Source: Bilabrum cf. latius
Lineage: Eukaryota
Reading direction: 5' to 3'
NCBI GenBank assembly: GCA_965178125.1
Contig: OZ237751.1
Coordinates: 682,001 to 746,000 of the forward strand
DNA length: 64,000 nt
In this document: positions 1 through 64,000 of the stretch, in pieces
Layout: the number at the start of each line of letters is the position of its first letter
Numbering within the stretch: the stretch's first letter is position 1
Translations under genes and position numbers: made by a program
The notes under the pieces: generated by a model
Seen by the model: the letters and a program-made list of their open reading frames with translations, nothing else
Told to the model about the DNA's origin: nothing
Databases searched by the model: none

Positions 1-3000
1 CTGAAGGAGTCGAAGATGGCGTAGGACTCGTGCTGGGGCTTGGCACAGCGCCGCCCATAAACAGAACGAGGGCGCCACCGCTATTGGATTCCGCGGTGTT
101 GCTTGTCTCGGCCCCAATCATCAGATCTGTTCGCCCATCTCCATCAAGGTCACCAATCGCACTTACAGCTGCAATCCGGTCAGCGTTCCCCGTACCCAGG
201 AGGGGAAGCACTGCGGGGGTGTCACCACTAATAACCATAAAATCTCGTACCCATGTGTCCGTTGAGTTGCTTTCTAGGAGAAGAATGTACACCTGCCCAT
301 CGTTAGAGCGGTAGTTGCCATCCTGCCGTGCTCCCACGGCCAGGTCGTACTCCGAGTCGCCATCGGCGTCTCCGATTGTAGCCACGTGGCTGCCAAACTC
401 GTCAGCATGCTACATGTACGACCCTATCGGGTTCGTGGTCCCATCGAGAGACCTGCTCCACTTTGCCATCACCGCATCTACCGTGCCGTTGCCAGCCAGC
501 TGCAGCACTGCAACAGCTTCGCTGCTGGATCCGACAACAAGACGAGGCAGCGCATAACCAGGCGAAGGAGGCAAGCAATCGACAGAAATAACCACCTCTT
601 CCAAGAGCGGGTTGTATATGTCCAGCCCACCACCGGTTGCTTGGGTCAACGCAGCAGCCTCTCGGACCGTGTCGTCGGCTCGCATGTACAAGAGGATGAG
701 GGCGCCCCCTTTAGACCGTCCGGCGTCTGCCCTCCGGGCCGCTGCAGCAATATCGTTGAAGCCATCCCCGTCTAAATCGCCCAGACCACCATTGACTGCC
801 CCGCCTAGCTCATCCTCGCTCGAGTCGCCCAGCTAGAAGCTGCCGTGGAGCTGAATGCTCCTCTTGTTGAGCTCCGTCTGGTTTGCAACACTCCCGTTTC
901 GAGCAAGCCGCAGCACCCAGACCCTTCCACTCTTCGAATCGCCATCCACTTCACCGCGGGGCTCGCCTACCAGCAATCGGACAAGGCTGCCGGCCTACCC
1001 ATTCGGCTGTGTCATGGTCCCGAGAGATTCGCCAAAGTGGCTGTCTGATTTGAGCTCACTATGCACGAGCCCGCCCTCCAGGGCGCTAATTTTCTGGGCT
1101 GCTTTGCACGTTCCGTTACGGTGTAGCAACAACACCCACACAGCGCCTTGGTGAGACTTGCCATCGTTGTCAAGATACGCACCAACAGCCACGTCGGGCA
1201 CGCCATCCAGATCAACGTCACGCAGGCCTTGCACCGCCCTGCCAAACCGATCACCTTCATCCAGATGCAGCCCTGATCCGCTCGAGCCATCTGTCACGAA
1301 TTGGTGCGCTCGTACAACCGTGCCGGCAGCAGCAGGGCTAGTGGAAGGCGTAATCGAGGGAGTTGGGATGGTGGACGCTGTCGCCGATGGCGTGGGTGTT
1401 CTCGTGGGACTTACTGTGGGCGATGACGAAGCCGTGGGAGACGGGCTCGGGAAGACCGACTCCTGATCTACCGCGATGGTCAGCAGAGCAACTGCTCCAG
1501 AGGCACTACCGAATTGGCTATCGTAGTACGGGAGGCCGACAGCAACGACAGTCCCACAGTCGGGTGAGCTGTCATAGATGCGCCCAATAGCAGCCAAGGA
1601 GTGCCCAAACCACGCTTGCGATTGTATTCCCCCGCCTACAGTATCGCTAAGGGAGTCTCTGTCGTACCTCATGGCGGCAGCCATCGAACCGTTGCTGCTG
1701 TGGATCGAGAGCATGAACACCGCACCGTCGTCCACACCGCCCGTTCGGCTGAATCCAGAGGCACCCACAAGCACTTCTGGCGTATCATCGCCGTTAAGAT
1801 CACCCATGAACACCACAGAAGACCCAAACAAGTCAAAATTCTGCGCCAAATCTACCTCCATGCCGTTCAAGCCTGGGGCAATGACACTTGCATTGAGGAG
1901 CCGAACCCCGGCACCAGGGTCACTGGCATTGCCAGTGTGCCCCAGGGAGATCAGGACGACCGCCCCGCGGTTGACCCCGCCTATGGTGGATTCCTACGCT
2001 CCAACGATCAGCTGCGCATTGCATCCCTCGGAACCTAGCCCAAGGCAATCCGTTGTAACGTCGATCGCACTGCCGAGGGCACGGACGCCCTGGGGGAAGA
2101 GAAGCGCCGTTTCGTGAATCCATCGATAAGCCTTGACCGTATCGTTCGCTGCCAGCAGGCACACTAACACAGCTCCGTGACGTTCGCCTGCCCTGCCGTC
2201 AAGCTCGCTCCCAACCGCAACGTCCAAGAGCGAGTCGCCGTCTAGGTCTGGCAGCGTGGCAACGGCCGACCCGAAGCGCCCACCCGCCTACAATATTCCG
2301 GAGGGTATTCCGCCCTATCCATCAGACCAGCGGGTATGGGAGCTTACCATCCCATCATCACTGGCGTTCAGTCGAAGCACGTACATCGCGCCGTGACTTG
2401 AGCCGAGCTGTGCAACACCGAATCCAATTGCACCGGCGAGCAGGCGTGGAAGCTCAGGATTGTCGCCGGCTCGCTGTGAAAGATATCCTACAGACCATCC
2501 AAACTGCTCGAAAGTCTCCAAATCCTCAGTAAATCCGAACTAGCCGTCGCTGATCACGGCGTGAGACTTTGCGGAACCGTTTGCCATCAAATACAACAGC
2601 ATCACACCGCCCTCCCCAGTATCATCACCGGATACATTCGGTATCCCAACTGCAATATCTTTGATGCCATCGCTATTTACGTCGTCTACCTTGGCTACGT
2701 CCCAACCAGCCCGCTAGTTTTCCTGCAGCGCGCTTGCAGCCAGACCGCCGATACCGTTGCTGATCTAGAGGCCAGAAATTACTTCCAGTGTACTATTGGT
2801 ACACTACTGCGGGAGCAAAGAAAGCCAAAGGAGTTCATTTGATGCATGTTGACTGGTTCTTGCAGAAGAGCGTTGCAGAGACGTGAGAATCGATCTAGAC
2901 GGACCACTTGCCTGGTGTTCTGACTGCGTGCTGGCTCACTTCTTGACTAAGCATCCTATCATTTCGCTGTGGATACTTTGGCTCGTATGATAGCCGCCGG

Positions 3001-3131
3001 GTACTCTAGGCAGCGAGATCAGCCATCAATTCCGCCGTCGTCGATGCGAGTGCAAACAGCGCGACAACAGCAATGGAATAGATTCGACAGGACGTGCCAG
3101 TCGAATAACTAGTACAGCAGTATAATGTCAT
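1..3131 (-). CDS. FG-GAP / integrin-alpha-like beta-propeller repeat surface protein (3' end runs off the window; 5' end uncertain)
   Basis: One minus frame is open from about 2930 to position 1 if 9 TAGs are read through (2804, 2765, 2714, 2540, 2315, 1994, 995, 833, 410). It carries repeated FG-x-S/A...GD(L/V)(D/N)GDG..D(L/V)AVGA motifs (e.g. GDLNGDDTPEVLVGA, DVDLDGVPDVAVGA, GDLDGDGRTDLMIGA) and SPSPT-rich linkers. A hydrophobic leader in another frame (ATG 3131) would need an intron near 2900. Confidence 0.8.
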
Positions 3132-3320
3132 GTGACTGCGTGTCACCGTAGAAGAAAGAAGGATTGTCCGTGATGAATCAAAGTTCCAAGTCGTCACGTG
3201 AAACCTGTTGGTCGCAACAGAGTGCCACAGTGCAATGATGTCCAACAGCGATTCAGGGCGTAGTAGCCGAAATCAAGATGTTCGTATCGGGTCATTCAAT
3301 TTAAAGCGAGTCTGTGGCAG

Positions 3321-5786
3321 TCAGCCGGTCAGCGCTGGCACGAATTGCAGCCCGAGCAGCCCGGCAGCTCCCACGATGAGCCCCACGTTGAAGACCCATC
3401 GACCCCACGAGGCACCACCTCCTTCGCTCTTGCTCTCTCGCGTCGCTTTCACGAGGTCCGCCCCGAGCGGCACCAGGTATATCAACACCAAGCCTCCCAA
3501 AGCGCCAGTGATCCTCACCACGGTGCCCACGTCCATGTTCATCGCAGCCAGCGTGAAGCTGACCGCCATGATCCCGAAATTCAACGCCGCCACGTACACC
3601 CAACCCGGCCATGTAGTCTCCATCAAGTAACCAAAGAACTGCGTCCTCACGATCATAAGCAAGATAGGAAACACCGTGACCAGCTGGAAAAAGAGGCTCA
3701 GCCTTGCCGTAAACGCGTAAATGTCCAGTCCCTTGGTGAAAGTTGACCCGAACATGTCCAAAAAGTTTGACTGCAGGGCCAGATTCACGCCCTTGCCGGG
3801 GTTCAGGGCGGCAAAACCGAAGTAACCTAGCACGCCGATGAACATGTACAGTACGCTCGCAATCAGGTAGCCGTAAAAGACGTCGTAGCTCCTGGTGGCC
3901 TTGGGTGCGTTCTTGCAAATGGGCTGGATGGCGTTGTGAATGAACGTTGAAAGCATGAGCGTGCCAGCGAGCGGCACGAAAGTCTCCCTGCCCCACAGCA
4001 CGACCTGCATCTTCCCAGTGTCCACGTTAAATTCGCTGGCCCCAGACTCCAGGTGGCTCACCACCTCAAAGTCCCCGAAGCTGATACCGATGAAGCCATT
4101 CACAAGGATGAACGTCACCGTGTAGACGAGGAAGAGGAACCCTACTGAGTTGAACTTAACCAGCACGGACAGGTCCTGCAAGTTTGCGAGCGGCCACAAG
4201 ATCCACACCACTCCTGCACTGATGATTCGGCCGTAGTGGATCCACATCTCAGGCTTGTGCCCGCCGCTGGCAGCCACCGCGATCGACAGCACGATGCTGT
4301 AAAGGCTCTCCTGCATCAGAATATGGTACACAATCACGGCCCCCATGATAACGAGGATGCCCATAACCCACGACGTGATCTACATGGGGAATCCTAGGTA
4401 GTAGCGGGCTAGCCCAGAGTATTCCTGCGTCTGGCTGGCTTCCGCCTGCTCTACTACAAGAAGGGCAGTGTACGAGCTGATCGCGCCTATAACCACCGTC
4501 ATCACGACTCCAAGGAGGAGCCCAGCCTCTGCGTAGTACATGGGAATGGCCACGATGGCAGTGCCCATCATCGTGTTCACGATCGAGGTAATAGTGCTGA
4601 AGCGAGACTGCTCCTTGCCGTCCTCGCTGTACACAAAGACTGCGGTGGTCATCAAGATGAAGCGAGCAACACGACAGCGAGTCCCCTATACATAACAAGT
4701 GGTCGGTTGCGGTGGCACGGTTTACGAGACAGAGGCCAAAAAACATGACTGCGGGCAGTCCACGGCAAGCGACTGGTTCTAGTTGAGGCAAAGGCACAGG
4801 TACCTCAATCTCCTCATCTCACGAGACGGGGGCAGCACTTGCGCTGGAGGCACTAGGTACTCCATGTCCTCGGCGAATCCTCCTGGCGCTGTGCCCTGCA
4901 TGTTGCGCAGGCTCGTGTAGAATTTCATGCGATGCCTCATGGGGCTGCGGCTTGAAGATAAAGAGGGACCAAAGGGGTGGCGATCAGGGCGCTGGTGGCA
5001 ATTGGCAGTTGCATGGCAGGGCGAATGTTTGGTGGGTTTGAGTGGGGAGCAGGGGCCCGCCCACCCTGCTTCCTTGCCTCAATGCGTGCCTCACTCGTTC
5101 TTCGAAGGCCGGTATGGCTTCCTTGAGGGTGTTCTAGGCGACTGCTCCACCGCGGCTTTCTCCGCTATTTGCATGCCTGCGGTACACAGCATGGAATGAA
5201 TAGTTCAAACGAAGATGCTAGAAGGAACATGGCTGTGGATCGGGGGAGCACGCCACTGGGGCTAGTCAAGTCTCAGACACGACAGCAGCAAGCCCGATGC
5301 CACCTCACTCTTCTGGCTGATGGAAGACGAAGTCTCGTCTACCTCGCTGTACAAGCCAGTTCCAGTTCCACCACCACGGTTCACAGACAGCGGGGAAGGC
5401 GATCCAGCGGCCATGCCATTGCGAGGACTCATGCGCGAGGCCCACTACGGGCTGCCTGGTCCAGATCTGCCTCCAAGCTGTTGCATTGATACAGACAGCG
5501 GGGGCCTGGTAGATATCACAGGAGACTCTCGCCCAATTTTCGCTTTCGAAGTTACTGGTCTAAGCTTGCGGGACTTGGATCGACGCCCGCTTTCACTACG
5601 CTCTGACCTCCGAGATTCGCTCCTGCCGACTCGCGTATCAGCTGTCAGCTGAGAGGAAGTACTCGCCGCTGAGCCTACCCGTACATAGCTACTGTCAGCT
5701 TGTTCCCCCGAACCGCTGAGCAAAGGCGCTCTGAGTATATCTTCCGGTGTTGGCGGGGCACCATTTCCTCGCCCGGTGCTATCCAT
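3321..5786 (-). CDS. SLC38A9: SLC38A9-like amino acid transporter (Aa_trans/AAAP family), 4 exons
   Basis: Exons 5786-5309, 5176-5095, 4944-4823 and 4639-3321 are joined by three frame-restoring GTGAG...CCGCAG introns. Motifs: RMKFYTSL (cf. the SLC38A9 N-terminal YYSRL), YLVPPAQVLP, SIVNTMMGT, LVKFNSVG, FIHN, and about 11 hydrophobic segments. In-frame TAG at 5445 and 4380; ends TGA. Confidence 0.8.
4640..4822 (-). other. Spliceosomal intron (183 nt) in the SLC38A9-like gene
   Basis: GTGAG donor and ACCGCAG acceptor; removal joins VLPPS-L-FVYSEDG in frame. Confidence 0.7.
4945..5094 (-). other. Spliceosomal intron (150 nt) in the SLC38A9-like gene
   Basis: GTGAG donor and GCCGCAG acceptor; removes an in-frame TGA and joins SKN-D-PMRHRMKFY. 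Confidence 0.65.
5177..5308 (-). other. Spliceosomal intron (132 nt) in the SLC38A9-like gene
   Basis: GTGAG donor and ACCGCAG acceptor; removes an in-frame TGA near 5204. Confidence 0.6.
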
Positions 5787-6107
5787 GGGCAAACGCCGGA
5801 TACTGTCGCTGGTGGTACTATCAAAAATACAAACAGCGAAACGTATGAATATACTACAAGTTGGCTGGAGGGTATTAGTTAAACGCGGAAGGGAAGCCCC
5901 GCTGTGCTCAAACAGATTTTCGCTTCCGATACAGAAATACATTGTTGGGTTAAGTTACCGAACCCGCCACAGATGCACCATATCCGATTCTGTTTCGGAT
6001 TGTAACGAATAATTACGAGGGAAAAACAGATTTTGACTTCCTACTTTTGGATATTTTCCCTGGCTTACTATCATCGGCGGTCAGTTTAATCAAAGTAAAT
6101 TTAAATC

Positions 6108-7268
6108 ATGGCTGCAGTAGGAGGTGCTGCTGCAGACGAAGATGCGAGATCGGAAGCGCCGTCGTTGGCATCAACCGCTTCTGAAGGCAACGGAACTGAC
6201 GAAGAAGACGATGAAAAGGAGGAGACCGTGAAGGATTTCAGACAGGAGCTTGAGAGGGCCGGTCGTTCGTTGAAAACAGATCCTAATGCGTACTACATGC
6301 GCTGCAGCGTGCTGGAAAAGCGGTTGCCAGCCACCAGATTCACAGTTTTCCAGACGTACCGTCGCGACTTTGAGAAACGGCGCAGCAAGGCAGGAACGGA
6401 GCAGGTTCGACGAGATCTAGCCGTTAAGCATAAACATTTCTTTGAATCTCGAGGTATCGTGCATGAGGACCCGTTTGAAGCATGCAGGGCGCACAATTTC
6501 TTTGGTGTTCAAAGTGCAATTGCGGCAGGGTTTGGGGTGAACCAGAAAGACAAGGCAACCGGAAGAACATTATTGCACGAAGCTGCTGCAGGTGGGGACT
6601 TGGAGTTGGTGGAATTCTTGATCGACTGCGGTGCCACCGAGACAACTCGCACGCTGCTCGGCCGCAGCACCCCTTTGCACCTAGCGGCGGCCAGCGGCGT
6701 TTGGCAGGTAGTGGACTTACTTCTGCTCCAGGGAGTAGATGCGAACGATACCAACAGGGCCTATGAAACCGCCCTGCACTGTGCGACCAATGTGGATGTC
6801 GTCAAGGCGCTCATGCGAGCAGGTGCTCGAGCCGACCTGAAGGACCGAGCAGGCCACACCCCCGGGGCTGCAGCGCGGGCGCGGGGGCTGCGCGCGGTGG
6901 CAGATTACATGAGGGAGCACAATCTTGGGGTCGCAAAGGCCAAAATGGAGAAGGAGAGGCAGGAAAGGAAGAAGAAGATGCAGGCGGACATGAGAACCGA
7001 GCAGAAGAGGCAGGAGGCAACGCGGAGGAGGGCAGAAATCGAGAAGGAACGCACGAGGCAAAAAAGGCTAGCGGAATACGAGCGATGGCGCAATCCAGTA
7101 TCCAAGAAAGAGAGGGCGGCACAGAGGCGTGCAGGTCTCAAGGCTCTGCCAGAGCCGGATCCGCGGGACGTAATGGGGCTGGGCGTAGACTTCGGGAAGG
7201 GCGGGGCTGGGGGTGGCGGCTCCGGGGTTGGGAGCAAGCGGAAGGCGCTGCCTGCTATCAAGGGTTGA
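6108..7268 (+). CDS. Ankyrin repeat protein with C-terminal charged coiled coil (386 aa)
   Basis: GRTLLHEAA, RSTPLHLAA, ETALHCA and GHTP ankyrin repeats. ATG follows an AT-rich leader; no internal TAG; ends TGA. Confidence 0.9.
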   Translation: MAAVGGAAADEDARSEAPSLASTASEGNGTDEEDDEKEETVKDFRQELERAGRSLKTDPNAYYMRCSVLEKRLPATRFTVFQTYRRDFEKRRSKAGTEQVRRDLAVKHKHFFESRGIVHEDPFEACRAHNFFGVQSAIAAGFGVNQKDKATGRTLLHEAAAGGDLELVEFLIDCGATETTRTLLGRSTPLHLAAASGVWQVVDLLLLQGVDANDTNRAYETALHCATNVDVVKALMRAGARADLKDRAGHTPGAAARARGLRAVADYMREHNLGVAKAKMEKERQERKKKMQADMRTEQKRQEATRRRAEIEKERTRQKRLAEYERWRNPVSKKERAAQRRAGLKALPEPDPRDVMGLGVDFGKGGAGGGGSGVGSKRKALPAIKG

Positions 7269-7776
7269 ATCAATATTGCTGATTATGGGATAGAAACAAT
7301 CGAGCCTGGGTTCTATCGAGCCTGGACAGGGCGCAAGTAGTCGTGGTCTTTTACGGTGCTGAGGCTGCAGCCCCGCCACGAGCAGTGGACACGTGACGCC
7401 GTCGGCACCAGTGAATGCACCCGCCAGAGTATTGCAACCTCGCTCGTTTATTTTGTGCAGTGTTATTTCCTAGATGGCACAATTGACACCTTCGGTTCCA
7501 TTAAGGATTGTTGCGCGCAGAAATCGCCCGCCGAAATGCAGACTGCTGGAGGTGCGACCATTTGCAAGCCCCTTGACCTTCTTCGTCAGCTAAGGGTCGG
7601 AGCTCAGCTGTTTGATACTACCTGGCGTCTTATTTTGAAGTTTTAGATACTCGGAATCAAGATCGCACCCCGAGGCGCTGTTTCGGGCTTCTTAGGCAGC
7701 TCCTACGATCTAGCCGACAAGCATGTCCAGCAATGGGTGCGGCTCTAGATTCCGCGACTCAAGGTCATTCTGGAGA

Positions 7777-10700
7777 ATGATTATGCCATTCATGATGCCA
7801 ATATTTGCTGTGTCATGTTTTTTGGTTGTAAAAGCAGGTTAGCCTGTGATGCTTCGATCGAGCCGCATACTAGAGTGCGCAGTCGAGTACCAAGACGAGT
7901 TTCAGGCCACGCTACACAAGTCTAGGTTCGCAGTCGACGACGACACTATTGACCAAGCTGAAAACGATGGAATTGAGCCTGCACCTTCGCGTCGGTAGCG
8001 ACCGGACAGTTTAGTTGAGATGGGTTTCGCTGCATGCACCAGCTCTGCTGTCCAAAGACGCCCAAACAGAGGTAACTCTCACACTCCTAGGCGAGGAGCG
8101 CCTTTGAATGCAACTCTTGGGGCAATTTTGTCATCTTCTGCTGTTGATCCGGTCCCCGTTCTGCATAAATCGCCGGGCCATGGCGGGATAGTGGCTTTCT
8201 CGCCGATAGTGCGATCGATTATTGCCGAGGGCGAGGACTTGCAATCCTTCTGGCCGCTTGTGGATGTGCCTGGTGAGGCTCCAACAGGAGTGTATGCTGG
8301 CTTTGGCATGAGAAAGGGCCTCGAGGCCCGGGATGCCAGGCTGTCCGGTTCGCAGGGCACGTGCGCCGGTCCGAATCCTCCCACCAAGAGCGTCGAGAGC
8401 GCGAGCGGCACTCACTGGGGTATGCATGCTGCGCAGGTTGGTGCGAATGCATACCTTCAAGTAGACCCACCCGCTTCCTGGCTCTATGAGCCGGACAAGG
8501 GACAGTACCCGATGAACGAGACGTCGTTCGATCGAGCTCCGAAGCTCAGCTACGAGTTCTTCTTCACTCGTAGGGACAGTGGCCCGGTGCTCGACTTCAA
8601 CGTGCTGTGCGCCAACGTGAACCGCACCGATTGGCAGCCTGGCAGACAGCCCTCTCAATACGCGCAGCACGACAACGCGATCTCCCTTCGATACAGCTCT
8701 TCGAATTGCCTCGTGACGGCCATGGACCTCAACATCAGCGACGCCTACCCGGTCCCTTCGCCCAGCCCTATTTCGGCGCCGAGCGCTGATCTATAGTCGT
8801 CATATTCTCCAGTGGCAGGCACAATGAACGGGCCAGCTGCTCCGGTGATGCAGCCCAAGGACAGGCGCGGACATGGCATGTCTTCACAAGGAGGCCAAGG
8901 GTAGGTGGACAAAGTCGTGCTGGCGGAGGGCTACTCGCCCGCTCTCGCTGGTCCATCGCCCGTGCCCGGGGGACACTATCGAAACTTTCGATGCTCAACC
9001 AAGGCTTGTCCAAGCAAACTGACAGCTTAGAGGCAGCACCACATGTACTTCGGGCAGCACCCCAGCACGGAGATGCCTCAAGTATACCTGGACGGACAGC
9101 TGGGTATGGGGTGGAGCACAGACAGGTGCGCGCACTGCAGGTGCTCCGGTTACCCCATAACAGAAGCAGCAGCCAACTGCGGCAAGTGCATGCGGCCGAC
9201 CAGGATGGTACCGACTAGTATTGACCTACTCGCTAGGAATTAGTCCTTCACGATCGGGTCACCAGAGCTTGCATCTGCATTCGGAACGATCTCGCACGTC
9301 GCGATAGTGTCGAACGACAAGCGGCGTCGGCTGGCGCCACAGTTTTCTCAAGCGCTCCCTCCAATCGAAGGGGGTGTCTGGGAGTTTGTCAACACCTCCG
9401 AAACTGGCTATTTTTCGGGGCGGGTCGGTGTTGTGGCACGATGCAAGTAGAACGACCATGTGCTCATCGGGGCGCCTATCGCCAGAAACTGGATGGCTGG
9501 CTGGAGCGGGCCCGCGTGGCATGGTAGCCGTGAGCTGCAGGCAGAGCGGAACCTGGTCGCCGAAATGCGGCGCCGTGCGCGAGTAAAGGGTCAGAGCAAC
9601 CTTCCTACCCGGTACTTCTACACGCCGCAGTACCTGATGAACGGCGACAAGGAGGTCGCGAGGGACAGCAACTCGACCGAGCCTAACGGCATCGTAGGTG
9701 ACCTGGCCACGGGCGACAAGCTCGCGGACACGTACCCTGCGCCTTGGAGCAAGCCCCGGTGCGTGAGCCCCTGGGCCAAGGAGTCCCCGTACCGCCACAA
9801 CTTTCACAAGCACGGGATCAAGAAGTGGAGCCAGCGGCATGAAGAAGTGGTCCGCATGACTCTTACCATCCAAGCCAACCCCATCGAGTACCCGAGCGGT
9901 TCTGCCAATGCCTAGTCACTAGCAGACGAGATCAAAGCAGAACTCCTAGACGTATTGCTGCAAGCAGAGCCGACTCGCATCCAGGTGCTACTGGAGCAGG
10001 ATACACCACTCCAGTACGAGAAGCCTCCGGGCATGAGGGTGTTGGTCGTGATCTGGCCCTCATACCAGCAGGCGCCGCCCAGTGGCACGTATGGGCAAGA
10101 TGACGATCACGACGTGGGGCATGCCTCGAGTGCTTCGATAGATTCGGGTCATGGTGGCGGTTTGGCGCCATGGGTTGGATGGCATCGTGGGCGGTATGCT
10201 GGGCCCGGTGACTTGGGCTCGATCGATTACGCAACGGCTCTCAACAGCCCGCGCATGATGGGCTACCAGATCATGGACCTCTTTGCGTCTCCTACAGACA
10301 GCATCGCTGGTGACACGCTCAGCATGATGATGCAGTACGCCATGACAAACCACCGGCCCGATCTGGAGTTCTTGCTGCTTTGCGAGAACGGCGATTACGC
10401 CACAGTTTGTTCTGCTACTTGGCTCTTTGAGCTTCTCTTTGCAGCGCTGGGTGGACAATTTGGTCTGGTGCTTCTGGTTGTTACAGTCGCGCTGGCAATC
10501 AGCAGCTTTGCGAGCGATGACGATGACTCAGAGAAGCTTGGTGAGCTATCCATTTCAGACGTCAAGTCTTTGCAGGCAGGGCCTCAACGGCAACGGCAGG
10601 AGTCACGATCTGTGTCTGGGTCGAATCACAAGCCAAGGGGTACGCTGAATACGGCATCGAGCTCAAACCAATAGAGAACCGGCAGCACTGGCATCCCAAG

Positions 10701-12828
10701 CCCGCCCACTACGGCGGTTGGTTCTGCAACTGCAGGCGCCAGGAGCGTAGGGCCCATGAGAGAGAGCGGCCTAAACATGCATCGCGCCTCCTTCCGTTCT
10801 ATAGAGGGCAGACCCGCGAACTCACCGGGAGCACCCGGTTTCACGCGCCCAAGTTCTTCCACGGGTGGGGGGGCACGCTCATTGAGCCGCTTTCATGTGC
10901 CATACGATGCAGACCATGACGGCCTGGAGCTGCCCTAGCATACACCCGAATTCCCTTTGGCGTCAGCCCACGGCAATTCAGACGGTATGCTGTCTGGAAT
11001 GGTCTCAGTGAGTGGAGGTGTCAGCGTGGACGGAAATGCTACCCTGCAGGGCGACACATATCTAGCCTCTGTCCGTTCAGAGGGTTCTGAAAGCGTCATT
11101 ACCGCCTCCAAGGCTACGCTCACTCCCCGGTTCTTGAGGCAAGGTATGCAGCAGTACAACATCATTGTGCCCTCGGCTGCTGTGCTGGCAGTGGGAAGCG
11201 TGTATATATATGCTTTGAAGATGCTGATGGAGGAGCAGTGGGCTGGGATCCTCACGCTATGTATCGCTCTTGGCGTGTTTGTTGTCATGAGTTCATAGCA
11301 GGCGTGGTACAGGAGCATTCTGCTGCGGCAGGGCGGGGTGAGCAGCGACCCAGTGCTGGAGGCCTGGCTCTCGCGGCACTGGAGCCACCCCGCATTCTAC
11401 TGTTTCTGTCAGATAATCTCCTGCCTCCTTGGCAGCAATGTCGCTATGCTGCTGCAGGCGCGCCTGCCGTGCTGCACCTGCACGGCCATGCCTCTGAAGG
11501 CCATGGTGCAGCGCCCTGAAGCCTTCCCCGATCTTCTCCGAAAGCAGGCCCTGTTCCCTCACGTAGTGCTCATGCTGCCCACAATGGGCTTCATCGTGGC
11601 CCACTTGGCTGGTCTTACACCGAAGCCGAGTGCAGAGTGGCCCGCTGGTGTGGTGCTCGCACTGTGCTTCCTGTACTTGCTGCTTGTATCGGGCGGGGCC
11701 ACCGTCGCTGGACTACAGCTAGATGTTCTGACGCTGGATGACACGTCGTCCCAGACGATGGAGATGAGAAGAGGTCTCATGGCAGGCGATTCATAGTCGG
11801 CTAGGGGCCGCCCCGGGTCTGTGCTAACGCTTGAAACGCGAAGCCGAGCTGGCTAGAGCGTGGCCACTCGGCACAGCCAGCGGACCCGCGAGACTGCAAC
11901 GAGAAGAAGAGTGCAGCGTGAGCGAAGAGGGTTTGACGGCGGGGTTAGCGCCCAGATCAGCTCTACTCGTGACAGAACGACGATGCAGTCTGGTATTGGC
12001 ACTGCCAGCATGGATCGGGGCGCTGCTAGCCGGGGTGGCGATTCTGGTCACGGTCGATTCCTTCCCTCTGCAGCATCGATGGATGACAGGCATGTGCAGG
12101 ACCATGGCTCGAGCAGCGGAATCGGGATGCTTGCCGGCCTTCCTCGCCTGGGTATGACAAGCCAGCTATCAGGGAAACGGCTTGTTTCGCGATCCAGGTC
12201 GAGGTCGAGATCGAAATCAAGATCGAGGTCGGGTTCAGGTTCCGGCTCCGGATCCGGCTCAGGATCAGGCTCAGGCTCAGGGTCTGGGGCTGTTTCCGAG
12301 GGGCATCGCAGCACCGCCTACAGTTCCGGGTCAGGGGCCCGATACGAGTCAGACGTAGGACTAGGCAACTCAATGGAGATTGATGACCCAGGTATTGACC
12401 CAGATGGTGATCTTGAGGAGGAGGAGGGGCAGCTAGGTGCCATTGTGGCGAGTGCCATTGCAGCTGACGGCAACAGCAGCATGGACATTGGCGGCGACGG
12501 TTCCGGTTTGGGTGCAGATGGCGGCCAGTCTGGCGGTAGAATGTGCGGTGCCGTCTTCGGACGAAGGATCTCGCCGCAACCCAGAGTACATTTCACCGAT
12601 GAGGAACCGGTCGGAACGGCCGGCGTGGTGGCGGCAGCTACTGGGATTGTCGGGGTGGCCATCGAATCCATGGACGAGAGCGACGAAGAAGAAGACGAAG
12701 ACGTGGTGGGCGACAGTGAAGCAGAGGGCATCGTGGATGAGGATGACGCCCACGTAGAGCTGCAGGAGGACCCGAGACCGAGATCACACCACGAGGAGCA
12801 AGGGAAAGTGGGAGGAGGGGGAGAATAA
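7777..12828 (+). CDS. Large multi-pass membrane protein with possible LamG/concanavalin-like ectodomain and Ser/Arg/Gly/acidic tail (about 1680 aa)
   Basis: Frame +1 has no TAA/TGA from 7777 to the TAA at 12826; about 13 TAGs separate the track fragments 8020-8796, 9043-9243, 9460-9915, 9955-10674, 10756-10938, 10957-11298, 11338-11796 and 11860-12828. Signal-like N-terminus MIMPFMMPIFAVSCFLVVKAG. Strand motifs LSYEFFF, QVYLDG, SFTIGS, GTISHVAI. Several TM segments at 10400-11730. Start could also be 7723. Confidence 0.7.
12188..12288 (+). repeat. Coding (SR)n then (SG)n dipeptide repeat
   Basis: Translates SRSRSRSRSKSRSRSGSGSGSG... using mixed synonymous codons. Confidence 0.8.
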
Positions 12829-13021
12829 AGAGGGGAGGCTTGGTGGCAATGGTTATCTAGGCGAGTGACCGGGGTTGCTGCAAGTAGCAGACTTGGCATC
12901 GTGACAATGCTTGGTGTTTCGCTTCAAAGCTTGAATGCTTCGCAGGGTAGCTTTCCATTGGCCATGTTTACCTGAATTGAGTCATAATGCATGCGCTTGA
13001 ACTCAAGAGGCCGGAAAGCCA

Positions 13022-14047
13022 TCATGTTCCTTCGCCGTCTTCCATGGCTGCTGCCCCGCTGCCACCGTGCGACACAGCGTCGGCACCAGCACCAGCACCA
13101 CGGCGCCTACTGGCACCGCGGCCGACGCCCATGTCCTCGTCATCGTCCTCATCCTCATCACTACTGTCGCCACTAGCGCCGTCGTCGCGGTCCATGACGC
13201 CAATCCGCCCCCCAAGCCGCTGACCCCCCCCTTGTCCCGTCAGGAACGCGTTGCTCCCAATGGTCCCCGCCGCCAGCTGCTCAAACATGCTCTCGGACAC
13301 GCGCAGCATGCCATCGTCCTCGTCTTCAGGCGGGCCCTGACCCGCCCCTGCTCCGACCATGAACGTGCTGGGAATCGAGCCTGCGCGCCCGCCGCTCAGG
13401 CCCGCAGAGCCCGCTGGCGCGGTGCCAGGGTCCAGGTGCCGTAAGGCAGCGGATGATCCAGAGCTGGACGATGCCACTGCTGCAGAGGCAGACGATGATG
13501 ACGTAGACTATGGAGCTGAAGATATGAGCCCACTACTTCTGCTTTTCGGCGACGAATGTCCAGTCGCGGCGGACGATGGCGGTATCTACAGTCGCCGACC
13601 AGAATCTTCATGCTCGTCCCCAACAATGCGAGCGATGGAAAATCCCACTTCAACAGTAGGAACGCCTGCGCTGTCTGCACTGTCACCTGCTTGAGAGGTG
13701 CTACCTTCCTCTACTTCCATTTCCATCGCAACCGAAGCCCCAGCTCTGGCGGCTTGTTCCAGCTGCTCGTTTGCCTACCGCATCGACGGCAAAAATGTCT
13801 ATAACCGCTACGCCACTGCAAATGTAAGCCTTAAAGGGGCAATATCAAGAATTATGCGCTTGACAATATGCAAGTCATGCTGAAATAGCGACATGTACCC
13901 CAACTGCAACTCACGTTGTTTGCTCCGGAGTGCGGCGCGAACCGCCTCTTCTCTGCTCGGTTTCGGTTTCTGGCTCAATGAGTGGCCAGGAAAAAGCTAT
14001 GTCTCTCCAACCTCAAGCCGTTTGCCCGATCCACCTCGTCCATCCAT
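13022..14047 (-). CDS. DUF4598 / NOPCHAP1 (C12orf45)-like protein with low-complexity tail
   Basis: With TAG as sense the frame reads RL*TFLPSMR*ANEQLEQAA...PTVEVGFSIA, resembling the family motif xxQTFLPQMxxANEKL...IxMD(L/V)xL. Six TAGs (13997, 13808, 13799, 13775, 13586, 13508); probable intron 13816-13914; ends TGA. Confidence 0.6.
13816..13914 (-). other. Probable spliceosomal intron (99 nt)
   Basis: GTGAG donor, TTTGCAG acceptor, AT-richer interior. It is in frame and stop-free, so splicing is not strictly required. Confidence 0.55.
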
Positions 14048-14178
14048 TTTTAAGAGTAAAGAATCGCTCCTCATGCGGGTTCCTGTTGTCCTCATCTTCA
14101 AGCCAGCGAAAGGGCACAAATACATCCCTCAGAGCCGCACTAGGGTCCATGACAGGAATTGTTAGTTGAGATCATACA

Positions 14179-16065
14179 ATGCAAGACTTGGAACTAGCCA
14201 AACAGAACGGAGATGACTTGTTCCGATAGCAGCAGTACCGCAAGGCGATCGCAAGCTATGGACTGGCAAAGTCAGTTCTTTCCGCGAGACCCTCCTTGTT
14301 AGCTGCCAAGATGGTTTCCAATGGGTCCCAGTGTTTATTTCGATTGCGTGAAGCTCAGCAATGCTGGGACTGGGCAAAGGCTGCCTTGCAGTGGCTCGAA
14401 ACGGCTTCGCCCAGCTCAGCAGACGTTATTCGCCTGCGACTGAAGTGCAGCCTGCGAATGCACAAAGCAGCCAAGCTGTCCCAGAGCAATGCATTTGGTG
14501 CTCGGCCATTTCTGCTTCGAGCCCTGGCAGCGTCCTAGAAGAACCACTTCAAAGAATTAGATGCGCTCACGGCCGAGGTCGCGAAGGCTGCTGTGGAAAG
14601 CGCAGGCTCATCAGCAGATGAGGCAGCGGGAGGTAGCAGCACCACTGGCAGTGCGAGTTACACACGCACCACAACGCCGCTTCGAAAGCCACCTGTCACA
14701 GAATCCATGATTCCCGCCCCGCTCCGCCCCAAGTGGGTGTACACCCCAAGCGCCGATGGCACCGACACGAATCTCGTGCTCGCCCTGCACGGGTTTGGCG
14801 ACACGCCGGACGCCATCGCGGCGTTTGCCGTGAGGCTCGCACTCCCGCAGACCGCCGTGCTGGCCGTCTCCGGGCCGCACTCCATGCCGTTTTTTGGCTC
14901 CGGATTCTTCCAGGGGGTGGATATTGCGGGCAAGCCGTTGGGACCTCCACCCGGCGTCCCACCGTACTCTGCCAGAGATAGGCTCTCAGTCGCTGCATCC
15001 TCCGCGTCAACTTCAAAAGGTGCCTCCCTTGCTGCATCACCGGGGTCAGCTTCGCTTGCATCTGCGTCGGGACAGGGAATGGAGAAAAGCGACGCGCCGG
15101 GGCGTGGCAGCGGTGAACCTAGTTTGGTGCCAGACACTATAGGCGCCCGCGTGAGAACGATGGCACAGACACTGGTGCTTCTGTCACAACTGGTCGCAAA
15201 TGTGTGCGAGGGGTGCGGCTGGAAACCCGGCGATATTCACGGGCTCGGGTTCGGACAGGGAGGCGCGGCCCTGCTGCATCTCATGTCTGCACCCAAGGCA
15301 GCGAGACGCATCCTCAGGGCGGAGAAGGCAGCCACGGCGCAGGCGGCGGCAGGTGCAGGTGCAGGTGCAGGTGCAGGTGCAGGTGCAGGTGCAGGTGCAG
15401 GTGCAGGTGCAGGTGCAGGTGCAGGTGCAGGTGCAGGTGCAGGTGCAGGTGCAGGTGTAGGTGCAGGTGCAGGTGTAGGGGCGTCTGACTCAGCAGGTCC
15501 AGACGGCTCGGTACCGCCAAGCGTCGGGGCCTCGACAGAGGTAGAAACACAAGGTGGCCGAGAAGTGGGCCTTTCAGCTCGTACGCTTTTGCCGACATCG
15601 CTGTTCAATCGCAAGATTCTCCGACGAATCGCGGCCGCTGGCGAGATTGGCTCCGTGGTGTCGCTGGGTGCCGGTTTGCTCGAAGAGAGCTGCCTGCAGT
15701 GGACTAAACCCGAGCTAATAAATGAGTCCATGCAAGTTCTGAAAGCAGGTTTGGGTTCAATCGAGGCAGATTTCGTCATTGTATTAGGTGAGCGACAGGA
15801 GGAACTGTCTGAACAGGCTGCGCTCGCAACTTGTGAGTGCGTTCAAGGACTCGTAGCGGCCAAGGACACCAGTGCATCGGCTGAGAATGCACCAATCATT
15901 GTGCTGCGCGGAACCAGCGACGCCATCCCCCGAACGAAAGCGGGGATCAGGCCGTGCATGGAGTTCTGGGCCTCCAGACTAGGAAGGCGCCTAGTGGAAC
16001 TGGAGAAGCAAGTTGACGTCGTGATCCCCGGGCCGGGAGCCAAATCCATGACGAGCAACTCGTGA
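14179..16065 (+). CDS. N-terminal TPR plus phospholipase/carboxylesterase-like alpha/beta-hydrolase fusion (628 aa)
   Basis: MQDLELAKQNGDDLFR*QQYRKAIASYGLA is TPR-like (TAG 14227). A second TAG at 14536 joins it to LVLALHGFGDT...GFGQGG...IPRT..MEFWASRL. Ends TGA. Confidence 0.75.
15349..15477 (+). repeat. Coding hexanucleotide microsatellite (GCAGGT)n, about 21 units, encoding (AG)n
   Basis: Perfect GCAGGT array with GTAGGT variants at the 3' end. Confidence 0.95.
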
Positions 16066-16202
16066 TGCACGGGGTGTAGGTGAAGCAACTTGTCATAATG
16101 GTGCGTGCGTTGTTGCGACCATTGGCGCGGTGACAGCTGTGCTCAGCAGCAACTGCTCGCCTACCCGCTTCACTCAATAAGGGTTTGCTCAAGCTCGTTG
16201 AA

Positions 16203-17624
16203 ATGCACGCCGGAGATGATGATGATTTGCTCGGAGATTAGCTAATGATTGATTCCTCCAGTGACTGGATGGGCGGTCCGTCCAAGCTCGCAGATGCGCA
16301 GTTGCAGTTAGTAGGAGCAGGCGGTCGAGCATCACAGGATCAGTGGCAGGAAAGCGCATGGGCCGATACCATGAACTCTCATGTATTTTAGTAGAAAATG
16401 CAAGGCGGAGATCCAAGCTTGATGGACGAATCAATGTCATCTGGTGGAAAGAAACATTCCGATGATTCCAAACGTGCAGAGCTAGGCGAGCATATACCAA
16501 CAGCAGGCCCACGGGACATAAGTCCAATTCCTACAGTCAAGCTTACATAGAAATTAGCTGCCGGGGCTGATGTGGAAGAATTTGCGGCAGAAGAGATGGT
16601 GAACGAGACCGTAGCGTCTGCCGCAACTCTCTCCAAGATTTGTGATTCTCTTGACCGCTCTGGTTCGGACGGGACCAAGGGTCCTCGCACAGATCCGAAT
16701 GATCATGTACTAGAAGGATCTGGCGCAGTTGCAAGCCTCCTGGGAAGTTTGCTGGACTTCCACCGCCCCGCTTCCGGAGCAGATGGCTCCTCAAGCGAGC
16801 AGCCGGCGACGGGCCCGCCCTCCCCACAGACAGTGCTGCTACGGCAGCTGCAGTAGCTCCGCTCCGTCATGCTGATGCTAAAAGGAAAGCACGACAAAGA
16901 CCGAGAAGAGCTCACCAGGCTGCGGATCATCGCCCGCACCTCGCAGGAATCGGCGGAATCGGCCGACGCGGCCGCCGACAGCCTCAGGAGCACTATACAG
17001 TCCCTGCAAGAGGAACGAGACTCGCTGCGCGCATGCCTCGAGGATCAGACGACACTTCAGTCACAGGTGCTACGCGCCCGTGCTGCAGCATCACAGCAAG
17101 ATGGCCTGATGCGGGAGGCTAAAGCCAGGCAGGCCGGTCTGCTGTCCGACATTTCCGGTTTAGAGAGCACCGTGCAGCAGCTAGAGCAGAAGCTGACCAT
17201 CGCTTAGCGGTCTGCGGCGGCTGCGCATGGCTCTAGTAGCGAGGCCAGCGCGCGGCAGGAGCAGCTCGGTCGCGAGCTAGAGGAGGCATCCGGTCGGTCG
17301 GCAGCTGCCGAGCGAGAGATAGGCAGGCTAAAGGAGGAGCTAGAGCAGGGCAAGAAGACTCATCATCAGCTGCAGTAGCGTCTCGCAGAGTCCTAGAAGG
17401 AGACATCGCGGCTGAGGGAACAGGTCAACGACGAGGCAGGCGCTCGCCAAGCAGCAAGCAAGCACGCTCGCTCGGGTGACGGTGAGGTCGAGAGACTCCG
17501 GGCGGAGCTCGAACAGGCGAGAGCGAGCGCAGCTGCTGAGCGCCGGAAGTACGTGCAGCTGACGGACCAGATCAAGCGCGCGAGGAAGCAGGCGATGAGG
17601 GGAAAGAAGAAGGCGGGGTCGTGA
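16203..17624 (+). CDS. Coiled-coil protein (about 473 aa)
   Basis: Single frame with TAGs at 16239, 16389+16392 (tandem), 16548, 16854, 17205, 17376 and 17394, in heptad contexts such as RQLQ*LRS and HQLQ*RLAES*KE. Ends TGA 17622-17624. Confidence 0.7.
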
Positions 17625-17892
17625 GAACGAAGGGCAAGTCGACCGGGAGGGGCGTTGTGGGGCCGGGGTCAGGCAGTAGAGAGAAGTATGATGTGCAATC
17701 AGTGCTATAGTGCTTGCGATCACGTTTGCATTACGATGAATTTGAGGGTTGATCGATCGGAGAACGAGTCGATGTGCCGACAGTACGCAGGTTTCGTCAA
17801 TTCAAACCAGCACCTCACTAAAACCATTAAACCAGACTCGATAAATCCGGGCCAAGAACAGCAGTAATTTCATCCAGTTTTATCACAGCCTC

Positions 17893-20800
17893 ATGGTAGA
17901 TGCGCGTTTGATACATTCAATGCTTGGAACGGATGGGCATCCGAGGGCCATGCCCCCAGCGAGCCTCCATGCTGTGATTGCCCATCCGGATCCTACGCCA
18001 AGTGCTGTTGATGTTGCTTCTATTGAGGCCATTGGACGCACTGATGAATACACTGCAGCAGTAGCAGCAATCAAATTATCTGGGCCCAGGCTCCGCACTC
18101 TTTGTGCCGATCCACGTGGCAGGCATGCCAAGCAGCTTGAGCAACAGCTGCGGTTCGTTGCAGACACACTGTACCGGCTGCCTAGGTCGGCTTGGAATAG
18201 CTCTAGCATGCTATCAGATGTGAGTGATGGCAAGAAGAGCAGCAGCATCGTGAAAGAGGTTTGTTACATTCTAGGCAGCTGCGGCCTGCCAGCGAGTATT
18301 CTTGTGGAGGCCGCGAAGCTAGCGCACTCGCTATCTCGGCCGGAGTCGTCCCCGCGGCACTTTGCGGGATGCAAGTTCGGAGCGAACGTGGCCGGACTAT
18401 TGCGAGAGCACAGGAGTGTCAGTGCACTGGTGGCACCTGCGACGACTGCGCTGTTCAACGTAGTGAGCGATGCGACGATCGGGAAGGAGTTTGTGGACGC
18501 CATGGGCATTGAGAGTGCGGGTCTCGCGTGGAGAAAACATATGGACAGCGACGCTGTTTGCAGTGCCATGCTAGATCTCATGCTGCGAATGATGCCGAGG
18601 ATGAGAGAGGGACAATACGGCGACAAGCCGGTGCAGGTGCAATTTGCCTAGCACCTGCTGTGCCTGTGCTCTGTGTGCGTGCGGCAGGGGGGCGTGGAGC
18701 GACAGCACCGCCAGCCGTTTGACATCGCGAGGAAATGCATCCGTATCGTGTCTACCTGTGTGTCTCGCCGGGGCGTTGTGGCGGCGGGATGGATGGACAC
18801 GTTGCTGGGCACAGATGGCGCGACCGGCCTCGATCAATCGTGGAGCCCTTCTGAGCTACAAAAAGGAGAGGGGGCTGGTGTGGATGCGCAAAAAGGCAAG
18901 GGAGATACAGGGGTGGATGCTGACTCTGTGATCCGTCCGTGCTGCCTACCAGCTCTGCTGGTGAGTGAGCTAGCGCCGTGCATGGAGCGGCTGGCAGCGG
19001 ATGGGTCTGTGTCCTAGTCAGGGGAACTGCCATCGGGGAAACACGCTGAGCTGCGTGACGACACGCGCACCATGCTTGAATTGATATGCCAGCGGGGCGG
19101 ATCGCGGGACCGTCTGCAGCAAATGGGTCTGGCGTAGGGTCTGACTGGTCTTGGGGGGGCGATTCAGGGGGCGGTGCGCCTGAGCTCGGTGTGTCGCCGC
19201 GTTGGGATAGCATCTCGGGATCGAGGTGAGGGTGTGGGCGCTGTGGTGCTGGATCTGGTGAGTCGGATGGGCGTGTCTGACATGCTGGCGGCGATGGATG
19301 TAACGGTGAGTGGTGAACTGGATGGGGCGGCATCGGCGTAGTCGACAGCAACAGGTGAGTTGAGGGGAGGTGTGGGTGCGGCAGGGGCCTCAAACGATCA
19401 CGGAGTGACCTATGGTGGCCAGGATATGGGTCGTCGTGAGGTGCTTGCGGCAGCGATGCGTGGCGCGTGGGAGGAGAAGGGAGGCCCGAGCGTAGGATGT
19501 ATAAGGAGTAGAGAGGGCGCATCGTAGGACACCAAGACGGAGGAAGCTGCGGGTGAGCTAGTGGAGCTGGCGGGCAGCTTGGCGGGGGTGGATGGCGTGC
19601 TCGCCGTGGTGCGATCGTAGGGTGTGGGGCAGCGGTCGCTGGTGCTTCGCGCGGCGGAGCATGTGCTGTCCATGACGACATCTGGTCGTGCTAGCGGGTC
19701 ACTGTCTGGCGTGGTGGATTTCGCGGAGGTTGCGCTGGAGGCATTCGGCACATCGGACGGTCCAATCGCGGAGACGGTGCTGGAGAGTCTGTACTTCGCG
19801 TGCTTCCGTCAGGGTGTGCGGGAGCGACTGGTGGGGGGCAAGGGGTACGAGCTGTGTCGCAGCGCTGGTTCGCATTGGGACGGAGGTAGAGCGCATGGGC
19901 GTGTGCATGAATTGAGCCGAGGCGTGCAGGTCCTGTGCGAGAAGGAGCTGCGGAATGTGGCTGGGTTGCGGGCCCAGCGGGAGCAGCGGGAGGCCGAGGC
20001 TCGCGCGGCTGCATCGGGCGCATCGGGCGCATAGGGTGGCATGGGTGCAAGCGGTCGTGAGCGCGGTGGCGAGGACGGTTCCAGGAGTAGGCGTGCAGAC
20101 GCCTAGCGTCACGTGGATCGTCTGCGCCACGAATTCGAGCAGGCGAGAGCTCGGCTGCAGGTGAGACGCAGGCTTGCCCCTGCAGACCACGAGGCACTCG
20201 CACGGGCGAATATTGAGGTGTCGGCGGCGCGCGCCCGACTATCGGAGGCACTGAACCAGGCGGAGAGGGCGGCACAGGCGTCGGCGGGTGGATCAAGTCA
20301 GGCCCCCCCGGACCTCACTGCGAGGAGGTATCGGATGGCTGAGGGTCTTGACCAGGAGCGGTCCATGCTGTCGAGGCTTGAGATGCAGAGGAGGCACCTG
20401 GAAGCATCTGCTACCCCTATGCACCGCCGTGTTGAGTAGGCCTTGGCTGAGGTCGGCGCCGAGGCAAGCCGCTCTGGTCGCCTGGCACAGGCACAGCCGA
20501 ACAGCCAGTAGTAGACCGGGAGGTACCCGCCAATGCCAAGGACGAGATCCAGGGATTTACCGCTGGAATATGGTAGGGCTGCGATGGCATCACCGCTGGG
20601 TGGATATGCATCGTACAGCCCGTATGTACGCGGTGCTAGTGACCCGTGGATGGTTCCTCCTCACGGCTCGAGTGACAGAGACAGGGAGAGGGACAGGGAC
20701 AGGGACAGGGCTGTGTTGGGAGCGAGGAGGTCAACTGGGAGCAGTGTAGACGCACGTGGTGAGGGGGTGCCCCCATAGTGGCAAAATAGTGAACCAGACG

Positions 20801-21270
20801 CACGTGGTGAGGGGGTGTTCCCATAGTGGCTAAGTGGTATACCAGGCAGGTATCGTCCGTTGGACGCGGATGGCACCTCTTTGTCGGATCGTGGCATCAG
20901 CCCCGTGTTGGGGAGGTTGGCGGGCACTACACCCGAGGAGGAAGAGAGTGGGGGCATCGGTGACCTTCGACGCAGCCGTGCAGGTTTGTCAGACTCTCGG
21001 CCTGCAGGCCATCAGACGACCAGTCCCGGCGATGTGGGGGACGAGATGGCAGGCATAGACGCTGGGTTGCGTGCAATGGAAGAGGAGATACTCGCTGCAG
21101 AGGAAGTTTTACGGGGTGAGAGTGCTGAAATTGATTTGGGACGTTCGCAGGAGGACGATGGCGGTTTGGGTGGCGCGTGGTTGCCCCGGCGAGGCACGGA
21201 GGGGAGCGGTGGAAGAGGCAGAGGCAGAGGCAGAGGCAGAGGGGGAGGGAGGGGCAGGGGGCGGAGCTGA
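17893..21270 (+). CDS. Hypothetical protein: helical/ARM-like N-terminal half, coiled coil, RD repeats and C-terminal RG-rich tail (about 1125 aa)
   Basis: Frame +1 is continuous with about 13 TAGs, including CAG TAG TAG at 20506-20514, and no TAA/TGA until TGA 21268. Confidence 0.7.
20748..20830 (+). repeat. 48-bp-period coding tandem duplication
   Basis: agacgcacgtggtgagggggtg..cccatagtggc occurs at 20748 and 20796; both copies keep the in-frame TAG. Confidence 0.85.
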
Positions 21271-21673
21271 TGTGAATTGGGCTTTAGTTTGGTCGACTCT
21301 GTCCTGTTGTCGCCTGTGCATCTTGGAGAGTGAGCCGAAGCCCTTCATGACTACAGTGTACTATGTTTGAGATCCGTTCGTGTTTCTTGCCTGCGCGGCA
21401 AGCGAGTGAATTGGGGCGCACATGGCGAATGGATTGTTTATTTTGGTCAGATGCCTGAGGTGTGCTGTCGGGGCGGGCAGGCAGGCCGTAAAAAACGCGG
21501 GCACGCCACTGAAATCACGTTTTGTTTCTCCCGTGGTTTCGCACGCAACAATCGTTCGAACTGGCCATGGGTGATTAACTGCACAGAGCATTGTAGACAA
21601 ATTTCTGAAGAAAGTATACTATTAAGATTTGCATCGATAGTATAGCTCTGTGTCATTTGGCTGAAGATCACCG

Positions 21674-24600
21674 ATGTGGTCCCGATGCCTCGTGCTAGCT
21701 ACGACATTTGGCGCAATTCTCAGTGCCTCAGCCTAGCAAATCAGCGACAGAGCACTGTTGCTTCCCCTGACAACTAGAGAATCCGGTACAAAGGTTGAAC
21801 CTTTCAGAGTTCACGTTGGAGGCACGAAAGGGTAGCCATCGGACAGCTGCTATCGCTGGGAGGCTGCCGGGAAGGAACCAGATGCTATCCAAGTTACCCT
21901 TGACGATGCCAGCCGTGACGGATGCCCTCCAAATACCGCCGGTGCCGCGTTTGTTGTTGCCCAACCACTCGAGAGCGGTGCAGCCGCGCCCACTACCATC
22001 GAGGCTGTTTTGGAGGCGGTGTCTAGCGGGCCTGTAAACGGTGAGAAAGCCATTGCACGCACCTGACGCGATTTCGCACCATTGTTCTGCACGACTCAGC
22101 ACGATTCCGGCTGCATGTCTAGTAAGCGCTCCAATTTTGCAGGTCGCCGCTTAAGGCTCCGCTGCGACGTTCGCATCAACCGGATCCACAGCCTGGAGAT
22201 TTCGTCAGTCGCGGACAGCCTCGGCCGCACCCACCGGGAGCAGGTGTACGCGATAGGGAAAGATTCAAGGAACAACACGTTTTCTACTTTGGAGGGAATG
22301 AGGTTCCGCTGGGAATCGACGAACAAGCCCGCCGAGGCTGTGGATGATCCAAGCCTGAATGCGACCGCCCCTGGCGCCGCCGAAGTTCTCTCCGTCATCC
22401 GTCTGTCAGACAGCGACGTTATCGCCAGCAAGGCAAGGCAGGCCGTGGAGGCGCACGGTTTTCTCGCCGATAGGGTGGTTCTCTGCGGCAGCAGCACTGG
22501 CGTGGCCACGCTCGGATTGGCCATCCTCGAGCCAGACTACGTCGAGGACGTCAGCGAAGCCCAGCGAACGTTCCTTGTACGTGACCTGACGGAGCTCCAC
22601 CCCGTGTGGCGGATACGCACGGCCCCCGCAACGGATATCTCGTACCGGGTCCTCCTCGACATATACGAAGCGAGGAAGGTAGCCACGCTCCCGGACGAGC
22701 ACTTCCGGTTTACCGCCGCCGAAGGAGCAACCGCGCTGACGCTCGTGGACGCCCGCACCGATGCTGGCCGCGAGCTGGCCGAGGCCTCCCCTGTCCGGCT
22801 GCTGGACGACAGCAGCGGCACCGTGGTGGCTCGGGAGGTAGGGCGGGCCTCCATCGGCCTCGTCGACTTGAGACTGCCGGCGCACATCAACTCGATGGGG
22901 CGGGTGATCGTGGTGGAGCCCAGGAGGATGGAGCTGGTGCTGGATCCATTTGTTCCCTGGAGGAGCCCGAGGGGTGACCTGTGGGCACCGCTGTACGATG
23001 ACACGGTACCAGGGTTGACCGAGGACACAACACGACTCGCCTGTGACGTCAGCGGCGACCCGGACGCCGACTCGAACGGCGTCCCGTTGCTGGAGCTGAT
23101 CGCTGCACTGCGGGAGGGATTCTCTAGAGGAGACATGGAGTGGTCCACAGACGCGGAGGGGGTGCCCTTGCCTAGGGTGCTTCCCGACGGTACTCGGCCT
23201 GACTTTGACTACACGTGGGGCCGGCACAGCTGGGCGCAGCGAAGGCTTAGAGACGTAGGAAACTACGCGGAGAGGGGCTCTCGTTCCAACTCCATGGATC
23301 TTGTCGACCCGTCCGACCTCAATGGTGCGGGGGTCCATCTAACGCACGCAACCAGGGTGGAGCACCCTGGCACCTCCACGCCCTGCGACAAGGGCGTGCC
23401 CGTAGGGCTCGTGGAGCGGTGGGGCTTCCCCTGGACGCAGCGCAGCACGCGCCTGGAGCCCATCCGGCAGGGTGAGTCGCGACCTGTTCCCTGGAGACTG
23501 GTCGCAAATCGGGGGTACTGGATCACCCCGGAACTACACGAGCACCTGAAGAGTGCGGGGTCTGGCAGCGCCGGGAGGGAGGCAGCGAGAGGGCAGCAGT
23601 CCACGTTCACCGCCAGCGAGCCTCTGTATGCCGGCTACAATATCCTGTTTGGGTTGGAGATCTTGGGCCAGGGCAGCAACGCGGTGCTCAAGGTGGCCTC
23701 CGAGGCGGACACTGCTCTCGCCGCCCGCGGTTTCGATGTTGACCTGCTGGCGTATTGCAGGGAGGGCGGCGCCGTTGCCGAGGGCCAGGTGTAGAACGTC
23801 ACCGCGAGGAGGCGCGTGCTCGTGGTGGCGTGTGACGCCGATTCCCAAGCCGAGGTGAAGGCGAACCTCGGCGGAATCCGCAGCCGGCAGCAACCAGCAG
23901 TGGCGTGGCCCGCGGCTGACGGTGACTCTGATGAGGACAGGCAGGTCGATATCAGGTCGCCTGCAGTGCGAGCCATCGTGGCGCGCCAGCTGGCCATCTC
24001 TGATCCGCCGCAGGCCGTACGCATCCCATTCGTGCCGGGGATTGGCCAGCGGCTGCCGGTGGAGACCGAGGGCGGCAGCGGCTCCACCGTCGTGGCGGTT
24101 TGGAGGGCGCCAGTGGCCATGCACCCCGCGACCGGGAATGCCGAGGCATGCGCTGCCGCGGAGGCTGGGCAGCCGCTGGATTGGCAGGCTCAGTTCAATG
24201 AGACGAGGAGGCTGTATAGGCCGGAATCGCTGCTGCTCACGTCAAGCGATGACGCCGAGGACAGCAACGACGCCGCGGATCTTGCGCACGCAGTGCAGGC
24301 TGCCAGGAAAGTGCTCCAGCCCAGTGACGGCGCTGTGCTATCGTACGAGGCTGCCGGCACGGCCTATGTTGTTGCATCAGACAGTGCAGACCCATACAAT
24401 GCGGATGGGCAGCAGGTCACCGCAGCGCCTCCCGTCACGCCACGCATCGTGGCAGGCGAGATTTTGGAGGTGATGCAGGGCCAGGCAGTGTGGGTGGGCA
24501 CGCGGCTGCTGACAAAGGATGGCCTCGGTTTCTATGTCTGCGACGCCTCTTCTGTCTTGCTGGACTGGAAGATTAAGGGCGAGTCCAGCGTGGTATCCGT

Positions 24601-27600
24601 GGAGGCACCGAGGCAGGAGGCAGTGCTGCAGCAGCTCGTTGCATTTGCTGGGCCTCTGCCAGCGCAGGGGCAGCGGGAACGACTGATCCACGGCGCTGTG
24701 TGCGACTGGGCAGCACTGGTAGGCCGCAGGGCAGGACGTGCCACCCTCGAGGTCTCGTTCGACCTCAGCAGGGCTGGTCGGCCGGGATCGCCTGACGTGC
24801 GCACAGCCGTGCCAGTGCTCGTGTACCCTTCGCTCAAGGTCATGTTTGCCCCGGCGTGGGCACAGCTGGCTAGCTCGGCTTCTGCCGTTGGATTGGCTCT
24901 GCAGGCCTCCCGCGGCGCGTCCGGCGAGAGCATCTCCTTCATTGGCAGCGACCCTGACGCCGATCGGACGCTCGGTTCCGTGGCCGAAGGCATCGAGGGC
25001 TCGCTGGGTATGGAGTACGCGCGCACGTACACCGTTGGTGAGTTTCCCGACGTGCACGGTGTGTCGCATGGAGGCAAGTCCGGCACGCTGCGACTGCTTG
25101 GTTGCACCGTGCACGACCTCGCCCAGTCGTAGGAGGCCCAGGCTCTGGCCTCAACCCCCAGGGCGCTGAATGGGACGGCTCTGTACGCCGATGCAGCTGC
25201 GTGTCACGTTGCCTAGGGTGCCATCGCTCTGCCGCGATCTGGTTTCTCGCCCGGGTCTGGAGGGTCGGCGCTCGCTCCCGGCTCCACGGTGGTTGTGCTG
25301 CGCGACGGGCCTGGTTCCATGCTGGGTGGAGGAGGACGCATGTCTGTGGAAGTTGCCACGTGCGCCCGTGGTGAAGACGGCGAGTGCGACGCTACAGTGC
25401 AAGAAACCGGCGTGAAAGTCGAGGTGCTTGCGACCAGTGAACTGCATGGGATGGAATTAGACTTGGGTGGCGATTCCGGGCATGCCGATGCTTCTGCAAG
25501 CAGGCACAGGGCCGTCCGCGTGTCCTGCGAGGCTCCCACAAGCCCCAAGGAAGCAGCTGCGGATCGTCATGCGATTGTCTCGCTTCGCCTTTTCACCTCC
25601 ATGGAGGCCGCATCAGCCGACGCCGCTGACCCAGAGACGGAGGACCAGCTGATGGACGACGCACTGCGGGATGCCGCGGCTGACGTGGTGTTGCGGGTGC
25701 ACTGCCTTGCGGTACAGCCTCGCGGCGCTGATGCTGGGGAGCAGGTTGTGCCCTCCCTTCACCTTGCCACGCACCACGCAACCGATGCTTCGCTGGAAGC
25801 AATCGCCGCGCCTCGATCCAGAAGTGGCGAAGCGCAGGTAGTGTACGCGGCCCGCGGGCGCAAGCTGTTTGGCGTGCTTGACGGGTGGGTTCACGATCAT
25901 GGCAGCGACTACCGATGGAGCAGGCTGCTGAATACCACCTTTGCAGCTGAAGGCAGGCAAGCACCCGGAGGTGGACAGTCAGGCACCTCTCTTGACCTGG
26001 GCTCTGGGGATGCCACGGCGGTCGTGGCTGCAGCCGTTGCCTCGAGCGAGCGAGCACGAGACAAGCCATGGTTCGCAGTGGACTGCGGCGGCTCACTGCT
26101 GAGCGCTTAGGTGGCAGGAGCGCCCCAGGAGTCGCTGCTGTTCCAGTCATCACAGGGCTGCAACAGCAGCTTGGGCGAACTGTCTTTAACTGGGCGGTCG
26201 CAGTCTGGGCCAGCTCACCTGGCTCTGTCCCACGAAACCCTGACAAGCAGGGCGTATGGCCACGGCTGGGAGTCGAACGCTCTGTCATGGGGACGCGCTG
26301 AGCACCCAGAACACGTGTACGCCGACCACACTGGTGTGCTGCTTCGAGGGCCTCTCGCTCGGCGCGCGGTGGCGGGGTCAAGGCTGGCGTTCATTGCCGC
26401 GGAGAGGCTGGGCGAGGGGCGACTGCACGCTGGGTGGCCCATGGGAAAAGGCCTTGCGGAGCATGCGTCTGATCGCGCTGCCTCTGTGAGGATCAAGGTG
26501 GTAGAAGGTGCGAAGCTCCTGCCTGGGTGGGGCCTCAATGCCGACATGGGCGAGTTCGTGCGCGCAGGCAAACGAGGCGCGGCACTCACACAAGCGATCT
26601 ACAGCCGCGCGAAGAGCCACCGCGCCGAGACTCCCAGGGCCCTCATGTACGCAGGCAGCGACAACGTCATCCAGCTCTCGTGCAATGGCGGTACCTCTGA
26701 CGTTGAATATGATCTCGAGGCGGGGAAAACGCTCTCGAGCGGCGTGCGAGTAGCCAACCAGGGCGGGGCAGGGGGGGCTTCAGACGCGGATCCTGGGTCC
26801 AGTACTGCCGAGTCTCCCGTTGTGCTCTCGGTGGATGCCGGGCAGGACGGGTCAAGGGGTGCCGCCACCGCGTCTCTCATTGCGCTGGCAGAGGGTGACG
26901 TCACCGCGGTGTGTCACGATGCGGGTGAGCTCAGGGACGTGTGGGGGAGGAGGAGGGAGGACCACGAGACGCGCCTGTCAGTTGCCGTGAGAAGACTTGC
27001 AACCGTAAGCATCGCCTCCCGCCCTAGTCTACCGCTCAACGCGACCGCCCCGGTGTTTGTAGAGGCGCTTACAACAGAGGGGCAAAGGTTTGACGCGTCG
27101 CAGCACGCTGCCATGGGACTGACTGTGGAAGTGGTCGAGCACACGGGGCACGGACACGGTCTGGCCGTGCTTGAGGTGTAGAAAGACACCTCGCTCCCCA
27201 GCGGGAGGGGCATTTACTACTCCCTGCGAGCTCTGCGACCCGGCGTGGCCACTTTGCAGGCCACCGCAAGGGCCTGCCGGCCTAGCTCTCAAGCTGGCAG
27301 CGCAGCCCCCCAAGACTGCCCAGAGGTAAGGTCGTCCAGGATTGAGGTCTACGTGCACATGCCTCTCGGGATGGCACCGACTGCTGCCGGCATGGCACCT
27401 GGCTCTGCGTTTGCCCTTAGGGTCTCTGGGGGTCCACCCCAGCTGCGCTCAGCCAGGGCCCAAGTAGCCGGATTCAAGTTCCTCGCATCGTCTTCGGCGG
27501 AGTCCGTAGTGGCGGCGCAGCCATGGATGGGCCGCGCGGGCGGCGCCTCGGGGAGCAGCGGAAATTCTGCCGCCGTGTACGTCGCGGCCAGATCATCCGG

Positions 27601-30600
27601 CACCTCGGTCGTAACAGCAGAGTGCGTGGCCCGGTCGTCCCGCGCCCGTCGCCTCGAGCCGCAGCACGTGGTGGAGGCTGCCCTGGGATCCGGTGCCGTG
27701 TTCCCCAGGGACGCAGTGCTGGATTTCGCCGTGGCAAGCCTCCGCGTGGCTGTGCCTTCTGCCATATCGGTTGAGCTTTCCAGCGAGCGTTCGCCCGAGG
27801 GCACTTCGGTCCGAGCGTATGTCAGAGGGAGTGAGGGCCATTCGCCGCTGTCGCTGACCGGAGCTCCGTTTGCTGTCCGCTGGAAGGTGCACGGCACTGC
27901 GGAGGCGGGGAAGCTGCTACCCGCTGGGGCCGGTGGGGAGTGGGCGCCTTCTGCCCTGCTGGGAGGAGACTGCGCCAGGGCTAGCGAGCTCGGCCTTCGT
28001 TTGCCGGGCAAGTTTGCGGCTGCCGATGGGGGCGAGTCGCCGTGGCACATTCGGGATGCGTCCAGGGTCGTGTACCTGGACGCACCGGGACGTGCAATGG
28101 TGTCTGCGGAGCTCCGCCTCTTCAACTACACGGATGCCTGCGCCAGCATGCTGTATGCTGCCGGTGCGGCCCACAGCGGCTCGGCGTCGGTGAGCATATC
28201 TGCCGATGGCAGCACCCGAGGCACAGCGGGGATATCTGGCCTCGGGATGTCGGACCTGCGCACGTCCTCCACCGGCAGGTGCGGCAGCACGAGCAACGGC
28301 ACATGCGCCGTGTCGGCCCTGACTGCAACCGCTGTCGTGCAGGCAGTCCCGCGACTGTCTCTGCTTTACCCCGCGCTCCCGATTGCTGCCGAGGCCTGCC
28401 TTACGGCCGAGCGAAGCCGCGCAGACATGGGACCGCCCGCCGACAGCCCGGGATACTCGAGATTCGTTGCCGATGCGTTCGACGCCGGCTCTGCCTCGAG
28501 TGCTGCGAACAGGCGGTTCTCGCTTCCGCTTCACGCGAGTTCCTCCAGGCCGCTGGTGGTGCCGCCCACGGCTGGAATCAGGCTGCTGACCACCGTGCCG
28601 AGCGGGAATGAACAGGAACCCGTGTGCCACGTGCTCCCAGGAGACGGTGCCGGCCGACCAGCGCTAGAGCACGCGTCGGAGCCTGACAGGGATCTGTCAA
28701 GGCGCGTGCCCTGCAGCACCCTGGATCTGAAGGCCTCCGAAATGCCGGGCCGCAGCGTGCTCGTGATGGAGGACGAGGGGACGGACTAGCAAGCCACTGC
28801 GGTGTTCGAGGTGGCCCCGGTTGCCTCGATGGCCGTGTGCGGTCCTCCCAGCAGCATCACGTTCAGGGAGACCAACTACAGCCTCGCTCTCGTGGATGCC
28901 TCCGGCCGCGTCTTTTCGTCGGGCAGAGGGATCGATTGCCTCCCGACAGGCGCCAGCACAGCGAACGGGGAGCCAGACGACGAGTTTGTGAAGAACACCA
29001 TCCTGGCTGGGAACGCTGGTGCACAGGGCGCAGCTGACCCCAATCAGTTCCTCACGTGTCACCGGGTGCTTCTGAGCCGCGCCGCGTCGGCCGGGTCTGG
29101 TGCCAGCGCCGCTGCAGGCGCCGTGGATCAGGTACCCGCTTACGCTGACCTGTCAAGGGCGCAGGTGATCACAAGCGACCCTAAGGTTGCGTCCCTGCGG
29201 CAAAACAGAGACATTGTGGCCGTCAAATTCAGCGAGCACAACGCCAGGGTGCAGCTGACTGCTTGGGCGCCGCTGGCTCCCGTCATGCCTCTGCGCGCAA
29301 GCAGCAGCGCCGACGCAGGCGTGCTGGATGGCGCCATCGAACACAGTTGCACCAGCGAAGAGTGCCCAGAGCTGTCTGAGCGCATGGGTGACCCGCCGAG
29401 GCTTGGCTTCCCTCCAAGCATTCAGCTGCCAGAGCGAGAGGATGACCTGGACACCAGGAACATGTTCATTGAGGCCGTCAGGACATCGGACGCGGCAGCA
29501 GGTGAGGTGCGCCGGGCCGCCCTTGCGCTGCCCATGCCCGCTCTGGAGGACTGGACCGAGGTCTCTTCGCGGTCCATTCTCCTGACGCCCGGTGAGATCA
29601 CCATGACAGTGGGGTCCACCGCGCGCATCCGCGTGGACCCGGGCGCGCAGAGCTTCGGCGACCTACCGGCTGCATTCAGGGGCAGGGAACCATGGGCGGC
29701 CGATACGATCAGCGCGCCGCAAGGCGGCAACGTCCTAGCGTTTGAGCTTGCCAACACGACGCACTGCGACCTGCAGGAGGGCCAGGGGCCCGAGGTGCAG
29801 ATCATCGCAGCCAACCCCGGCGTCGCCGTGGTGGATTTCTTCGGGTGCACTGGGAGCGCAGACACTAGCTTAAGCCAGGTGAGGGTGACCGTGGTGGGCG
29901 ACTACAGCGTGCAGCTGTCGCTGCAGGACCAGCTGGCTGGCACTGTGATCACAGACGGCGACTTACCACTCAGTTCGCGTCTCGAAGGCAACGGCGCAGG
30001 GACTGTGGATCTCACTGACCAAGACGACCTGGATGTCATCGTGAATGCCGAGATGTCCGGCCATTCCGAGACGATCGCTGCGGACCGCAGCACTGCATTC
30101 AGCAGCATGTTTCCCTCGAGGGTGTACGTATTCTCAGCCTCCCTCCACGTCGATGGTGTTGAGCTGGAGCCAGTGGACGAGCAAGCGAGCCGTACCGTGG
30201 GTGAGGCAAAGAATGCTCGCAGCGTGGCATGGCACGGTCTCGATGTGCGGTGCACCGCCGATTTCGAGTACGCGCACGCTGTGGGGTCTAGCAAGGGCCA
30301 CCTGTACGACGGCGACATCCTGGCGTTTCCATGGGACGGAGTGGCTGTCTACGAGCCCGTGCGCGGGATGGGCTCTCTGAGGAGCGGCCAGCCAGCGGAT
30401 CCCACCGTCGTGCGATACAACTAGACGGACCTGGATCTCTTGGCGAGCCGGCGACTCGGCACGCATCCCGGGTGCATCGTGCTGGTGCAGCGGCCCGTCA
30501 CTCGCGCAAAGACCGCGGAGAGTGCTTCGCTCTCGCCGCCCCAAGATGTCTGGGGCCTCACCAAGCGGGCCGTGGGAGCTGCGCGCTCTGATGACGCTCT

Positions 30601-31984
30601 GCCTTCCTCGGTCGTGGTGCAAATGGCCGTTACCTTGCGGGATGTAGGGGCGGATTCCAGCCGCAAGGTGGTGGAGAGTCCTCGCAGCAAGGTGCCGTTC
30701 CAACCGGCCATGCGTCTGGTGGGTGCCGACTCCCCTTCGGAGGCTGACGTGGAGGCTGACGTGGTCGCGGAAGAGTTCTACGTAAGCGAGGGGTGGAGGC
30801 AGGACGTGGCACGGGCGCAATAGCCCATGGGCGGTGCCGCTGCTGCTCCCCAAACTTCCTCCCAGGCAGAGGGTGATTTGAACAGCACGAGCGCGGCTGG
30901 CCAGCCCAGCAATGGTGCCGGTGGAAGCATGCACCAGCGGCGCCAGTCCCGGTCACAGTAGCAGCGTGCTGTCGAGCTGCCTGAGACGTGGGCACAGGTT
31001 GGCGTGTTTCTGGCTGGTTCGTAGGGCGAGACCGTGCCGCTGTGCGGCGTGTCTGGCATGCCAGCACAGGGGTAGCCGTCCTGCATAGTGGTCCGTGCCA
31101 GCGGCTACGGCTGGGCTTCTCCTGGGGCTGGCTCGGCAGCCGCTGGCGGTGCACTGCTGCAGGGCGGGGATGCACTCGGGTACTCTCCCATCGCCGCGAA
31201 CTCATCCGCGCTGTCGCTGCAGCTGGGTCAGTCTGGAGGGCAGGGGCCGTGGGACGTGATCGAGATCGTGAGGGAGAGCAGCCTGGGTTCTGTGCGACGC
31301 TTCGTGAAGCAGCTCTCGAAGGTGTCAAGAGCTGCGGGCATGTACCCTGACGATTCCGTGCTGGGTGACAGGCCGGATCACGCGCGCGTGCAGCTCCAGA
31401 GGGCGGCCCAGGGGCAGCCCCTCGCGCGCGTTGTTCCCTCGGTCGTGGTCCAGGCTCGGGTGCGACAATCGCTCGCCACGAGGACGGACGTGGCGGAGGC
31501 GATTTGCGACCAGTTGCTGCGAGCATCTGCTTCCATGTCGGGTGAAACGCTCGGGGCGACCCAGCGCGAGGTCGAGTTCTGCGAGGCGAGGCAGAACGGT
31601 CGCAACGCGGGCGATGACCAGCGGCTACCCGCGCTTCTGCTGGGCATCGAGTCGGTCCGGGTGAGCGAGGGGCCCGGCGGGCGAGCGCTTGAGCAAGTGC
31701 TCGACCGCGGCGTGGTGCGCGTGGCGCTCGACGTGGCAGTTGAGCCGCTGCAGGTGACTAGCTGGGTTAGCGTGTTCGTGTTCACCGTGCTTGGCGTGTC
31801 GGTCGCGATCGCGGTCATTGCGGGGGCTTCAGCGTACATGCAAGGCGATGAGGGCGTGCCTGCCAGGCGTGGACGGCGCGGTTCCCGCGACGGAGCCGGG
31901 ATGCAGCAGCCGGCCAACAGGCAGGGCGGCGCGGCACGCAGAGGCCGGAATCCCGGCAGGCGAGTGCCTGGGAGGCGCAACTGA
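21674..31984 (+). CDS. NUP210: Nuclear pore membrane glycoprotein gp210/Nup210-like protein (about 3400 aa), one intron
   Basis: Signal peptide MWSRCLVLATTFGAILSASA, then ALLLPL, SCYRWE, LRCDVRINRIHSLEI and GKDSRNNTFSTLEGMRFRW, matching the gp210 N-terminal pattern (VLLP, CYRW, LRCD, DxEGNTFSTL.GL.F.W). Single C-terminal TM (WVSVFVFTVLGVSVAIAVIAG) and short basic tail. 13 in-frame TAGs; ends TGA. Confidence 0.85.
22041..22142 (+). other. Spliceosomal intron (102 nt) in the gp210 gene
   Basis: GTGAG...TTTTGCAG; removes the only in-frame TGA (about 22064) and joins PVN-G-RRLRLRCD. Confidence 0.75.
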
Positions 31985-32344
31985 AGTGTTCTTGTGTTGG
32001 AAAAGAAAAGTCTTTGAAGAAATTGCATGTTTATCCCTATGATTTGCGGTTGTACTCGTCGTGTCCTCCCAGGTTCCGCAATGCTTGAGTCAAGGCGCGG
32101 CGACAAGTCCGAACCAAACTCAGTCGAGATTGGTTCACTTCGTGATTACTGGGTCATACAACGCCCCAAGAGACGTGGCTACACCTAGCATTCAAATACA
32201 CATATACCTGTGCGTTTCAACGAAACGCAGGTGATGTTCCGTCATCAAGGTTCCGCAGGCAAGGTTTTCGTGACGGTCCATTGTTGAACTCCAACCAATC
32301 CATTCTTGAACGTGTTTTCGGGAGAGCCTCTATTTTTGGGAACC

Positions 32345-33225
32345 ATGGAGACTATTTCACTCATTTTTCTCATTGCTGCCGGTATTTTGGTCGCCATCCC
32401 GGCGGGATTTGTGTGGTATTTTGGTGGAATCCACGCGTCCATCTTCCGCGTGGTTCTGTTTATGTGCCCTGCAAGGCTTATGGACCAAGGCGCCGAGCCG
32501 AGCGGGATTCTCGGGGCTGTTGTGTTAGCTTTCATGCAGAACATGAACAAAGCTCCTCGCTAGCTGATGCAGGAGGCAGCTTCCCTCAAACAAGGAGAGG
32601 CAGTCCTCGAGCTTGGATGCGCCGACGGGCACGCCCTCGTTGAGATCGCCAAGCGCGTGGCGGTGCACTCAAACAGCTCGAAAACATCTAATGCGCTGCA
32701 GCAAGGCGCTGTCATCGGCGTGGATCCCTCTGCATCCGCCATCGAATCGGCCAAGCGGCTCCTCAGCTCCGCAGGACCCGTGCCAGGCGTGGTGGCCACG
32801 GCCGTGTGCGCATCCGTGGGAGCAGCCGATGGCATGGTCCAGCTTCCCATCCGGGACAACTCGTGCGACGCAGTGCTCCACGCCAATTGCATGTACTTTT
32901 GGGAAGACTTGGAGGCTGGTATGGCGGACGTGTACCGATGCCTCAAGCCGGGTGGGAGGCAGGTCTTTGTGGCTGCGCCGGAAGCTATCCTGCAGCGGAA
33001 CCGCAAGGCGAATCCGGTCTTTCGGAACGTGTCCCATGCCGAGTACGTCGCGGCGCTGAAGGCTGCCGGGTTCGTGAAGGTTCGCTCCGAGACCCACGCG
33101 TCGGACGACAAGTACCATGGGGGCGAGAAGGGCGAGTCTGGCGGTGGTTCTGTCGGCGTATAGGGTGAGCACGTCGGCAGCAGCAAAGAGGGGGACGGGG
33201 CCAGGCGACGGAGGAGTGGACACCA

Positions 33226-33272
<47 letters not shown>

Positions 33273-33355
33273 CTGGAGGGAAGGGGGAGGCTGGGGACAA
33301 GAAGCAGCTCGCCCCGAAGACTCTCACCGTGATTTCCGCCTTCAAGCCTGCTTGA
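32345..33355 (+). CDS. Class I SAM-dependent methyltransferase with N-terminal membrane anchor (336 aa)
   Basis: VLELGCADG (motif I), VIGVDPS, CDAVLHANCMYFW, RCLKPGGR. TAG 32561 joins the TM leader and TAG 33161 joins the terminal strand LTVISAFKPA; ends TGA 33353. Confidence 0.85.
33226..33277 (+). repeat. Coding (GGTGCTGGAGCT)n repeat encoding (GA)n
   Basis: Direct tandem array visible in the sequence. Confidence 0.85.
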
Positions 33356-33485
33356 GCTGGAGCCTACTCGGTTGATGTGCGCGCTGGGATCAGCGTCATG
33401 GCCTACGACTCTTGGGGAGCTGGAGCCTTCTCGGTTGATGTGCGTGTTGGGATCAGCGTCATGGCCTACGACTCTTGGGGAGCTG
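33354..33485 (+). repeat. 63-bp tandem repeat (2 copies plus a stub) directly after the methyltransferase stop
   Basis: gagctggagcct.ctcggttgatgtgcg...tgggatcagcgtcatggcctacgactcttggg begins at 33354 and 33417; stub at 33480. Confidence 0.9.
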
Positions 33486-33586
33486 CTGATTTCGGCTCCG
33501 AGCACAGTGACGTGGGCAGATCACCACCGCGCGTGCTGTATCACGATAGTACTGAAAGGTGTTGTGCAGCGCGCACAAAGCGTATA

Positions 33587-34354
33587 ATGAATCGTGCAAG
33601 GTTGTTTTTGCAAAGATCTTATACGAAATCGCTGGTCCACTCGTTCACACAGCCGCGAAACATCCGATATGTGAACGTGCCTCCGGTGGACATGGTGTAG
33701 AGGAGCATCCCGCAAGTCGTCAATGAGATTGAAGCTTTGGAAAAAGAATCACCAAGGAAAAAGTGGCTGGTCGAGGAGCTCCGTAGCGATCATGCAGGGG
33801 AAACGGGAGCCGTGTACATCTACAAGGGGGCGCTTGCGGCACTAACCATGCGATAGCATGCACCTGCAACAGCTCAGTTTGTTGCATAGCATATGCGTAC
33901 CGAAGAATAGCATTTAAAGTTTATGTGTGAAGTGCTGCCGCCCCAGCAGCGCAGTGTGTTCATTCCGGTGTGGAGAGTGGCTGGGTGGGTCCTCGGATGG
34001 CTCCCCACAGTCATGGGCGGCGAGCGATGGCTCTTCGTCACGGTAGATGCGGTTGAAACTTTCGTTGATGAGCATTATTACGACTAGATTGCCCAGCTGC
34101 AAACCGACGATTGGGCCGAAGGCGGCTAGGACGCAACGACATAGACCGCCTTCGGTGCCAAGTGCGTAGTCCCAAATCTGCTGGCTCTTCTAAAGCATTG
34201 TAGGGAGGATGAAATTCATCATCGAGATGACGCACGAAATCGGCACATCGGCCCGGACGAAGAGGAGGAAGGTAGGAGCTTGGCGAAGAGGAGTTGGGCA
34301 GCTATTATCGATTCGGGCTCGCGAGCAGCCGTTCGCCTGGCTCGCTGGGGGTGA
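33587..34354 (+). CDS. COQ7: COQ7-family demethoxyubiquinone hydroxylase (di-iron carboxylate protein), 255 aa
   Basis: LRSDHAGETGAVYIYKGA, TEE*HL, IPVWRVAGWVLG, TVDAVETFVDEHYYD*I, CREDEIHHRD; Arg/Ser/Leu-rich presequence-like N-terminus. Seven TAGs (33698, 33854, 33887, 33908, 34085, 34127, 34142); ends TGA. The catalytic region is absent from the standard-code ORF track. Confidence 0.9.
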
Positions 34355-34519
34355 ATATACTGTAATATGGACAATATTCGCGATCTGGGGGAATTTCTGC
34401 AGTGTAGATTGATGAGTACACTCGCGATCGAAGCCTGCCCATTTTGAATTCCGGAGCCGATTATTCTGCCTCATGTCCATGCCACATTCGAACGATAATT
34501 ACAATTTCTCTCTAGCCGA

Positions 34520-37500
34520 ATGGAGCTAAATTCATCATTTTTCATCTCGAAGTTGCGGGAGACCGGTCCGGTACGTCAAACTAATTCCCTGGCACAACCG
34601 CGAACTCAAATCAATTCAAAGGCTTGTCGCAAATTTGTTATTCCTTGGTCAATCTAACGCAGTCTATAGATTTGCTTGATCAGCTATCGGCTTACATACA
34701 AGAAATAGAGAGGCTTTCTCCCTCGGATTTGGATAAGACAAAGCGAGGCGAATGCTACGCAGCGCTGAAGCTCAGGGTTGCATGCGCATCGAGCTTGGGC
34801 CACAAGCGAGAGGCTTTGGCCTCTTGCATGAAGGCACTAAATTTGATAAGGTCGTTACCATTTATGCCGATACTGGAGCATGCGATGCTCTTGCGGCGAT
34901 GCGCATCGCTGTCGCTCGAATGCGATCTGGTGCAGCAAGCTCAAGCGATCCTACTGCGGCATGCAACGCTGACCAGGGACTTGCCCTCCAGCGGCGGAGG
35001 TTCCGCAGAACGAGAAGGCGCGCGCTCTCTGTATCGTCTAGTGTCATTGGCACGAGCTAAGACCAGGTTGAGTGAAGAACACCCAGCAGCAGCCAGTGCC
35101 AGTGCCAGTGCCAGTGCCACCTCTATGCTCAAAGCAGCCTTTACGGCCGATTTCAACTGCCACAGGGCAGAAGAGACAAGTAGGGAGCTCACGGTGTCCT
35201 AGACTATCCCTATGGTAGTGATGCACGTGGGTGATTGTCTGGATTAGCGTTCGAACTCCCCGCATACCCAGCCCCACGAGACTGGTTTGGATACCAGTGG
35301 TCGAGGCGCAAGCCATGCCGCCGGCCCTGGTGACTCCCATGTCCCTAGCTCGGCTGCAATGGCCATCGATCTGACGCAAGGATACGGAGATTCCAGCGAA
35401 GAGAGCTCTGCAGTGGACCTGCTGCACGGCGCAGGCAGTGCACGGTGCGATGATCTTGAATAGAGTTCGGGCGGAACCATCGGCTCCGCGTAGACGGGCG
35501 CAGCTCACGCCGCATCGACCCTTAAGAGACCTCGGGTGCAGATTTGGGCCATTTCAGACCCTGCGAGCATTATTGATGGCGTTCTATCCGCCCTGGAAGT
35601 GTGTATTGATCTGCTGTAGAAGCAGTCCGAAAGCAGGCGCTCTCTCGGCGCCCATGGAGGGAGTGTGTCTGAGGACGTCTCGGTCGGAAGCAGCAGACTT
35701 TCGTCACTGCTCTAGCAAGTGTAGATAGAGCTGATAGTTGAAAAGCCATCTAAACCGCTGACTCGTGCCCGTAGTCTCCTGCAAGATGGACACGGGGTCC
35801 GAAAGAAGCCTTCACCCTAGGCCGATTCCGTAGAGAATGCACCGGATGAATCCCGCTTGACGGCCCCAGCAAAGGCTCAGAAAAGCATGAGTGATGATGA
35901 CGATGATGTTGATATTAGCAAACAAGGTAGCGCTTCCCATGAACCTCAAGGTAGTCCAGCACCGGCAGCAGTTGCAACTGCTGCCAGTGGTGTAAGTGGA
36001 CCTGCGGTTGTGAGGCTCCGCCAGTCTCTGCGATACCCCGTGCTTTTGTAGAAGTTCAAGGCGGACAAACTGTACAAGTACCTACAGTGGATCTGTCCGG
36101 ACGGGGCTGTTGGCACGGCAGGGCAAGCCAGTGGTGACGCGCCTCATATATCCTCCCAGGCTGGCGCAGACCATACGGATCCAGCCGACCCTTCACAACC
36201 CAACATGCGTGATGATGGCTCGGGCGATTCCGGGCATGCAGAGGCGCCAGTAGATAAGGATCGCCCTGTGAGGCGGTACGAAGACGAGTACCCGATGGTT
36301 CATTTGCCTCACAGCATCGAGGACGAAGGCAAATCGCTGGAGCACGCCTTGTGGGAGCTATCGTCGTCCAGCAGCACGGGAAAAGGTACCGCTTCGCACG
36401 CTGTCAATCTAATGGATTTACTGCGAGTAGTGTCGTCGGCAAAGTGGTTCATTGCAAGGCAGCAGTCTTCCTACCCAGCGCTGTCGCTCCTGTGCTGGAG
36501 GACCAAGCTGCCTGGTTTCTACGGCTCACCAACACTCACCCCAGCGTGCATTAGTAGCCCCTCAGCGGATGCGATGCTACTCCAGGCCGTGGATATGTTG
36601 CAGTCAGCTGGGCAGGGACTCAGTATGAACGGGCAAGCCCTCACTTCCATTGGCCGGCAGGCCATGCTAGCGTCTTCGCAGGTGGTGCGGTCTGCTTGTG
36701 AGGGTGCTGGATCTGCTCTGCGGGAGGCTTTAGGCAGCAAGTCAATAGCCTCGGTTGCGCGAGACATTCACGTGAAAATGCTCGCACGAATTCGCGAAGA
36801 TGCGACGAAGCTGGCCAGTGCAGGAACGAGCGCTGCAACCACCCTCCTACCTGCATTCTCGCACCCCCAAAGCACTGCGCGTGGTAGCTAGGCATGGCCC
36901 AACGAATCGTTTGCTCCGTTGTCAACAACCACAATCGTTGGGTCGCTGACAAGCGTGTCAGATCTTCTCAACGCCATCGATGAAAGCGCACTGCCGGGCG
37001 TACTCCGAGAGGTGGCACCGACCCGAAGCCTAAGGGAAGCAGCGCGTGGCATCGAACAAGCCGCCTTTGTTTGGATGCTTCGTGCGTCCTCGTGGAGCAT
37101 TGCAACGGGATGCTCTACTGTGAAGCTCGCTGCATCGAGGCAAAGAGCCGGGAACGAGCGGGCCTGTCGTCTTCCAGCCCACGTGGCGTGGTGCGGTCTA
37201 GTTGCTACGGCAAATGTGCTGGTGTTGAGGTGTATGGCTCGTTTGTAGCAGAACAGGGCTGATGGGCAGCCGGATGGGCCGACAGCCTCAGGTCTTGACC
37301 TGGCGGCAGCAGCACAATACCTGCCCTTGCCCACGCAGGTGCGGTCTTGGCTCGTGCGGGCAGGTCTGGTGTACAGGCCAATTCTGCACTCTAGGCTGCA
37401 GATCAAGTCACGGCCAGACGAGGTGCTAGCAGGCGGTTCAAGTTCCAAGAGCGTTCCAATGGCTGTGCTTTCTTCGTTCCATCAAACGGACGCGCATGAT

Positions 37501-40500
37501 AGCATTGCCACTACGTGGAACGAGATCGGCGAGTCCAGGAAGCTGTGGCAAGTTGCCTGCGAATCTACGGCAGCCGCGCAGGACAGTGGAACGTCTCGGC
37601 ACCGCGATGTGCTTCGGGCTCGAAGGTTCGCAGCGCGTGCCGGAAAGCGAATGTTGCGAGCCATGAAGCGAGGGTCTTACGCTCTTACTGCATCCAGTAG
37701 AGACATTAAGTCGGCAACCAGCGGACATCGTATTTGTTGGGGTCTTCTTGCCGTGGCAGACGCAGCATTGGTTGTGTCAGGCACTGGAGATGCGGTGATT
37801 GATATTGATTCTGACTCATCAAGCGACAGCATAGCTTAGCGCAGGTCTTCGGCGGCAGTGGCTGCCAAGCGCCCAAGGCTGGACGGAATGCACACCGTGG
37901 GTACGCCGGATGCGCTGCAGCCACGGGATCCCAGACCCACTCTCACTGTTGACCAGCCGTCTCTCGCGAGTTAGGGAGCCGGCAAACTGGCTGCTGTTAA
38001 CCTTTTGGTTGGACTGCCGCCTATTTTGTCGATGGGAGTGGAGCTGGAGCCGTGGTTACGACCCTTGCACCTGGACTCGTTCTTCAACCAGAACCCCGGA
38101 GTATCTGCACGTGCAAGGGCACCGGTCCACGCCCACGCCCAACAGCAGCTAGACTATCTACCGCTAGCTACTGGCGACGAAGGTTCATCGCCGCATTCTG
38201 GCAGTGTTCGAACTAGGCTAGCATCTCTGTGGCCTCTCATGGATGGTCCCTCCCTGCTACAGCATCTTGATATTGCATCAGACGATGAGAGCGCTGCCCC
38301 GGACTCAGCCGCTTCTTCCAACGCCCCAGAGGCACTGGACGTGGGAAAAGAGCGAGCTCGTCTACAGACAGCTGATCGTGACGTGCAGGCGTGGGAGGTG
38401 CGCCGAGAGCACCTGGTCCCAGTGGTCGACCTGGCTACACCGGACAAAGAAGGTGGCTGCCACGTGCCAATCCCGTCTTCCACGGGCCCTTACAAGAGAC
38501 AGATGAGCAGCTTGGCAACGGCAACAAGTACCATGGCTACACACAGTGCCGCGGCTACCTCTGGCACACCGTTCAAGAGCCCAGGTCATCAGCTGGGTAG
38601 CAAGAGGGCCCGTGTTCGGTTCGAGCAGGCGACGCCGATGTCCACACCTGGTCAGGGAGCTCGTCGCTCCATGTTGCGTACAAGGTGTCACCCCATACAC
38701 GTTGACGGGACCACCGGGAGCTCTGAGGCTCGACTCACGCGGTGGACATGGCCCGAGCTCCAGCACGACATGCAAGACCTGCTGCGGGTCTCTTCGCCGC
38801 CACGATCTGCAGCAGACTCTCTGCCAGGAACAGCATTGGGCGGCATTCCATACGCTGTCTCCCCGTCCGATGCGTTATCAGTGGCATTACAGGCGCTCAT
38901 ATTGAGATGTGAGTGGAGAGCAGCTGCATAGCTTGCCAGTGACGCATTCGAGGCTATCCGTGAAACCATCCGTCACTTAGAATGCAACTCGGCTGCCGTG
39001 CCCGATGCCTTGCATGGGTGCGTGAAGCTGGGCTGCAGCGATTCACAGGCGAACGCGGCATTAATGGCAGCCGCTGGCAGCCTTCACCGAAGCTGCATCT
39101 CCGTGTTGATCGCATCGTGTGGGTAGCTCAGCCCAGCCGAGATCGTGGAAACTGGCGCGGCCCACACGCTCTCTGTGGTGGCCCGTGATAGCATGCATGC
39201 TGCTTTAGAGCCGATCGATCCGACAGTTGGAGTGCAATCCGACTTCAGTAGTAGCATGTCATCATTGTATACGCTCCGGTCAACACTTTCAGATGTAGCG
39301 ATGAAGTTCAAGCCTTTGGACAGCGCGAATTCGGCTGCACGGACTGCAGAATCGCCATCAGAGGCGTTAGCTGGCCTAGGATACTCTCTTGCATTGGCCA
39401 GGTGTTTGTCCTCTGCCGGGTGCTTTGGGCACGCATGGGGAGTCGTGCACGACTTGTTCTCTGCGTGCAACCGACCTATCCGTCATACCATTGACTCAAG
39501 CCTTTAGCCGCTCCACGCCAAAGAGCCGATGAGCAGTAGATCGAGGTATTGCCAGTCAGTCTCGTCTCTGTGCCTCAGGGAGCTGCTGCGTGCAGTATCT
39601 GGGCAGGTTCGGGTATCGTGCGGGCTTGGAGACCCGCTTGTCGCTGGTCGGTGCAGGCCATGGCGTGCCAGGTGGCAAAGCCGCGGCACTGATCTTGGCT
39701 ATGAATTCAGCGTTCCATAGCGAATCTCAGCCCGCAGCGACCGATACCATCCCTCCGAGATTCCCCTCGCGCAGCTCAACTAGCTGTAGCATGCCATTAT
39801 CTGGAACATCGCGTGCATGGGAACAGCGCAGCCGAAGGAAGACAAGCATGGTACCCCGCGCAAATCTCCACCAGGAAGCAGCAAGTAGGCGAGCACCCCG
39901 TCCTCGGCGAAATCCGGGTCCTCCTCCGGTAGTGCGGAAAAGGCAACGAAGAGGGTGGTCCGCCGATCCAAGAGGTAGTCCCTCTCCAAAATGGGATCCA
40001 GCGCAAGCCCTTCGGCCGTGCTGAAGCAGCACACAATTTTTTAGCCAGAGTTCGGATCGTGCGATTGCGAACTTCCGGGAGCACAGGCTGCGGACCGGTT
40101 AGGGGCCGCGTGGGCCTCGCTGCTGTGTGCCAAAGAGCCAATGCAACCAGACAGTTCACAATAGCTGAGGCCCATGCAGGGCGATATGCCCCTGTACTTA
40201 GGCCCCAAATGCTCTCCCTCAGACGTGCAAGAGGTGGCGATTCGCAGCATGGCTCGGCAGGCATACAGGGCATCAGGTGTTTCGACAAGCGCTCTTTGTG
40301 CAGAACGTGAGCTTCGGCCGGACTACGTGCACGATGCTTCGCTGCTTCGATTTGCATGGCTTGGGTCGTTTCTTGGTCACAGATCGACGGTGAAGCGTCG
40401 GGGCAATAGTGTCGTAGCAGGTACTGCAGGCGCGCCCGGACCTGCGCGCCCGGCTGGCCAGCCACTCATCACAGCGTCCCTGTTCGGGGCTTCGTCAAGC

Positions 40501-43500
40501 AGGACAGGATAGCAAGGGGGATTGACTGGTGCTAAACCCCGCCATGTTCATAGTGCAGACAGAGGGCCAGCTATGGACATGTATGTAGACAGCGATTCTG
40601 ATACCGAAGACGAAGACGGGCGGGCGCTTGGCTCGTTCCCAAAAGGCGTCACAATCTAGACTAACAGCGGCTCAAGGCAAGAGATACGTTCGTGGCCCAC
40701 TGCCGCCACTACCGTCGGCCGCACGTGCGTGTCTAGAGAGCATGCTGTGATGCAGCTTTGGCAGGATGGACAGCAACGGTCTGGGTACCAGTCGCTCTGC
40801 CTGCATGCCTTGGTCATTGTGCGGCTCGCAATTCAAGGTTTTGCGGTGCAATCGAATGATTCAGGATAGGAAACACGAGCTGCTGTGTCCAACGCGTTTT
40901 GTTTGCCGGCACTGTGGTAGCTTTGCAAGTAGGCACCGGCGCCACCGAGCAGCATGTGGCACTCGTCTGCAACTCCAACGCTTCTCCTAGCATGGTGTAG
41001 CAATCCAAGGGTTGTACGGGCGCTTGAGAGCATTGTACCTGAGAGAATTTGGGGAGGAGGGGAGCCGTTTGTGCCTCCAGATGATCAGGAGAAGGCAATT
41101 CTGGCTGCAGTACACTTTGGTAGAGGCCAGCATGTGCCAACGGCATCTCTGCCGCACATTGCAGCTGGCTGTATTGCCCGTGTTATGTCGACAGCTGTCA
41201 CAGTAGCAGGAGACATGGGAGATTTCACTCTTTCTGGTACGTTTGAGTGGAGCAGCGTAGCTGCAGAGCAGAGCGCCTGGGTTGGCCGTGACGACGATCC
41301 TCGCACTGCCTACGATTGGAGCCTGTGCGAGTCTCCCAATTCTCCGTGGATGACCTTGCCTCCGCTGAGGCTGCTTGCCGCCGCTACCGGGCTTTCGGTC
41401 GAAAACGAAGATGCTGGTAGCACTGATTCATCGCACCACGACGAAGAAGTGGAAGCGGCGTACAATCCATTGGTGGACGAGTACGATGGGCAGGCTACGG
41501 AAGGCAGTGGAGACAGTCGCAGCGAAGTTGGCGATAGACCTAGTGGTCAATAGGACGACGATGATGATAACGATGGCGAAGATGAAGTGGGTACATTTTT
41601 TGATTTTCTGCACATTCAGGACCCTAGAAGGGACTCGAGCTAGGACAGGTAGAGCGATGCCTCAGTACCGCGTGCTGGCTTCGTAGCTCGGCTAGGCAGG
41701 CGAGAATGCGCCCGGCTCGCTCACATCTTGGCACGGATCGCGCGTAGCAACGAGTCACAGATAGGTACGCTGCACGATGTACAGCTTGGTAATAGCGCCG
41801 CTGGAGAACCGGCTGTATCCGTGCCAAGCTTTCACTTGGTCGACTGGGAGCAGCCGTACAATCCCACCGGCTGGAGCGGGATCATCAGTGCTGCGTGCCT
41901 TCCTTGGGTCGCCTCGCCGTCGATTGATGCTGTCCTGTCAAAGATGCGAGCCCAACGCAGGAAAGAATCCGATGCTGGTAGGCCAAGCAACGATAGCGCA
42001 GCAGCGTTAGGTGCTGGGCCGGCCTCTGGCGCAGGCAGTAGCCCGTTCTCGTCAGTTGCACGTTTGCATGGACCGGCCGTGTGTTCACCGGAGCGTGCCC
42101 CTGAGCTAGTGTCGCAGGAGAGCCGATTGGCTCGCTCGCAGATGGTCAGACTGTCCTTGGTATCTGGCACAAGCGAACTGCCCCAGATGCTTGCGTCATC
42201 TCGAGTATCTTTCGAGCTAGGTAATGCGTCCCGGGTGCTATCAACACTTGCCATGTTCCGCCCTCCGGCCTCGAATGAGACCTCTGCGTTGGGCGTCACT
42301 GCTGCTGATGCTGCGCTAGCGTGGTCGTCCAAGTGGTGGGATAAGCAACAGCAATCAGTGAGCTCTGGGTCGCCGGAATCGAAAGCTGAAGCCCTACAGC
42401 TTGAAGCGCTCTGCATGCTGTGTGCACCGAGTGCAACTTTGCGCATGATGATGACCAGTAAAGGCGCAGTAAACGTTGCTTCGGTTCTGGGCGATGCATC
42501 TGATATGGGTGCTATGTTCTAGCACCTATAGATTCCTGCCATTGTTGGGATGAACACGGGAGTTATAAAAGTCGCAATTTTGTCAGGATCGCCAAGTCCT
42601 ACTCAAAAGCTTGTGATTGCATTCAAGTACCGTGCTTCTCGTAGCTCTGCAACGTCCTCAGGTGTAATGTAGGCGATCGATTGGGCAGGATCTGGCTGCG
42701 CAAGTTACCTATCTCTAGCTCCGCGGATGCATCTGCACGTGCAGTGCCAGCAACTAGACTGTGTCGCCGGTGCTAGTGCTGCATTCAGCCAGTGTCCGGG
42801 TACTGTGAACCATAAACATCTCAGTCTGCTTCTTACAGGTTACCGGAGGGAAGTTGGTGCCGCTGACTGCGTGGGCCAGTCGTCTTGGGTGCGGAAGTGC
42901 GTGGGAGGCGTCGACTGTGGATTCCGAGATGTCGGTTAGTACGCTCAATTGCATTCAGCCGTGCGTGCCGTGGCAAGCTCAACTGAATTCAGCAACTCCT
43001 GGGACGTCAACGATTCTGTGTAGTCAATGGTGCAGCTGCCTGCCGAAGACCGTGCGCTTATGTCGATGTCTCGGACAAAGTATCAAGACGCAGCCAGACA
43101 GGCTCGCGCTCTACTGACAGACCTAAGCCGGATCATGCAGGGCATTGCAAGGCACCCTTTGAATGTTGGCCTCTGGATTCGCTCCCTCCGTGTCTCTGAT
43201 GCGCTTGCATCGGATGTAGCGTCCCGCAACCCCTGCAGGCGACTAATCGGCATGGCCTCTGACGAGCTAGATGGCCTGGATTCCGCCACTGCTAGCCAGA
43301 TGGAGTGGAAACAACGCCAGTAGATTACTGTTGGAGTTGCGACCATGCCTCCCCTGTGGTTCGGGCTGGTTCACACTGAAAAATTCACTGCAATGCATGC
43401 CCACGGTCAGTCAGTTGTCCTAACAATTCTTGCTGCGGCTGGACTGGAAGTACCGCACCTGCGCTGCGATCCTTCGGGTCTGAATGAGAACGGCTTTTTT

Positions 43501-46260
43501 GGGTTTGAAGAGGGAGTTGACTTGATGAACTGCCTCGGCTAGTGCAGCTCCGGCGATGGATCTGCCGAGTCCAGAGTGCTGAGACGCGCAGCCGTGCTGG
43601 AATGCGCGCGAGCCCATGTGCCCGAGGTCAACGGGCGAAGGCGATTGGCATGCCAGCTGCTGCTGCAGCTAGCCTCTTCCCATTATGCTGCTGCGCGAGG
43701 GCTGCAAGAGGCCTCATTCAGCTCATTTAAGCTTTCGTCCGAAGCGTTCGGCGGGGCAAGTGACATAGCATCGAGAATCGCATTGGGAGAGGTTTCGAAG
43801 GGCGAGTCAGGCGAGGTGCAGGCAGCGAGATCTAGGCATCTTCGCCTGTGCATAGCATACGCTTTCGCGGCCATTGAAGTGGGGACTGCCGCTGGTGGTG
43901 ATCCATCGGGCGTATCTACAGGCGCAGGCACTGGCTCTGGGACCGACTCTAGTGCTGCTCCTGGTTCTGGTGAATCAAGCGGAGACGCAGGTAGCACAGC
44001 GGACGAGGGCATTTCGAGCGAATCCCCCCTTTGGCTCGACATCTATCGCTGTGCAGCGAATTCAGAGCCATCTGGAGAAGCACCATCAGGGGATGCAAAC
44101 CGGCACGCCCGTTCTTCCTTGCTGGACGACCTGCAAATAGTGCGACGGTCCGCTGAAATCACCTCCCGACGCGCCCTTCAGCGGCTTTCGAACGAAGCAG
44201 ATACGAGCTGGCCCTTTGATTGGATCAGCGATGCGTTTGGAATTCTAGCAAAAGCAGGTTCAAAGTTTCTCAGAGCTTCTTGCAAGCGCTAGTCAGGAGC
44301 AGGAAGCGCATCTGACGTTGCCATGTTGAGCGCCACTGCACGAGCAGCTGTCCTCCCCCTACACGAAGCCTCGGTCAGGTGTGCCGCCGCATTTGAGATT
44401 ATCGAAACGAAAAAACCAAGGAAGGTCAAGCTTGTCTCTGGGCTTGCAAAATCTCGCCCTGGCGTCGACGAAATTGGGCTCATCCTGTCTTGCGCCCCGA
44501 TCGGTTGGCTGCGTCCGGATCCGAGCAATCGAGGCCAGAGTAACTCACGCTCGTGGGACATGGCTTGGCATTCTACGGCGATTGAAGCAGCGAAGGCGTC
44601 GCTCTCAGTTGCAAAAGTAATTCATGCAGCAGAGCCTCCGTCGGCAGCAGATAGAAGTTCTGTCGACGCGGCACATGCTGTTCTGTCGTCTGTGCAGGGG
44701 ATATCTGCGTGGGTGCAGGCGCAAGGCAAGGTAAAGAGTGCTTATGAGGCTGCAAGAAGTAGATCTGTAACCTTGCTAGGCAACGCTGGTGATGCGAGTG
44801 AAATTACGGGTGATGCGAAGACTGCCTGCCAGCAGATGAGCAATCAGTGTTCCATTTTCTTGGCTGACGTGTTGCTTCACAGTGCCGCACAAAGCCAAGT
44901 GTCAGCGTCGTCTGCCTCGTCATCTCTTGCTGCCACTGGTCACGGCAGCTCTGTCTCTCATAGGGTTTGCCTTGTTAGGGGTCGCGGCGATGGCGAGAAA
45001 TCTCAATTGGGGGCCGATATATCGGCATTTCTTGTAGCTGGCGATAGCAACGCACCTGGCTTTAGTGACGACCACGGTCATGGTGACGTTGGCGGCAAGG
45101 GGCCCAAGCTACTGAGGCTTGAGGGCATGCAAGAACATGCCCATTCGCTGTGGTCAATGTGGCAGGTAATGCAGTGCTTGAAGTCGCTCGAGAGCTTGTT
45201 TCAAGACGAAGACAACAGCCAGCAGCTCGCTGTGGTCAGCACGTCACGACTGCTGGTGCGCATGCACGGGGTAGGCAAGCAGTGCATGGCGGCCATGTCT
45301 GGGGCTTGCACTCGTGCGCTCCAAGCACCCGTGCCTCCTAGCGGCCTCCTCGGAGAAACTGCGGTAGTGTCTGCCCTTCTGAACTCCGACGAAGCGTTGC
45401 AGCAGCACTTCCCTGCGTCATGTGGACCCACGGCAGTCGAGCCTGATGGTTGGTTGTGGCAAGCCCACGGTACACTCATGCAATTGACGAGGTGTTCAGT
45501 CAACAACCAACCCTTGTCTTTCTACATTTACGGGGGCTCATCCACTGGAGAGCGGCTAGACTTGGAGGCGTGCGACACGAAGTGGCAGATTGACTGCGGT
45601 CGCGCTCTCGATGCAATGGCTGCCACGGCGTGGATGCTTGTGCTTGCTGGATGGCAGCGAGAGCCTGCGGCCGGCCGTGGCGACTGGGGAGCTGCGGCTC
45701 AGCAGCTGGTCGAGGCCATCCGTAGCTCATGTGAAAGGGTTGCAGTCACTCACAAGAGAGAGGGGCAGCCGGCCATCGCGGCTCACTCTCGAGTTTGCTC
45801 GGCTATTGGCGGAATTGCAGTCGCAATATCTCAGCCCACACCCGAGGCTCAACGGGTAGCGATCGCTGCCCTGTGGCGTGAACTATCGTCTTCCGTTGAC
45901 AAAAGGGCTGGGCAGCTGCGGTGGAGGCCTCGCGCGGCTGGCCGTCTGCTTGTTTCGCTGCTAGTATCCATTGGCTTGCCAAAGCGGCAGCGCATCGAAC
46001 CCTCGCAAGAGATGCTCAAGAGCCTCAAGCTCTTCGCAGGCGGGCTTGTACGAGGCATGGATCCAGGGCAAGGGATCCGCGAAGAAGAGGAAACCTAGAG
46101 GTTACAATAGGCTGTAGAAGCCTCGATTGACGAAGCTTTGGTAATAGCAGGGGAGCAACAAGGGCCGCTGCTGGGTGCCTTGGGGGCTGGTCTGTAGCTA
46201 GCCAGAACCTGCCTCGAGTCTGGAGCTAAGACTTTGCAGCCTGAAAGTGAAATGGGTTGA
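34520..46260 (+). CDS. Giant hypothetical helical protein (about 3880 aa)
   Basis: Frame +1 from 34663 to TGA 46258 contains about 40 TAGs and no TAA/TGA. A short first exon 34520-34570 is proposed via intron 34571-34662. TPR-like N-terminal helices (HKREALASCMKALNLIR). Confidence 0.75.
34571..34662 (+). other. Probable spliceosomal intron (92 nt)
   Basis: GTACGT donor and CTAAC immediately before the GCAG acceptor; supplies an ATG for the giant frame and removes TAA 34582. Confidence 0.5.
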
Positions 46261-46288
46261 CACATTGGAACACTTTTGACGTTTAGAC

Positions 46289-49200
46289 TCAAGCATCGGT
46301 TTGCACCGCAACAGTTCGAAGGCCTGGAATCCCGGCAGCCTAGATAGCCACAACGGCATCAGCCGACTCTCCAATGTCCACGATATCGATTTCGGCATGC
46401 CGCGCCCTTGCAACTTCCCGCATCTGTGCTCGTCTAACCTCAATGGTGCGTTTTTTTGCGCCGCTTTTGATGTCGTTTGCCTCCCGTTGCTGCATCAGCA
46501 GTGACTCCCACAGCTCGCGAGCCTCTTGCTCCAGCTCGGTAGCGGACATGCCACGGTACGGCTTCTTCTTGTCCATCACATCAGAAGCTATGCTTCTGAG
46601 ATCCGCAACAGTCTCCACTCCACACCAGCCTGCTAGAGTCTCTTCGTCAATGGGCCAGCCGAGGTTGCCACCCGGCTGCCGAGCACCCGCCGACCCACCA
46701 CTGCGACTGCCCGGACCACCCCCTGCCCTACCAGACCTGCCTGATTTGCCCAGAGAGCCTTCAAATGGATCGTTCGTGGCCCCACTCTAGTCTCCATCGC
46801 GATCATGGTCCCTACCATGAATTCCGAACTCGCCCACATCGTTTTCGTCGTGCTTGGAGCCGTACTCGCTGTTGCTGTCTCCATCTTCATCGCCATCTGC
46901 AGCGTCCATCAGCTCAAGTAATGCAGCCGAGCCTTGTTTGCGAAGCACCGCACCGCCTGGACCTTCTGTCTATCCCCTTCGGCTGCCCTTGCGACGCCCC
47001 CTCCGAGTGCCAGTGTCGCCAACAGCGTGTCCGCTAGCCGCCGAATCATCACTTTGAGAGCCCTGGCTGCTACCATCCTAGCCGTCTGCATCTAGGCCGT
47101 GTCGACCTGAGGCATGGTGCCTGCTACGCCCACCTACACCGCGCCTGGACTTATCACGCGATGATCTTGTGCTCTTGCCGCCTCGCTTTTGATACCCTCG
47201 ATCGCCGTGATGACGCTCGCCATCCTGGCTCCCCTGAGACCCCGAATCCCAGTCACCTTCGCCATCGACCGACCCATCTTTGCTGTGACCACCTTCCCCT
47301 GGCCCCCTTCGGTGACTTTTGCGCTTGCGGCTGCGCTTCTTAGCACGAGACGCGTTACCTGGATCAGAATCGCCACTCCCCTCTTCGGACGATCCACCAC
47401 TTTGACCCCTGCGGCGGCCAGAAGACCCACGCCCGCGCTGGTGCCGCTTGCCTCTACTATCCAAAGAAGCAGCGCCAGACTCGTCCGTTTCTTGTCCCTG
47501 CCACCGGTCTGACTGAACGCTGCCGCCAGAATCGGAGAATTTGTCATCAAATCTTGGTCCGTCCGACTTTCTCCTGCGAATCATCGCTCCGCTTTCGCTA
47601 GAGTCAGAGCTATCGTAGGACGAGTCACCTCCTCTCTTGAACTGCACGCGCTTGCGCCTGCGCTTGCGTCGGTGTTTCTTCCTATCTCGACGGCTCTACT
47701 TGCCACGGCGCGAACCTGAAGCGTGTTCATCGCTTGAGGCACTACCTGACACGCTTGAGCTATCACTTCCAGTCGATGAATACGAACCAGAGCTGCTGCT
47801 GTCGCTGTAGTTCGAGTCGCTGTACGAAGATCGGCTAGATTCAGTATAGCTTCCCAAATAGGATGATGACCCCGCGGAGCCGGAACTAGTTGACTCAGAG
47901 TCTGCACCTGAGACCAGTACGTCACCATCGTCGCCTGGGACGGGGGATTCTACCAGAGTGGATTCAGCATTCGTTCCTCCAATCTGGACCTTGCGGCGAG
48001 GCGAGCTCTGAAATCCATCGTCGTGATCTTCCACTGCGTGCGCCTGATCTAGCATGGACATCCAATCCCCTTGGCCTTCTGCCTTTGCGTTGCGGCGCAT
48101 CTGCACCACCATTTTGGCTCGCTTCTCCCACCCTTCGGACGTCTCGTATTCGTGCCCCTGCCCCCACGGAAACACGATGTAGGTCATCGCCAGCAGCTAC
48201 CGCCTGAGTTCCCTTGCAATCTTGTTGAGTTTTTTACCCTGACGCACCGCCTTTCGCATCTCATGCCTTGCCGCTTTCGACAAACCGACTGTCTGCTGCA
48301 GTATCTGATCGTACACCTTTGCTTCCTGCCTGGCCTCTCGTAGTAGCTTTGCGCCGACAATCTAACGATCTGTCCACACACGTTGAAGCAAGGGGGCGAC
48401 TGACAGAGCATTGGGGATGTCTGGATCAGAGCTCCTCAGTAGAACCATGCCGCCTTGCTGCGCTGGTAGCACGGCTTCTAGCTCCACGCTTGACGGAACA
48501 GCCTTTCCAGTCGCAATCCACGCAAGCTTTGCCTGCTCCCTGGCGGATTTCGTGCTGGAGGTCCACTCGTCAGCATGCACAAGACGAATAGCTTCGTCGA
48601 AGCACATCTACACGATGTCCTGTCCTCTGGAAAGAACGTCTGCGGAATGCCGTGAGAGGCACGTTCGCAGAATGGACGGATACTTCTATGCTTTGGGTAC
48701 CGGCTCAGCATGTTGTCCTGCCTCGACGTTTGACTCGTCCGAGTCGCCACTGTTCCCATCTGGATTCTTCAACTAAACCACGGGCTCGTCATCACTGTCA
48801 GTGGAAGCTGCGCCATCCTGGACCCCACTGGACGATTCGATATCGTCTTCAGCAGCCTTGGACTTGGATGCAACGCCCGACGTAGCAGAAGCTTCCGTCT
48901 AGCTCTCAAAGGTATCCTTTCGAATCCTTGCAGCGACTTGAATGGCAAGCAGCGCAGCTCGGTACCTGTGATGGTGCCCCACCCGAGGTGCTGCATAGCC
49001 CGCAGCGCGGCTGGCCGGTCCACTAGCCACCTGCTGTGCCTGCAAGATGTCCTGTGCGAACGGAACATAATACTTGGTTGCGTCCCAGCCAATCGCATCT
49101 GATGCCAGCCGAACAACCTCAATGGGCGGACCCTTCGCCTGCAGTATGTCGGTTCCGTACGAAAACAAGGGGTCGGACCTCTCTGCGATCGACTTATATG

Positions 49201-52200
49201 ACATGGTCCAGTGCAGCTCATCACTTTCCAATAAGCGCTTCAAGCTGAGTTGGGCAGACCGCCGCGAAAGGACAGCTTCAGCTACCATCTCAGAGTTAGC
49301 GTCTCTGTTGAATCGTGCTAGCGCACCCAAACGAATCAGTCTGGCCAGTCGCTGAGGCACAGAGCTGTCCGGTTGCCTCTGTCGATCCTGCTTGTGGGGC
49401 GAAGCGGCAGTGGGCTGTCCATGCCTACTGTGCTGGCGATGGTGGTGATGATGATGATGATGATGCCGCGCCTAGTTGCCTTGAAAATCAACCCCGCTGG
49501 CATCTTTGCTCTACCCGTGCTATCCAGCTGGCAAAGACTTCCGAAACTTCTCCTTAACCCAGTCGACCCATGCTTCGTACTCGTGAGCGCGCAGGTGTCC
49601 CGACCATAAAAGCAGGAACCGCAGGACGTGCTCAACTGCCGCCGGCGCTTTCTCCAAAGCCTTGACCTCATCCGACAGCACAGCGTCTGCCTTCAGACCA
49701 GGAACCGGCTCATCGCTCGGAAAGAACGAGAATCGGGACCTTCTGTCACCGCCATGAAGCGGCGTGCCCGACCCATGCCCGCCGCCACGGGCCGGGCGTG
49801 TCGTTCCCAGCTAAAATCCCCTCTCTCGAGCCCTCGATTCGCGGCTGCTGGGCCTCCCTACCGATATACTGCTTCTCCTCGCACGCCTCCCGCCAGTCTT
49901 TGCCGGACTCGCGCGGCCGCTCCCCCGACGAGAAGCACTATGCTTGGCTGCCTCACGGGCGCTCTCGGACTGTCTGTGAATGGAAAGCTCTCTAAGCACG
50001 CTCGCGAGCTGCTGGAGAGCATGGTCGAGAGCCAGGTGCTCCTGCAAGGTGGAGGCAAGCAACTGGATGGACATGAAGTCCATGCGATGTGCCCTGTAAG
50101 GGCGCGCTCGCGAGCTAGCGTCACTTCTGGCCGTTGCTGCAGTGGGATCTGCCTGCCCAGACTCGGGTGGGGGAATCGCGGCATGCTCTGGCAGGATCGC
50201 GACAGGCCACACCCGCTATCTCCACTGCTTTGTGGCATGGTCTCTGTAGATTGGTTCGATGGTAGCATCTCCAGCGGATTCTTTGTTGTCCCTAGACAGA
50301 TCGGCTGCCAGAACGTCTTTTCTAAACAGCGAGATTAAGGCAGGGATCTTGGTACCGTCTGCCACGATGGCAGGGAGCTCAGGGGCTGTCGCACGTGCCA
50401 TTTGGTTTGCTTCCTGGAGCTAAATGGCGGCTGTTGCTGACATGTTTTCCTGGAAGGTAGAATCCAGCGTTGGCTGGCTGCTTGGCAGAACTCCAGCCGT
50501 CGATGGCCGAGGACGAAGGGGGGACGGACCACCCGAGCTAGAAGCACCCTGACCGGTACCTGATAGTACATACGACTGAAAATCGCCTTCTGCCACTCCA
50601 CTGCGGCTAGGTTCTACCCCTGCGTTCCAATCGGTGGAGTTGAAGGCGCCAGCTGAGGTTGGGCTGTGCACCCCTGCGTGCGGTCTGGAGGAGGAAAATG
50701 ACTCGGTGCCTCGGGTACGGGCACGAGCGGATGATGCTTCTCGTCGTTCTGCGCGAGAGCTGCCTGACTCAATAAGTCCAACAAAAGCGGTATCGTCGTC
50801 TGGTTGTCCTGTAATCGTCACATTGCGGTGCTGAGTGCTGCTCGGCAAAAACCCACTAGATGCCAGAGGATCCGCTGACCTCAATCTGAAGCCAGATCCC
50901 ATTATCGTGCCGCCACGTGTGTGCGACCTGCGGCCGCCGTGGGCCGTGGATCTTCTCCTCGGGGATGACCCGCGGCTTTCAAGCAGGAAGCGCTTCCTAT
51001 GTGTCGCGCTGGCTCGCCGCCTCGCTTGCATGGCTGCGTCAATCGCGAGCTGCGCCTGCCTCTAGTGCAGATCCAGCGCGGCTATGCTGCCGGTGGATGG
51101 CAGCACAGACGCAGAGGCAGACACGGGAGCCACCAAACCATCAGAAGGCACTGGCCCAGCTTTATTGGCAGATAAAGCTGTCTCATTGAAGATCCTCATC
51201 TTGTCCCGGCGCAGAAGAGGGTCCGCATCCACGAGGGAGGCCCTGCTGGAAATCGCGCGAGAGACAGGACGTCGGTACCGAGGGTCTGTAGCAACGTCTG
51301 GGTCCACAACTGACGACTATCCCTGATCGCGCTTCGCTTGCCGGGACCCAAGCAGCCGCGACTAGGGTCTGGACGGTGGAGACAACGTCCCAGCGGCGGA
51401 GTTGGCTCGCGAGGTGCTGCCGAGGCGGCGCATGGTGCGCGCCACCATCGCGTCCATGCGGTCCTGATCATCCATCGCAGATTGTGTAGAGTCAGGGTTC
51501 TACGATGGCGCTGCAAATGCCAGCTGTCCAGTTTCCATGACAGGTGTCTTGGCTTGGACTGACGCCCTTTCGACTCCCGCTGCCTGCCCGTCAAACTCGG
51601 CAGCGTCAGGATCAACAAGCTCCATGCCTGATGCACCGCCAGCTGACAGAGAATTTAGTCCCAGTGAGCCAAATTCTCCCAAATGTGCGCTTCCAGTATG
51701 GGCTGCATCGCCGTGCATGCTTTCGTGCAGCCGGTTGCGATCGTCCACTGCACTGCCCTCGAAGCCACCGTCAGCAAGCTTGGTGTGTTGGTGTGCGGTG
51801 TGCGGTGTTCGAGCACGGCTGCGTGCCCTGCCCTCCAAGTGATACATTGCAGACGAGGGTTGGGAGTGATAGCTGCCCAGTGCCACAGATTCTCCATTTC
51901 TCACAGCTAAGGAACGCGCAGGCGGCAAGGCATCGGCGGATCTCTGGTGATCGGGGGCCACGTGCCTCTGCCTCGCTTCATGAGAAGCTGTGGCCTCCAA
52001 CACTGCAACGACGCCATCGTAGCCCGGCTAAGCGGAGTGTTGCCTTTGCAAGCCTTTACTCCTGCTAGTGCCGCTGCTGCCGTTCAAGCCTGCCGGTGGG
52101 ACTGTCCCATCGCCGGCGTCAGCGAGAGTGCTCCTCAGGTCCTGCACCCTACCAGATCGCTCAGCAGCCGCCTTATAAGCATCAATACGCCGTACTTGGT

Positions 52201-52765
52201 GCACCTGCGCCTCAATGGAAGCGGAGACCATCGCTGGGGACGTCGGCAGCTGTGCCACTGCTTGCAACCGGCTCACAGGCCTTCGAAATGGACTCGTCAT
52301 CGCAACCACGCCGCCCTCGCAGTCCTTCACGATTGGAGAACCGGACAAATAATGGTTTGATGACGAAAGCCTTGGTTTATGCAGAACAGAGGGCCGCGTG
52401 CTCGACGACGAGGCCGGCCTGTGGGCTAGAGCTCCAAGCTTTTCGACTTCGTCTGCGGCAAGCGGCCGACGTGACGGATTTATAGTGTTCCTTGCAGCTA
52501 TTTCAACGCTATTGTCTCGAATTGATGGTGCCTAGAGCATGATAGACCCAGAGGCATGGCTCGCTGTATTCTGGCTGCCTCCCTCCAAGCCGCGGCGGCC
52601 GCCTGGGTCTTCGAGTTCGCCAACTTGCAGGCTAATTTCAGCCACACCACGGCTTGCAGGGCGATCATTAGATCCCGATGTTCTACTCCATCCGTGACGC
52701 TCGACCATGAGCCGCATCTAGGCTGTGCGTTTGCCAACTCTCGTGGCATATTCGGCAGTTGCCAT
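46289..52765 (-). CDS. Large mostly low-complexity hypothetical protein (about 2160 aa)
   Basis: The minus-strand track fragments from 52532-52717 down to 46340-46618 share one frame, separated only by TAG. ATG 52765 lies just inside an upstream in-frame TAA; ends TGA at 46289-46291. Ser/Arg/Gly/Asp-rich with a His9 tract at 49439-49465. Confidence 0.7.
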
Positions 52766-53015
52766 ATCTTGCTACCAGTTCGATTAATCCCAATCTTAAG
52801 CCCTGTGACTATATAATCAATGAAAAGGCACACCAACGTTTCGTCAAAATCACTGTCGCTTCCTTTGGTCCTCCAAATTTGGCCTGAAAATGACGCAACG
52901 GCAACATTGTGAATCCATCGCTGGTTTCGATCCGGAGCAGTAATTAGGGCGCGCAAACGAGGTCGAAACTCAATAATTACAAAGCAAATCACCAGTAAGC
53001 AAGCCCAAAGATGGA

Positions 53016-54299
53016 TTATTTGCCTGTCCGCGCCCTCTTGGACCCGACGGCAGCACCACTGCCACCACTAGCACCACTTGCAGCAACCTCATCAGAGCCC
53101 GGGGGAGCACCTTCAGCACCGCCACGGACCTCACGTGATTTCTGTTCTGCAGCTTGGCAGGCCCTTAGCGTGCCCTTGATGTACCCAATGGCGAACGCTG
53201 AAGCAGCCGCAGGACCCGCCGATTCCACAAATTCCGGCGTGTGGTCCAGGATCACCGTCCCGTCGTAGCCGCTGCTGGTCATCGCGCTGCATATCGCGTG
53301 AATATCACCGTAGCCCTCGTCAATGAACGTCTCTGCGAACTTTGGAAGAGGCCCAGTGACGTTCCTGAGGTGCACGATGAAGACCTTGCCCCGCCTGCAG
53401 TAGTCTGACAGGCATGCTTCCAGGTCGCCGAATCCCTTGCCACCCTCTAGCCAGCAGCCGCAGCAGAACTCCATGCCCAGCCAAGGGGAGTCCTTAGCGA
53501 TTCTAAAGACCCTCTCGTATGCCTCTCGGGATCGGATCAGGCACGGCACACCTGCAACAGACGGAACTGGCGGGTCGTTCGGATGCAAGGCCAATCGCAC
53601 GCCCAAGCGAGCGGCGTGCGGGAGCACCTAGCCCAAGAAATACTCCAGGTTGGCCCACAGCTCCTCTTCCTCGTACTTTTCTTTTCTTTTCCACGACGAT
53701 TCGGCAGAAGTGGCACTGGACGCGGCAGATGGTCCGGCCGATCCAATGGCTGCCTTGCTGCCAACCGCAGAGGCGACTGCGGCGGCATCCTTTGGGAGAA
53801 GACCTGCGTCAACCGCGCGGGCCTATGTATTGCCACGCACTGTTGACTCGCCTGTTGACCACACCCCGTCTGGCTCCCACGTAAACGTTGTGGTATTGAT
53901 ACCAGCCGCCGACAGAATCTCCAGCCACTCTACGAATTTTGCTATGGCTGCGTCTCTGTCTGGCGTTGCCAGTATGATGTCTTTCGATTTGCATCTCAAG
54001 CGGTTTCCGACATTGAATAGGCTCAAGCCACGGTCGGACAGAGTCTTGCGCAATTCGGTGAGATGCAATATCGAACAGTGCTCCTCGTTGATCCAAGTAA
54101 AGCAATGGGAAACTCCCATCTGTACTAAGAGCGTTATTTCATCATCGGTAGGAGCTGGTGACACCAAGCAACTCATTTTTGGCCCGGATCGGAGCACGTT
54201 GGGTTGACCGGCTGCCGCTGAGGTCTTCACTACGATCTTGTCCGCATGAGCTGGGGCATTGTAGAAGCCACCTTTCTTCTCATAGTTTTTCTACTCCAT
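53016..54299 (-). CDS. uxuA: Mannonate dehydratase (UxuA family), 427 aa
   Basis: [77 protein letters not shown]. TAGs at 54291, 53823 and 53628; intronless; ends TAA. Confidence 0.9.
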
Positions 54300-54808
54300 T
54301 TACGGGCGATATCTTTCGAAATTTGCCGTTTGCTATCCTTAATTCTTGTGCAATCGTAGTGAGAATGAGAATAAACATCCACATCTCGTAACTCGACCCA
54401 CCAACTGGCACTGGTGGCACAGGCAGATGACGGAAGCAGAGCTCTAGTGGGTGAAGGGTCTCCCTTTGTAGGCTGAAGCTGCGGTCGGCCATGGAGCAAG
54501 TGCCCCGCATGGTCCTGCCCGCCGGTGCAAAGGTAGTCCAGAGCTGGATGTCGTGCCGGCTGTGCAAGAGGCTCGTGGGCATAGCACACCCAGGACAGCC
54601 TAGAGATAGATCGAGAGCTTTAAAATTCCATGGTACTCTAGATCGTGCTAGCAACCGCGTACAAGACTGTAAGCGGAGTGAACGCGTGCAGCCTTCACGT
54701 ATGAATAGTTGTGTTCACGCAGCAAACTCCGCAGCTACCGGTACAAATAACACCGCGATGCCGCCTCCGGCACTTCACCGTGGCGGAGGATGACCTGACA
54801 GCCCGAAC

Positions 54809-57800
54809 TTATTTATGCCCATGTCGATGCCCACGCTGCACGAGCTGCTCAACTTGCGCCCTCCGCACCGGCTTCAAGAGAATATCCTCTGCCCCGCTCG
54901 ACCGGAACAAAGCCTGATCTTCCGGCAGAGCATTCCCAGTCACACCCACAATCCGCACCCCACGCACCCTCTCGTCCTCATCGCCCCGCACAGCCTGTGC
55001 CATCTCAGGCCCCGACATGCGCGGCATCGAGAAGTCCAGCAGCACCAGATCCACCACGGGCTTCACGTCAGCCCCACTGCCACCGCCAGCAGCACCCTTA
55101 ACCCCAGTCTCCTCGGCCTGCTGCTCTCTGGCCCTCTGCCTCAGCAGGTCCAGCCCCTCCTGCCCGTCGCTGGCCGTGAGCACCTGAATGGATCGATCCA
55201 CGGTGCGCACCATGCGGGAGAGGAAGAGCCGGTTGGTGCGGCTGTCATCCACCACGAGCACGCTCTGAACCTTCTGAGACATGCTCCTTACTTTCGTCTT
55301 CTACGTCCTTGCTTTCCTACGTGCTACTCCGCTGCCTGCTGGTCTAGGAGCATTGGTCGTGGTCGTTGCGTCCGGCTGCAAGCTTCTTTCAACCACGCCC
55401 GAAGCAGTCGACCGAGAAGAACTGGACCCGCTCGATGTTTTTCGTTTGCGAACCTGTCTCCTCTTCTTTTTGGGGACAGCCGTTTCGCTTTTGACAGGCA
55501 AGCTGCCGGCTGTCAAACTAAGCTGAACCTACGCTGTGCCACCAGTCGCTGAGCCAGACGCGAGTGAACGAAATGCGCTGTCACCGATCCCTTGAGGGCT
55601 ACATGCACTGGGACCCGTTTGGCCGGAGGTCAGGCTCGTGACAATCGATCTGTTTCCCGATTGGTGCTCCGGTGCCGGGGATGCCAGCATCCTTAGCCAC
55701 ACAAAGAACACGCTGCCCACTCCAGCACGAGACGAGAAGCCCACGCATCCACCGTGCATGCGGATCACCGTCGCCGTGATGGCCAGCCCCAGCCCAGACC
55801 CCTGCCCCTCCGCCGTGAGGATGCCCGAGTGCAGCGTCTCGAAGGGGGTGAAGACCTTGCCCCAGTCCTTGCGATGGATGCCGGGCCCCTCATCGAGCAC
55901 CCACAGGCACACCGTGACATAGGACTCTTCGATGGCCAAGCTTGCCAGGGCGCCATCCCCTGCCCCTTGCTGCTGCATAACTGCATCGCGAGCCAGCGAT
56001 TCATACATACGAAGGGTATCCGGGGCAACGTGAGCCGCACCCACAAGGTCATCGTCCTCGCAATCCATCAAGTCCTCGTCCTCCAACGGTGTCGCAGCAG
56101 CAGCAGTCCCGAGAATACCATCCTGGCTTGACTGGCCACCTGTTCCATGCATCACGGCACGAAGCGGTGGAATAGGCACTAACTTCGTGGAAGTTTCCTG
56201 CAAATCATCGACTTCTTCACCGTCAAGTTCCTTGGTGATGCCAGCTGATGTGGCCCCAGCTCCACGAGCTCCATCTTGGATAGAGGGATTCGTGTCAAGC
56301 GGTACGGCTTGTATGCGACCATGGTTGATGCCACGAGCAGCCTAGTCATGCTAAGTGTCAACTTCGTTTGGTACTACCTGGTTCACGCGTATCTTTTGGT
56401 GTGAGCTGTCGCCTGCACTGGCACACCTCGTGCCGTTCTGCAAAGCCTACGAATCCGATGGATGCTGACCTGGCTGCATTCCATTAACAACTACTCGATA
56501 TAATCTGCCTGCTAGTTCCTGTCCCAGCCCACCCACTGCCTTCTGCCATTCAGACACACCCCACAGGTGAGGTGGCACCTCGCTCGACCCAAACACGATA
56601 CGCGGACGCTGAGCTGCATCACCACGACCCCGCATCTGCAAATCGCTCAGCCGCTTCACCAGCTTCTCGTCCGGCCGAGACCACTTCAACGCATTCGATG
56701 CGTAGTTGTACAGAGCCCCCCGGATCCGCACAGGGTCGCACGTGAAGCTGCCGCCAGACGCAGGGTGCGAGTCGTACATGAGCACCTGCACGCCAACGCC
56801 CTCCGCCTGGGACGCGAAGGTGCGCTGAGCCTCTGCCAGCACGCCGGGCACGAGCGGGTTGGGTCTCTTGGTGATCTTGAGCCTGCCGGTCTCGATGTGC
56901 TGTAGGTCTAGCACGTCGTTTAGTGTGGTCTGCATGGCCTCGGCGGCAGCATCGAGGGAGGGCAGGGTCTCGTCGAAGATCTCCACGGCCTGCTCGATGT
57001 GCGAAAGAGCTGAAGTAGTCTGGCCGGTCCGATGCTCTTCTGCATCAGATGATACGTAGGAGTACGACCCCCGCCGCTTTCGCAACGGTGGATCGAGCTA
57101 CACAGAACCTGCGGAAGACTCCGATACGGCTGATCGTCGCATTTGAACCAACGCCTGTCTCACCGCGGTCGCACCTTCCTGGCAGAAGTCCAGCCCTAGC
57201 ACTACTGAGTTCAGAGGCACCCTGCACTCGTGCGACAGGAATCGCACCCTCGACTGCAGCGCGGCCCTCTGTTTCTCTGATATGTCCATGGCGCGCTCTA
57301 GCTCACGGGATTGCCGAGCGTACGTGAGCACACCAGTCAGCAGCAGGACGCGAATGCACACCGAGACGGCCCGGTAGGCTATGTCAGCAATGGCATTCAT
57401 GTGAACCTACGGGGTGGATTCTTGGTCCATCACAGCATCTAGTGATCCGTTCAAGGTGGATTCAGAGCACAGTGGCGAAGCAAATGCCTACAGTCCATCC
57501 AGCCTTGCTTGGGTGCAAGCAGCGGTGTTCGTGGCCTCCCGTGTGATCCACCCAAGCACATAGATAGCAATTAATTGCTCGACTATGATAAGCATCGCAC
57601 AAACACGAAGCTGCAGTCCGATACGAGCCGCCCTGTCGATACTAGTCTGAATTAGGGGAGACACGGACTTCCGAAGCATGCGCTACCCGCCCGTCTTTTC
57701 TGACCTGAGCGACATAATGTGCTTAGCTTCATCCTGGGCTGAAAACATAGACCTGCAATCCAAAGCTCGTCTTGATATGGCACACGCTTCGTGCAAGGCA

Positions 57801-59596
57801 ATAATAGCGGGCAAATCATCCGAGGTTTTCCGGTCAAAGCCGGTGTCTCGTACAGGAAGCTCTTTTGGAAGACTTGATATGTCCGGCCTCCAGCACGCAG
57901 GTAGCCTGCCGCAGCAGCATCCCCACAGCATGCATCTGGCACAGCATGCCTCCACATCCAGCAACTACAACGAGCGGGAACTCTGGTCTGCCCTGGACCA
58001 ACCCCTCACTTCGCTAGCAGCCTGTTGCGTGGCTTCGTCCATGCCTCTGGTAGGTGTGAGCACTACAATCAGCACGAATCCTATGTACGTGGGCGTAGCC
58101 AAGAAGCTAAACAGCATGTAAATGGAAGTTGTAAATGAAAACTCATCCATAGGTAGGCTGCTTGCCGAATCCAACTCGCCGTCAACTGCGAGGGACGTCT
58201 CGTTGCTGCTGATCTCCACTGCGCCACCGAGTGATATCACGGGTGCTGCCGCCGGGCCCCGCCTAGCAAATACTAGTGGCAGCGCATCCGCGCGTTGGTA
58301 TGAGGGGATGCTATCCAGCAGCTAGATGGCCTGCATCAGTGCATTCGTTTCGAAGTACGAAGCGGTGCGAAGGCTGAAAAAGTTGAAGTCTGCGAGTGCC
58401 AGCCGGTTGTGTAGAGGTAGCATGAGGTCATCCACGGCGCTATCATTAAATCCATACGATCCGGCTTGCTCCTTGAGCGCGCTGTATGAAGCGTTAAATA
58501 CCGTCCGAGTGTCGTAAAGGGTGCCATAACTGGCGTTGTCGTTTGCTTGCTGTGGGAGGTCATCGAGCGAGCCGACGACCTCTGCCTGTCTTAGCATTGA
58601 CAGAAACAGTACCGGCTATCCCGCACTGCCCCGGATGTCTGTAAGTATTGAGGCGGGCATGCCGGAGTAGGTGGCGTTCCCAATCTCTCGCAGCATGCCA
58701 TCAAGCTAAGCATATGCCCCAATGCCAGCGTCTGCCACAGTGACGGATGCGGCCAACCTCGACAAGCCCATCATCCCTATATTACCTATATAGAAAAATC
58801 CGCCCGTAATGCCAAATACAGCTATCGCAAGGGCACGCCTGGTCTTCAGCGTGAACTCGACAGCGGGGCGGGCAGAAGTTGTTGAGCTGATGATCATGGA
58901 AATCACGGTCGCAAGCACGATTACAACCGTCGTTGCCCATGGCTATCCCATTGCCCCACCCTTGATGATGGTTACAGCACGAATGTGACCAACTTGTGGA
59001 CCTTCACCAGACAAAACGCCTGAGAGCATCAGGATGGCAGCGTAGCACTGCTCAACGACCGTGGTGATTCCAGCGTCAACAGGACCTGGGCCGAGCATTC
59101 CCGCGCGGTCCAGCGGGACATACATAAAGTAGGATTCACATAGAATAGCAGCAGCCAAAATGCTCAGCAGGTAGGTCATCAGCGCATGTCTATCGTAGCT
59201 GCCGCCGCTGCAGTCCTTCGCTCCCGTGGTTCGGCTGCACGTCTCGCGCGTAGCAATATATGCACTCATGAGGAGCGCAGCAGCACTCAGTAGTATAATT
59301 AAGGCTGATACAGTGGCTACTGATACTTGCATGCTTCCAACTGCTTCAAGGTCAGAAAGAGTTGGACCAACGCTGCTGTGAAGCCCAACAAATCGCGGAA
59401 ACTCGAATGCAATTGAATACCCCACATTTATCCTCCAAACTGTGGAACCGCCAAGCAGTCTTGCTATTGAATCAACGAGTGTCACTCCAAATACAGTCGA
59501 TAATGCAGCACTAAATACAAGACATCCCGCCTGGCTGAACGTTGCATTGCGAACTAGAGCATCCAATGACTTGGCACGGTGATTTATTTCTCCCAT
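54809..59596 (-). CDS. Membrane-bound hybrid histidine kinase (multi-TM sensor, HisKA, split HATPase, receiver), paralog 1, about 1595 aa
   Basis: H-box RFLSHECRVPLN, N-box RIRGALYNYASNALKW, G1 VLDEGPGI, F-box KVFTPF, G2 GSGLGLAI; receiver VLVVDDS...LLDFSMP...VTGN...KPV. All fragments are in one frame separated only by TAG; ends TAA. The 5' end may extend further. Confidence 0.9.
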
Positions 59597-59820
59597 GAAC
59601 TTTCTAAAAGGAACAAATCCTTACAACGTTAACCAAGATGAGTCGAATTGGTGTAAAAAGTCTCTACACCAGCGATAAATGGACAACAGAAGTCCCTCAT
59701 CAATTCCGTTGAGGTAATTCTCTTCATCTTCAAACATCACAGGAGTGCCGCGGTCGCAAGGAACAATTCTAAGAGAACCGCTTCGCATTCGCTCAAAGAA
59801 AAATAGGTGGGCATATCTTG

Positions 59821-62800
59821 TCATGAGACACCCACAAGTACCGTCTCAATTTGCGCCCTCCGCACCGGCTTGCAGAGAATTTCCTCTGCCCCGCTCGACC
59901 GGAACAAAGCCTGATCCTCCGGCAGAGCATTCCCAGTCACACCCACGATCCGCACCCCACGCACCCTCTCGTCCTCATCGCCTCGCACAGCCTGTGCCAT
60001 CTCAGGCCCTGACATGCGCGGCATCGAGAAGTCCAGCAGCACCAGATCCACCACGGGCTTCACGCCAGCCGCACTGCCACCGCCAGCAGCACCCTTAACA
60101 CCAGTCTCCTCGGCCTGCTGCTCCCTGGCCCTCTGCCTCAGCAGGTCCAGCCCCTCCTGCCCGTCGCTGGCCGTGAGCACCTGAATGGATCGATCCACGA
60201 TGCGCACCATGCGGGAGAGGAAGAGCCGGTTGGTGCGGCTGTCGTCCACCACAAGGACGGTACGCTTCGGCTTTGTCTAAACCGCCCCAGCCTTACCGCT
60301 GCTATGTCTTACGCTTGGGCTCTGTGGCACCAGCAATCCGAATCCGGAATCTTCTCTGGATCCCATGAGCAAGTGGCTCGACCGTGTTGCGTTGCTGCCA
60401 CCGTCAGCAGCGGTAGAGCCACTGGCATCAGTAGAACGCCGCTAAATTCCCTTGCGCTTGACCATTCGACGCTTCTTACTTTGCTTCTTACTCCCAGTTG
60501 ACGAGTCAGCTTCGGCCAGGCTGCTAGAGCGGAAGCTGCTCGATTGATAAACCCCCCCAGCTTCTGCAGCTGCACCTCCACTGCTGGCCACTGCTGCCGA
60601 AGTGGCAACTTTTCTCCCGGTATTGCTATTGCCTCCATCTGACTGCAGTAGAATGCTGTTGGCAGTGATGCGACCCTCTTTGCTCGCATTCTCCAGCTAG
60701 ACACTGCCACCGCTGGGACTGTGCAACTCAACGCTGCTCGAAGGCAGCCGAGTTGGCGCAAGGGGCTGGACACCCATCCTTAGCCACACAAAGAACACGC
60801 TGCCCACTCCAGCACGAGACGAAAAGCCCACGCAGCCCCCGTGCATGCGGATCACCGTCGCAGTGATGGCCAGCCCCAGCCCGGACCCCTGCCCCTCCGC
60901 CGTGAGGATGCCCGAGTGCAGCGTCTCGAAGGGGGTGAATACCTTGCCCCAGTCCTTGCGATGGATGCCGGGCCCCTCATCGAGCACCCACAGGCAGACG
61001 GCTTGCTGCATGTGATCGGCCTGGCCCTAGCTACTCAAACTAGCCCCTGTTCCGCCTCTGGCAGATACCAAATTCCCTTCGCCACTAGCGGCTTGGTACG
61101 TCCCACTAGTGATCCGGGGATCACCAGCACCGGCGTTATCTGCAGACCCCTAATGAGGCGTTGCCATCCGAGAGATGGACGATCGAGCAGGCAGACTTGG
61201 TGCTTCACTCGAGCTCTCAAGCGTACTGCTGCGCTTCCGCGCTCTTTGTCGAAGCTGAGGGCGGGCCAAGATGGCATCGTACCTGTCCACAGTATCTGGT
61301 GCAATCTGTGCGAGACTGTCAGTAAACGGCTGCGAGTCATGGCTTGGCAAGTATCGTGTCGATGCACGGGCTGATGCAACCCCAGCATTGCGCTTCCTCG
61401 CTGATTCTGACGCTGCTTCCTCTGAAATAGCGCTTTGTGACTCGCTCCCTCGCTTCGGCAAGTCCGGAATCTTGGCATTCCGCACCGCCCTTGCCGCCTC
61501 CAAGTCCTCCCCGTCAAACATCCCGCTGGATAGGCTAGAGTGGTTAGACATTGACCTGAAGCTGTGCCTAGAGCTATAGGCTCCGTCAAGCTCGCCACTA
61601 CTGATCGGACTCAGGCCAACTGGGACCACAGAAGAGCTTCCATCCTGCCCTTCTTGTGACTTGCTGTCGGCAGCGACACTACGCGACATGGCTGTTTCAG
61701 ACCCACTTGTAGATGCACTACCTTCCGTCGTCTACGTTACAATGGTATGCAGCTTACCTGCTAGCACCTCCCCCAGCCCGCCCACTGCCTTCTGCCACTC
61801 ACTCACACCCCACAGGTGAGGTGGCACCTCGCTCGACCCAAACACGATCCGCGGACGCTGAGCTGCATCACCACGACCCCGCACCTGCAGATCGCTCAGC
61901 CGCTTCACCAGCTTCTCGTCCGGCCGAGACCACTTCAACGCATTCGATGCGTAGTTGTACAGAGCCCCCCGGATACGCACAGGGTCGCACGTGAAGCTGC
62001 CGCCAGACGCAGGATGCGAGTCGTACATGAGCACCTGCACGCCAACGCCCTCCGCCTGGGACGCGAAGGTGCGCTGGGCCTCTGCCAGCACGCCGGGCAC
62101 GAGCGGGTTGGGTCTCTTGGTGATCTTGAGCCTGCCGGTCTCGATGTGCTGTAGGTCTAGCACATCGTTGAGGGTGGTCTGCATGGCCTCGGCGGCAGCA
62201 TCGAGCGAGGGCAGGGTCTCGTCGAAGATCTCCACGGCCTCTCTCAACAGCTGAGTAGGTCCATCAGCAAGACCCAGGACAAACGCCGCGCCCATTTTGT
62301 CATCCGTAACATCGCCAACAACTTGAACGTTGTCCGACCCTCGGCGTCGAGAACCGCGTCGTCGAATTGGATCTGTGGTGGATTGACGTCCAACTTGTCT
62401 AGCGGCTATCTCTTTTTGCTGCAGTGCTGCTTCCAGTGCAAGCCTCACCGTCTTGGCTCCCTCCTGGCAGAAGTCTAGCCCTAGCACTACTGAGTTCAGA
62501 GGCACCCTGCACTCGTGCGACAGGAACCGAACCCTCGACTGCAACGCAGCCCTCTGTTTCTCCGAGATGTCCATGGCGCGCTCCAGGTCATGCGATTGCC
62601 TTGCGTACACATACACGCATCCAAGCAGCAGAGTTCTGAGAGCAAACATTATGAAACGAAGTGTAATGTCGACCGCAACGCTGGTGCGAGTGTACTCGGC
62701 AGCCTTCACTCGAAGAAGTTGATCCACCGGTGCAGCCATCGTTGCTTCGGTGCAAGATTCTGACAGGGAGTCAACACCGGCAATCCTGGCCTGTGCGCAA

Positions 62801-64000
62801 GCGCACAGCTCTGTCATGCGGAAGAGCGTCGCAGACATGATGGGAGTGAACAGCAGCTGCTCTGCCAGAATGAGCACGCATAAAGTCTTCAGCACCGAGC
62901 CCAGCTGCGCAGATCTGTCCATACCGGCCTGTACGAGCGGGGATACTGACATTCGAATACCCTTTTGCACCCCGTCTTGCTTGCGCATCGACAGCAAATG
63001 CCTGGCCTCCATAGTTCCTGAACCCTCGCCACAGCAAGCGAGGGATCGCCGAGCAGTCACACATATCTCATGAAAGCTCTGGATGCCTTTCCATTCGAAA
63101 CGGCTCAGCGCAGCCCTCGATTCCGACAGAGTACTTTGAGTTGGAGGTGAAGGCATAGAAATGCGGACAGCTGGCCGACACCACTTCGGTAACCTGCCAC
63201 AGCAGCAGCACAAGCACCATCGCGCCAGGCGGGCCTCAACATCAAGAAGCTGACAAGGCCTATCGGCTCGCTTGTCGTTGTACCAGCGGTATACCTCCAT
63301 AGAAGCGTCCTGCGTCGCTTCATCCATGCCTCGGCTAGGTGTTGCCAACAGGACCAGGACACATACGACAGACACGGGGAACATGACGAACACACACACG
63401 CAGAATAGAGCCCAAAGAATCGTGAAAGCGCTCACGATGCTGAGGTCAAGAGCGCTAGGCACACTTTGGGATGCGATAGTGGCGTTAATGCCGCATAGCG
63501 TTAACTAGCCGTCATTATGAACCCCAATAGGCAACGCATTCGCTCGATTCTGGGGTGACATGGGACGCAGGACTTCAAGGAGGCTAAATACTAGCTGCGT
63601 CTCATCCAGCGAGGCAGTGCGCCCGCACAGGTGATTCTGATCCGCAAGAGCGACGCGATTCCAGAGAGGATTCAGATCAATAGACTGGCCATCGCCACCG
63701 TCGCCGCTACTATCACCACTGCCTCCGGAGCCGTCGCCTTGGACCATGCAGGCAGCACCGCCGTATCCAGAAGACATGGTCCACAGCTTGTTTGCGTGAT
63801 CAAACCACTGATCTACCTGGTACGCCGACCCATTGAAGTCGGCATTCTGTTCTTGCATATCGTCAATAGCACCAGTGAGCTCTGCCTGTCGTAGCAGCGA
63901 CAGGAACAGCACCGGCCTCCCGTTGCTGCCTCTGATGTCTGTGAGCATAGAGGCGGGTTTACCGGAGTACGTCGCGTTATCCAGACCATCAAACATAGAC
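59821..64000 (-). CDS. Membrane-bound hybrid histidine kinase, paralog 2 (5' end off window)
   Basis: Same H, N, G1, F, G2 and receiver motifs as paralog 1; one frame with TAG-only interruptions; ends TGA 59821-59823. Confidence 0.9.

What the first reader, a model, noticed from the sequence alone, without database searches (positions are those of the whole stretch)
1..64000. Non-standard nuclear genetic code: UAG is a sense codon while UAA and UGA remain stops
Seen: well over 100 in-frame TAGs interrupt about 15 genes on both strands. After removing a few canonical introns no internal TAA or TGA remains, and the 15 gene ends are TGA (12) or TAA (3). One 11.6-kb frame (34663-46260) has about 40 TAG and no TAA/TGA, and tandem TAGTAG occurs mid-gene (16389, 20509). 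Established: eukaryotic UAR reassignments usually move UAA and UAG together (many ciliates, hexamitid diplomonads, dasycladalean algae). Uncoupled cases are rare, e.g. UAG=Gln in the fornicate Iotanema spirale, UAG=Leu in an uncultured rhizarian, and some ciliates. Inference: this GC-rich genome does not resemble typical AT-rich ciliates, so it may be an independent, possibly undescribed reassignment needing a tRNA with a CUA anticodon and an eRF1 that ignores UAG.
Basis: partly seen in the sequence, partly recalled or inferred. Interest (0 to 1): 0.97.

Follow-up and report, generated by a model that had tools for sequence, protein, structure and literature searches.

The report
UAG read as glutamine, nuclear genome
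This stretch of a GC-rich eukaryotic chromosome uses the stop codon TAG as an ordinary sense codon, most likely for glutamine, while TGA and TAA still end genes; this genetic-code variant is rare but already known.

Summary
With TAG read as sense, 16 long frames cover 59,040 of 64,000 bases. They hold 167 in-frame TAG and no internal TAA or TGA. All 15 complete gene ends are TGA (12) or TAA (3). The genes are eukaryotic and nuclear: NUP210, NOPCHAP1, COQ7 and a spliceosomal-type intron. Contigs from a second study carry the same TAGs with no differing letters, covering 44 of the 74 TAGs in the laid part.

Short ORFs from relatives at 73-90% identity stop exactly at the window's TAG at 4 distinct sites. 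At 2 further sites they stop where the window has CAG or CAA. This suggests a small clade shares the code and points to glutamine.

Glutamine also scores best in Pfam tests: Q 399.8 bits, E 396.8, K 396.7, S 394.7, R 391.8, L 377.4. One TAG lies in a COQ7 column that is Q in 112 of 120 homologues.

The cognate tRNA, eRF1 and the organism's identity could not be tested because no genome was held. The code is the known table 15 type. The lineage is probably not one of the published ones.

The parts
2..2935 (-). FG-GAP repeat protein. The frame runs off the window. 10 in-frame TAG.
   Evidence: Pfam FG-GAP E 1.4e-34; TAG count.
3321..4721 (-). Amino-acid transporter (Aa_trans). 2 in-frame TAG, ends TGA.
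   Evidence: Pfam Aa_trans E 9.5e-18.
6105..7268 (+). Ankyrin-repeat protein. No TAG, ends TGA.
   Evidence: Pfam Ank_2 E 4.3e-18.
7639..12828 (+). 1729-aa membrane protein of no known family. 15 in-frame TAG, ends TAA.
   Evidence: 0 Pfam families.
13022..14128 (-). NOPCHAP1-like gene. 6 in-frame TAG, 3 of them inside the Pfam match. A 99-nt GTGAGT...CAG intron lies at 13816-13914. Ends TGA.
   Evidence: Pfam NOPCHAP1 E 1.1e-7. The intron was read by eye from the sequence and is not confirmed by RNA.
14170..16065 (+). Hydrolase-like protein with an (Ala-Gly)n tract. 2 TAG, ends TGA.
   Evidence: Weak Abhydrolase_2 match, E 0.004, below the Pfam cut-off. (GCAGGT)x21.8 repeat at 15349-15479.
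16134..17624 (+). Coiled-coil protein. 8 TAG, including in-frame TAGTAG at 16389-16394. Ends TGA.
17845..21270 (+). 1141-aa protein of no known family. 13 TAG, including in-frame TAGTAG at 20509-20514. Ends TGA.
22067..31984 (+). NUP210-like nuclear pore protein, 3305 aa, GC about 0.66. 11 TAG, ends TGA.
   Evidence: Pfam Ig_NUP210_2nd E 2.2e-11.
32288..33355 (+). SAM-dependent methyltransferase with a weak UbiE/COQ5 match. 2 TAG, ends TGA.
   Evidence: Pfam Methyltransf_11 E 8.8e-13 and Ubie_methyltran E 4.7e-5.
33356..34354 (+). COQ7 (demethoxyubiquinone hydroxylase). 7 TAG. The TAG at 34085-34087 lies in a column that is Gln in 112 of 120 homologues. Ends TGA at the same C-terminus as its homologues.
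   Evidence: Pfam COQ7 E 3.5e-34.
34585..46260 (+). 3891-aa protein of no known family. 42 TAG, ends TGA. The TAGs at 40657, 41641 and 42520 are where relatives' ORFs stop. The CAG at 41617 is where another relative's ORF stops.
46289..52783 (-). 2164-aa low-complexity protein. 25 TAG, ends TGA only 28 bp from the stop of the convergent neighbour.
   Evidence: A second-study contig covers 46267-51631 with 0 differences.
53016..54299 (-). Mannonate-dehydratase-like (UxuA) gene. 3 TAG, ends TAA. The closest relative has Q, E and Q at the three TAG sites.
   Evidence: Pfam UxuA E 4.4e-34.
54809..59620 (-). Hybrid histidine kinase 1. 14 TAG, ends TAA. The TAG at 58943-58945 is where an 88%-identical relative's ORF stops.
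   Evidence: Pfam Response_reg and HATPase_c.
59821..63999 (-). Hybrid histidine kinase 2, a tandem paralogue. Its 5' end runs off the window. 7 TAG, ends TGA.
   Evidence: paralogue alignment.

Best explanation
The window is nuclear DNA of a compact, GC-rich, intron-poor eukaryote whose translation system reads UAG as an amino acid, most likely glutamine. UGA (the main stop) and UAA still terminate. This is the code of NCBI table 15.

Shown: UAG is in frame throughout real genes, and only TGA or TAA end them. The TAGs are in the DNA of two independent data sets. Public data hold relatives whose ORFs break at the same codons.

Inferred: the amino acid is Gln. A tRNA-Gln with anticodon CUA, one base away from the CUG anticodon of tRNA-Gln (textbook knowledge, not tested here), decodes it. 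eRF1 no longer recognises UAG efficiently. TAG codons arise from CAG by synonymous C-to-T change and now sit near mutational equilibrium.
For: (1) Sense use. 167 in-frame TAG lie in 16 frames covering 92% of the window. Frames reach 3891 aa, against 601 aa at most under table 11. All 15 of 15 complete ends are TGA or TAA.

(2) Real genes. Pfam matches include NUP210, NOPCHAP1, COQ7, UxuA, FG-GAP, Aa_trans, histidine kinase with receiver, and a methyltransferase.

(3) Not an error. Runs of two studies hold the stretch. No differing letter was found over 33300-53200. Listed pieces of the second study cover 44 of the 74 TAGs there with 0 differences.

(4) Relatives. Six ORF fragments at 73-90% identity were found. 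Five of them (P0252, P0249, P0251, P0257, P0259) end exactly one residue before a window TAG, at 4 distinct sites. The sixth (P0255) ends where the window has CAG and the other relative has Q. The 70%-identical UxuA relative P0254 ends where the window has CAA.

(5) Glutamine by alignment. COQ7 TAG position 136 sits in a column with Q 112 and H 8 of 120. P0254 has Q, E, Q at the three UxuA TAG sites. P0250 has Q at 'LPALWxLCK'. Ten TAG sites in well-aligned context score Q 21.5, R 19.1, K 10.8, E 10.3, L -19.1 by BLOSUM62.

(6) Glutamine by Pfam bit scores. Summed over NOPCHAP1, COQ7, UxuA and FG-GAP with TAG read as each residue: Q 399.8, E 396.8, K 396.7, S 394.7, A 392.5, R 391.8, Y 384.1, W 381.7, L 377.4. 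H was tested in 3 families: 279.5 against Q 281.9.

(7) Codon usage. TAG/(TAG+CAG) is 0.245, close to the analogous synonymous pairs TTG/(TTG+CTG) at 0.30 and TTA/(TTA+CTA) at 0.26. The TAG ratio co-varies with the T-first Leu fraction over 40 chunks (Spearman 0.37, p 0.02).
Against: Gln leads only narrowly. In Pfam bits it is 2.4-3.1 ahead of H, E and K. For NOPCHAP1 alone, S (37.0) and A (36.4) beat Q (35.4).

Deep alignments give Q 5.4 against R 5.0 over 5 sites. In close homologues Q and R are each seen at a mean of 35% per TAG site.

TAG sites are much less conserved than ordinary Gln codons: 35% of homologues have Q at TAG sites, against 78% at CAG/CAA sites. At other TAG sites the nearest COQ7 relative P0001 has G, D, L, L and D.

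The relatives' DNA was never seen, so it is an inference that their ORFs end at TAG and not at TAA or TGA.

No tRNA(CUA), eRF1, RNA or peptide evidence is available. With only 15 gene ends, occasional use of TAG as a terminator cannot be excluded. TAG is scarce in the last tenth of the frames (7 of 167). By absolute distance from the stop, however, the depletion is not significant (p 0.07-0.38).
Confidence: 0.83

Rival explanations
1. UAG is a sense codon but stands for another polar residue (Glu, Lys, His, Ser or Arg), not Gln.
For: The margins are small: E and K are 3 bits, H 2.4 bits and S 5 bits behind Q. R nearly ties with Q in the BLOSUM scoring. UAG=Glu and UAG=Ser exist in other eukaryotes (PMC11687900, passages read).
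Against: One TAG lies in a COQ7 column that is Q in 112 of 120 homologues. Relatives' ORF stops fall on window CAG and CAA, 2 of the 2 stops that do not fall on a window TAG. Arg is 8 bits behind Q in Pfam and none of its codons is one base change from UAG. Q ranks first in every combined score, though for NOPCHAP1 alone S and A score higher.
Confidence: 0.09
2. [quoted passage not shown]
For: Only 15 gene ends could be examined. The last tenth of the frames holds 7 of 167 TAG against about 17 expected, while CAG/CAA are not depleted there.
Against: None of the 15 ends is TAG. TAG occurs 16 and 20 codons before two real stops. Depletion by absolute distance is not significant for the last 25 to 200 codons (p 0.07-0.38). 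The COQ7 C-terminus matches its homologues and ends in TGA.
Confidence: 0.05
3. The code is standard and the TAGs reflect something else: sequencing or assembly error, pseudogenes, U-to-C RNA editing, or programmed readthrough.
For: No RNA or protein data could be examined.
Against: Only one of the three stop codons interrupts the frames, 167 times, in 15 of 16 genes, with no frameshifts. Contigs from a second study are identical. The positions are kept in relatives. TAG usage matches that of a synonymous codon. Editing at 167 sites in 64 kb would be unprecedented for a nuclear genome (my own knowledge, not a search).
Confidence: 0.02

Closest known systems
Iotanema spirale (fornicate): UAG=Gln, with UAA and UGA as stops (PMC5304391, passages read)
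   Same: The same code: UAG alone is reassigned to glutamine, in a non-ciliate eukaryote.
   Different: This window encodes COQ7, an enzyme of ubiquinone synthesis, which I would not expect in an anaerobic fornicate (my own knowledge, not tested). GC is 0.55-0.66 and TGA is the main stop. The Iotanema eRF1 change described in that paper could not be checked here.
Ciliates with UAG=Gln only: Hartmannula sinica, Trochilia petrani, Protocruzia tuzeti (PMC11687900, passages read)
   Same: The same table 15 code. TAG is spread along gene bodies like a Gln codon.
   Different: In the first two of these ciliates, 93.5-100% of aligned C-termini end in UAA (same paper). Here 12 of 15 ends are TGA. The window is GC-rich, with genes up to 11.7 kb, and it lies in an assembled contig of at least 21 kb.
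Uncultured rhizarian exLh: UAG=Leu (PMC5304391, passages read)
   Same: UAG is uncoupled from UAA in a nuclear genome, and UAA and UGA are kept as stops.
   Different: Leu is rejected here: 22 Pfam bits below Gln and BLOSUM score -19. exLh ends its genes mostly in UAA (56 of 71).
Green alga Scotinosphaera: UAG=Ser with UAA a stop (mentioned in PMC11687900; original paper not read)
   Same: A UAG-only reassignment outside the ciliates.
   Different: Ser is 5 Pfam bits below Gln overall. Ser is seen at a mean of 3% of homologues per TAG site, against 35% for Gln.
UAR=Gln codes (table 6): many ciliates, ulvophyte algae, Hexamita, Streblomastix, Amoeboaphelidium (listed in PMC11687900)
   Same: UAG is read as Gln.
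   Different: TAA is not sense here. There is no in-frame TAA in 19,680 codons, three genes end in TAA, and the coding signal is lost after each of those three ends.

Membership tests
NCBI table 15-type nuclear code (UAG=Gln; UAA and UGA stop) | In-frame UAG inside conserved protein-coding genes | tested here: met
   167 in-frame TAG in 16 frames, 15 of which hold at least one. These include COQ7 (7), UxuA (3), NOPCHAP1 (6) and FG-GAP (10).
NCBI table 15-type nuclear code (UAG=Gln; UAA and UGA stop) | UAG positions correspond to glutamine in homologues | tested here: met
   Q ranks first in all three combined scores, but narrowly. One TAG sits in a column with Q in 112 of 120 homologues. Relatives' ORF stops fall on window CAG and CAA.
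NCBI table 15-type nuclear code (UAG=Gln; UAA and UGA stop) | UAA and UGA remain terminators and are absent inside genes | tested here: met
   12 TGA and 3 TAA ends. Frames of up to 3891 codons hold neither codon, while the other two frames of the same DNA hold 70 and 113. Coding signal is lost after 14 of 15 ends.
NCBI table 15-type nuclear code (UAG=Gln; UAA and UGA stop) | UAG is never used as a terminator | tested here: inconclusive
   0 of 15 ends are TAG, but a TAG end would be read through by my frame definition. Only COQ7 has a C-terminus fixed by homology. There is no significant depletion of TAG near the stops.
NCBI table 15-type nuclear code (UAG=Gln; UAA and UGA stop) | A tRNA-Gln with anticodon CUA | not testable with these tools
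   The window has no tRNA gene and no Rfam match. No whole genome is held.
NCBI table 15-type nuclear code (UAG=Gln; UAA and UGA stop) | eRF1 with altered stop-codon recognition motifs | not testable with these tools
   eRF1 is not in the window and no genome is held.
Table 6-type code (UAA and UAG both Gln) | In-frame UAA in genes, with UGA the only stop | tested here: not met
   There is no internal TAA, and 3 genes end in TAA.
UAG=Leu code (rhizarian exLh; some organelles) | UAG at conserved leucine positions | tested here: not met
   L totals 377.4 bits against Q 399.8. BLOSUM score is -19.1. L is seen at a mean of 2% of homologues per TAG site.

The most novel reading that the evidence does not exclude
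The window comes from an undescribed, GC-rich, aerobic, non-ciliate eukaryotic lineage that uncoupled UAG from UAA on its own. At least three sequence-distinct members appear in public data: the window's organism, relatives at 73-90% identity, and a more distant one at 36-44%. In this lineage UAG=Gln is old enough to sit at mutational equilibrium (about a quarter of C/T-AG glutamine codons), and TGA, not UAA, is the main terminator. This would be a further independent origin of the rare UAG-only reassignment, in a compositional setting opposite to the AT-rich genomes where stop-codon capture is usually discussed.
Probability: 0.5. Interest if true: 0.8.

Novelty: new member of a known kind. 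Interest (0 to 1): 0.7.

Why it matters
UAA and UAG almost always change meaning together. Only a handful of nuclear genomes are known to split them (PMC5304391 and PMC11687900, passages read). Each new independent case tests how eRF1 can lose UAG recognition while keeping UAA, and whether a single tRNA-Gln(CUA) is enough.

A GC-rich genome that terminates mostly on TGA would be a useful contrast to the two phyllopharyngean ciliate cases, which terminate on UAA.

There is also a practical cost. Standard gene callers shred this organism's genes: every relative found in the public protein collections for two of the long proteins searched was a fragment of 42-352 aa. Its proteome, and that of its relatives in metagenomes, is therefore largely mis-annotated unless table 15 is used.

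Tried and rejected
Whole genome: none is held. Codetta-style inference on the assembly and searches for tRNA, eRF1 and 18S were therefore impossible.

tRNA and RNA genes in the window: ARAGORN found 0 and Rfam at gathering threshold found 0.

RNA evidence: no RNA holder was listed. Two runs of the second study are only guessed to be RNA, and the tool marks one of them as probably DNA. I draw nothing about transcripts from them.

Metagenome scan with the COQ7 alignment: 80 loci, the best at 49% identity and mostly bacterial-looking. No close relative appeared, so the loci were not used further.

Taxonomy. Cluster look-ups gave names for only two UxuA homologues, Stygamoeba regulata (50% identity) and Didymoeca costata (44%). 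These are too distant and too scattered to place the organism. An Atlas search with the relative's UxuA returned only bacterial clusters. The organism stays unplaced.

Uninformative analyses. Residues next to TAG and neighbour-profile correlations told nothing, nor did TAG density against amino-acid content per chunk. The comparison of the two kinase paralogues was weak: TAG stood opposite CAG, CAA, AGG, GAC, GAA, TAC and others. Anchoring the FG-GAP repeats by hand showed only that TAG columns are polar.

The correlation of TAG/(TAG+CAG) with CAA/(CAA+CAG) (rho 0.50) shares a denominator, so I do not count it.

Literature. Five full-text searches found no description of a GC-rich non-ciliate lineage with UAG=Gln other than Iotanema. 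Supplementary tables of PMC5304391 and PMC11687900 may list further taxa that I could not see.

Rejected on the evidence: the plus/minus ambiguity at 32245-33540 (the plus-strand methyltransferase is the gene), pyrrolysine (my judgement from the eukaryotic genes, TAG at 0.85% of codons, and the Gln column), and TAA as a sense codon.
Full report
WHAT IS IN THE SEQUENCE

The window has GC 0.55-0.66. Read by the standard stop set, no frame exceeds 601 aa. With TAG read as sense, frames of 3891, 3305, 2164, 1729, 1603 and 1392 aa open up on both strands.

I take 16 frames as genes. Together they hold 19,680 codons, which is 59,040 of 64,000 bases, and 167 in-frame TAG (0.85% of codons). Of these, 160 lie after the first in-frame ATG. 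Fifteen of the 16 frames hold at least one TAG; the ankyrin gene has none.

The absence of internal TAA or TGA follows from how the frames are defined, but their lengths cannot be chance. In the 3891-codon frame the other two frames hold 70 and 113 TAA+TGA.

All 15 complete gene ends are TGA (12) or TAA (3). The frame from 34663 holds 42 TAG, and both TAGTAG sites are in frame.

The codon-usage signal stays in frame for 40 codons after 145 of the 165 TAGs that have that much sequence downstream. It falls to 0.3 or below after 14 of 15 TGA/TAA ends. The score was trained on these same frames, so this is a consistency check only.

WHAT KIND OF DNA THIS IS

Pfam finds NUP210 (nuclear pore), NOPCHAP1, COQ7, an amino-acid transporter, ankyrin repeats, FG-GAP repeats, a UxuA-like dehydratase, a methyltransferase, and two tandem hybrid histidine kinases with receiver domains. 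Four long proteins match no family.

The NOPCHAP1 gene holds a 99-nt GTGAGT...CAG stretch that reads as a spliceosomal intron. I read it by eye; it is not confirmed by RNA.

Genes are tightly packed. Two convergent genes have stops 28 bp apart, and a divergent pair has ATGs 54 bp apart. This is nuclear DNA of a compact eukaryotic genome. It is not an organelle, a phage or a prokaryote.

ARE THE TAGs REAL?

Six public runs from two studies hold the stretch. Laid on 33300-53200, none shows a differing letter. The only difference is a one-base gap in a single contig of depth 3.

Listed pieces of the second study cover 44 of the 74 TAG codons of the three genes in that stretch, with 0 differences. 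Sequencing or assembly error is therefore excluded. No run is on record as RNA, so RNA editing is not formally excluded.

RELATIVES SHARE THE CODE

A full HMMER search with residues 1601-2800 of the 3891-aa protein found only five proteins among 1.84 billion representatives. All are short ORFs of 42-302 aa. A word-index search with kinase 1 found three more, of 158-352 aa. Cluster look-up added further members.

Six fragments are 73-90% identical to the window. Five of them (P0252, P0249, P0251, P0257, P0259) end exactly one residue before a window TAG, at four distinct sites: 40657, 41641, 42520 and 58945. TAG makes up about 1-2% of codons, so four exact coincidences are far beyond chance.

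The simplest reading is that gene callers using a standard code cut the relatives' genes at conserved TAG codons. I did not see the relatives' DNA, so this step is an inference.

WHICH AMINO ACID?

The same fragments also bear on the amino acid. The 70%-identical UxuA relative P0254 ends where the window has CAA.

So the two relatives' stops that do not fall on a window TAG both fall on a glutamine codon.

Direct alignments agree:
- The COQ7 TAG at 34085 lies in a column with Q 112 and H 8 of 120 homologues.
- P0254 has Q, E and Q at the three UxuA TAG sites.
- P0250 has Q in the conserved block 'LPALWxLCK'.

Scoring 10 TAG sites in well-aligned context gives Q 21.5, R 19.1, K 10.8, E 10.3 and L -19.1. 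The same procedure applied to 10 sites of ordinary codons recovered the right residue in 98.5-100% of 200 samples per residue.

As a Codetta-like test I translated four genes with TAG read as each of several residues and compared Pfam bit scores. Summed over NOPCHAP1, COQ7, UxuA and FG-GAP, the totals are Q 399.8, E 396.8, K 396.7, S 394.7, A 392.5, R 391.8, Y 384.1, W 381.7 and L 377.4. H, tested in three families, scores 279.5 against Q 281.9.

Codon usage also fits a synonymous partner of CAG. TAG/(TAG+CAG) is 0.245, beside TTG/(TTG+CTG) at 0.30 and TTA/(TTA+CTA) at 0.26. The TAG ratio tracks the T-first leucine fraction across 40 chunks (rho 0.37, p 0.02).

WHAT SPEAKS AGAINST, OR IS WEAK

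The lead of Gln over Glu, Lys and His is only 2.4-3.1 bits. For NOPCHAP1 alone, Ser and Ala score higher. Deep alignments leave Q and R almost tied: 5.4 against 5.0 over 5 sites.

TAG sites are far less conserved than CAG/CAA sites. Homologues have Q at 35% of TAG sites, against 78% identity at ordinary Gln codons. This could mean TAG is tolerated mainly at unconstrained positions, or it could be small-number noise.

Arg is unlikely for two further reasons: no Arg codon is a single change from UAG, and it trails by 8 bits. Leu, Tyr and Trp are clearly rejected.

A dual sense/stop role cannot be excluded from 15 gene ends. The last tenth of the frames holds 7 of 167 TAG, but depletion by distance from the stop is not significant (p 0.07-0.38). 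TAG also occurs 16 and 20 codons before two real stops.

MECHANISM

Shown: UAG is translated, and UGA and UAA terminate.

Inferred from what is established for other UAG=Gln lineages (PMC5304391 and PMC11687900, passages read): a tRNA-Gln with anticodon CUA, and an eRF1 that has lost efficient UAG recognition.

Neither can be tested here. The window has no tRNA gene and no Rfam match, no genome is held, and the notes of earlier readers were closed.

COMPARISON WITH KNOWN CASES

The code is that of NCBI table 15. UAG-only reassignment to Gln is published for the fornicate Iotanema spirale and for the ciliates Protocruzia tuzeti, Hartmannula sinica and Trochilia petrani. UAG=Leu is known from a rhizarian and from ciliates, and UAG=Ser from Scotinosphaera (PMC5304391 and PMC11687900, passages read with the find mode; supplements closed).

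This window differs from all of these in several ways. It is GC-rich. It ends 12 of 15 genes in TGA, where two of those ciliates and the rhizarian end mostly in UAA. It encodes an aerobic ubiquinone-synthesis enzyme.

The nearest named homologues are an amoebozoan at 50% identity and a choanoflagellate at 44%, for one patchily distributed gene. The organism is therefore unplaced.

Five literature searches found no matching description. The library is incomplete, and the runs date from 2025, so a description may exist or be in preparation.

VERDICT

Glutamine is the probable meaning, at about 0.85 given that UAG is sense.

This is a new member of a known kind, not a new kind of code. Interest is high for people who study genetic-code evolution, and for anyone annotating this organism or its environmental relatives. 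It is well below the 0.97 first assigned.

Noticed in passing
window 46258-46291: The stop codons of the convergent genes 34585-46260 (+) and 46289-52783 (-) are only 28 bp apart, so their 3' untranslated regions must overlap or be very short. The divergent pair 13022-14128 (-) and 14170-16065 (+) has first ATGs 54 bp apart (14125 and 14179).
   Followed up: no
window 13816-13914 (-): A 99-nt stretch in the NOPCHAP1 gene has GTGAGT at its start and CAG at its end. It looks AT-richer by eye than its flanks and reads as a canonical intron. Its length is a multiple of three and it holds no TAA or TGA, so the frame stays open through it.
   Followed up: partly
window 33354-33485: A 63-bp unit repeated 2.1 times begins right at the TGA of the methyltransferase gene, in the same frame as both that gene and COQ7 downstream. 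It is the one place where the codon score stays positive after a stop (15.6). This is probably an effect of repeat composition, but readthrough was not excluded.
   Followed up: no
window 32288-34354: A methyltransferase with a weak UbiE/COQ5 match sits directly upstream of COQ7 on the same strand. This may be a pairing of two ubiquinone-synthesis genes in a eukaryote.
   Followed up: no
window 54809-63999 (-): Two tandem hybrid histidine kinases share long, nearly identical blocks from HisKA to HATPase_c and in the receiver domain, yet have diverged N-terminal and linker regions. This suggests recent duplication or gene conversion.
   Followed up: partly
TAG sites in COQ7, UxuA, kinase 1 and the 3891-aa gene: TAG codons sit at much less conserved positions than CAG/CAA codons: homologues have Q at 35% of TAG sites, against 78% identity at ordinary Gln codons. 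The three Pfam-matched catalytic domains of kinase 1 (HisKA, HATPase_c, receiver) hold no TAG. TAG may be avoided at constrained sites.
   Followed up: partly
window 22067-31984: The NUP210-like gene is the most GC-rich part of the window (0.66) and has the lowest TAG density among the TAG-bearing frames (11 in 3306 codons, against 42 in 3892 for the neighbouring giant gene). It also has the lowest TTG/(TTG+CTG) ratio. This fits TAG usage following local base composition.
   Followed up: partly
window 53016-54299 (-): The UxuA-like mannonate dehydratase has a conserved N-terminal extension (M-x-Q-x-x-Y-E...GFY) that it shares with homologues from an amoebozoan and with unnamed sequences. This looks like a patchy eukaryotic subfamily of a mainly bacterial enzyme.
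   Followed up: no
window 15349-15479: (GCAGGT) repeated 21.8 times encodes a long (Ala-Gly)n tract inside the hydrolase-like gene. Similar dipeptide tracts (Ser-Arg, Ser-Gly, Gly-Arg) occur in several other genes.
   Followed up: no
window 39876: One contig of the second study (depth about 3) lacks one base here, inside the 3891-aa gene. At this depth it is probably an assembly error.
   Followed up: no

What the first reader, a model, noticed from the sequence alone, without database searches (positions are those of the whole stretch)
33587..34354. Hidden COQ7 gene identifies the amino acid as glutamine
Seen: all di-iron ligand motifs are intact although seven TAGs split the frame. TAG 34085-34087 sits in FVDEHYYD*I. 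Established: COQ7/Clk-1 proteins have a strongly conserved HY(N/x)xQ(I/L) motif. Inference: UAG=Gln rather than Leu, Trp, Tyr or Glu, and a pseudogene reading is implausible.
Basis: partly seen in the sequence, partly recalled or inferred. Interest (0 to 1): 0.85.

Follow-up and report, generated by a model that had tools for sequence, protein, structure and literature searches.

The report
COQ7 gene read through TAG=glutamine
An intact ubiquinone-synthesis gene (COQ7) interrupted by seven TAG "stop" codons belongs to an unidentified microbial eukaryote that reads TAG as an amino acid, most likely glutamine, while still stopping at TGA and TAA.

Summary
ORF 33587-34354 (+) has seven in-frame TAGs, ends in TGA, scores 119 bits on Pfam COQ7 (cutoff 23.5) and keeps all six di-iron ligands. 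TAG 34085-34087 lies in a column that is Q in 114 of 120 homologues.

TAG is sense across the window. Seventeen long ORFs carry 167 in-frame TAGs and no TAA or TGA; 13 end in TGA and 3 in TAA.

COQ7 alone does not fix the residue. On the Pfam model His ties with Gln (126.3 vs 126.1 bits), and over five families Gln leads Lys by only 1.5 bits. Leu, Trp, Tyr and Gly are 14-23 bits worse.

The decision comes from relatives that share the code:
- A 92%-identical fragment reads Q at COQ7 TAG 108.
- An 80%-identical fragment reads Q at a TAG of the neighbouring giant ORF.
- Partner-residue likelihoods put Q first, Leu 11-18 nats behind.

No tRNA, eRF1 or peptide evidence was available.

Verdict: TAG=Gln with TAA/TGA stops, a known kind of code in an apparently undescribed non-ciliate lineage. 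Confidence about 0.9.

The parts
33587..34354 (+). COQ7 (5-demethoxyubiquinone hydroxylase) ORF, 255 codons, intronless. The N-terminal ~60 residues lie outside the Pfam domain and may be a mitochondrial presequence (inferred). The start is uncertain: in-frame ATGs also occur at 33398 and 33461.
   Evidence: PF03232, 119.4 bits; human COQ7 7ssp, E=3.3e-10.
33698..33700 (+). In-frame TAG, residue 38 (N-terminal extension, not alignable).
   Evidence: 76 of 120 homologues have a gap; insert state.
33854..33856 (+). In-frame TAG, residue 90 (loop; 79 of 120 homologues have a gap).
33887..33889 (+). In-frame TAG, residue 101 (variable column: R 64, E 17, A 13, Q 9, S 9 of 120).
33908..33910 (+). 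In-frame TAG, residue 108, inside the first E-x-x-H ligand motif (E106-E-TAG-H109). A 92%-identical relative (P0143) reads Q here. The distant relative L001 reads L. The family column is G 69, Q 15, S 15 of 120.
34085..34087 (+). In-frame TAG, residue 167, in HYYD-TAG-I. Column is Q in 114 of 120 and H in 6 of 120 homologues. Human COQ7 has Q and L001 has CAA.
34127..34129 (+). In-frame TAG, residue 181 (lineage-specific insertion; 119 of 120 homologues have a gap).
34142..34144 (+). In-frame TAG, residue 186 (lineage-specific insertion; 115 of 120 homologues have a gap).
34352..34354 (+). TGA terminator, directly after the conserved C-terminus RLARWG. L001's COQ7 ends at the same residue, also with TGA.
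33800..34222 (+). Span holding the six di-iron ligand codons: E72 (33800), E106 (33902), H109 (33911), E157 (34055), E209 (34211), H212 (34220). All are intact.
   Evidence: each column is 119-120 of 120 conserved and the query matches.
39124..39126 (+). In-frame TAG, residue 1501 of the neighbouring 3878-codon ORF (34624-46260). An 80%-identical relative fragment (P0142) reads Q here; the eight residues before it and four after it are identical.
34624..46260 (+). Giant ORF of unknown family with 42 in-frame TAGs, ending in TGA. This is context showing that TAG must be decoded efficiently.
46289..52765 (-). 2158-codon ORF with 24 in-frame TAGs, ending in TGA (context).
22082..31984 (+). NUP210-like ORF with 11 in-frame TAGs. 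It is the upstream neighbour of COQ7, as in L001.

Best explanation
The window is nuclear DNA of a compact, apparently intron-poor, GC-rich (about 58%) eukaryote. In its cytosolic translation UAG is an ordinary sense codon for glutamine, while UGA (mostly) and UAA still terminate.

The COQ7 gene is a working gene for the mitochondrial di-iron 5-demethoxyubiquinone hydroxylase. Its seven TAGs are read as Gln, including the conserved Gln of the HYxxQ motif.

Shown here: TAG is sense and TAA/TGA are not; the COQ7 family features are intact; Gln is the best-supported residue.

Inferred, not shown: decoding by a dedicated tRNA-Gln with anticodon CUA, one mutation away from tRNA-Gln(CUG), together with an eRF1 that no longer recognises UAG efficiently. 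This is the mechanism discussed for other UAG-only codes (PMC11687900, Introduction read).
For: 1) TAG is sense. There are 167 in-frame TAGs in 17 long ORFs and no in-frame TAA or TGA. Of the 16 ORFs with an end in the window, 13 stop at TGA and 3 at TAA. One ORF carries 42 TAGs, so per-site decoding must be efficient.

2) COQ7 is intact. Pfam gives 119.4 bits with X and 126.1 bits with Q. All six ligands and 46 of 50 conserved columns are kept.

3) TAG 167 lies in a column that is Q in 114 of 120 homologues.

4) Relatives that share the code read Q where the window has TAG. P0143 (92% identity over COQ7 residues 103-164) has Q at TAG 108. P0142 (80% identity over giant-ORF residues 1449-1579) has Q at TAG 1501. 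That is 2 of 2 TAG sites spanned by relatives of at least 80% identity.

5) Partner residues of TAG were scored at 23 alignable sites (window vs syntenic L001, plus the two paralogous kinases).
- BLOSUM62 conditional likelihood: Q 0, S -3.9, E -4.1, L -11.4 nats.
- Frequencies calibrated on the same alignments: Q 0, N -5.6, E -8.3, S -10.5, H -13.5, L -18.1 nats.

6) Pfam bits summed over five families with TAGs inside domains: Q 464.5, K 463.0, E 461.8, H 461.6, S 459.2, R 458.6, G 450.3, Y 449.7, W 445.1, L 441.4.

7) The TAGs are real. Contigs from a second study match with no differing letter.
Against: - Only three TAG sites give strong residue evidence: one conserved column and two close-relative sites.
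- On Pfam models alone Q leads K by 1.5 bits, and in COQ7 H ties with Q.
- My own entropy-weighted HMM gave Q only 0.6 nats over E.
- Among the 23 partner sites Q is the partner in 4 (17%), against 42% Q-Q pairing for ordinary Gln codons.
- The distant relative L001 has Leu opposite two COQ7 TAGs, and the window has CTA opposite one L001 TAG.
- The best-conserved paralogue site pairs TAG with AGG, Arg.
- Fragments P0143 and P0142 end where the window has TAC (Tyr165) and GAG (Glu1580). If those ends are TAGs rather than contig ends, they are non-Gln partners.
- No tRNA was found in the window or in L001 and no genome is held, so the decoding machinery is unseen.
- No RNA or peptide data were available.
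Confidence: 0.9

Rival explanations
1. TAG is a sense codon but encodes another polar residue (Lys, Glu, His, Asn or Ser) rather than Gln.
For: The Pfam five-family sums place K, E and H within 1.5-2.9 bits of Q. H ties with Q on COQ7, and S is best on NOPCHAP1. UAG=Ser and UAG=Glu codes exist in other eukaryotes (PMC11687900, Discussion passages read).
Against: Two of two close-relative sites read Q. The 114-of-120 Q column never holds K, E, N or S. Partner likelihoods put these residues 3.9-13.5 nats behind Q.
Confidence: 0.05
2. TAG encodes leucine, as in the rhizarian exLh and some phyllopharyngean ciliates.
For: L001 has Leu (CTT) opposite COQ7 TAGs 108 and 181, and the window has Leu (CTA) opposite one L001 TAG. 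UAG=Leu with UAA kept as a stop is a documented code (PMC5304391, abstract).
Against: Leu is the worst or near-worst residue on Pfam models, 23.1 bits below Q over five families. It is 11.4 and 18.1 nats behind Q in the partner tests. Leu is absent from the Q/H column. A 92%-identical relative has Q, not L, at TAG 108.
Confidence: 0.01
3. TAG has a dual meaning: Gln inside genes but still a terminator in some contexts, or decoding is near-cognate readthrough by tRNA-Gln(CUG) without a dedicated suppressor tRNA. This overlaps with the best explanation on the residue; the confidence given is for dual use specifically.
For: The base after in-frame TAG is biased: G follows 40 of 164 (24%), against 40% of all codon first bases and 38% after CAG (chi-square p=1e-4 and 9e-6). 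TAGs are half as frequent in the last tenth of ORFs, 8 against 15-21 per decile. Depletion before true stops is described for ambiguous codes (PMC11687900, Introduction).
Against: None of the 16 ORF ends needs TAG as a stop. The COQ7 C-terminus is conserved up to its TGA. Forty-two TAGs in one ORF demand near-complete decoding. The decile effect is small, and the base bias may be a dinucleotide effect.
Confidence: 0.1
4. The DNA TAGs are converted to CAG in the mRNA by U-to-C editing, and the genetic code is standard.
For: This would also put Gln at every site, so the residue evidence cannot tell it apart from reassignment.
Against: U-to-C editing would equally rescue TAA (to CAA) and TGA (to CGA), yet neither ever occurs in frame across 19,339 codons. 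Editing of nuclear mRNAs on that scale is, to my knowledge (recalled), undescribed. Contigs of runs X5 and X6, guessed by the tool to be possibly RNA, carry unchanged TAGs, but their RNA status is not established.
Confidence: 0.02
5. COQ7 is a pseudogene, or the TAGs are sequencing or assembly errors.
For: Seven stops under the standard code.
Against: Only TAG interrupts the frame. All ligands, 46 of 50 conserved columns and the full profile length are kept. The same TAG-only pattern occurs in all long ORFs and in the syntenic relative L001. The sequence is identical in a second study's run.
Confidence: 0.005

Closest known systems
UAG=Gln with UAA and UGA kept as stops, as in Iotanema spirale (Fornicata) (PMC5304391, abstract read). 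A phage paper calls this variation 'genetic code 15' (PMC9523058, abstract in the listing).
   Same: Only UAG is reassigned, the residue is Gln, and UAA and UGA still terminate.
   Different: The organism differs. This one has a GC-rich, gene-dense genome, an aerobic-type COQ7 and hybrid histidine kinases. UGA is the main stop (13 of 16), whereas that abstract calls UAA the primary stop of I. spirale.
Ciliates with UAG=Gln only: Hartmannula sinica, Trochilia petrani, Protocruzia tuzeti (PMC11687900; abstract, Introduction and Discussion passages read).
   Same: UAG-only reassignment to Gln, with widespread sense use of UAG.
   Different: Those are ciliates that prefer UAA as the stop. Nothing here looks ciliate: multi-kilobase ORFs on a contig of at least 64 kb, and the COQ7 tree places the gene among stramenopile-named sequences.
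UAG=Leu codes: rhizarian exLh and TARA phyllopharyngean ciliates (PMC5304391 and PMC11687900, abstracts).
   Same: The meanings of UAG and UAA are decoupled.
   Different: Leu is disfavoured here by every test.
UAR=Gln code of many ciliates, Hexamita, Ulvophyceae, Streblomastix and Amoeboaphelidium (PMC11687900, Introduction and Discussion passages).
   Same: A stop-to-Gln reassignment, presumably through mutated tRNA-Gln.
   Different: Here TAA is never in frame (0 of 19,339 codons) and terminates 3 of 16 ORFs.
Human COQ7, the mitochondrial 5-demethoxyubiquinone hydroxylase (PDB 7ssp).
   Same: Same Pfam family and the same E...ExxH...E...ExxH ligand set. Human Q aligns with TAG 167.
   Different: phmmer reports one aligned stretch (query 65-175, E=3.3e-10). 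The window protein has a lineage-specific insertion around residues 175-190 that holds two TAGs.

Membership tests
COQ7/Clk-1 di-iron hydroxylase (Pfam PF03232) | Profile score above the curated threshold over the whole domain | tested here: met
   119.4 bits with TAG=X and 126.1 bits with TAG=Q, against a cutoff of 23.5; profile positions 3-169 of 169.
COQ7/Clk-1 di-iron hydroxylase (Pfam PF03232) | Six carboxylate/histidine iron ligands (E, ExxH, E, ExxH). The motif definition is recalled; the columns were identified as invariant in the alignment. | tested here: met
   E72, E106, H109, E157, E209 and H212 all match columns conserved in 119-120 of 120 homologues.
COQ7/Clk-1 di-iron hydroxylase (Pfam PF03232) | Hydroxylation of demethoxyubiquinone, and mitochondrial location | not testable with these tools
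   There is only an N-terminal extension of about 60 residues outside the domain. No targeting predictor or assay was available.
UAG=Gln nuclear code with UAA/UGA stops | UAG frequent in frame in conserved and long genes | tested here: met
   167 TAGs in 17 ORFs. In the 16 credible ORFs, 164 of 19,339 codons (0.85%), which would be 18% of Gln codons.
UAG=Gln nuclear code with UAA/UGA stops | UAA and UGA never in frame and used as terminators | tested here: met
   No in-frame TAA or TGA; 13 TGA and 3 TAA stops.
UAG=Gln nuclear code with UAA/UGA stops | UAG aligns with Gln in conserved columns and in close relatives | tested here: met
   Q in 114 of 120 at COQ7 residue 167. Q in relatives at COQ7 TAG 108 and giant-ORF TAG 1501. 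Q ranks first in the partner tests. The number of strong sites is small, and the Pfam-only margin over K is 1.5 bits.
UAG=Gln nuclear code with UAA/UGA stops | Cognate tRNA-Gln with anticodon CUA | not testable with these tools
   No tRNA in the window or in L001, and no genome is held.
UAG=Gln nuclear code with UAA/UGA stops | eRF1 altered in stop-codon recognition | not testable with these tools
   eRF1 is not in the window.
UAG=Leu nuclear code (exLh type) | UAG aligns with Leu or hydrophobic columns | tested here: not met
   Leu is 23.1 bits below Q over five Pfam families and 11.4 or 18.1 nats below Q in the partner tests.
Ambiguous stop/sense codes (all three stops dual, Condylostoma/karyorelict type) | UAA and UGA also used as sense codons | tested here: not met
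   No in-frame TAA or TGA in 19,339 codons.

The most novel reading that the evidence does not exclude
The window, the syntenic metagenome contig L001 (45-57% protein identity) and the database fragments at 80-96% identity sample an undescribed clade of GC-rich, intron-poor, non-ciliate eukaryotes found in environmental data. Their COQ7 groups with stramenopile-named sequences. In this reading the clade separated the meaning of UAG (Gln) from UAA (stop) independently of fornicates and ciliates. The depletion of G after sense TAGs and of TAGs near ORF ends would then mark residual competition with the release factor.
Probability: 0.4. Interest if true: 0.75.

Novelty: new member of a known kind. 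Interest (0 to 1): 0.6.

Why it matters
Nuclear codes in which UAG and UAA have different meanings are rare. The papers read here list a rhizarian, a fornicate, a green alga and a few ciliates (PMC5304391; PMC11687900). They matter because they show that the two codons can be separated mechanistically.

This window adds a case in a different kind of genome, with environmental relatives at several distances. That would allow the spread of TAG codons after reassignment to be dated and traced.

There is also a practical point. Standard gene callers shatter every gene of this lineage: its proteins appear in public databases only as 46-131-residue fragments. The lineage is therefore largely hidden from homology-based surveys until it is re-annotated with TAG=Q.

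Tried and rejected
- tRNA and RNA-family scans: no tRNA in the window or in L001, and no Rfam match in the window.
- Polymorphism test: runs X1, X5 and X6 laid on 33300-53299 showed no differing letters, so there were no TAG/CAG variants to read.
- Expression: no RNA holder is listed. X5 and X6 are only guessed to be RNA.
- UxuA against solved structures: the alignable TAG falls in a variable column (A/R/A).
- FG-GAP internal repeats: the TAG column is variable.
- Neighbour-residue profile of TAG: uninformative. P, L, M, R, T and Q lie within 1.1 nats, and calibration recovered the true residue in 0-65% of trials.
- My own HMM of the 120 homologues: Q is first, but only 0.6 nats ahead of E after entropy weighting.
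- Full HMMER search with the NOPCHAP1-like ORF: only two fragments of a close relative were found, neither spanning a TAG.
- 'Shorter' search on giant-ORF residues 1501-3000: only 2 hits, because only the 8000 candidates sharing most words were scored.
- Scans for relatives in genome contigs and viral contigs: nothing.
- Cluster look-ups: no taxon names beyond Cafeteria for one cluster.
- COQ7 tree: only the quick tree finished, and placement inside the eukaryote group is unresolved.
- Literature: four searches found no paper on a stramenopile or labyrinthulomycete nuclear UAG reassignment. Supplements were not consulted.

Full report
**Observation**

The interval 33587-34354 (+) translates to 255 codons. 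Seven in-frame TAGs lie at residues 38, 90, 101, 108, 167, 181 and 186. There is no in-frame TAA or TGA, and the terminator is TGA. The other five frames of the interval each contain 3-8 TAA+TGA.

With TAG masked as X the product scores 119.4 bits on Pfam COQ7 (cutoff 23.5) across profile positions 3-169 of 169. It also matches human COQ7 (7ssp, E=3.3e-10), whose Q aligns with TAG 167.

I aligned the 120 best of 2168 database homologues. Fifty columns are at least 90% conserved:
- The query is identical in 46.
- It is conservatively different in 3.
- The fiftieth is TAG 167, in a column that is Q in 114 and H in 6 of 120.

The six iron-ligand columns (E72, E106, H109, E157, E209, H212) are intact.

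**TAG is sense throughout the window**

With TAG read through, the window resolves into 17 long ORFs of up to 3878 codons. Together they hold 167 in-frame TAGs and no in-frame TAA or TGA. Of the 16 ORFs that end inside the window, 13 stop at TGA and 3 at TAA.

One of the 17 (32245-33462, minus strand) has no Pfam hit and no CAG codon, so I doubt it is a gene. Without it there are 164 TAGs in 19,339 codons.

Pfam identifies the following:
- an FG-GAP protein
- an amino-acid transporter
- an ankyrin protein
- a NOPCHAP1-like protein
- a NUP210-like protein
- a UxuA-like dehydratase
- two tandem hybrid histidine kinases

A gene with 42 TAGs cannot be expressed unless each TAG is decoded efficiently. 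This is a reassignment, not occasional readthrough.

Contigs of a run from a second study are letter-for-letter identical over the parts they cover, including four of the seven COQ7 TAGs. Assembly error is therefore excluded.

**Relatives share the code**

A metagenome contig (L001, 5177 bases) has the same gene order: the NUP210-like C-terminus, then COQ7, then the N-terminus of the giant ORF. Its ORFs are likewise interrupted only by TAG (6, 1 and 4 TAGs), and both of its complete ORF ends are TGA. Protein identity to the window is 274 of 618, 128 of 235 and 128 of 451 aligned positions.

Closer relatives appear in the protein databases only as short fragments that standard gene calling has cut at TAGs:
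- P0141: 96% identity; it stops exactly at the window's TAG 2900 of the giant ORF.
- P0140: 85% identity; it stops at the window's TAG 180 of the NOPCHAP1-like ORF.
- P0139, P0142 and P0143.

**Which amino acid?**

Only TAG 167 is in a conserved column. TAGs 101 and 108 are in variable columns, and the other four fall where most homologues have gaps.

Scoring COQ7 on the real Pfam model with each candidate residue at all seven TAGs gives H 126.3, Q 126.1, K 123.1, E 123.0, R 121.8, S 120.4, Y 117.9, G 117.8, W 115.6 and L 115.4 bits. So Leu, Trp, Tyr and Gly are excluded, but Gln is not separated from His and only weakly from Lys and Glu.

I repeated this on four more proteins with TAGs inside or near domain hits:
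- NOPCHAP1: S 37.0, Q 35.4
- UxuA: E 120.7, Q 119.8
- FG-GAP: W 121.1, Q 118.5
- Aa_trans: R 66.8, Q 64.7

Summed over all five families the scores are Q 464.5, K 463.0, E 461.8, H 461.6, S 459.2, R 458.6, G 450.3, Y 449.7, W 445.1 and L 441.4. Q is first, by 1.5 bits.

Two other lines of evidence decide the matter.

First, the close relatives. P0143 is 92% identical over COQ7 residues 103-164 and reads Q at TAG 108. P0142 is 80% identical over giant-ORF residues 1449-1579 and reads Q at TAG 1501, with the eight residues before it and four after it identical. These are the only two TAG sites that any relative of at least 80% identity spans, and both are Q.

Second, partner residues. I tallied them at the 23 TAG sites that lie in alignable context, using window against L001 for three genes plus the two paralogous kinases. 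Q is the commonest partner together with V (4 each). Then come E, N, G, L, S and D (2 each) and F, C and R (1 each).
- With BLOSUM62 conditional probabilities, Q is best: S -3.9, E -4.1, L -11.4 nats.
- With partner frequencies measured on the same alignments, Q is best: N -5.6, E -8.3, S -10.5, H -13.5, L -18.1 nats.

**Evidence on the other side**

- L001 has Leu opposite COQ7 TAGs 108 and 181, and the window has CTA opposite one L001 TAG.
- The best-conserved paralogue site pairs TAG with AGG.
- TAG pairs with Q less often (17%) than ordinary Gln codons pair with Q (42%). This fits TAGs sitting at weakly constrained positions, but it is not proof.
- The fragments P0143 and P0142 end where the window has TAC and GAG, which may or may not be TAGs in those relatives.

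**Mechanism**

Shown here: UAG is sense, UAA and UGA are stops, and Gln is the best-supported residue.

Inferred: a tRNA-Gln(CUA) and an eRF1 that spares UAG. A CUA anticodon should read UAG but not UAA, which would explain why only UAG changed (argument from PMC11687900, Introduction).

Neither component could be examined. There is no tRNA in the window or in L001, no Rfam hit and no genome.

U-to-C editing would give the same protein, but it does not explain why TAA and TGA are never in frame.

**What the organism is**

The COQ7 of the window and of L001 form a pair (SH-aLRT 99). The pair sits inside a 47-sequence group that holds all the named eukaryote sequences: Nannochloropsis, Cylindrotheca, Proboscia, Cafeteria and MMETSP transcripts. 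That group is separated from a 78-sequence, largely bacterial group (quick tree only; names).

Placement inside the group is unresolved, so a stramenopile affinity is a lead and not a result.

Several features argue against a ciliate: about 58% GC, multi-kilobase uninterrupted ORFs, short spacers and hybrid histidine kinases.

**Comparison with known codes**

UAG-only reassignments are documented as follows:
- to Leu in a rhizarian and in TARA phyllopharyngean ciliates
- to Gln in Iotanema, Protocruzia, Hartmannula and Trochilia
- to Ser in Scotinosphaera
- to Glu in one ciliate

(PMC5304391, abstract; PMC11687900, abstract, Introduction and Discussion passages.)

The code here is the Gln variant. 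It differs in preferring UGA as the stop, whereas UAA is the primary or preferred stop in I. spirale and in the five UAG-reassigned phyllopharyngean ciliates (same abstracts).

Four literature searches found no report of this code in stramenopiles or labyrinthulomycetes. Supplements were closed, and subscription journals are not covered.

**Verdict**

- The pseudogene reading is excluded.
- TAG=Gln is supported at about 0.9. This rests mainly on evidence from outside COQ7's own conserved column.
- It is a new member of a known kind of variant code.
- It is of real interest to people who study code evolution, chiefly because of the lineage and its environmental relatives.

Noticed in passing
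window, all 164 in-frame TAGs of 16 ORFs: The base after a sense TAG is biased: C 55, A 45, G 40, T 24. G is 24% here, against 40% of all codon first bases and 38% after CAG (chi-square p=1e-4 and 9e-6). TAGs are also about half as frequent in the last tenth of ORFs (8 against 15-21 per decile). This may be residual release-factor competition or a dinucleotide effect.
   Followed up: partly
L001:1-5177: A metagenome contig is syntenic with window 30000-36100 (NUP210-like end, COQ7, start of the giant ORF). It uses TAG in frame 11 times but shares no TAG position with the window in the alignments. TAG sites therefore turn over completely at 45-57% protein identity, whereas relatives at 85-96% identity share at least two.
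   Followed up: partly
window 54809-59596 (-) and 59821-63996 (-): These are two tandem paralogous hybrid histidine kinases (HisKA/HATPase_c/receiver). The 14 TAGs of the first and 7 of the second all lie outside the best-scoring Pfam stretches reported for each protein, in the variable linker and N-terminal parts.
   Followed up: partly
window 33340-33480: A roughly 62-base unit occurs twice in tandem just upstream of COQ7. Each copy carries an in-frame ATG (33398, 33461), so the COQ7 start is ambiguous. Run X1 has short separate contigs here, consistent with a repeat.
   Followed up: partly
window 32000-33586: The spacer between the NUP210-like gene and COQ7 is about 1.6 kb here and about 0.4 kb in L001. 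The ORFs in it (32245-33462 minus, 32306-33355 plus) are unconvincing: the minus-strand one has no Pfam hit and no CAG codon, and the plus-strand one was not scanned..
   Followed up: no
window 35088-35120 and 41554-41588: Short stretches inside the giant ORF have very high summed contig depth in the runs (bin depth about 420 and contig depth about 490, against 17), with many loose ends. These look like dispersed low-complexity coding repeats, acidic runs at the second site.
   Followed up: no
window 53016-54299 (-): This is a UxuA-type mannonate dehydratase (118 bits). Its best solved-structure matches are three chains deposited as mannonate dehydratase (source organisms not shown by the tool). 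It carries an alanine/serine-rich insertion of roughly 60 residues and a C-terminal tail. It may be a horizontally acquired sugar-acid gene.
   Followed up: no
protein database fragments P0139-P0143: Proteins of this lineage's relatives appear in public collections only as 46-131-residue pieces that begin at the first Met after a TAG and end at the next TAG. Standard-code gene calling hides the lineage from homology searches.
   Followed up: yes

Follow-up and report, generated by a model that had tools for sequence, protein, structure and literature searches.

TAG codons in a pair of kinase paralogs

We asked whether in-frame TAG codons in two neighbouring kinase genes of Bilabrum cf. latius are read as glutamine, and how far a comparison of the two genes can answer this. 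Both lie on the minus strand of the window, the stretch of 64,000 nucleotides analysed here. Paralog 1 (54809..59596) encodes 1595 aa when TAG is read through, carries 14 in-frame TAGs and stops at TAA; its product has a hydrophobic N-terminal region, a HisKA domain (below the Pfam cut-off), HATPase_c and a receiver domain. Paralog 2 (59821..63999) has 7 in-frame TAGs inside the window and stops at TGA; its whole ORF comprises 1693 aa with 10 TAGs and starts ~900 bases past the window end. Both paralogs combine HisKA, HATPase_c and receiver in one chain and are thus hybrid histidine kinases, with HisKA scores of 19.6 and 22.5 bits against a Pfam cut-off of 26.9. The TAGs are backed by contigs from runs of three studies (X4 covering 57284-59911 and 62514-63930, X5 57284-59663, X6 57208-58359), which show no differing letter at any TAG. 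Because the letters agree, the TAGs are not assembly errors; the best run is possibly the source of the assembly, and the four runs, seen as contigs, have no bearing on expression, editing or splicing.

An earlier note on this DNA had proposed that TAG in one paralog aligns with glutamine codons in the other, and that this is database-independent support for Gln. Its seven codon positions are exact, and aligning the two genes with MAFFT reproduced its pairings. TAG 57683..57685 (minus strand, as are all codons here) stands opposite CAA 62965..62967 of paralog 2, and TAG 57965..57967 opposite CAG 63250..63252. In a third paralog just outside the window both sites are CAA, so that the two columns read TAG/CAA/CAA and TAG/CAG/CAA. 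The other three TAGs it named face Arg, Asp and Glu in paralog 2, as it had said. In the second and third paralogs alike, a well-aligned Arg codon (AGG) stands opposite TAG 58616..58618, which counts against the simple reading; TAG 57488..57490 is paired with Asp in paralog 2 and Glu in the third paralog; and TAG 58322..58324 stands opposite Glu and His in a poor alignment (local identity 0.19). The implication that every other TAG faces a polar residue was not confirmed, as the partners of several are Val, Tyr, Pro or gaps in poorly aligned stretches. Altogether, the two kinase ORFs contain 21 in-frame TAGs within the window (14 + 7); 2 are opposite Gln, 6 are opposite gaps and 13 are opposite R, E, D, Y, S, E, V, V, P, N, G, S and K, with 11 of these 13 at a local identity <0.3.

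Calculated by hand with Gln at ~4.5% of codons, finding 2 of 15 aligned TAGs at Gln has p ~0.14, and for the 4 TAGs that are well aligned, with a local identity of at least 0.4, finding 2 at Gln has p ~0.01. The near-identical blocks of the kinase paralogs (668 codons) contain no TAG, and a comparison of this pair therefore cannot serve as a strong control. The earlier note was right that TAG means Gln, but the paralog pair taken alone supports it weakly.

Among well-aligned pairs of 23 kinase paralogs, TAG was opposite Gln in 94/194 cases, about like CAA (203/403), and no TAG column had Tyr as its majority partner. In the invariant block DAAAEAM-Q-TTLNDVL, the Q codon is CAG, CAG and TAG across three paralogs. 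Stops within kinase domain matches were TAG only (37 in 20 of 46 matches). With TAG read as Gln, the TAG/CAA/CAG swaps between the kinase genes are synonymous, as all three codons then stand for Gln.

In the window as a whole, 15 of 16 ORFs carry TAG, 160 in total. A COQ7-family gene (33398..34354, plus strand) has 7 in-frame TAGs, 4 of which could be aligned with one solved homologue; the one at 34085 is opposite Gln and the others are opposite Ser, Lys and Asp. A long ORF (34828..46260, plus strand) of 3810 aa with 42 in-frame TAGs ends in TGA. With the standard code, no stop-to-stop frame of the window exceeds 601 codons. Reading TGA as sense was rejected, as it gave many medium frames, the longest of only 717 codons, versus 3891 with TAG as sense.

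TAG in genes with outside homologues

The decisive evidence that TAG means Gln, all of it drawn from sequence, is that of outside homologues, gene ends and a tRNA. We compared 19 dynein loci carrying 273 TAGs with 270 outside homologues. At columns conserved to at least 90%, TAG fell at Gln in 18/19 cases, next to 158/176 for CAG and 22/28 for CAA. The likelihood score for TAG was +126 for Gln, -68 for Glu and -283 for Tyr, and as a control the same score recovered the standard meaning of all 61 sense codons. The profiles of TAG and CAA were equal, each with a mean Gln fraction of 0.25, and none of 174 TAG sites lay in an aromatic column. At a looser threshold of 50%, TAG was at Gln in only 33/59 columns and at Glu in 10, while CAA was at Gln in 53/98.

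Stops inside domain matches were again TAG only in dyneins (20 in 12 of 28 matches) and in proteasome proteins (6 in 5 of 19 matches); in the Ras search, two TGA and one TAA also lay inside matches. The single-copy essential genes for eRF1, PRP8, GluRS and dynein-2 contain in-frame TAG and no in-frame TAA or TGA, and up to 48 TAGs occur within an open frame of 3333 codons. In eRF1, one TAG is at a column with Gln in 82/86 homologues and a second at a column with Leu in 82/86 and Gln in 4/86. The two alignable TAGs of PRP8 are at Pro (118/118 aligned homologues) and His (119/120) and give no support for Gln. UAG is the minor Gln codon, avoided in high-GC3 genes.

Codons at gene ends

We then asked which codons end genes. 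Among 27 marker-defined gene ends, TGA was used 22 times, TAA 5 times and TAG never. Seven dyneins end in register with their homologues (six at TGA, one at TAA), and in 20 of the 30 Ras-family loci a Cys motif of prenylation type stands just before the terminal TGA (16) or TAA (4). A code in which both UAR codons mean Gln (NCBI table 6) was rejected, as the kinase, dynein and proteasome matches were free of TAA and none of 11 pattern hits was a nuclear UUA tRNA (an intron-bearing tRNA would escape the pattern). Taken on these sequences, it is very probable that in the nuclear code UAG alone means Gln, while UGA (mostly) and UAA stay stops.

eRF1 and the tRNA with a CUA anticodon

The eRF1 gene contains GT-AG introns and ends in TAA. 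Its GTS motif is intact here, in contrast to Iotanema spirale, where T32G is described (PMC5304391). Other changes are G29A and N30D (shared by 0/86 homologues), S60V (1/86), N129S (2/86) and K130H (0/86). In a metagenome relative (82% nucleotide identity), eRF1 has TAG where this genome has CAG.

The 48.6-Mb genome contains one tRNA gene with a CUA anticodon (G000:C23:907607-907679, minus strand, on the nuclear contig C23). It is single-copy, scores 69.8 bits, folds into a cloverleaf and is followed by a run of six Ts. The "Pyl" label given by ARAGORN was discarded because it reflects the anticodon only and the TAG columns are Gln. We compared the acceptor and anticodon stems with those of this genome's own Tyr, Gln and Trp tRNAs; sixty extra short stretches added few new tRNAs and none for His or Leu. 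Tyr matched at 20/24 positions, Gln(CUG) at 12/24, Trp at 10/24 and Gln(UUG) at 6/24; thus, among the Tyr, Gln and Trp tRNAs compared, the body is closest to tRNA-Tyr and not to the organism's own tRNA-Gln. The acceptor stem agrees poorly with the two Gln tRNAs (2/14 and 6/14), and a full match to Gln(UUG) is seen in the D stem alone (8/8). By these comparisons, the putative TAG-reading tRNA looks like a rebuilt tyrosine tRNA, not a glutamine tRNA. The full set of eukaryotic tRNA-Tyr determinants (A73, C1-G72, G34 and U35; PMC9976931, Table 1) is not present: the tRNA keeps C1-G72 and U35, carries G73, and lacks A73 and G34.

An anticodon-arm scan of viral contigs gave 8 loci, among them a CUA tRNA of a phage, whose body has U1-A72 and G73. 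It shares 9/10 anticodon-stem bases with the tRNA described here, so the anticodon stem is weaker as evidence for Tyr ancestry; as it shares only 6/14 acceptor bases, a phage origin was rejected.

A mechanism can be proposed from these features. The CUA tRNA would be expressed and charged with Gln by the single GlnRS, would read UAG and leave UAA alone, since its C34 does not pair with A, and would out-compete the modified eRF1 at UAG. It is rather likely to have arisen from a copy of tRNA-Tyr through a GUA-to-CUA change. The switch from Tyr to Gln identity would then have involved the loss of A73 and G34 and the gain of G73, G2-C71, A37 and a Gln-type D stem. The table of the review (PMC9976931) has no entry for the Gln identity elements of eukaryotes, so Gln charging is argued from bacterial rules.

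Alternative readings of TAG

Could UAG be mainly Gln but ambiguous, with the CUA tRNA carrying Tyr (or Glu or Lys) in part or entirely, and tRNA-Gln(CUG) supplying Gln by near-cognate reading? The Tyr-like body with its retained C1-G72 and U35, and Glu as the second-best residue at TAG columns, would fit such a reading. However, the remaining eukaryotic Tyr determinants, A73 and G34, are the ones lost, Tyr ranks 17th of 20 residues with no TAG site in an aromatic column, Glu is second-best for CAA too, and up to 48 TAGs per 3333 codons would be hard for near-cognate decoding alone. We therefore consider it improbable. A context-dependent code as in Condylostoma, with UAG as Gln internally and as a stop near mRNA 3' ends, is still less probable. 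The sample of gene ends is only 27 marker-defined ends, but TAG is at none of them, and it is not depleted toward the ends of 22 genes (within the final 100 codons it makes up 10 of 92 Gln-type codons, versus 206 of 1811 elsewhere); two window genes have TAGs 17 and 21 codons before the stop.

The standard code could also be kept if U-to-C editing of mRNA turned UAG into CAG, or if splicing took the TAGs out. GT-AG introns do exist in the genome, as eRF1 shows, but a cognate CUA tRNA is present, domain alignments run without a break across the TAGs, frames remain open over 3333 codons, and TAG also swaps with CAA; this explanation is very unlikely. Least credible of all is that the TAGs stem from sequencing errors or from nonsense mutations that pseudogenes have gathered. 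Decayed copies would be unsurprising in so expanded a kinase family (46 matches), but the same essential single-copy genes carry TAG and no other in-frame stop, and other runs have identical letters; we regard this explanation as already refuted. UAG as Gln, with UGA and UAA as stops, remains the preferred reading.

The organism and comparison with known codes

The organism is probably a relative of the flagellate Cafeteria, judging from its gene sequences. In quick trees, eRF1 grouped with Cafeteria (SH-aLRT 81, on a long branch) and dynein-2 joined the Cafeteria group at 98, or 100 after two rows were dropped, with one named bicosoecid and again a long branch; an 18S rRNA of ~1700 nt was present. 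Cafeteria roenbergensis is the best-scoring named eRF1 match (69%) and the nearest named row in both trees, yet its dynein-2 is only 37% identical. Homologues of PRP8 did not point to a name for the organism, and of 10 proteins looked up by cluster, two came with organism names, Pythium and Platysulcus. Mitochondrial UGA means Trp in both organisms, and the C. roenbergensis genome is given as 34-36 Mb with ~70% GC, compared to 48.6 Mb here and 59% GC in the window; the available text on that species mentions a non-standard code for the mitochondrion only (bioRxiv 10.1101/751586). Our literature searches turned up no nuclear code change of a stramenopile. We give about an even chance to the full proposal that this is the first, in a lineage related to Cafeteria that includes at least two species, where UAG would be read as Gln by a Tyr-derived amber tRNA switched to Gln identity, and UGA rather than UAA would be the main stop.

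Standard-code annotation would truncate many proteins of this organism. A near-complete assembly holds the CUA tRNA, eRF1 and GlnRS together, which makes two questions testable: how eRF1 gives up UAG yet keeps UAA and UGA, and on what basis a eukaryotic tRNA is accepted for Gln. A Tyr-derived UAG reader, if true, contradicts the published expectation of an origin from tRNA-Gln(CUG). A relative of CroV's host would also, we infer, be the kind of host needed by giant viruses that read TAG as sense.

Codes that split UAG from UAA are rare in the accounts at hand (one fornicate, one rhizarian and some ciliates), and the Gln cases are described there without an observed tRNA. UAG alone as Gln is already known from Iotanema spirale (PMC5304391) and some ciliates (PMC11687900, PMC10089648). 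I. spirale, a fornicate and thus of a different supergroup, has the same table (UAG as Gln, UAA and UGA as stops), although its main stop is UAA whereas TGA is at 22 of 27 ends here. For Iotanema, a CUA tRNA originating from tRNA-Gln(CUG) was predicted but not seen (PMC5304391), whereas the tRNA found here is closest to tRNA-Tyr. The ciliates Hartmannula sinica, Trochilia petrani and Protocruzia tuzeti show the same uncoupling of UAG (Gln) from UAA as here; for H. sinica and T. petrani these reports give the suppressor tRNA as not detected, and the preferred stop stated for phyllopharyngean ciliates is UAA, while TGA predominates here (PMC11687900, PMC10089648). In the manner proposed for the present genome, a dedicated CUA tRNA reads the reassigned UAG in the TARA MAGs (tRNA-Leu(CUA)) and in PL0344 (tRNA-Glu(CUA)). 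The ciliate CUA suppressors, as far as described, resemble tRNAs of the inserted amino acid, whereas the one here resembles the tRNA of a different amino acid (PMC11687900, PMC10553269). Codon reassignment through recruitment of another amino acid's tRNA gene has been shown biochemically in a mitochondrial sense-to-sense case; the change proposed here would be of the same kind, but nuclear, from stop to sense, and inferred from sequence.

Reading frames and kinase paralogs of the window

The window DNA is eukaryotic and gene-dense (GC 59%), and the longest frame between stops runs to 601 codons in the standard code versus 3891 when TAG alone is read through. A gene of the UxuA (mannonate dehydratase) family, which is mostly bacterial, lies at 53016-54299; it carries three in-frame TAGs and is therefore written in the host code. 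Two hybrid histidine kinase ORFs stand in tandem on the minus strand, paralog 1 (54809-59596) and paralog 2 (59821-63999), both with HisKA, HATPase_c and receiver matches. Together with a copy just beyond the window (locus L085), the two at 54809-63999 make three tandem paralogs.

The earlier note had taken this pair as support for reading TAG as Gln. All seven codons that it named are where it placed them, and formal alignment upheld the pairings of TAG 57683 with CAA 62965 and of TAG 57965 with CAG 63250, as well as the Arg, Glu and Asp partners of the other named TAGs. These pairs are real, but the list was selective, as other TAGs face Val (twice), Tyr, Pro or gaps. In the paralog alignment, the 21 TAGs that both ORFs carry within the window face Gln at two sites, gaps at six and other residues at 13, with local identity below 0.3 around 11 of these 13. 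Calculated by hand from the counts, 2 Gln at 15 aligned sites falls short of significance (p ∼0.14), while 2 at the four well-aligned sites gives p ∼0.01. Across those blocks in which the two paralogs hardly differ (668 codons) there are 30 CAG, no TAG and no CAA. Because Gln is found at only 2 of 15 aligned sites and these blocks hold no TAG, the observation, although real, is weak alone and only suggestive. The conclusion that TAG means Gln was correct.

In DNA the two paralogs are near-identical over the blocks of the kinase core, the ATPase and the receiver, where GC3 is 0.79, and they diverge in the rest (GC3 0.57); this points to gene conversion or to strong constraint.

A search of the whole genome (G000; 48.6 Mb in 111 contigs) turned up 46 kinase matches, whose internal stops are all TAG (37 TAGs in 20 matches). 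The third paralog has CAA at both named TAG sites and a TAG within the otherwise invariant block DAAAEAM-Q-TTLNDVL. We aligned 23 of the 30 fetched loci (seven overlapped the same genes and were left out) and counted pairs with flanking identity of at least 0.5. TAG was paired with Gln in 94 of 194 cases (Arg 22, Ser 15), and CAA, with the same filter, in 203 of 403. Of the 32 TAG columns, 15 had Gln as majority partner and none had Tyr. Hybrid histidine kinases are greatly expanded in this genome, with at least 23 distinct genes on many contigs, often in tandem pairs.

TAG against outside homologues and at gene ends

The meaning of TAG was then read from dynein genes (19 loci, 62,836 codons, 273 TAGs), aligned with 270 homologues using one query with X at TAG and a second consisting of the locus stretch with one TAG. 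In columns at least 90% conserved, Gln stood opposite TAG in 18 of 19 cases (CAA, 22/28); at 70% conservation the counts were 27/40 (CAA, 33/51), and at 50% they were 33/59, near the 53/98 of CAA. For the 174 TAG sites that had sufficient coverage, summed log-odds were +126 for Gln, −68 for Glu, −126 for Lys and −283 for Tyr, and the same score returned the standard meaning for all 61 sense codons. Two genes count against Gln: in PRP8 the two alignable TAGs face Pro and His, and in COQ7 Gln faces one of four aligned TAGs (a single solved homologue). Compared with homologues, PRP8 (L088 119-8491) also carries an insertion of ∼170 residues in the N-terminal part. TAG is the minor Gln codon (273, versus 394 CAA and 2291 CAG), and its share drops as GC3 rises (Spearman −0.87, 20 ORFs).

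The seven dynein ends within the fetched DNA are in register with homologues and use TGA (six) or TAA (one). In 20 of 30 Ras-family loci a C-terminal prenylation-type Cys motif is directly followed by TGA (16) or TAA (4); the other ten, which either lack the motif or are 5' exons, were excluded from the stop count. We looked for TAG depletion near gene ends and saw none. Given these ends and the lack of depletion, UAG is not a terminator in this sample, in which UGA is the main stop.

eRF1 and the CUA-anticodon tRNA

The 438 codons of the eRF1 gene (L083 2051-3924, contig C35) are spread over four exons separated by GT-AG introns and are closed by a TAA. Two TAGs fall in its stop-recognition (N) domain, one in a column that is Gln in 82 of 86 homologues and one at the site of Leu69, where 82 homologues have Leu and four have Gln. 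Both must be read through for eRF1 to be made, which could couple its level to the strength of termination in a feedback loop. In human numbering, inferred from motifs in PMC5304391, GTS, E55 and S70 are retained, and G29A, N30D, S60V (TAVNIKS) and YMCDSHF are unusual; the Ser of the last is also present in a related eRF1 (P0007). PMC4695839 lists TAVNIKS for Euplotes eRF1b and YFCDSKF for Tetrahymena, and reports that Tetrahymena motifs put into human eRF1 increased read-through at UAG only. The likenesses to both ciliates may serve as leads.

An Rfam tRNA search gave 780 candidates (63 scored, 48 listed), and of the 48 matches listed one is a CUA-anticodon tRNA, at C23:907607-907679. It is single-copy, folds as a cloverleaf and has six T after its 3' end; its contig is nuclear and 1 Mb long, and the ORFs around it bear TAG. 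A pattern for CUA/UUA tRNAs had 11 matches: this tRNA, three in mitochondrial tRNAs with other anticodons, and seven where a tRNA of this kind was not confirmed by ARAGORN.

We compared it within a set of 37 distinct nuclear tRNAs (three more were unparsed; His and Leu were absent from the set). The nearest was tRNA-Tyr (acceptor stem 12/14, anticodon stem 8/10), ahead of Ser (13/24) and Gln(CUG) (12/24); the CUA and Tyr tRNAs both have a five-base variable loop, and in the set they alone share C1-G72. The maximum over 597 different-isotype pairs was 17/24, and a position-wise shuffle, which ignores tRNA kinship, reached 20/24 in none of 20,000 draws. Within a smaller set, 12 or more acceptor-stem bases agreed in 3 of 170 unrelated pairs, and over all 51 compared positions the match to Tyr (33) is not above the background maximum (36). 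A phage contig (L399 276-347) encodes a CUA tRNA with a different body that shares 9/10 anticodon-stem bases, so that the acceptor stem carries most weight for Tyr ancestry. On balance we lean towards descent from tRNA-Tyr.

The D stem of the CUA tRNA equals that of Gln(UUG) (8/8), and 10 of the 19 differences between the CUA tRNA and tRNA-Tyr are identical to Gln(UUG), including G73 and A37. The review PMC9976931 gives A73, C1-G72, G34 and U35 as eukaryotic Tyr identity elements, includes G73, G2-C71, G3-C70, G10, U35 and A37 among those of bacterial Gln, and has none for eukaryotic Gln in its table. Of these Tyr elements the CUA tRNA no longer has A73 and G34; it carries G73, G2-C71, G10, U35 and A37. 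The genome yielded one GlnRS and one GluRS. The CUA tRNA is probably charged with Gln.

The 16-base anticodon arm is identical in the phage and nuclear CUA tRNAs. tRNA-Pro(UGG) shares 16-17 of 24 stem bases with the multi-copy tRNA-Met(CAU) family, one pair standing side by side (L072, G000:C3:1096678-1097064; L080), a possible second case of remoulding. Nuclear tRNA-Ile has the anticodon GAU (L038, L077), unusual in eukaryotes, whereas A34 forms occur among the tRNAs detected for Ala, Thr and Pro.

The organism and its relatives

The best-scoring named eRF1 match is Cafeteria roenbergensis. In quick trees the organism sits on a long branch and joins the Cafeteria group, with weak support from eRF1 (SH-aLRT 81) and strong support from dynein-2 (98, or 100 once two rows are dropped). 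In the 38.4-kb mitochondrial contig (C111) TGA is read as Trp and a UCA tRNA is present, as also described for the mitochondria of Cafeteria and Cafileria (PMC6723347, bioRxiv 751586). The organism is likely a divergent bicosoecid. One of 80 metagenome loci, L159, comes from a close relative (82% DNA identity); its eRF1 has TAG opposite a CAG of G000, at a single site whose column is Glu in most other eRF1s.

The mitochondrial contig (L086, L090-L092; GC 24%) has 23 long ORFs, 22 on one strand and all ending in TAA, and only 10 tRNAs by ARAGORN, which implies heavy tRNA import. A second, different 18S gene of ∼1800 nt (L064, G000:C95:6099-7900), which may be dinoflagellate-like, lies on a 17.9-kb contig that is possibly a contaminant of the assembly. 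An identical AT-rich 32-base sequence, probably part of a dispersed repeat, occurs at 19 places on 14 contigs (e.g. L242, L248, L249) and makes up 19 of 72 matches to a tRNA pattern.

Comparison with known codes

No nuclear reassignment in a stramenopile or bicosoecid turned up among the papers that our literature searches listed; passages of PMC12152300 and PMC12153298 contain only a mitochondrial Labyrinthulea reference. Passages of a giant-virus catalogue (PMC13524828) describe some genomes as best read with single-stop reassignments and mention no isolate whose host uses a code of that type. UAG as Gln with UAA as stop has been described for Iotanema, Hartmannula, Trochilia and Protocruzia (PMC5304391, PMC11687900, PMC10089648, PMC9161772), and the codon table of this genome is of an already known kind. 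While the Iotanema reader is predicted to come from tRNA-Gln(CUG) (PMC5304391), the CUA tRNA here is nearest to tRNA-Tyr. The suppressor tRNAs described in PMC11687900 and PMC10553269 resemble tRNAs of the inserted residue, and yeast mitochondria provide a demonstrated case in which the tRNA of a different amino acid was recruited (PMC3113583). What is new is the lineage in which the code occurs, the dominance of UGA among its stops and a tRNA that appears to derive from tRNA-Tyr.
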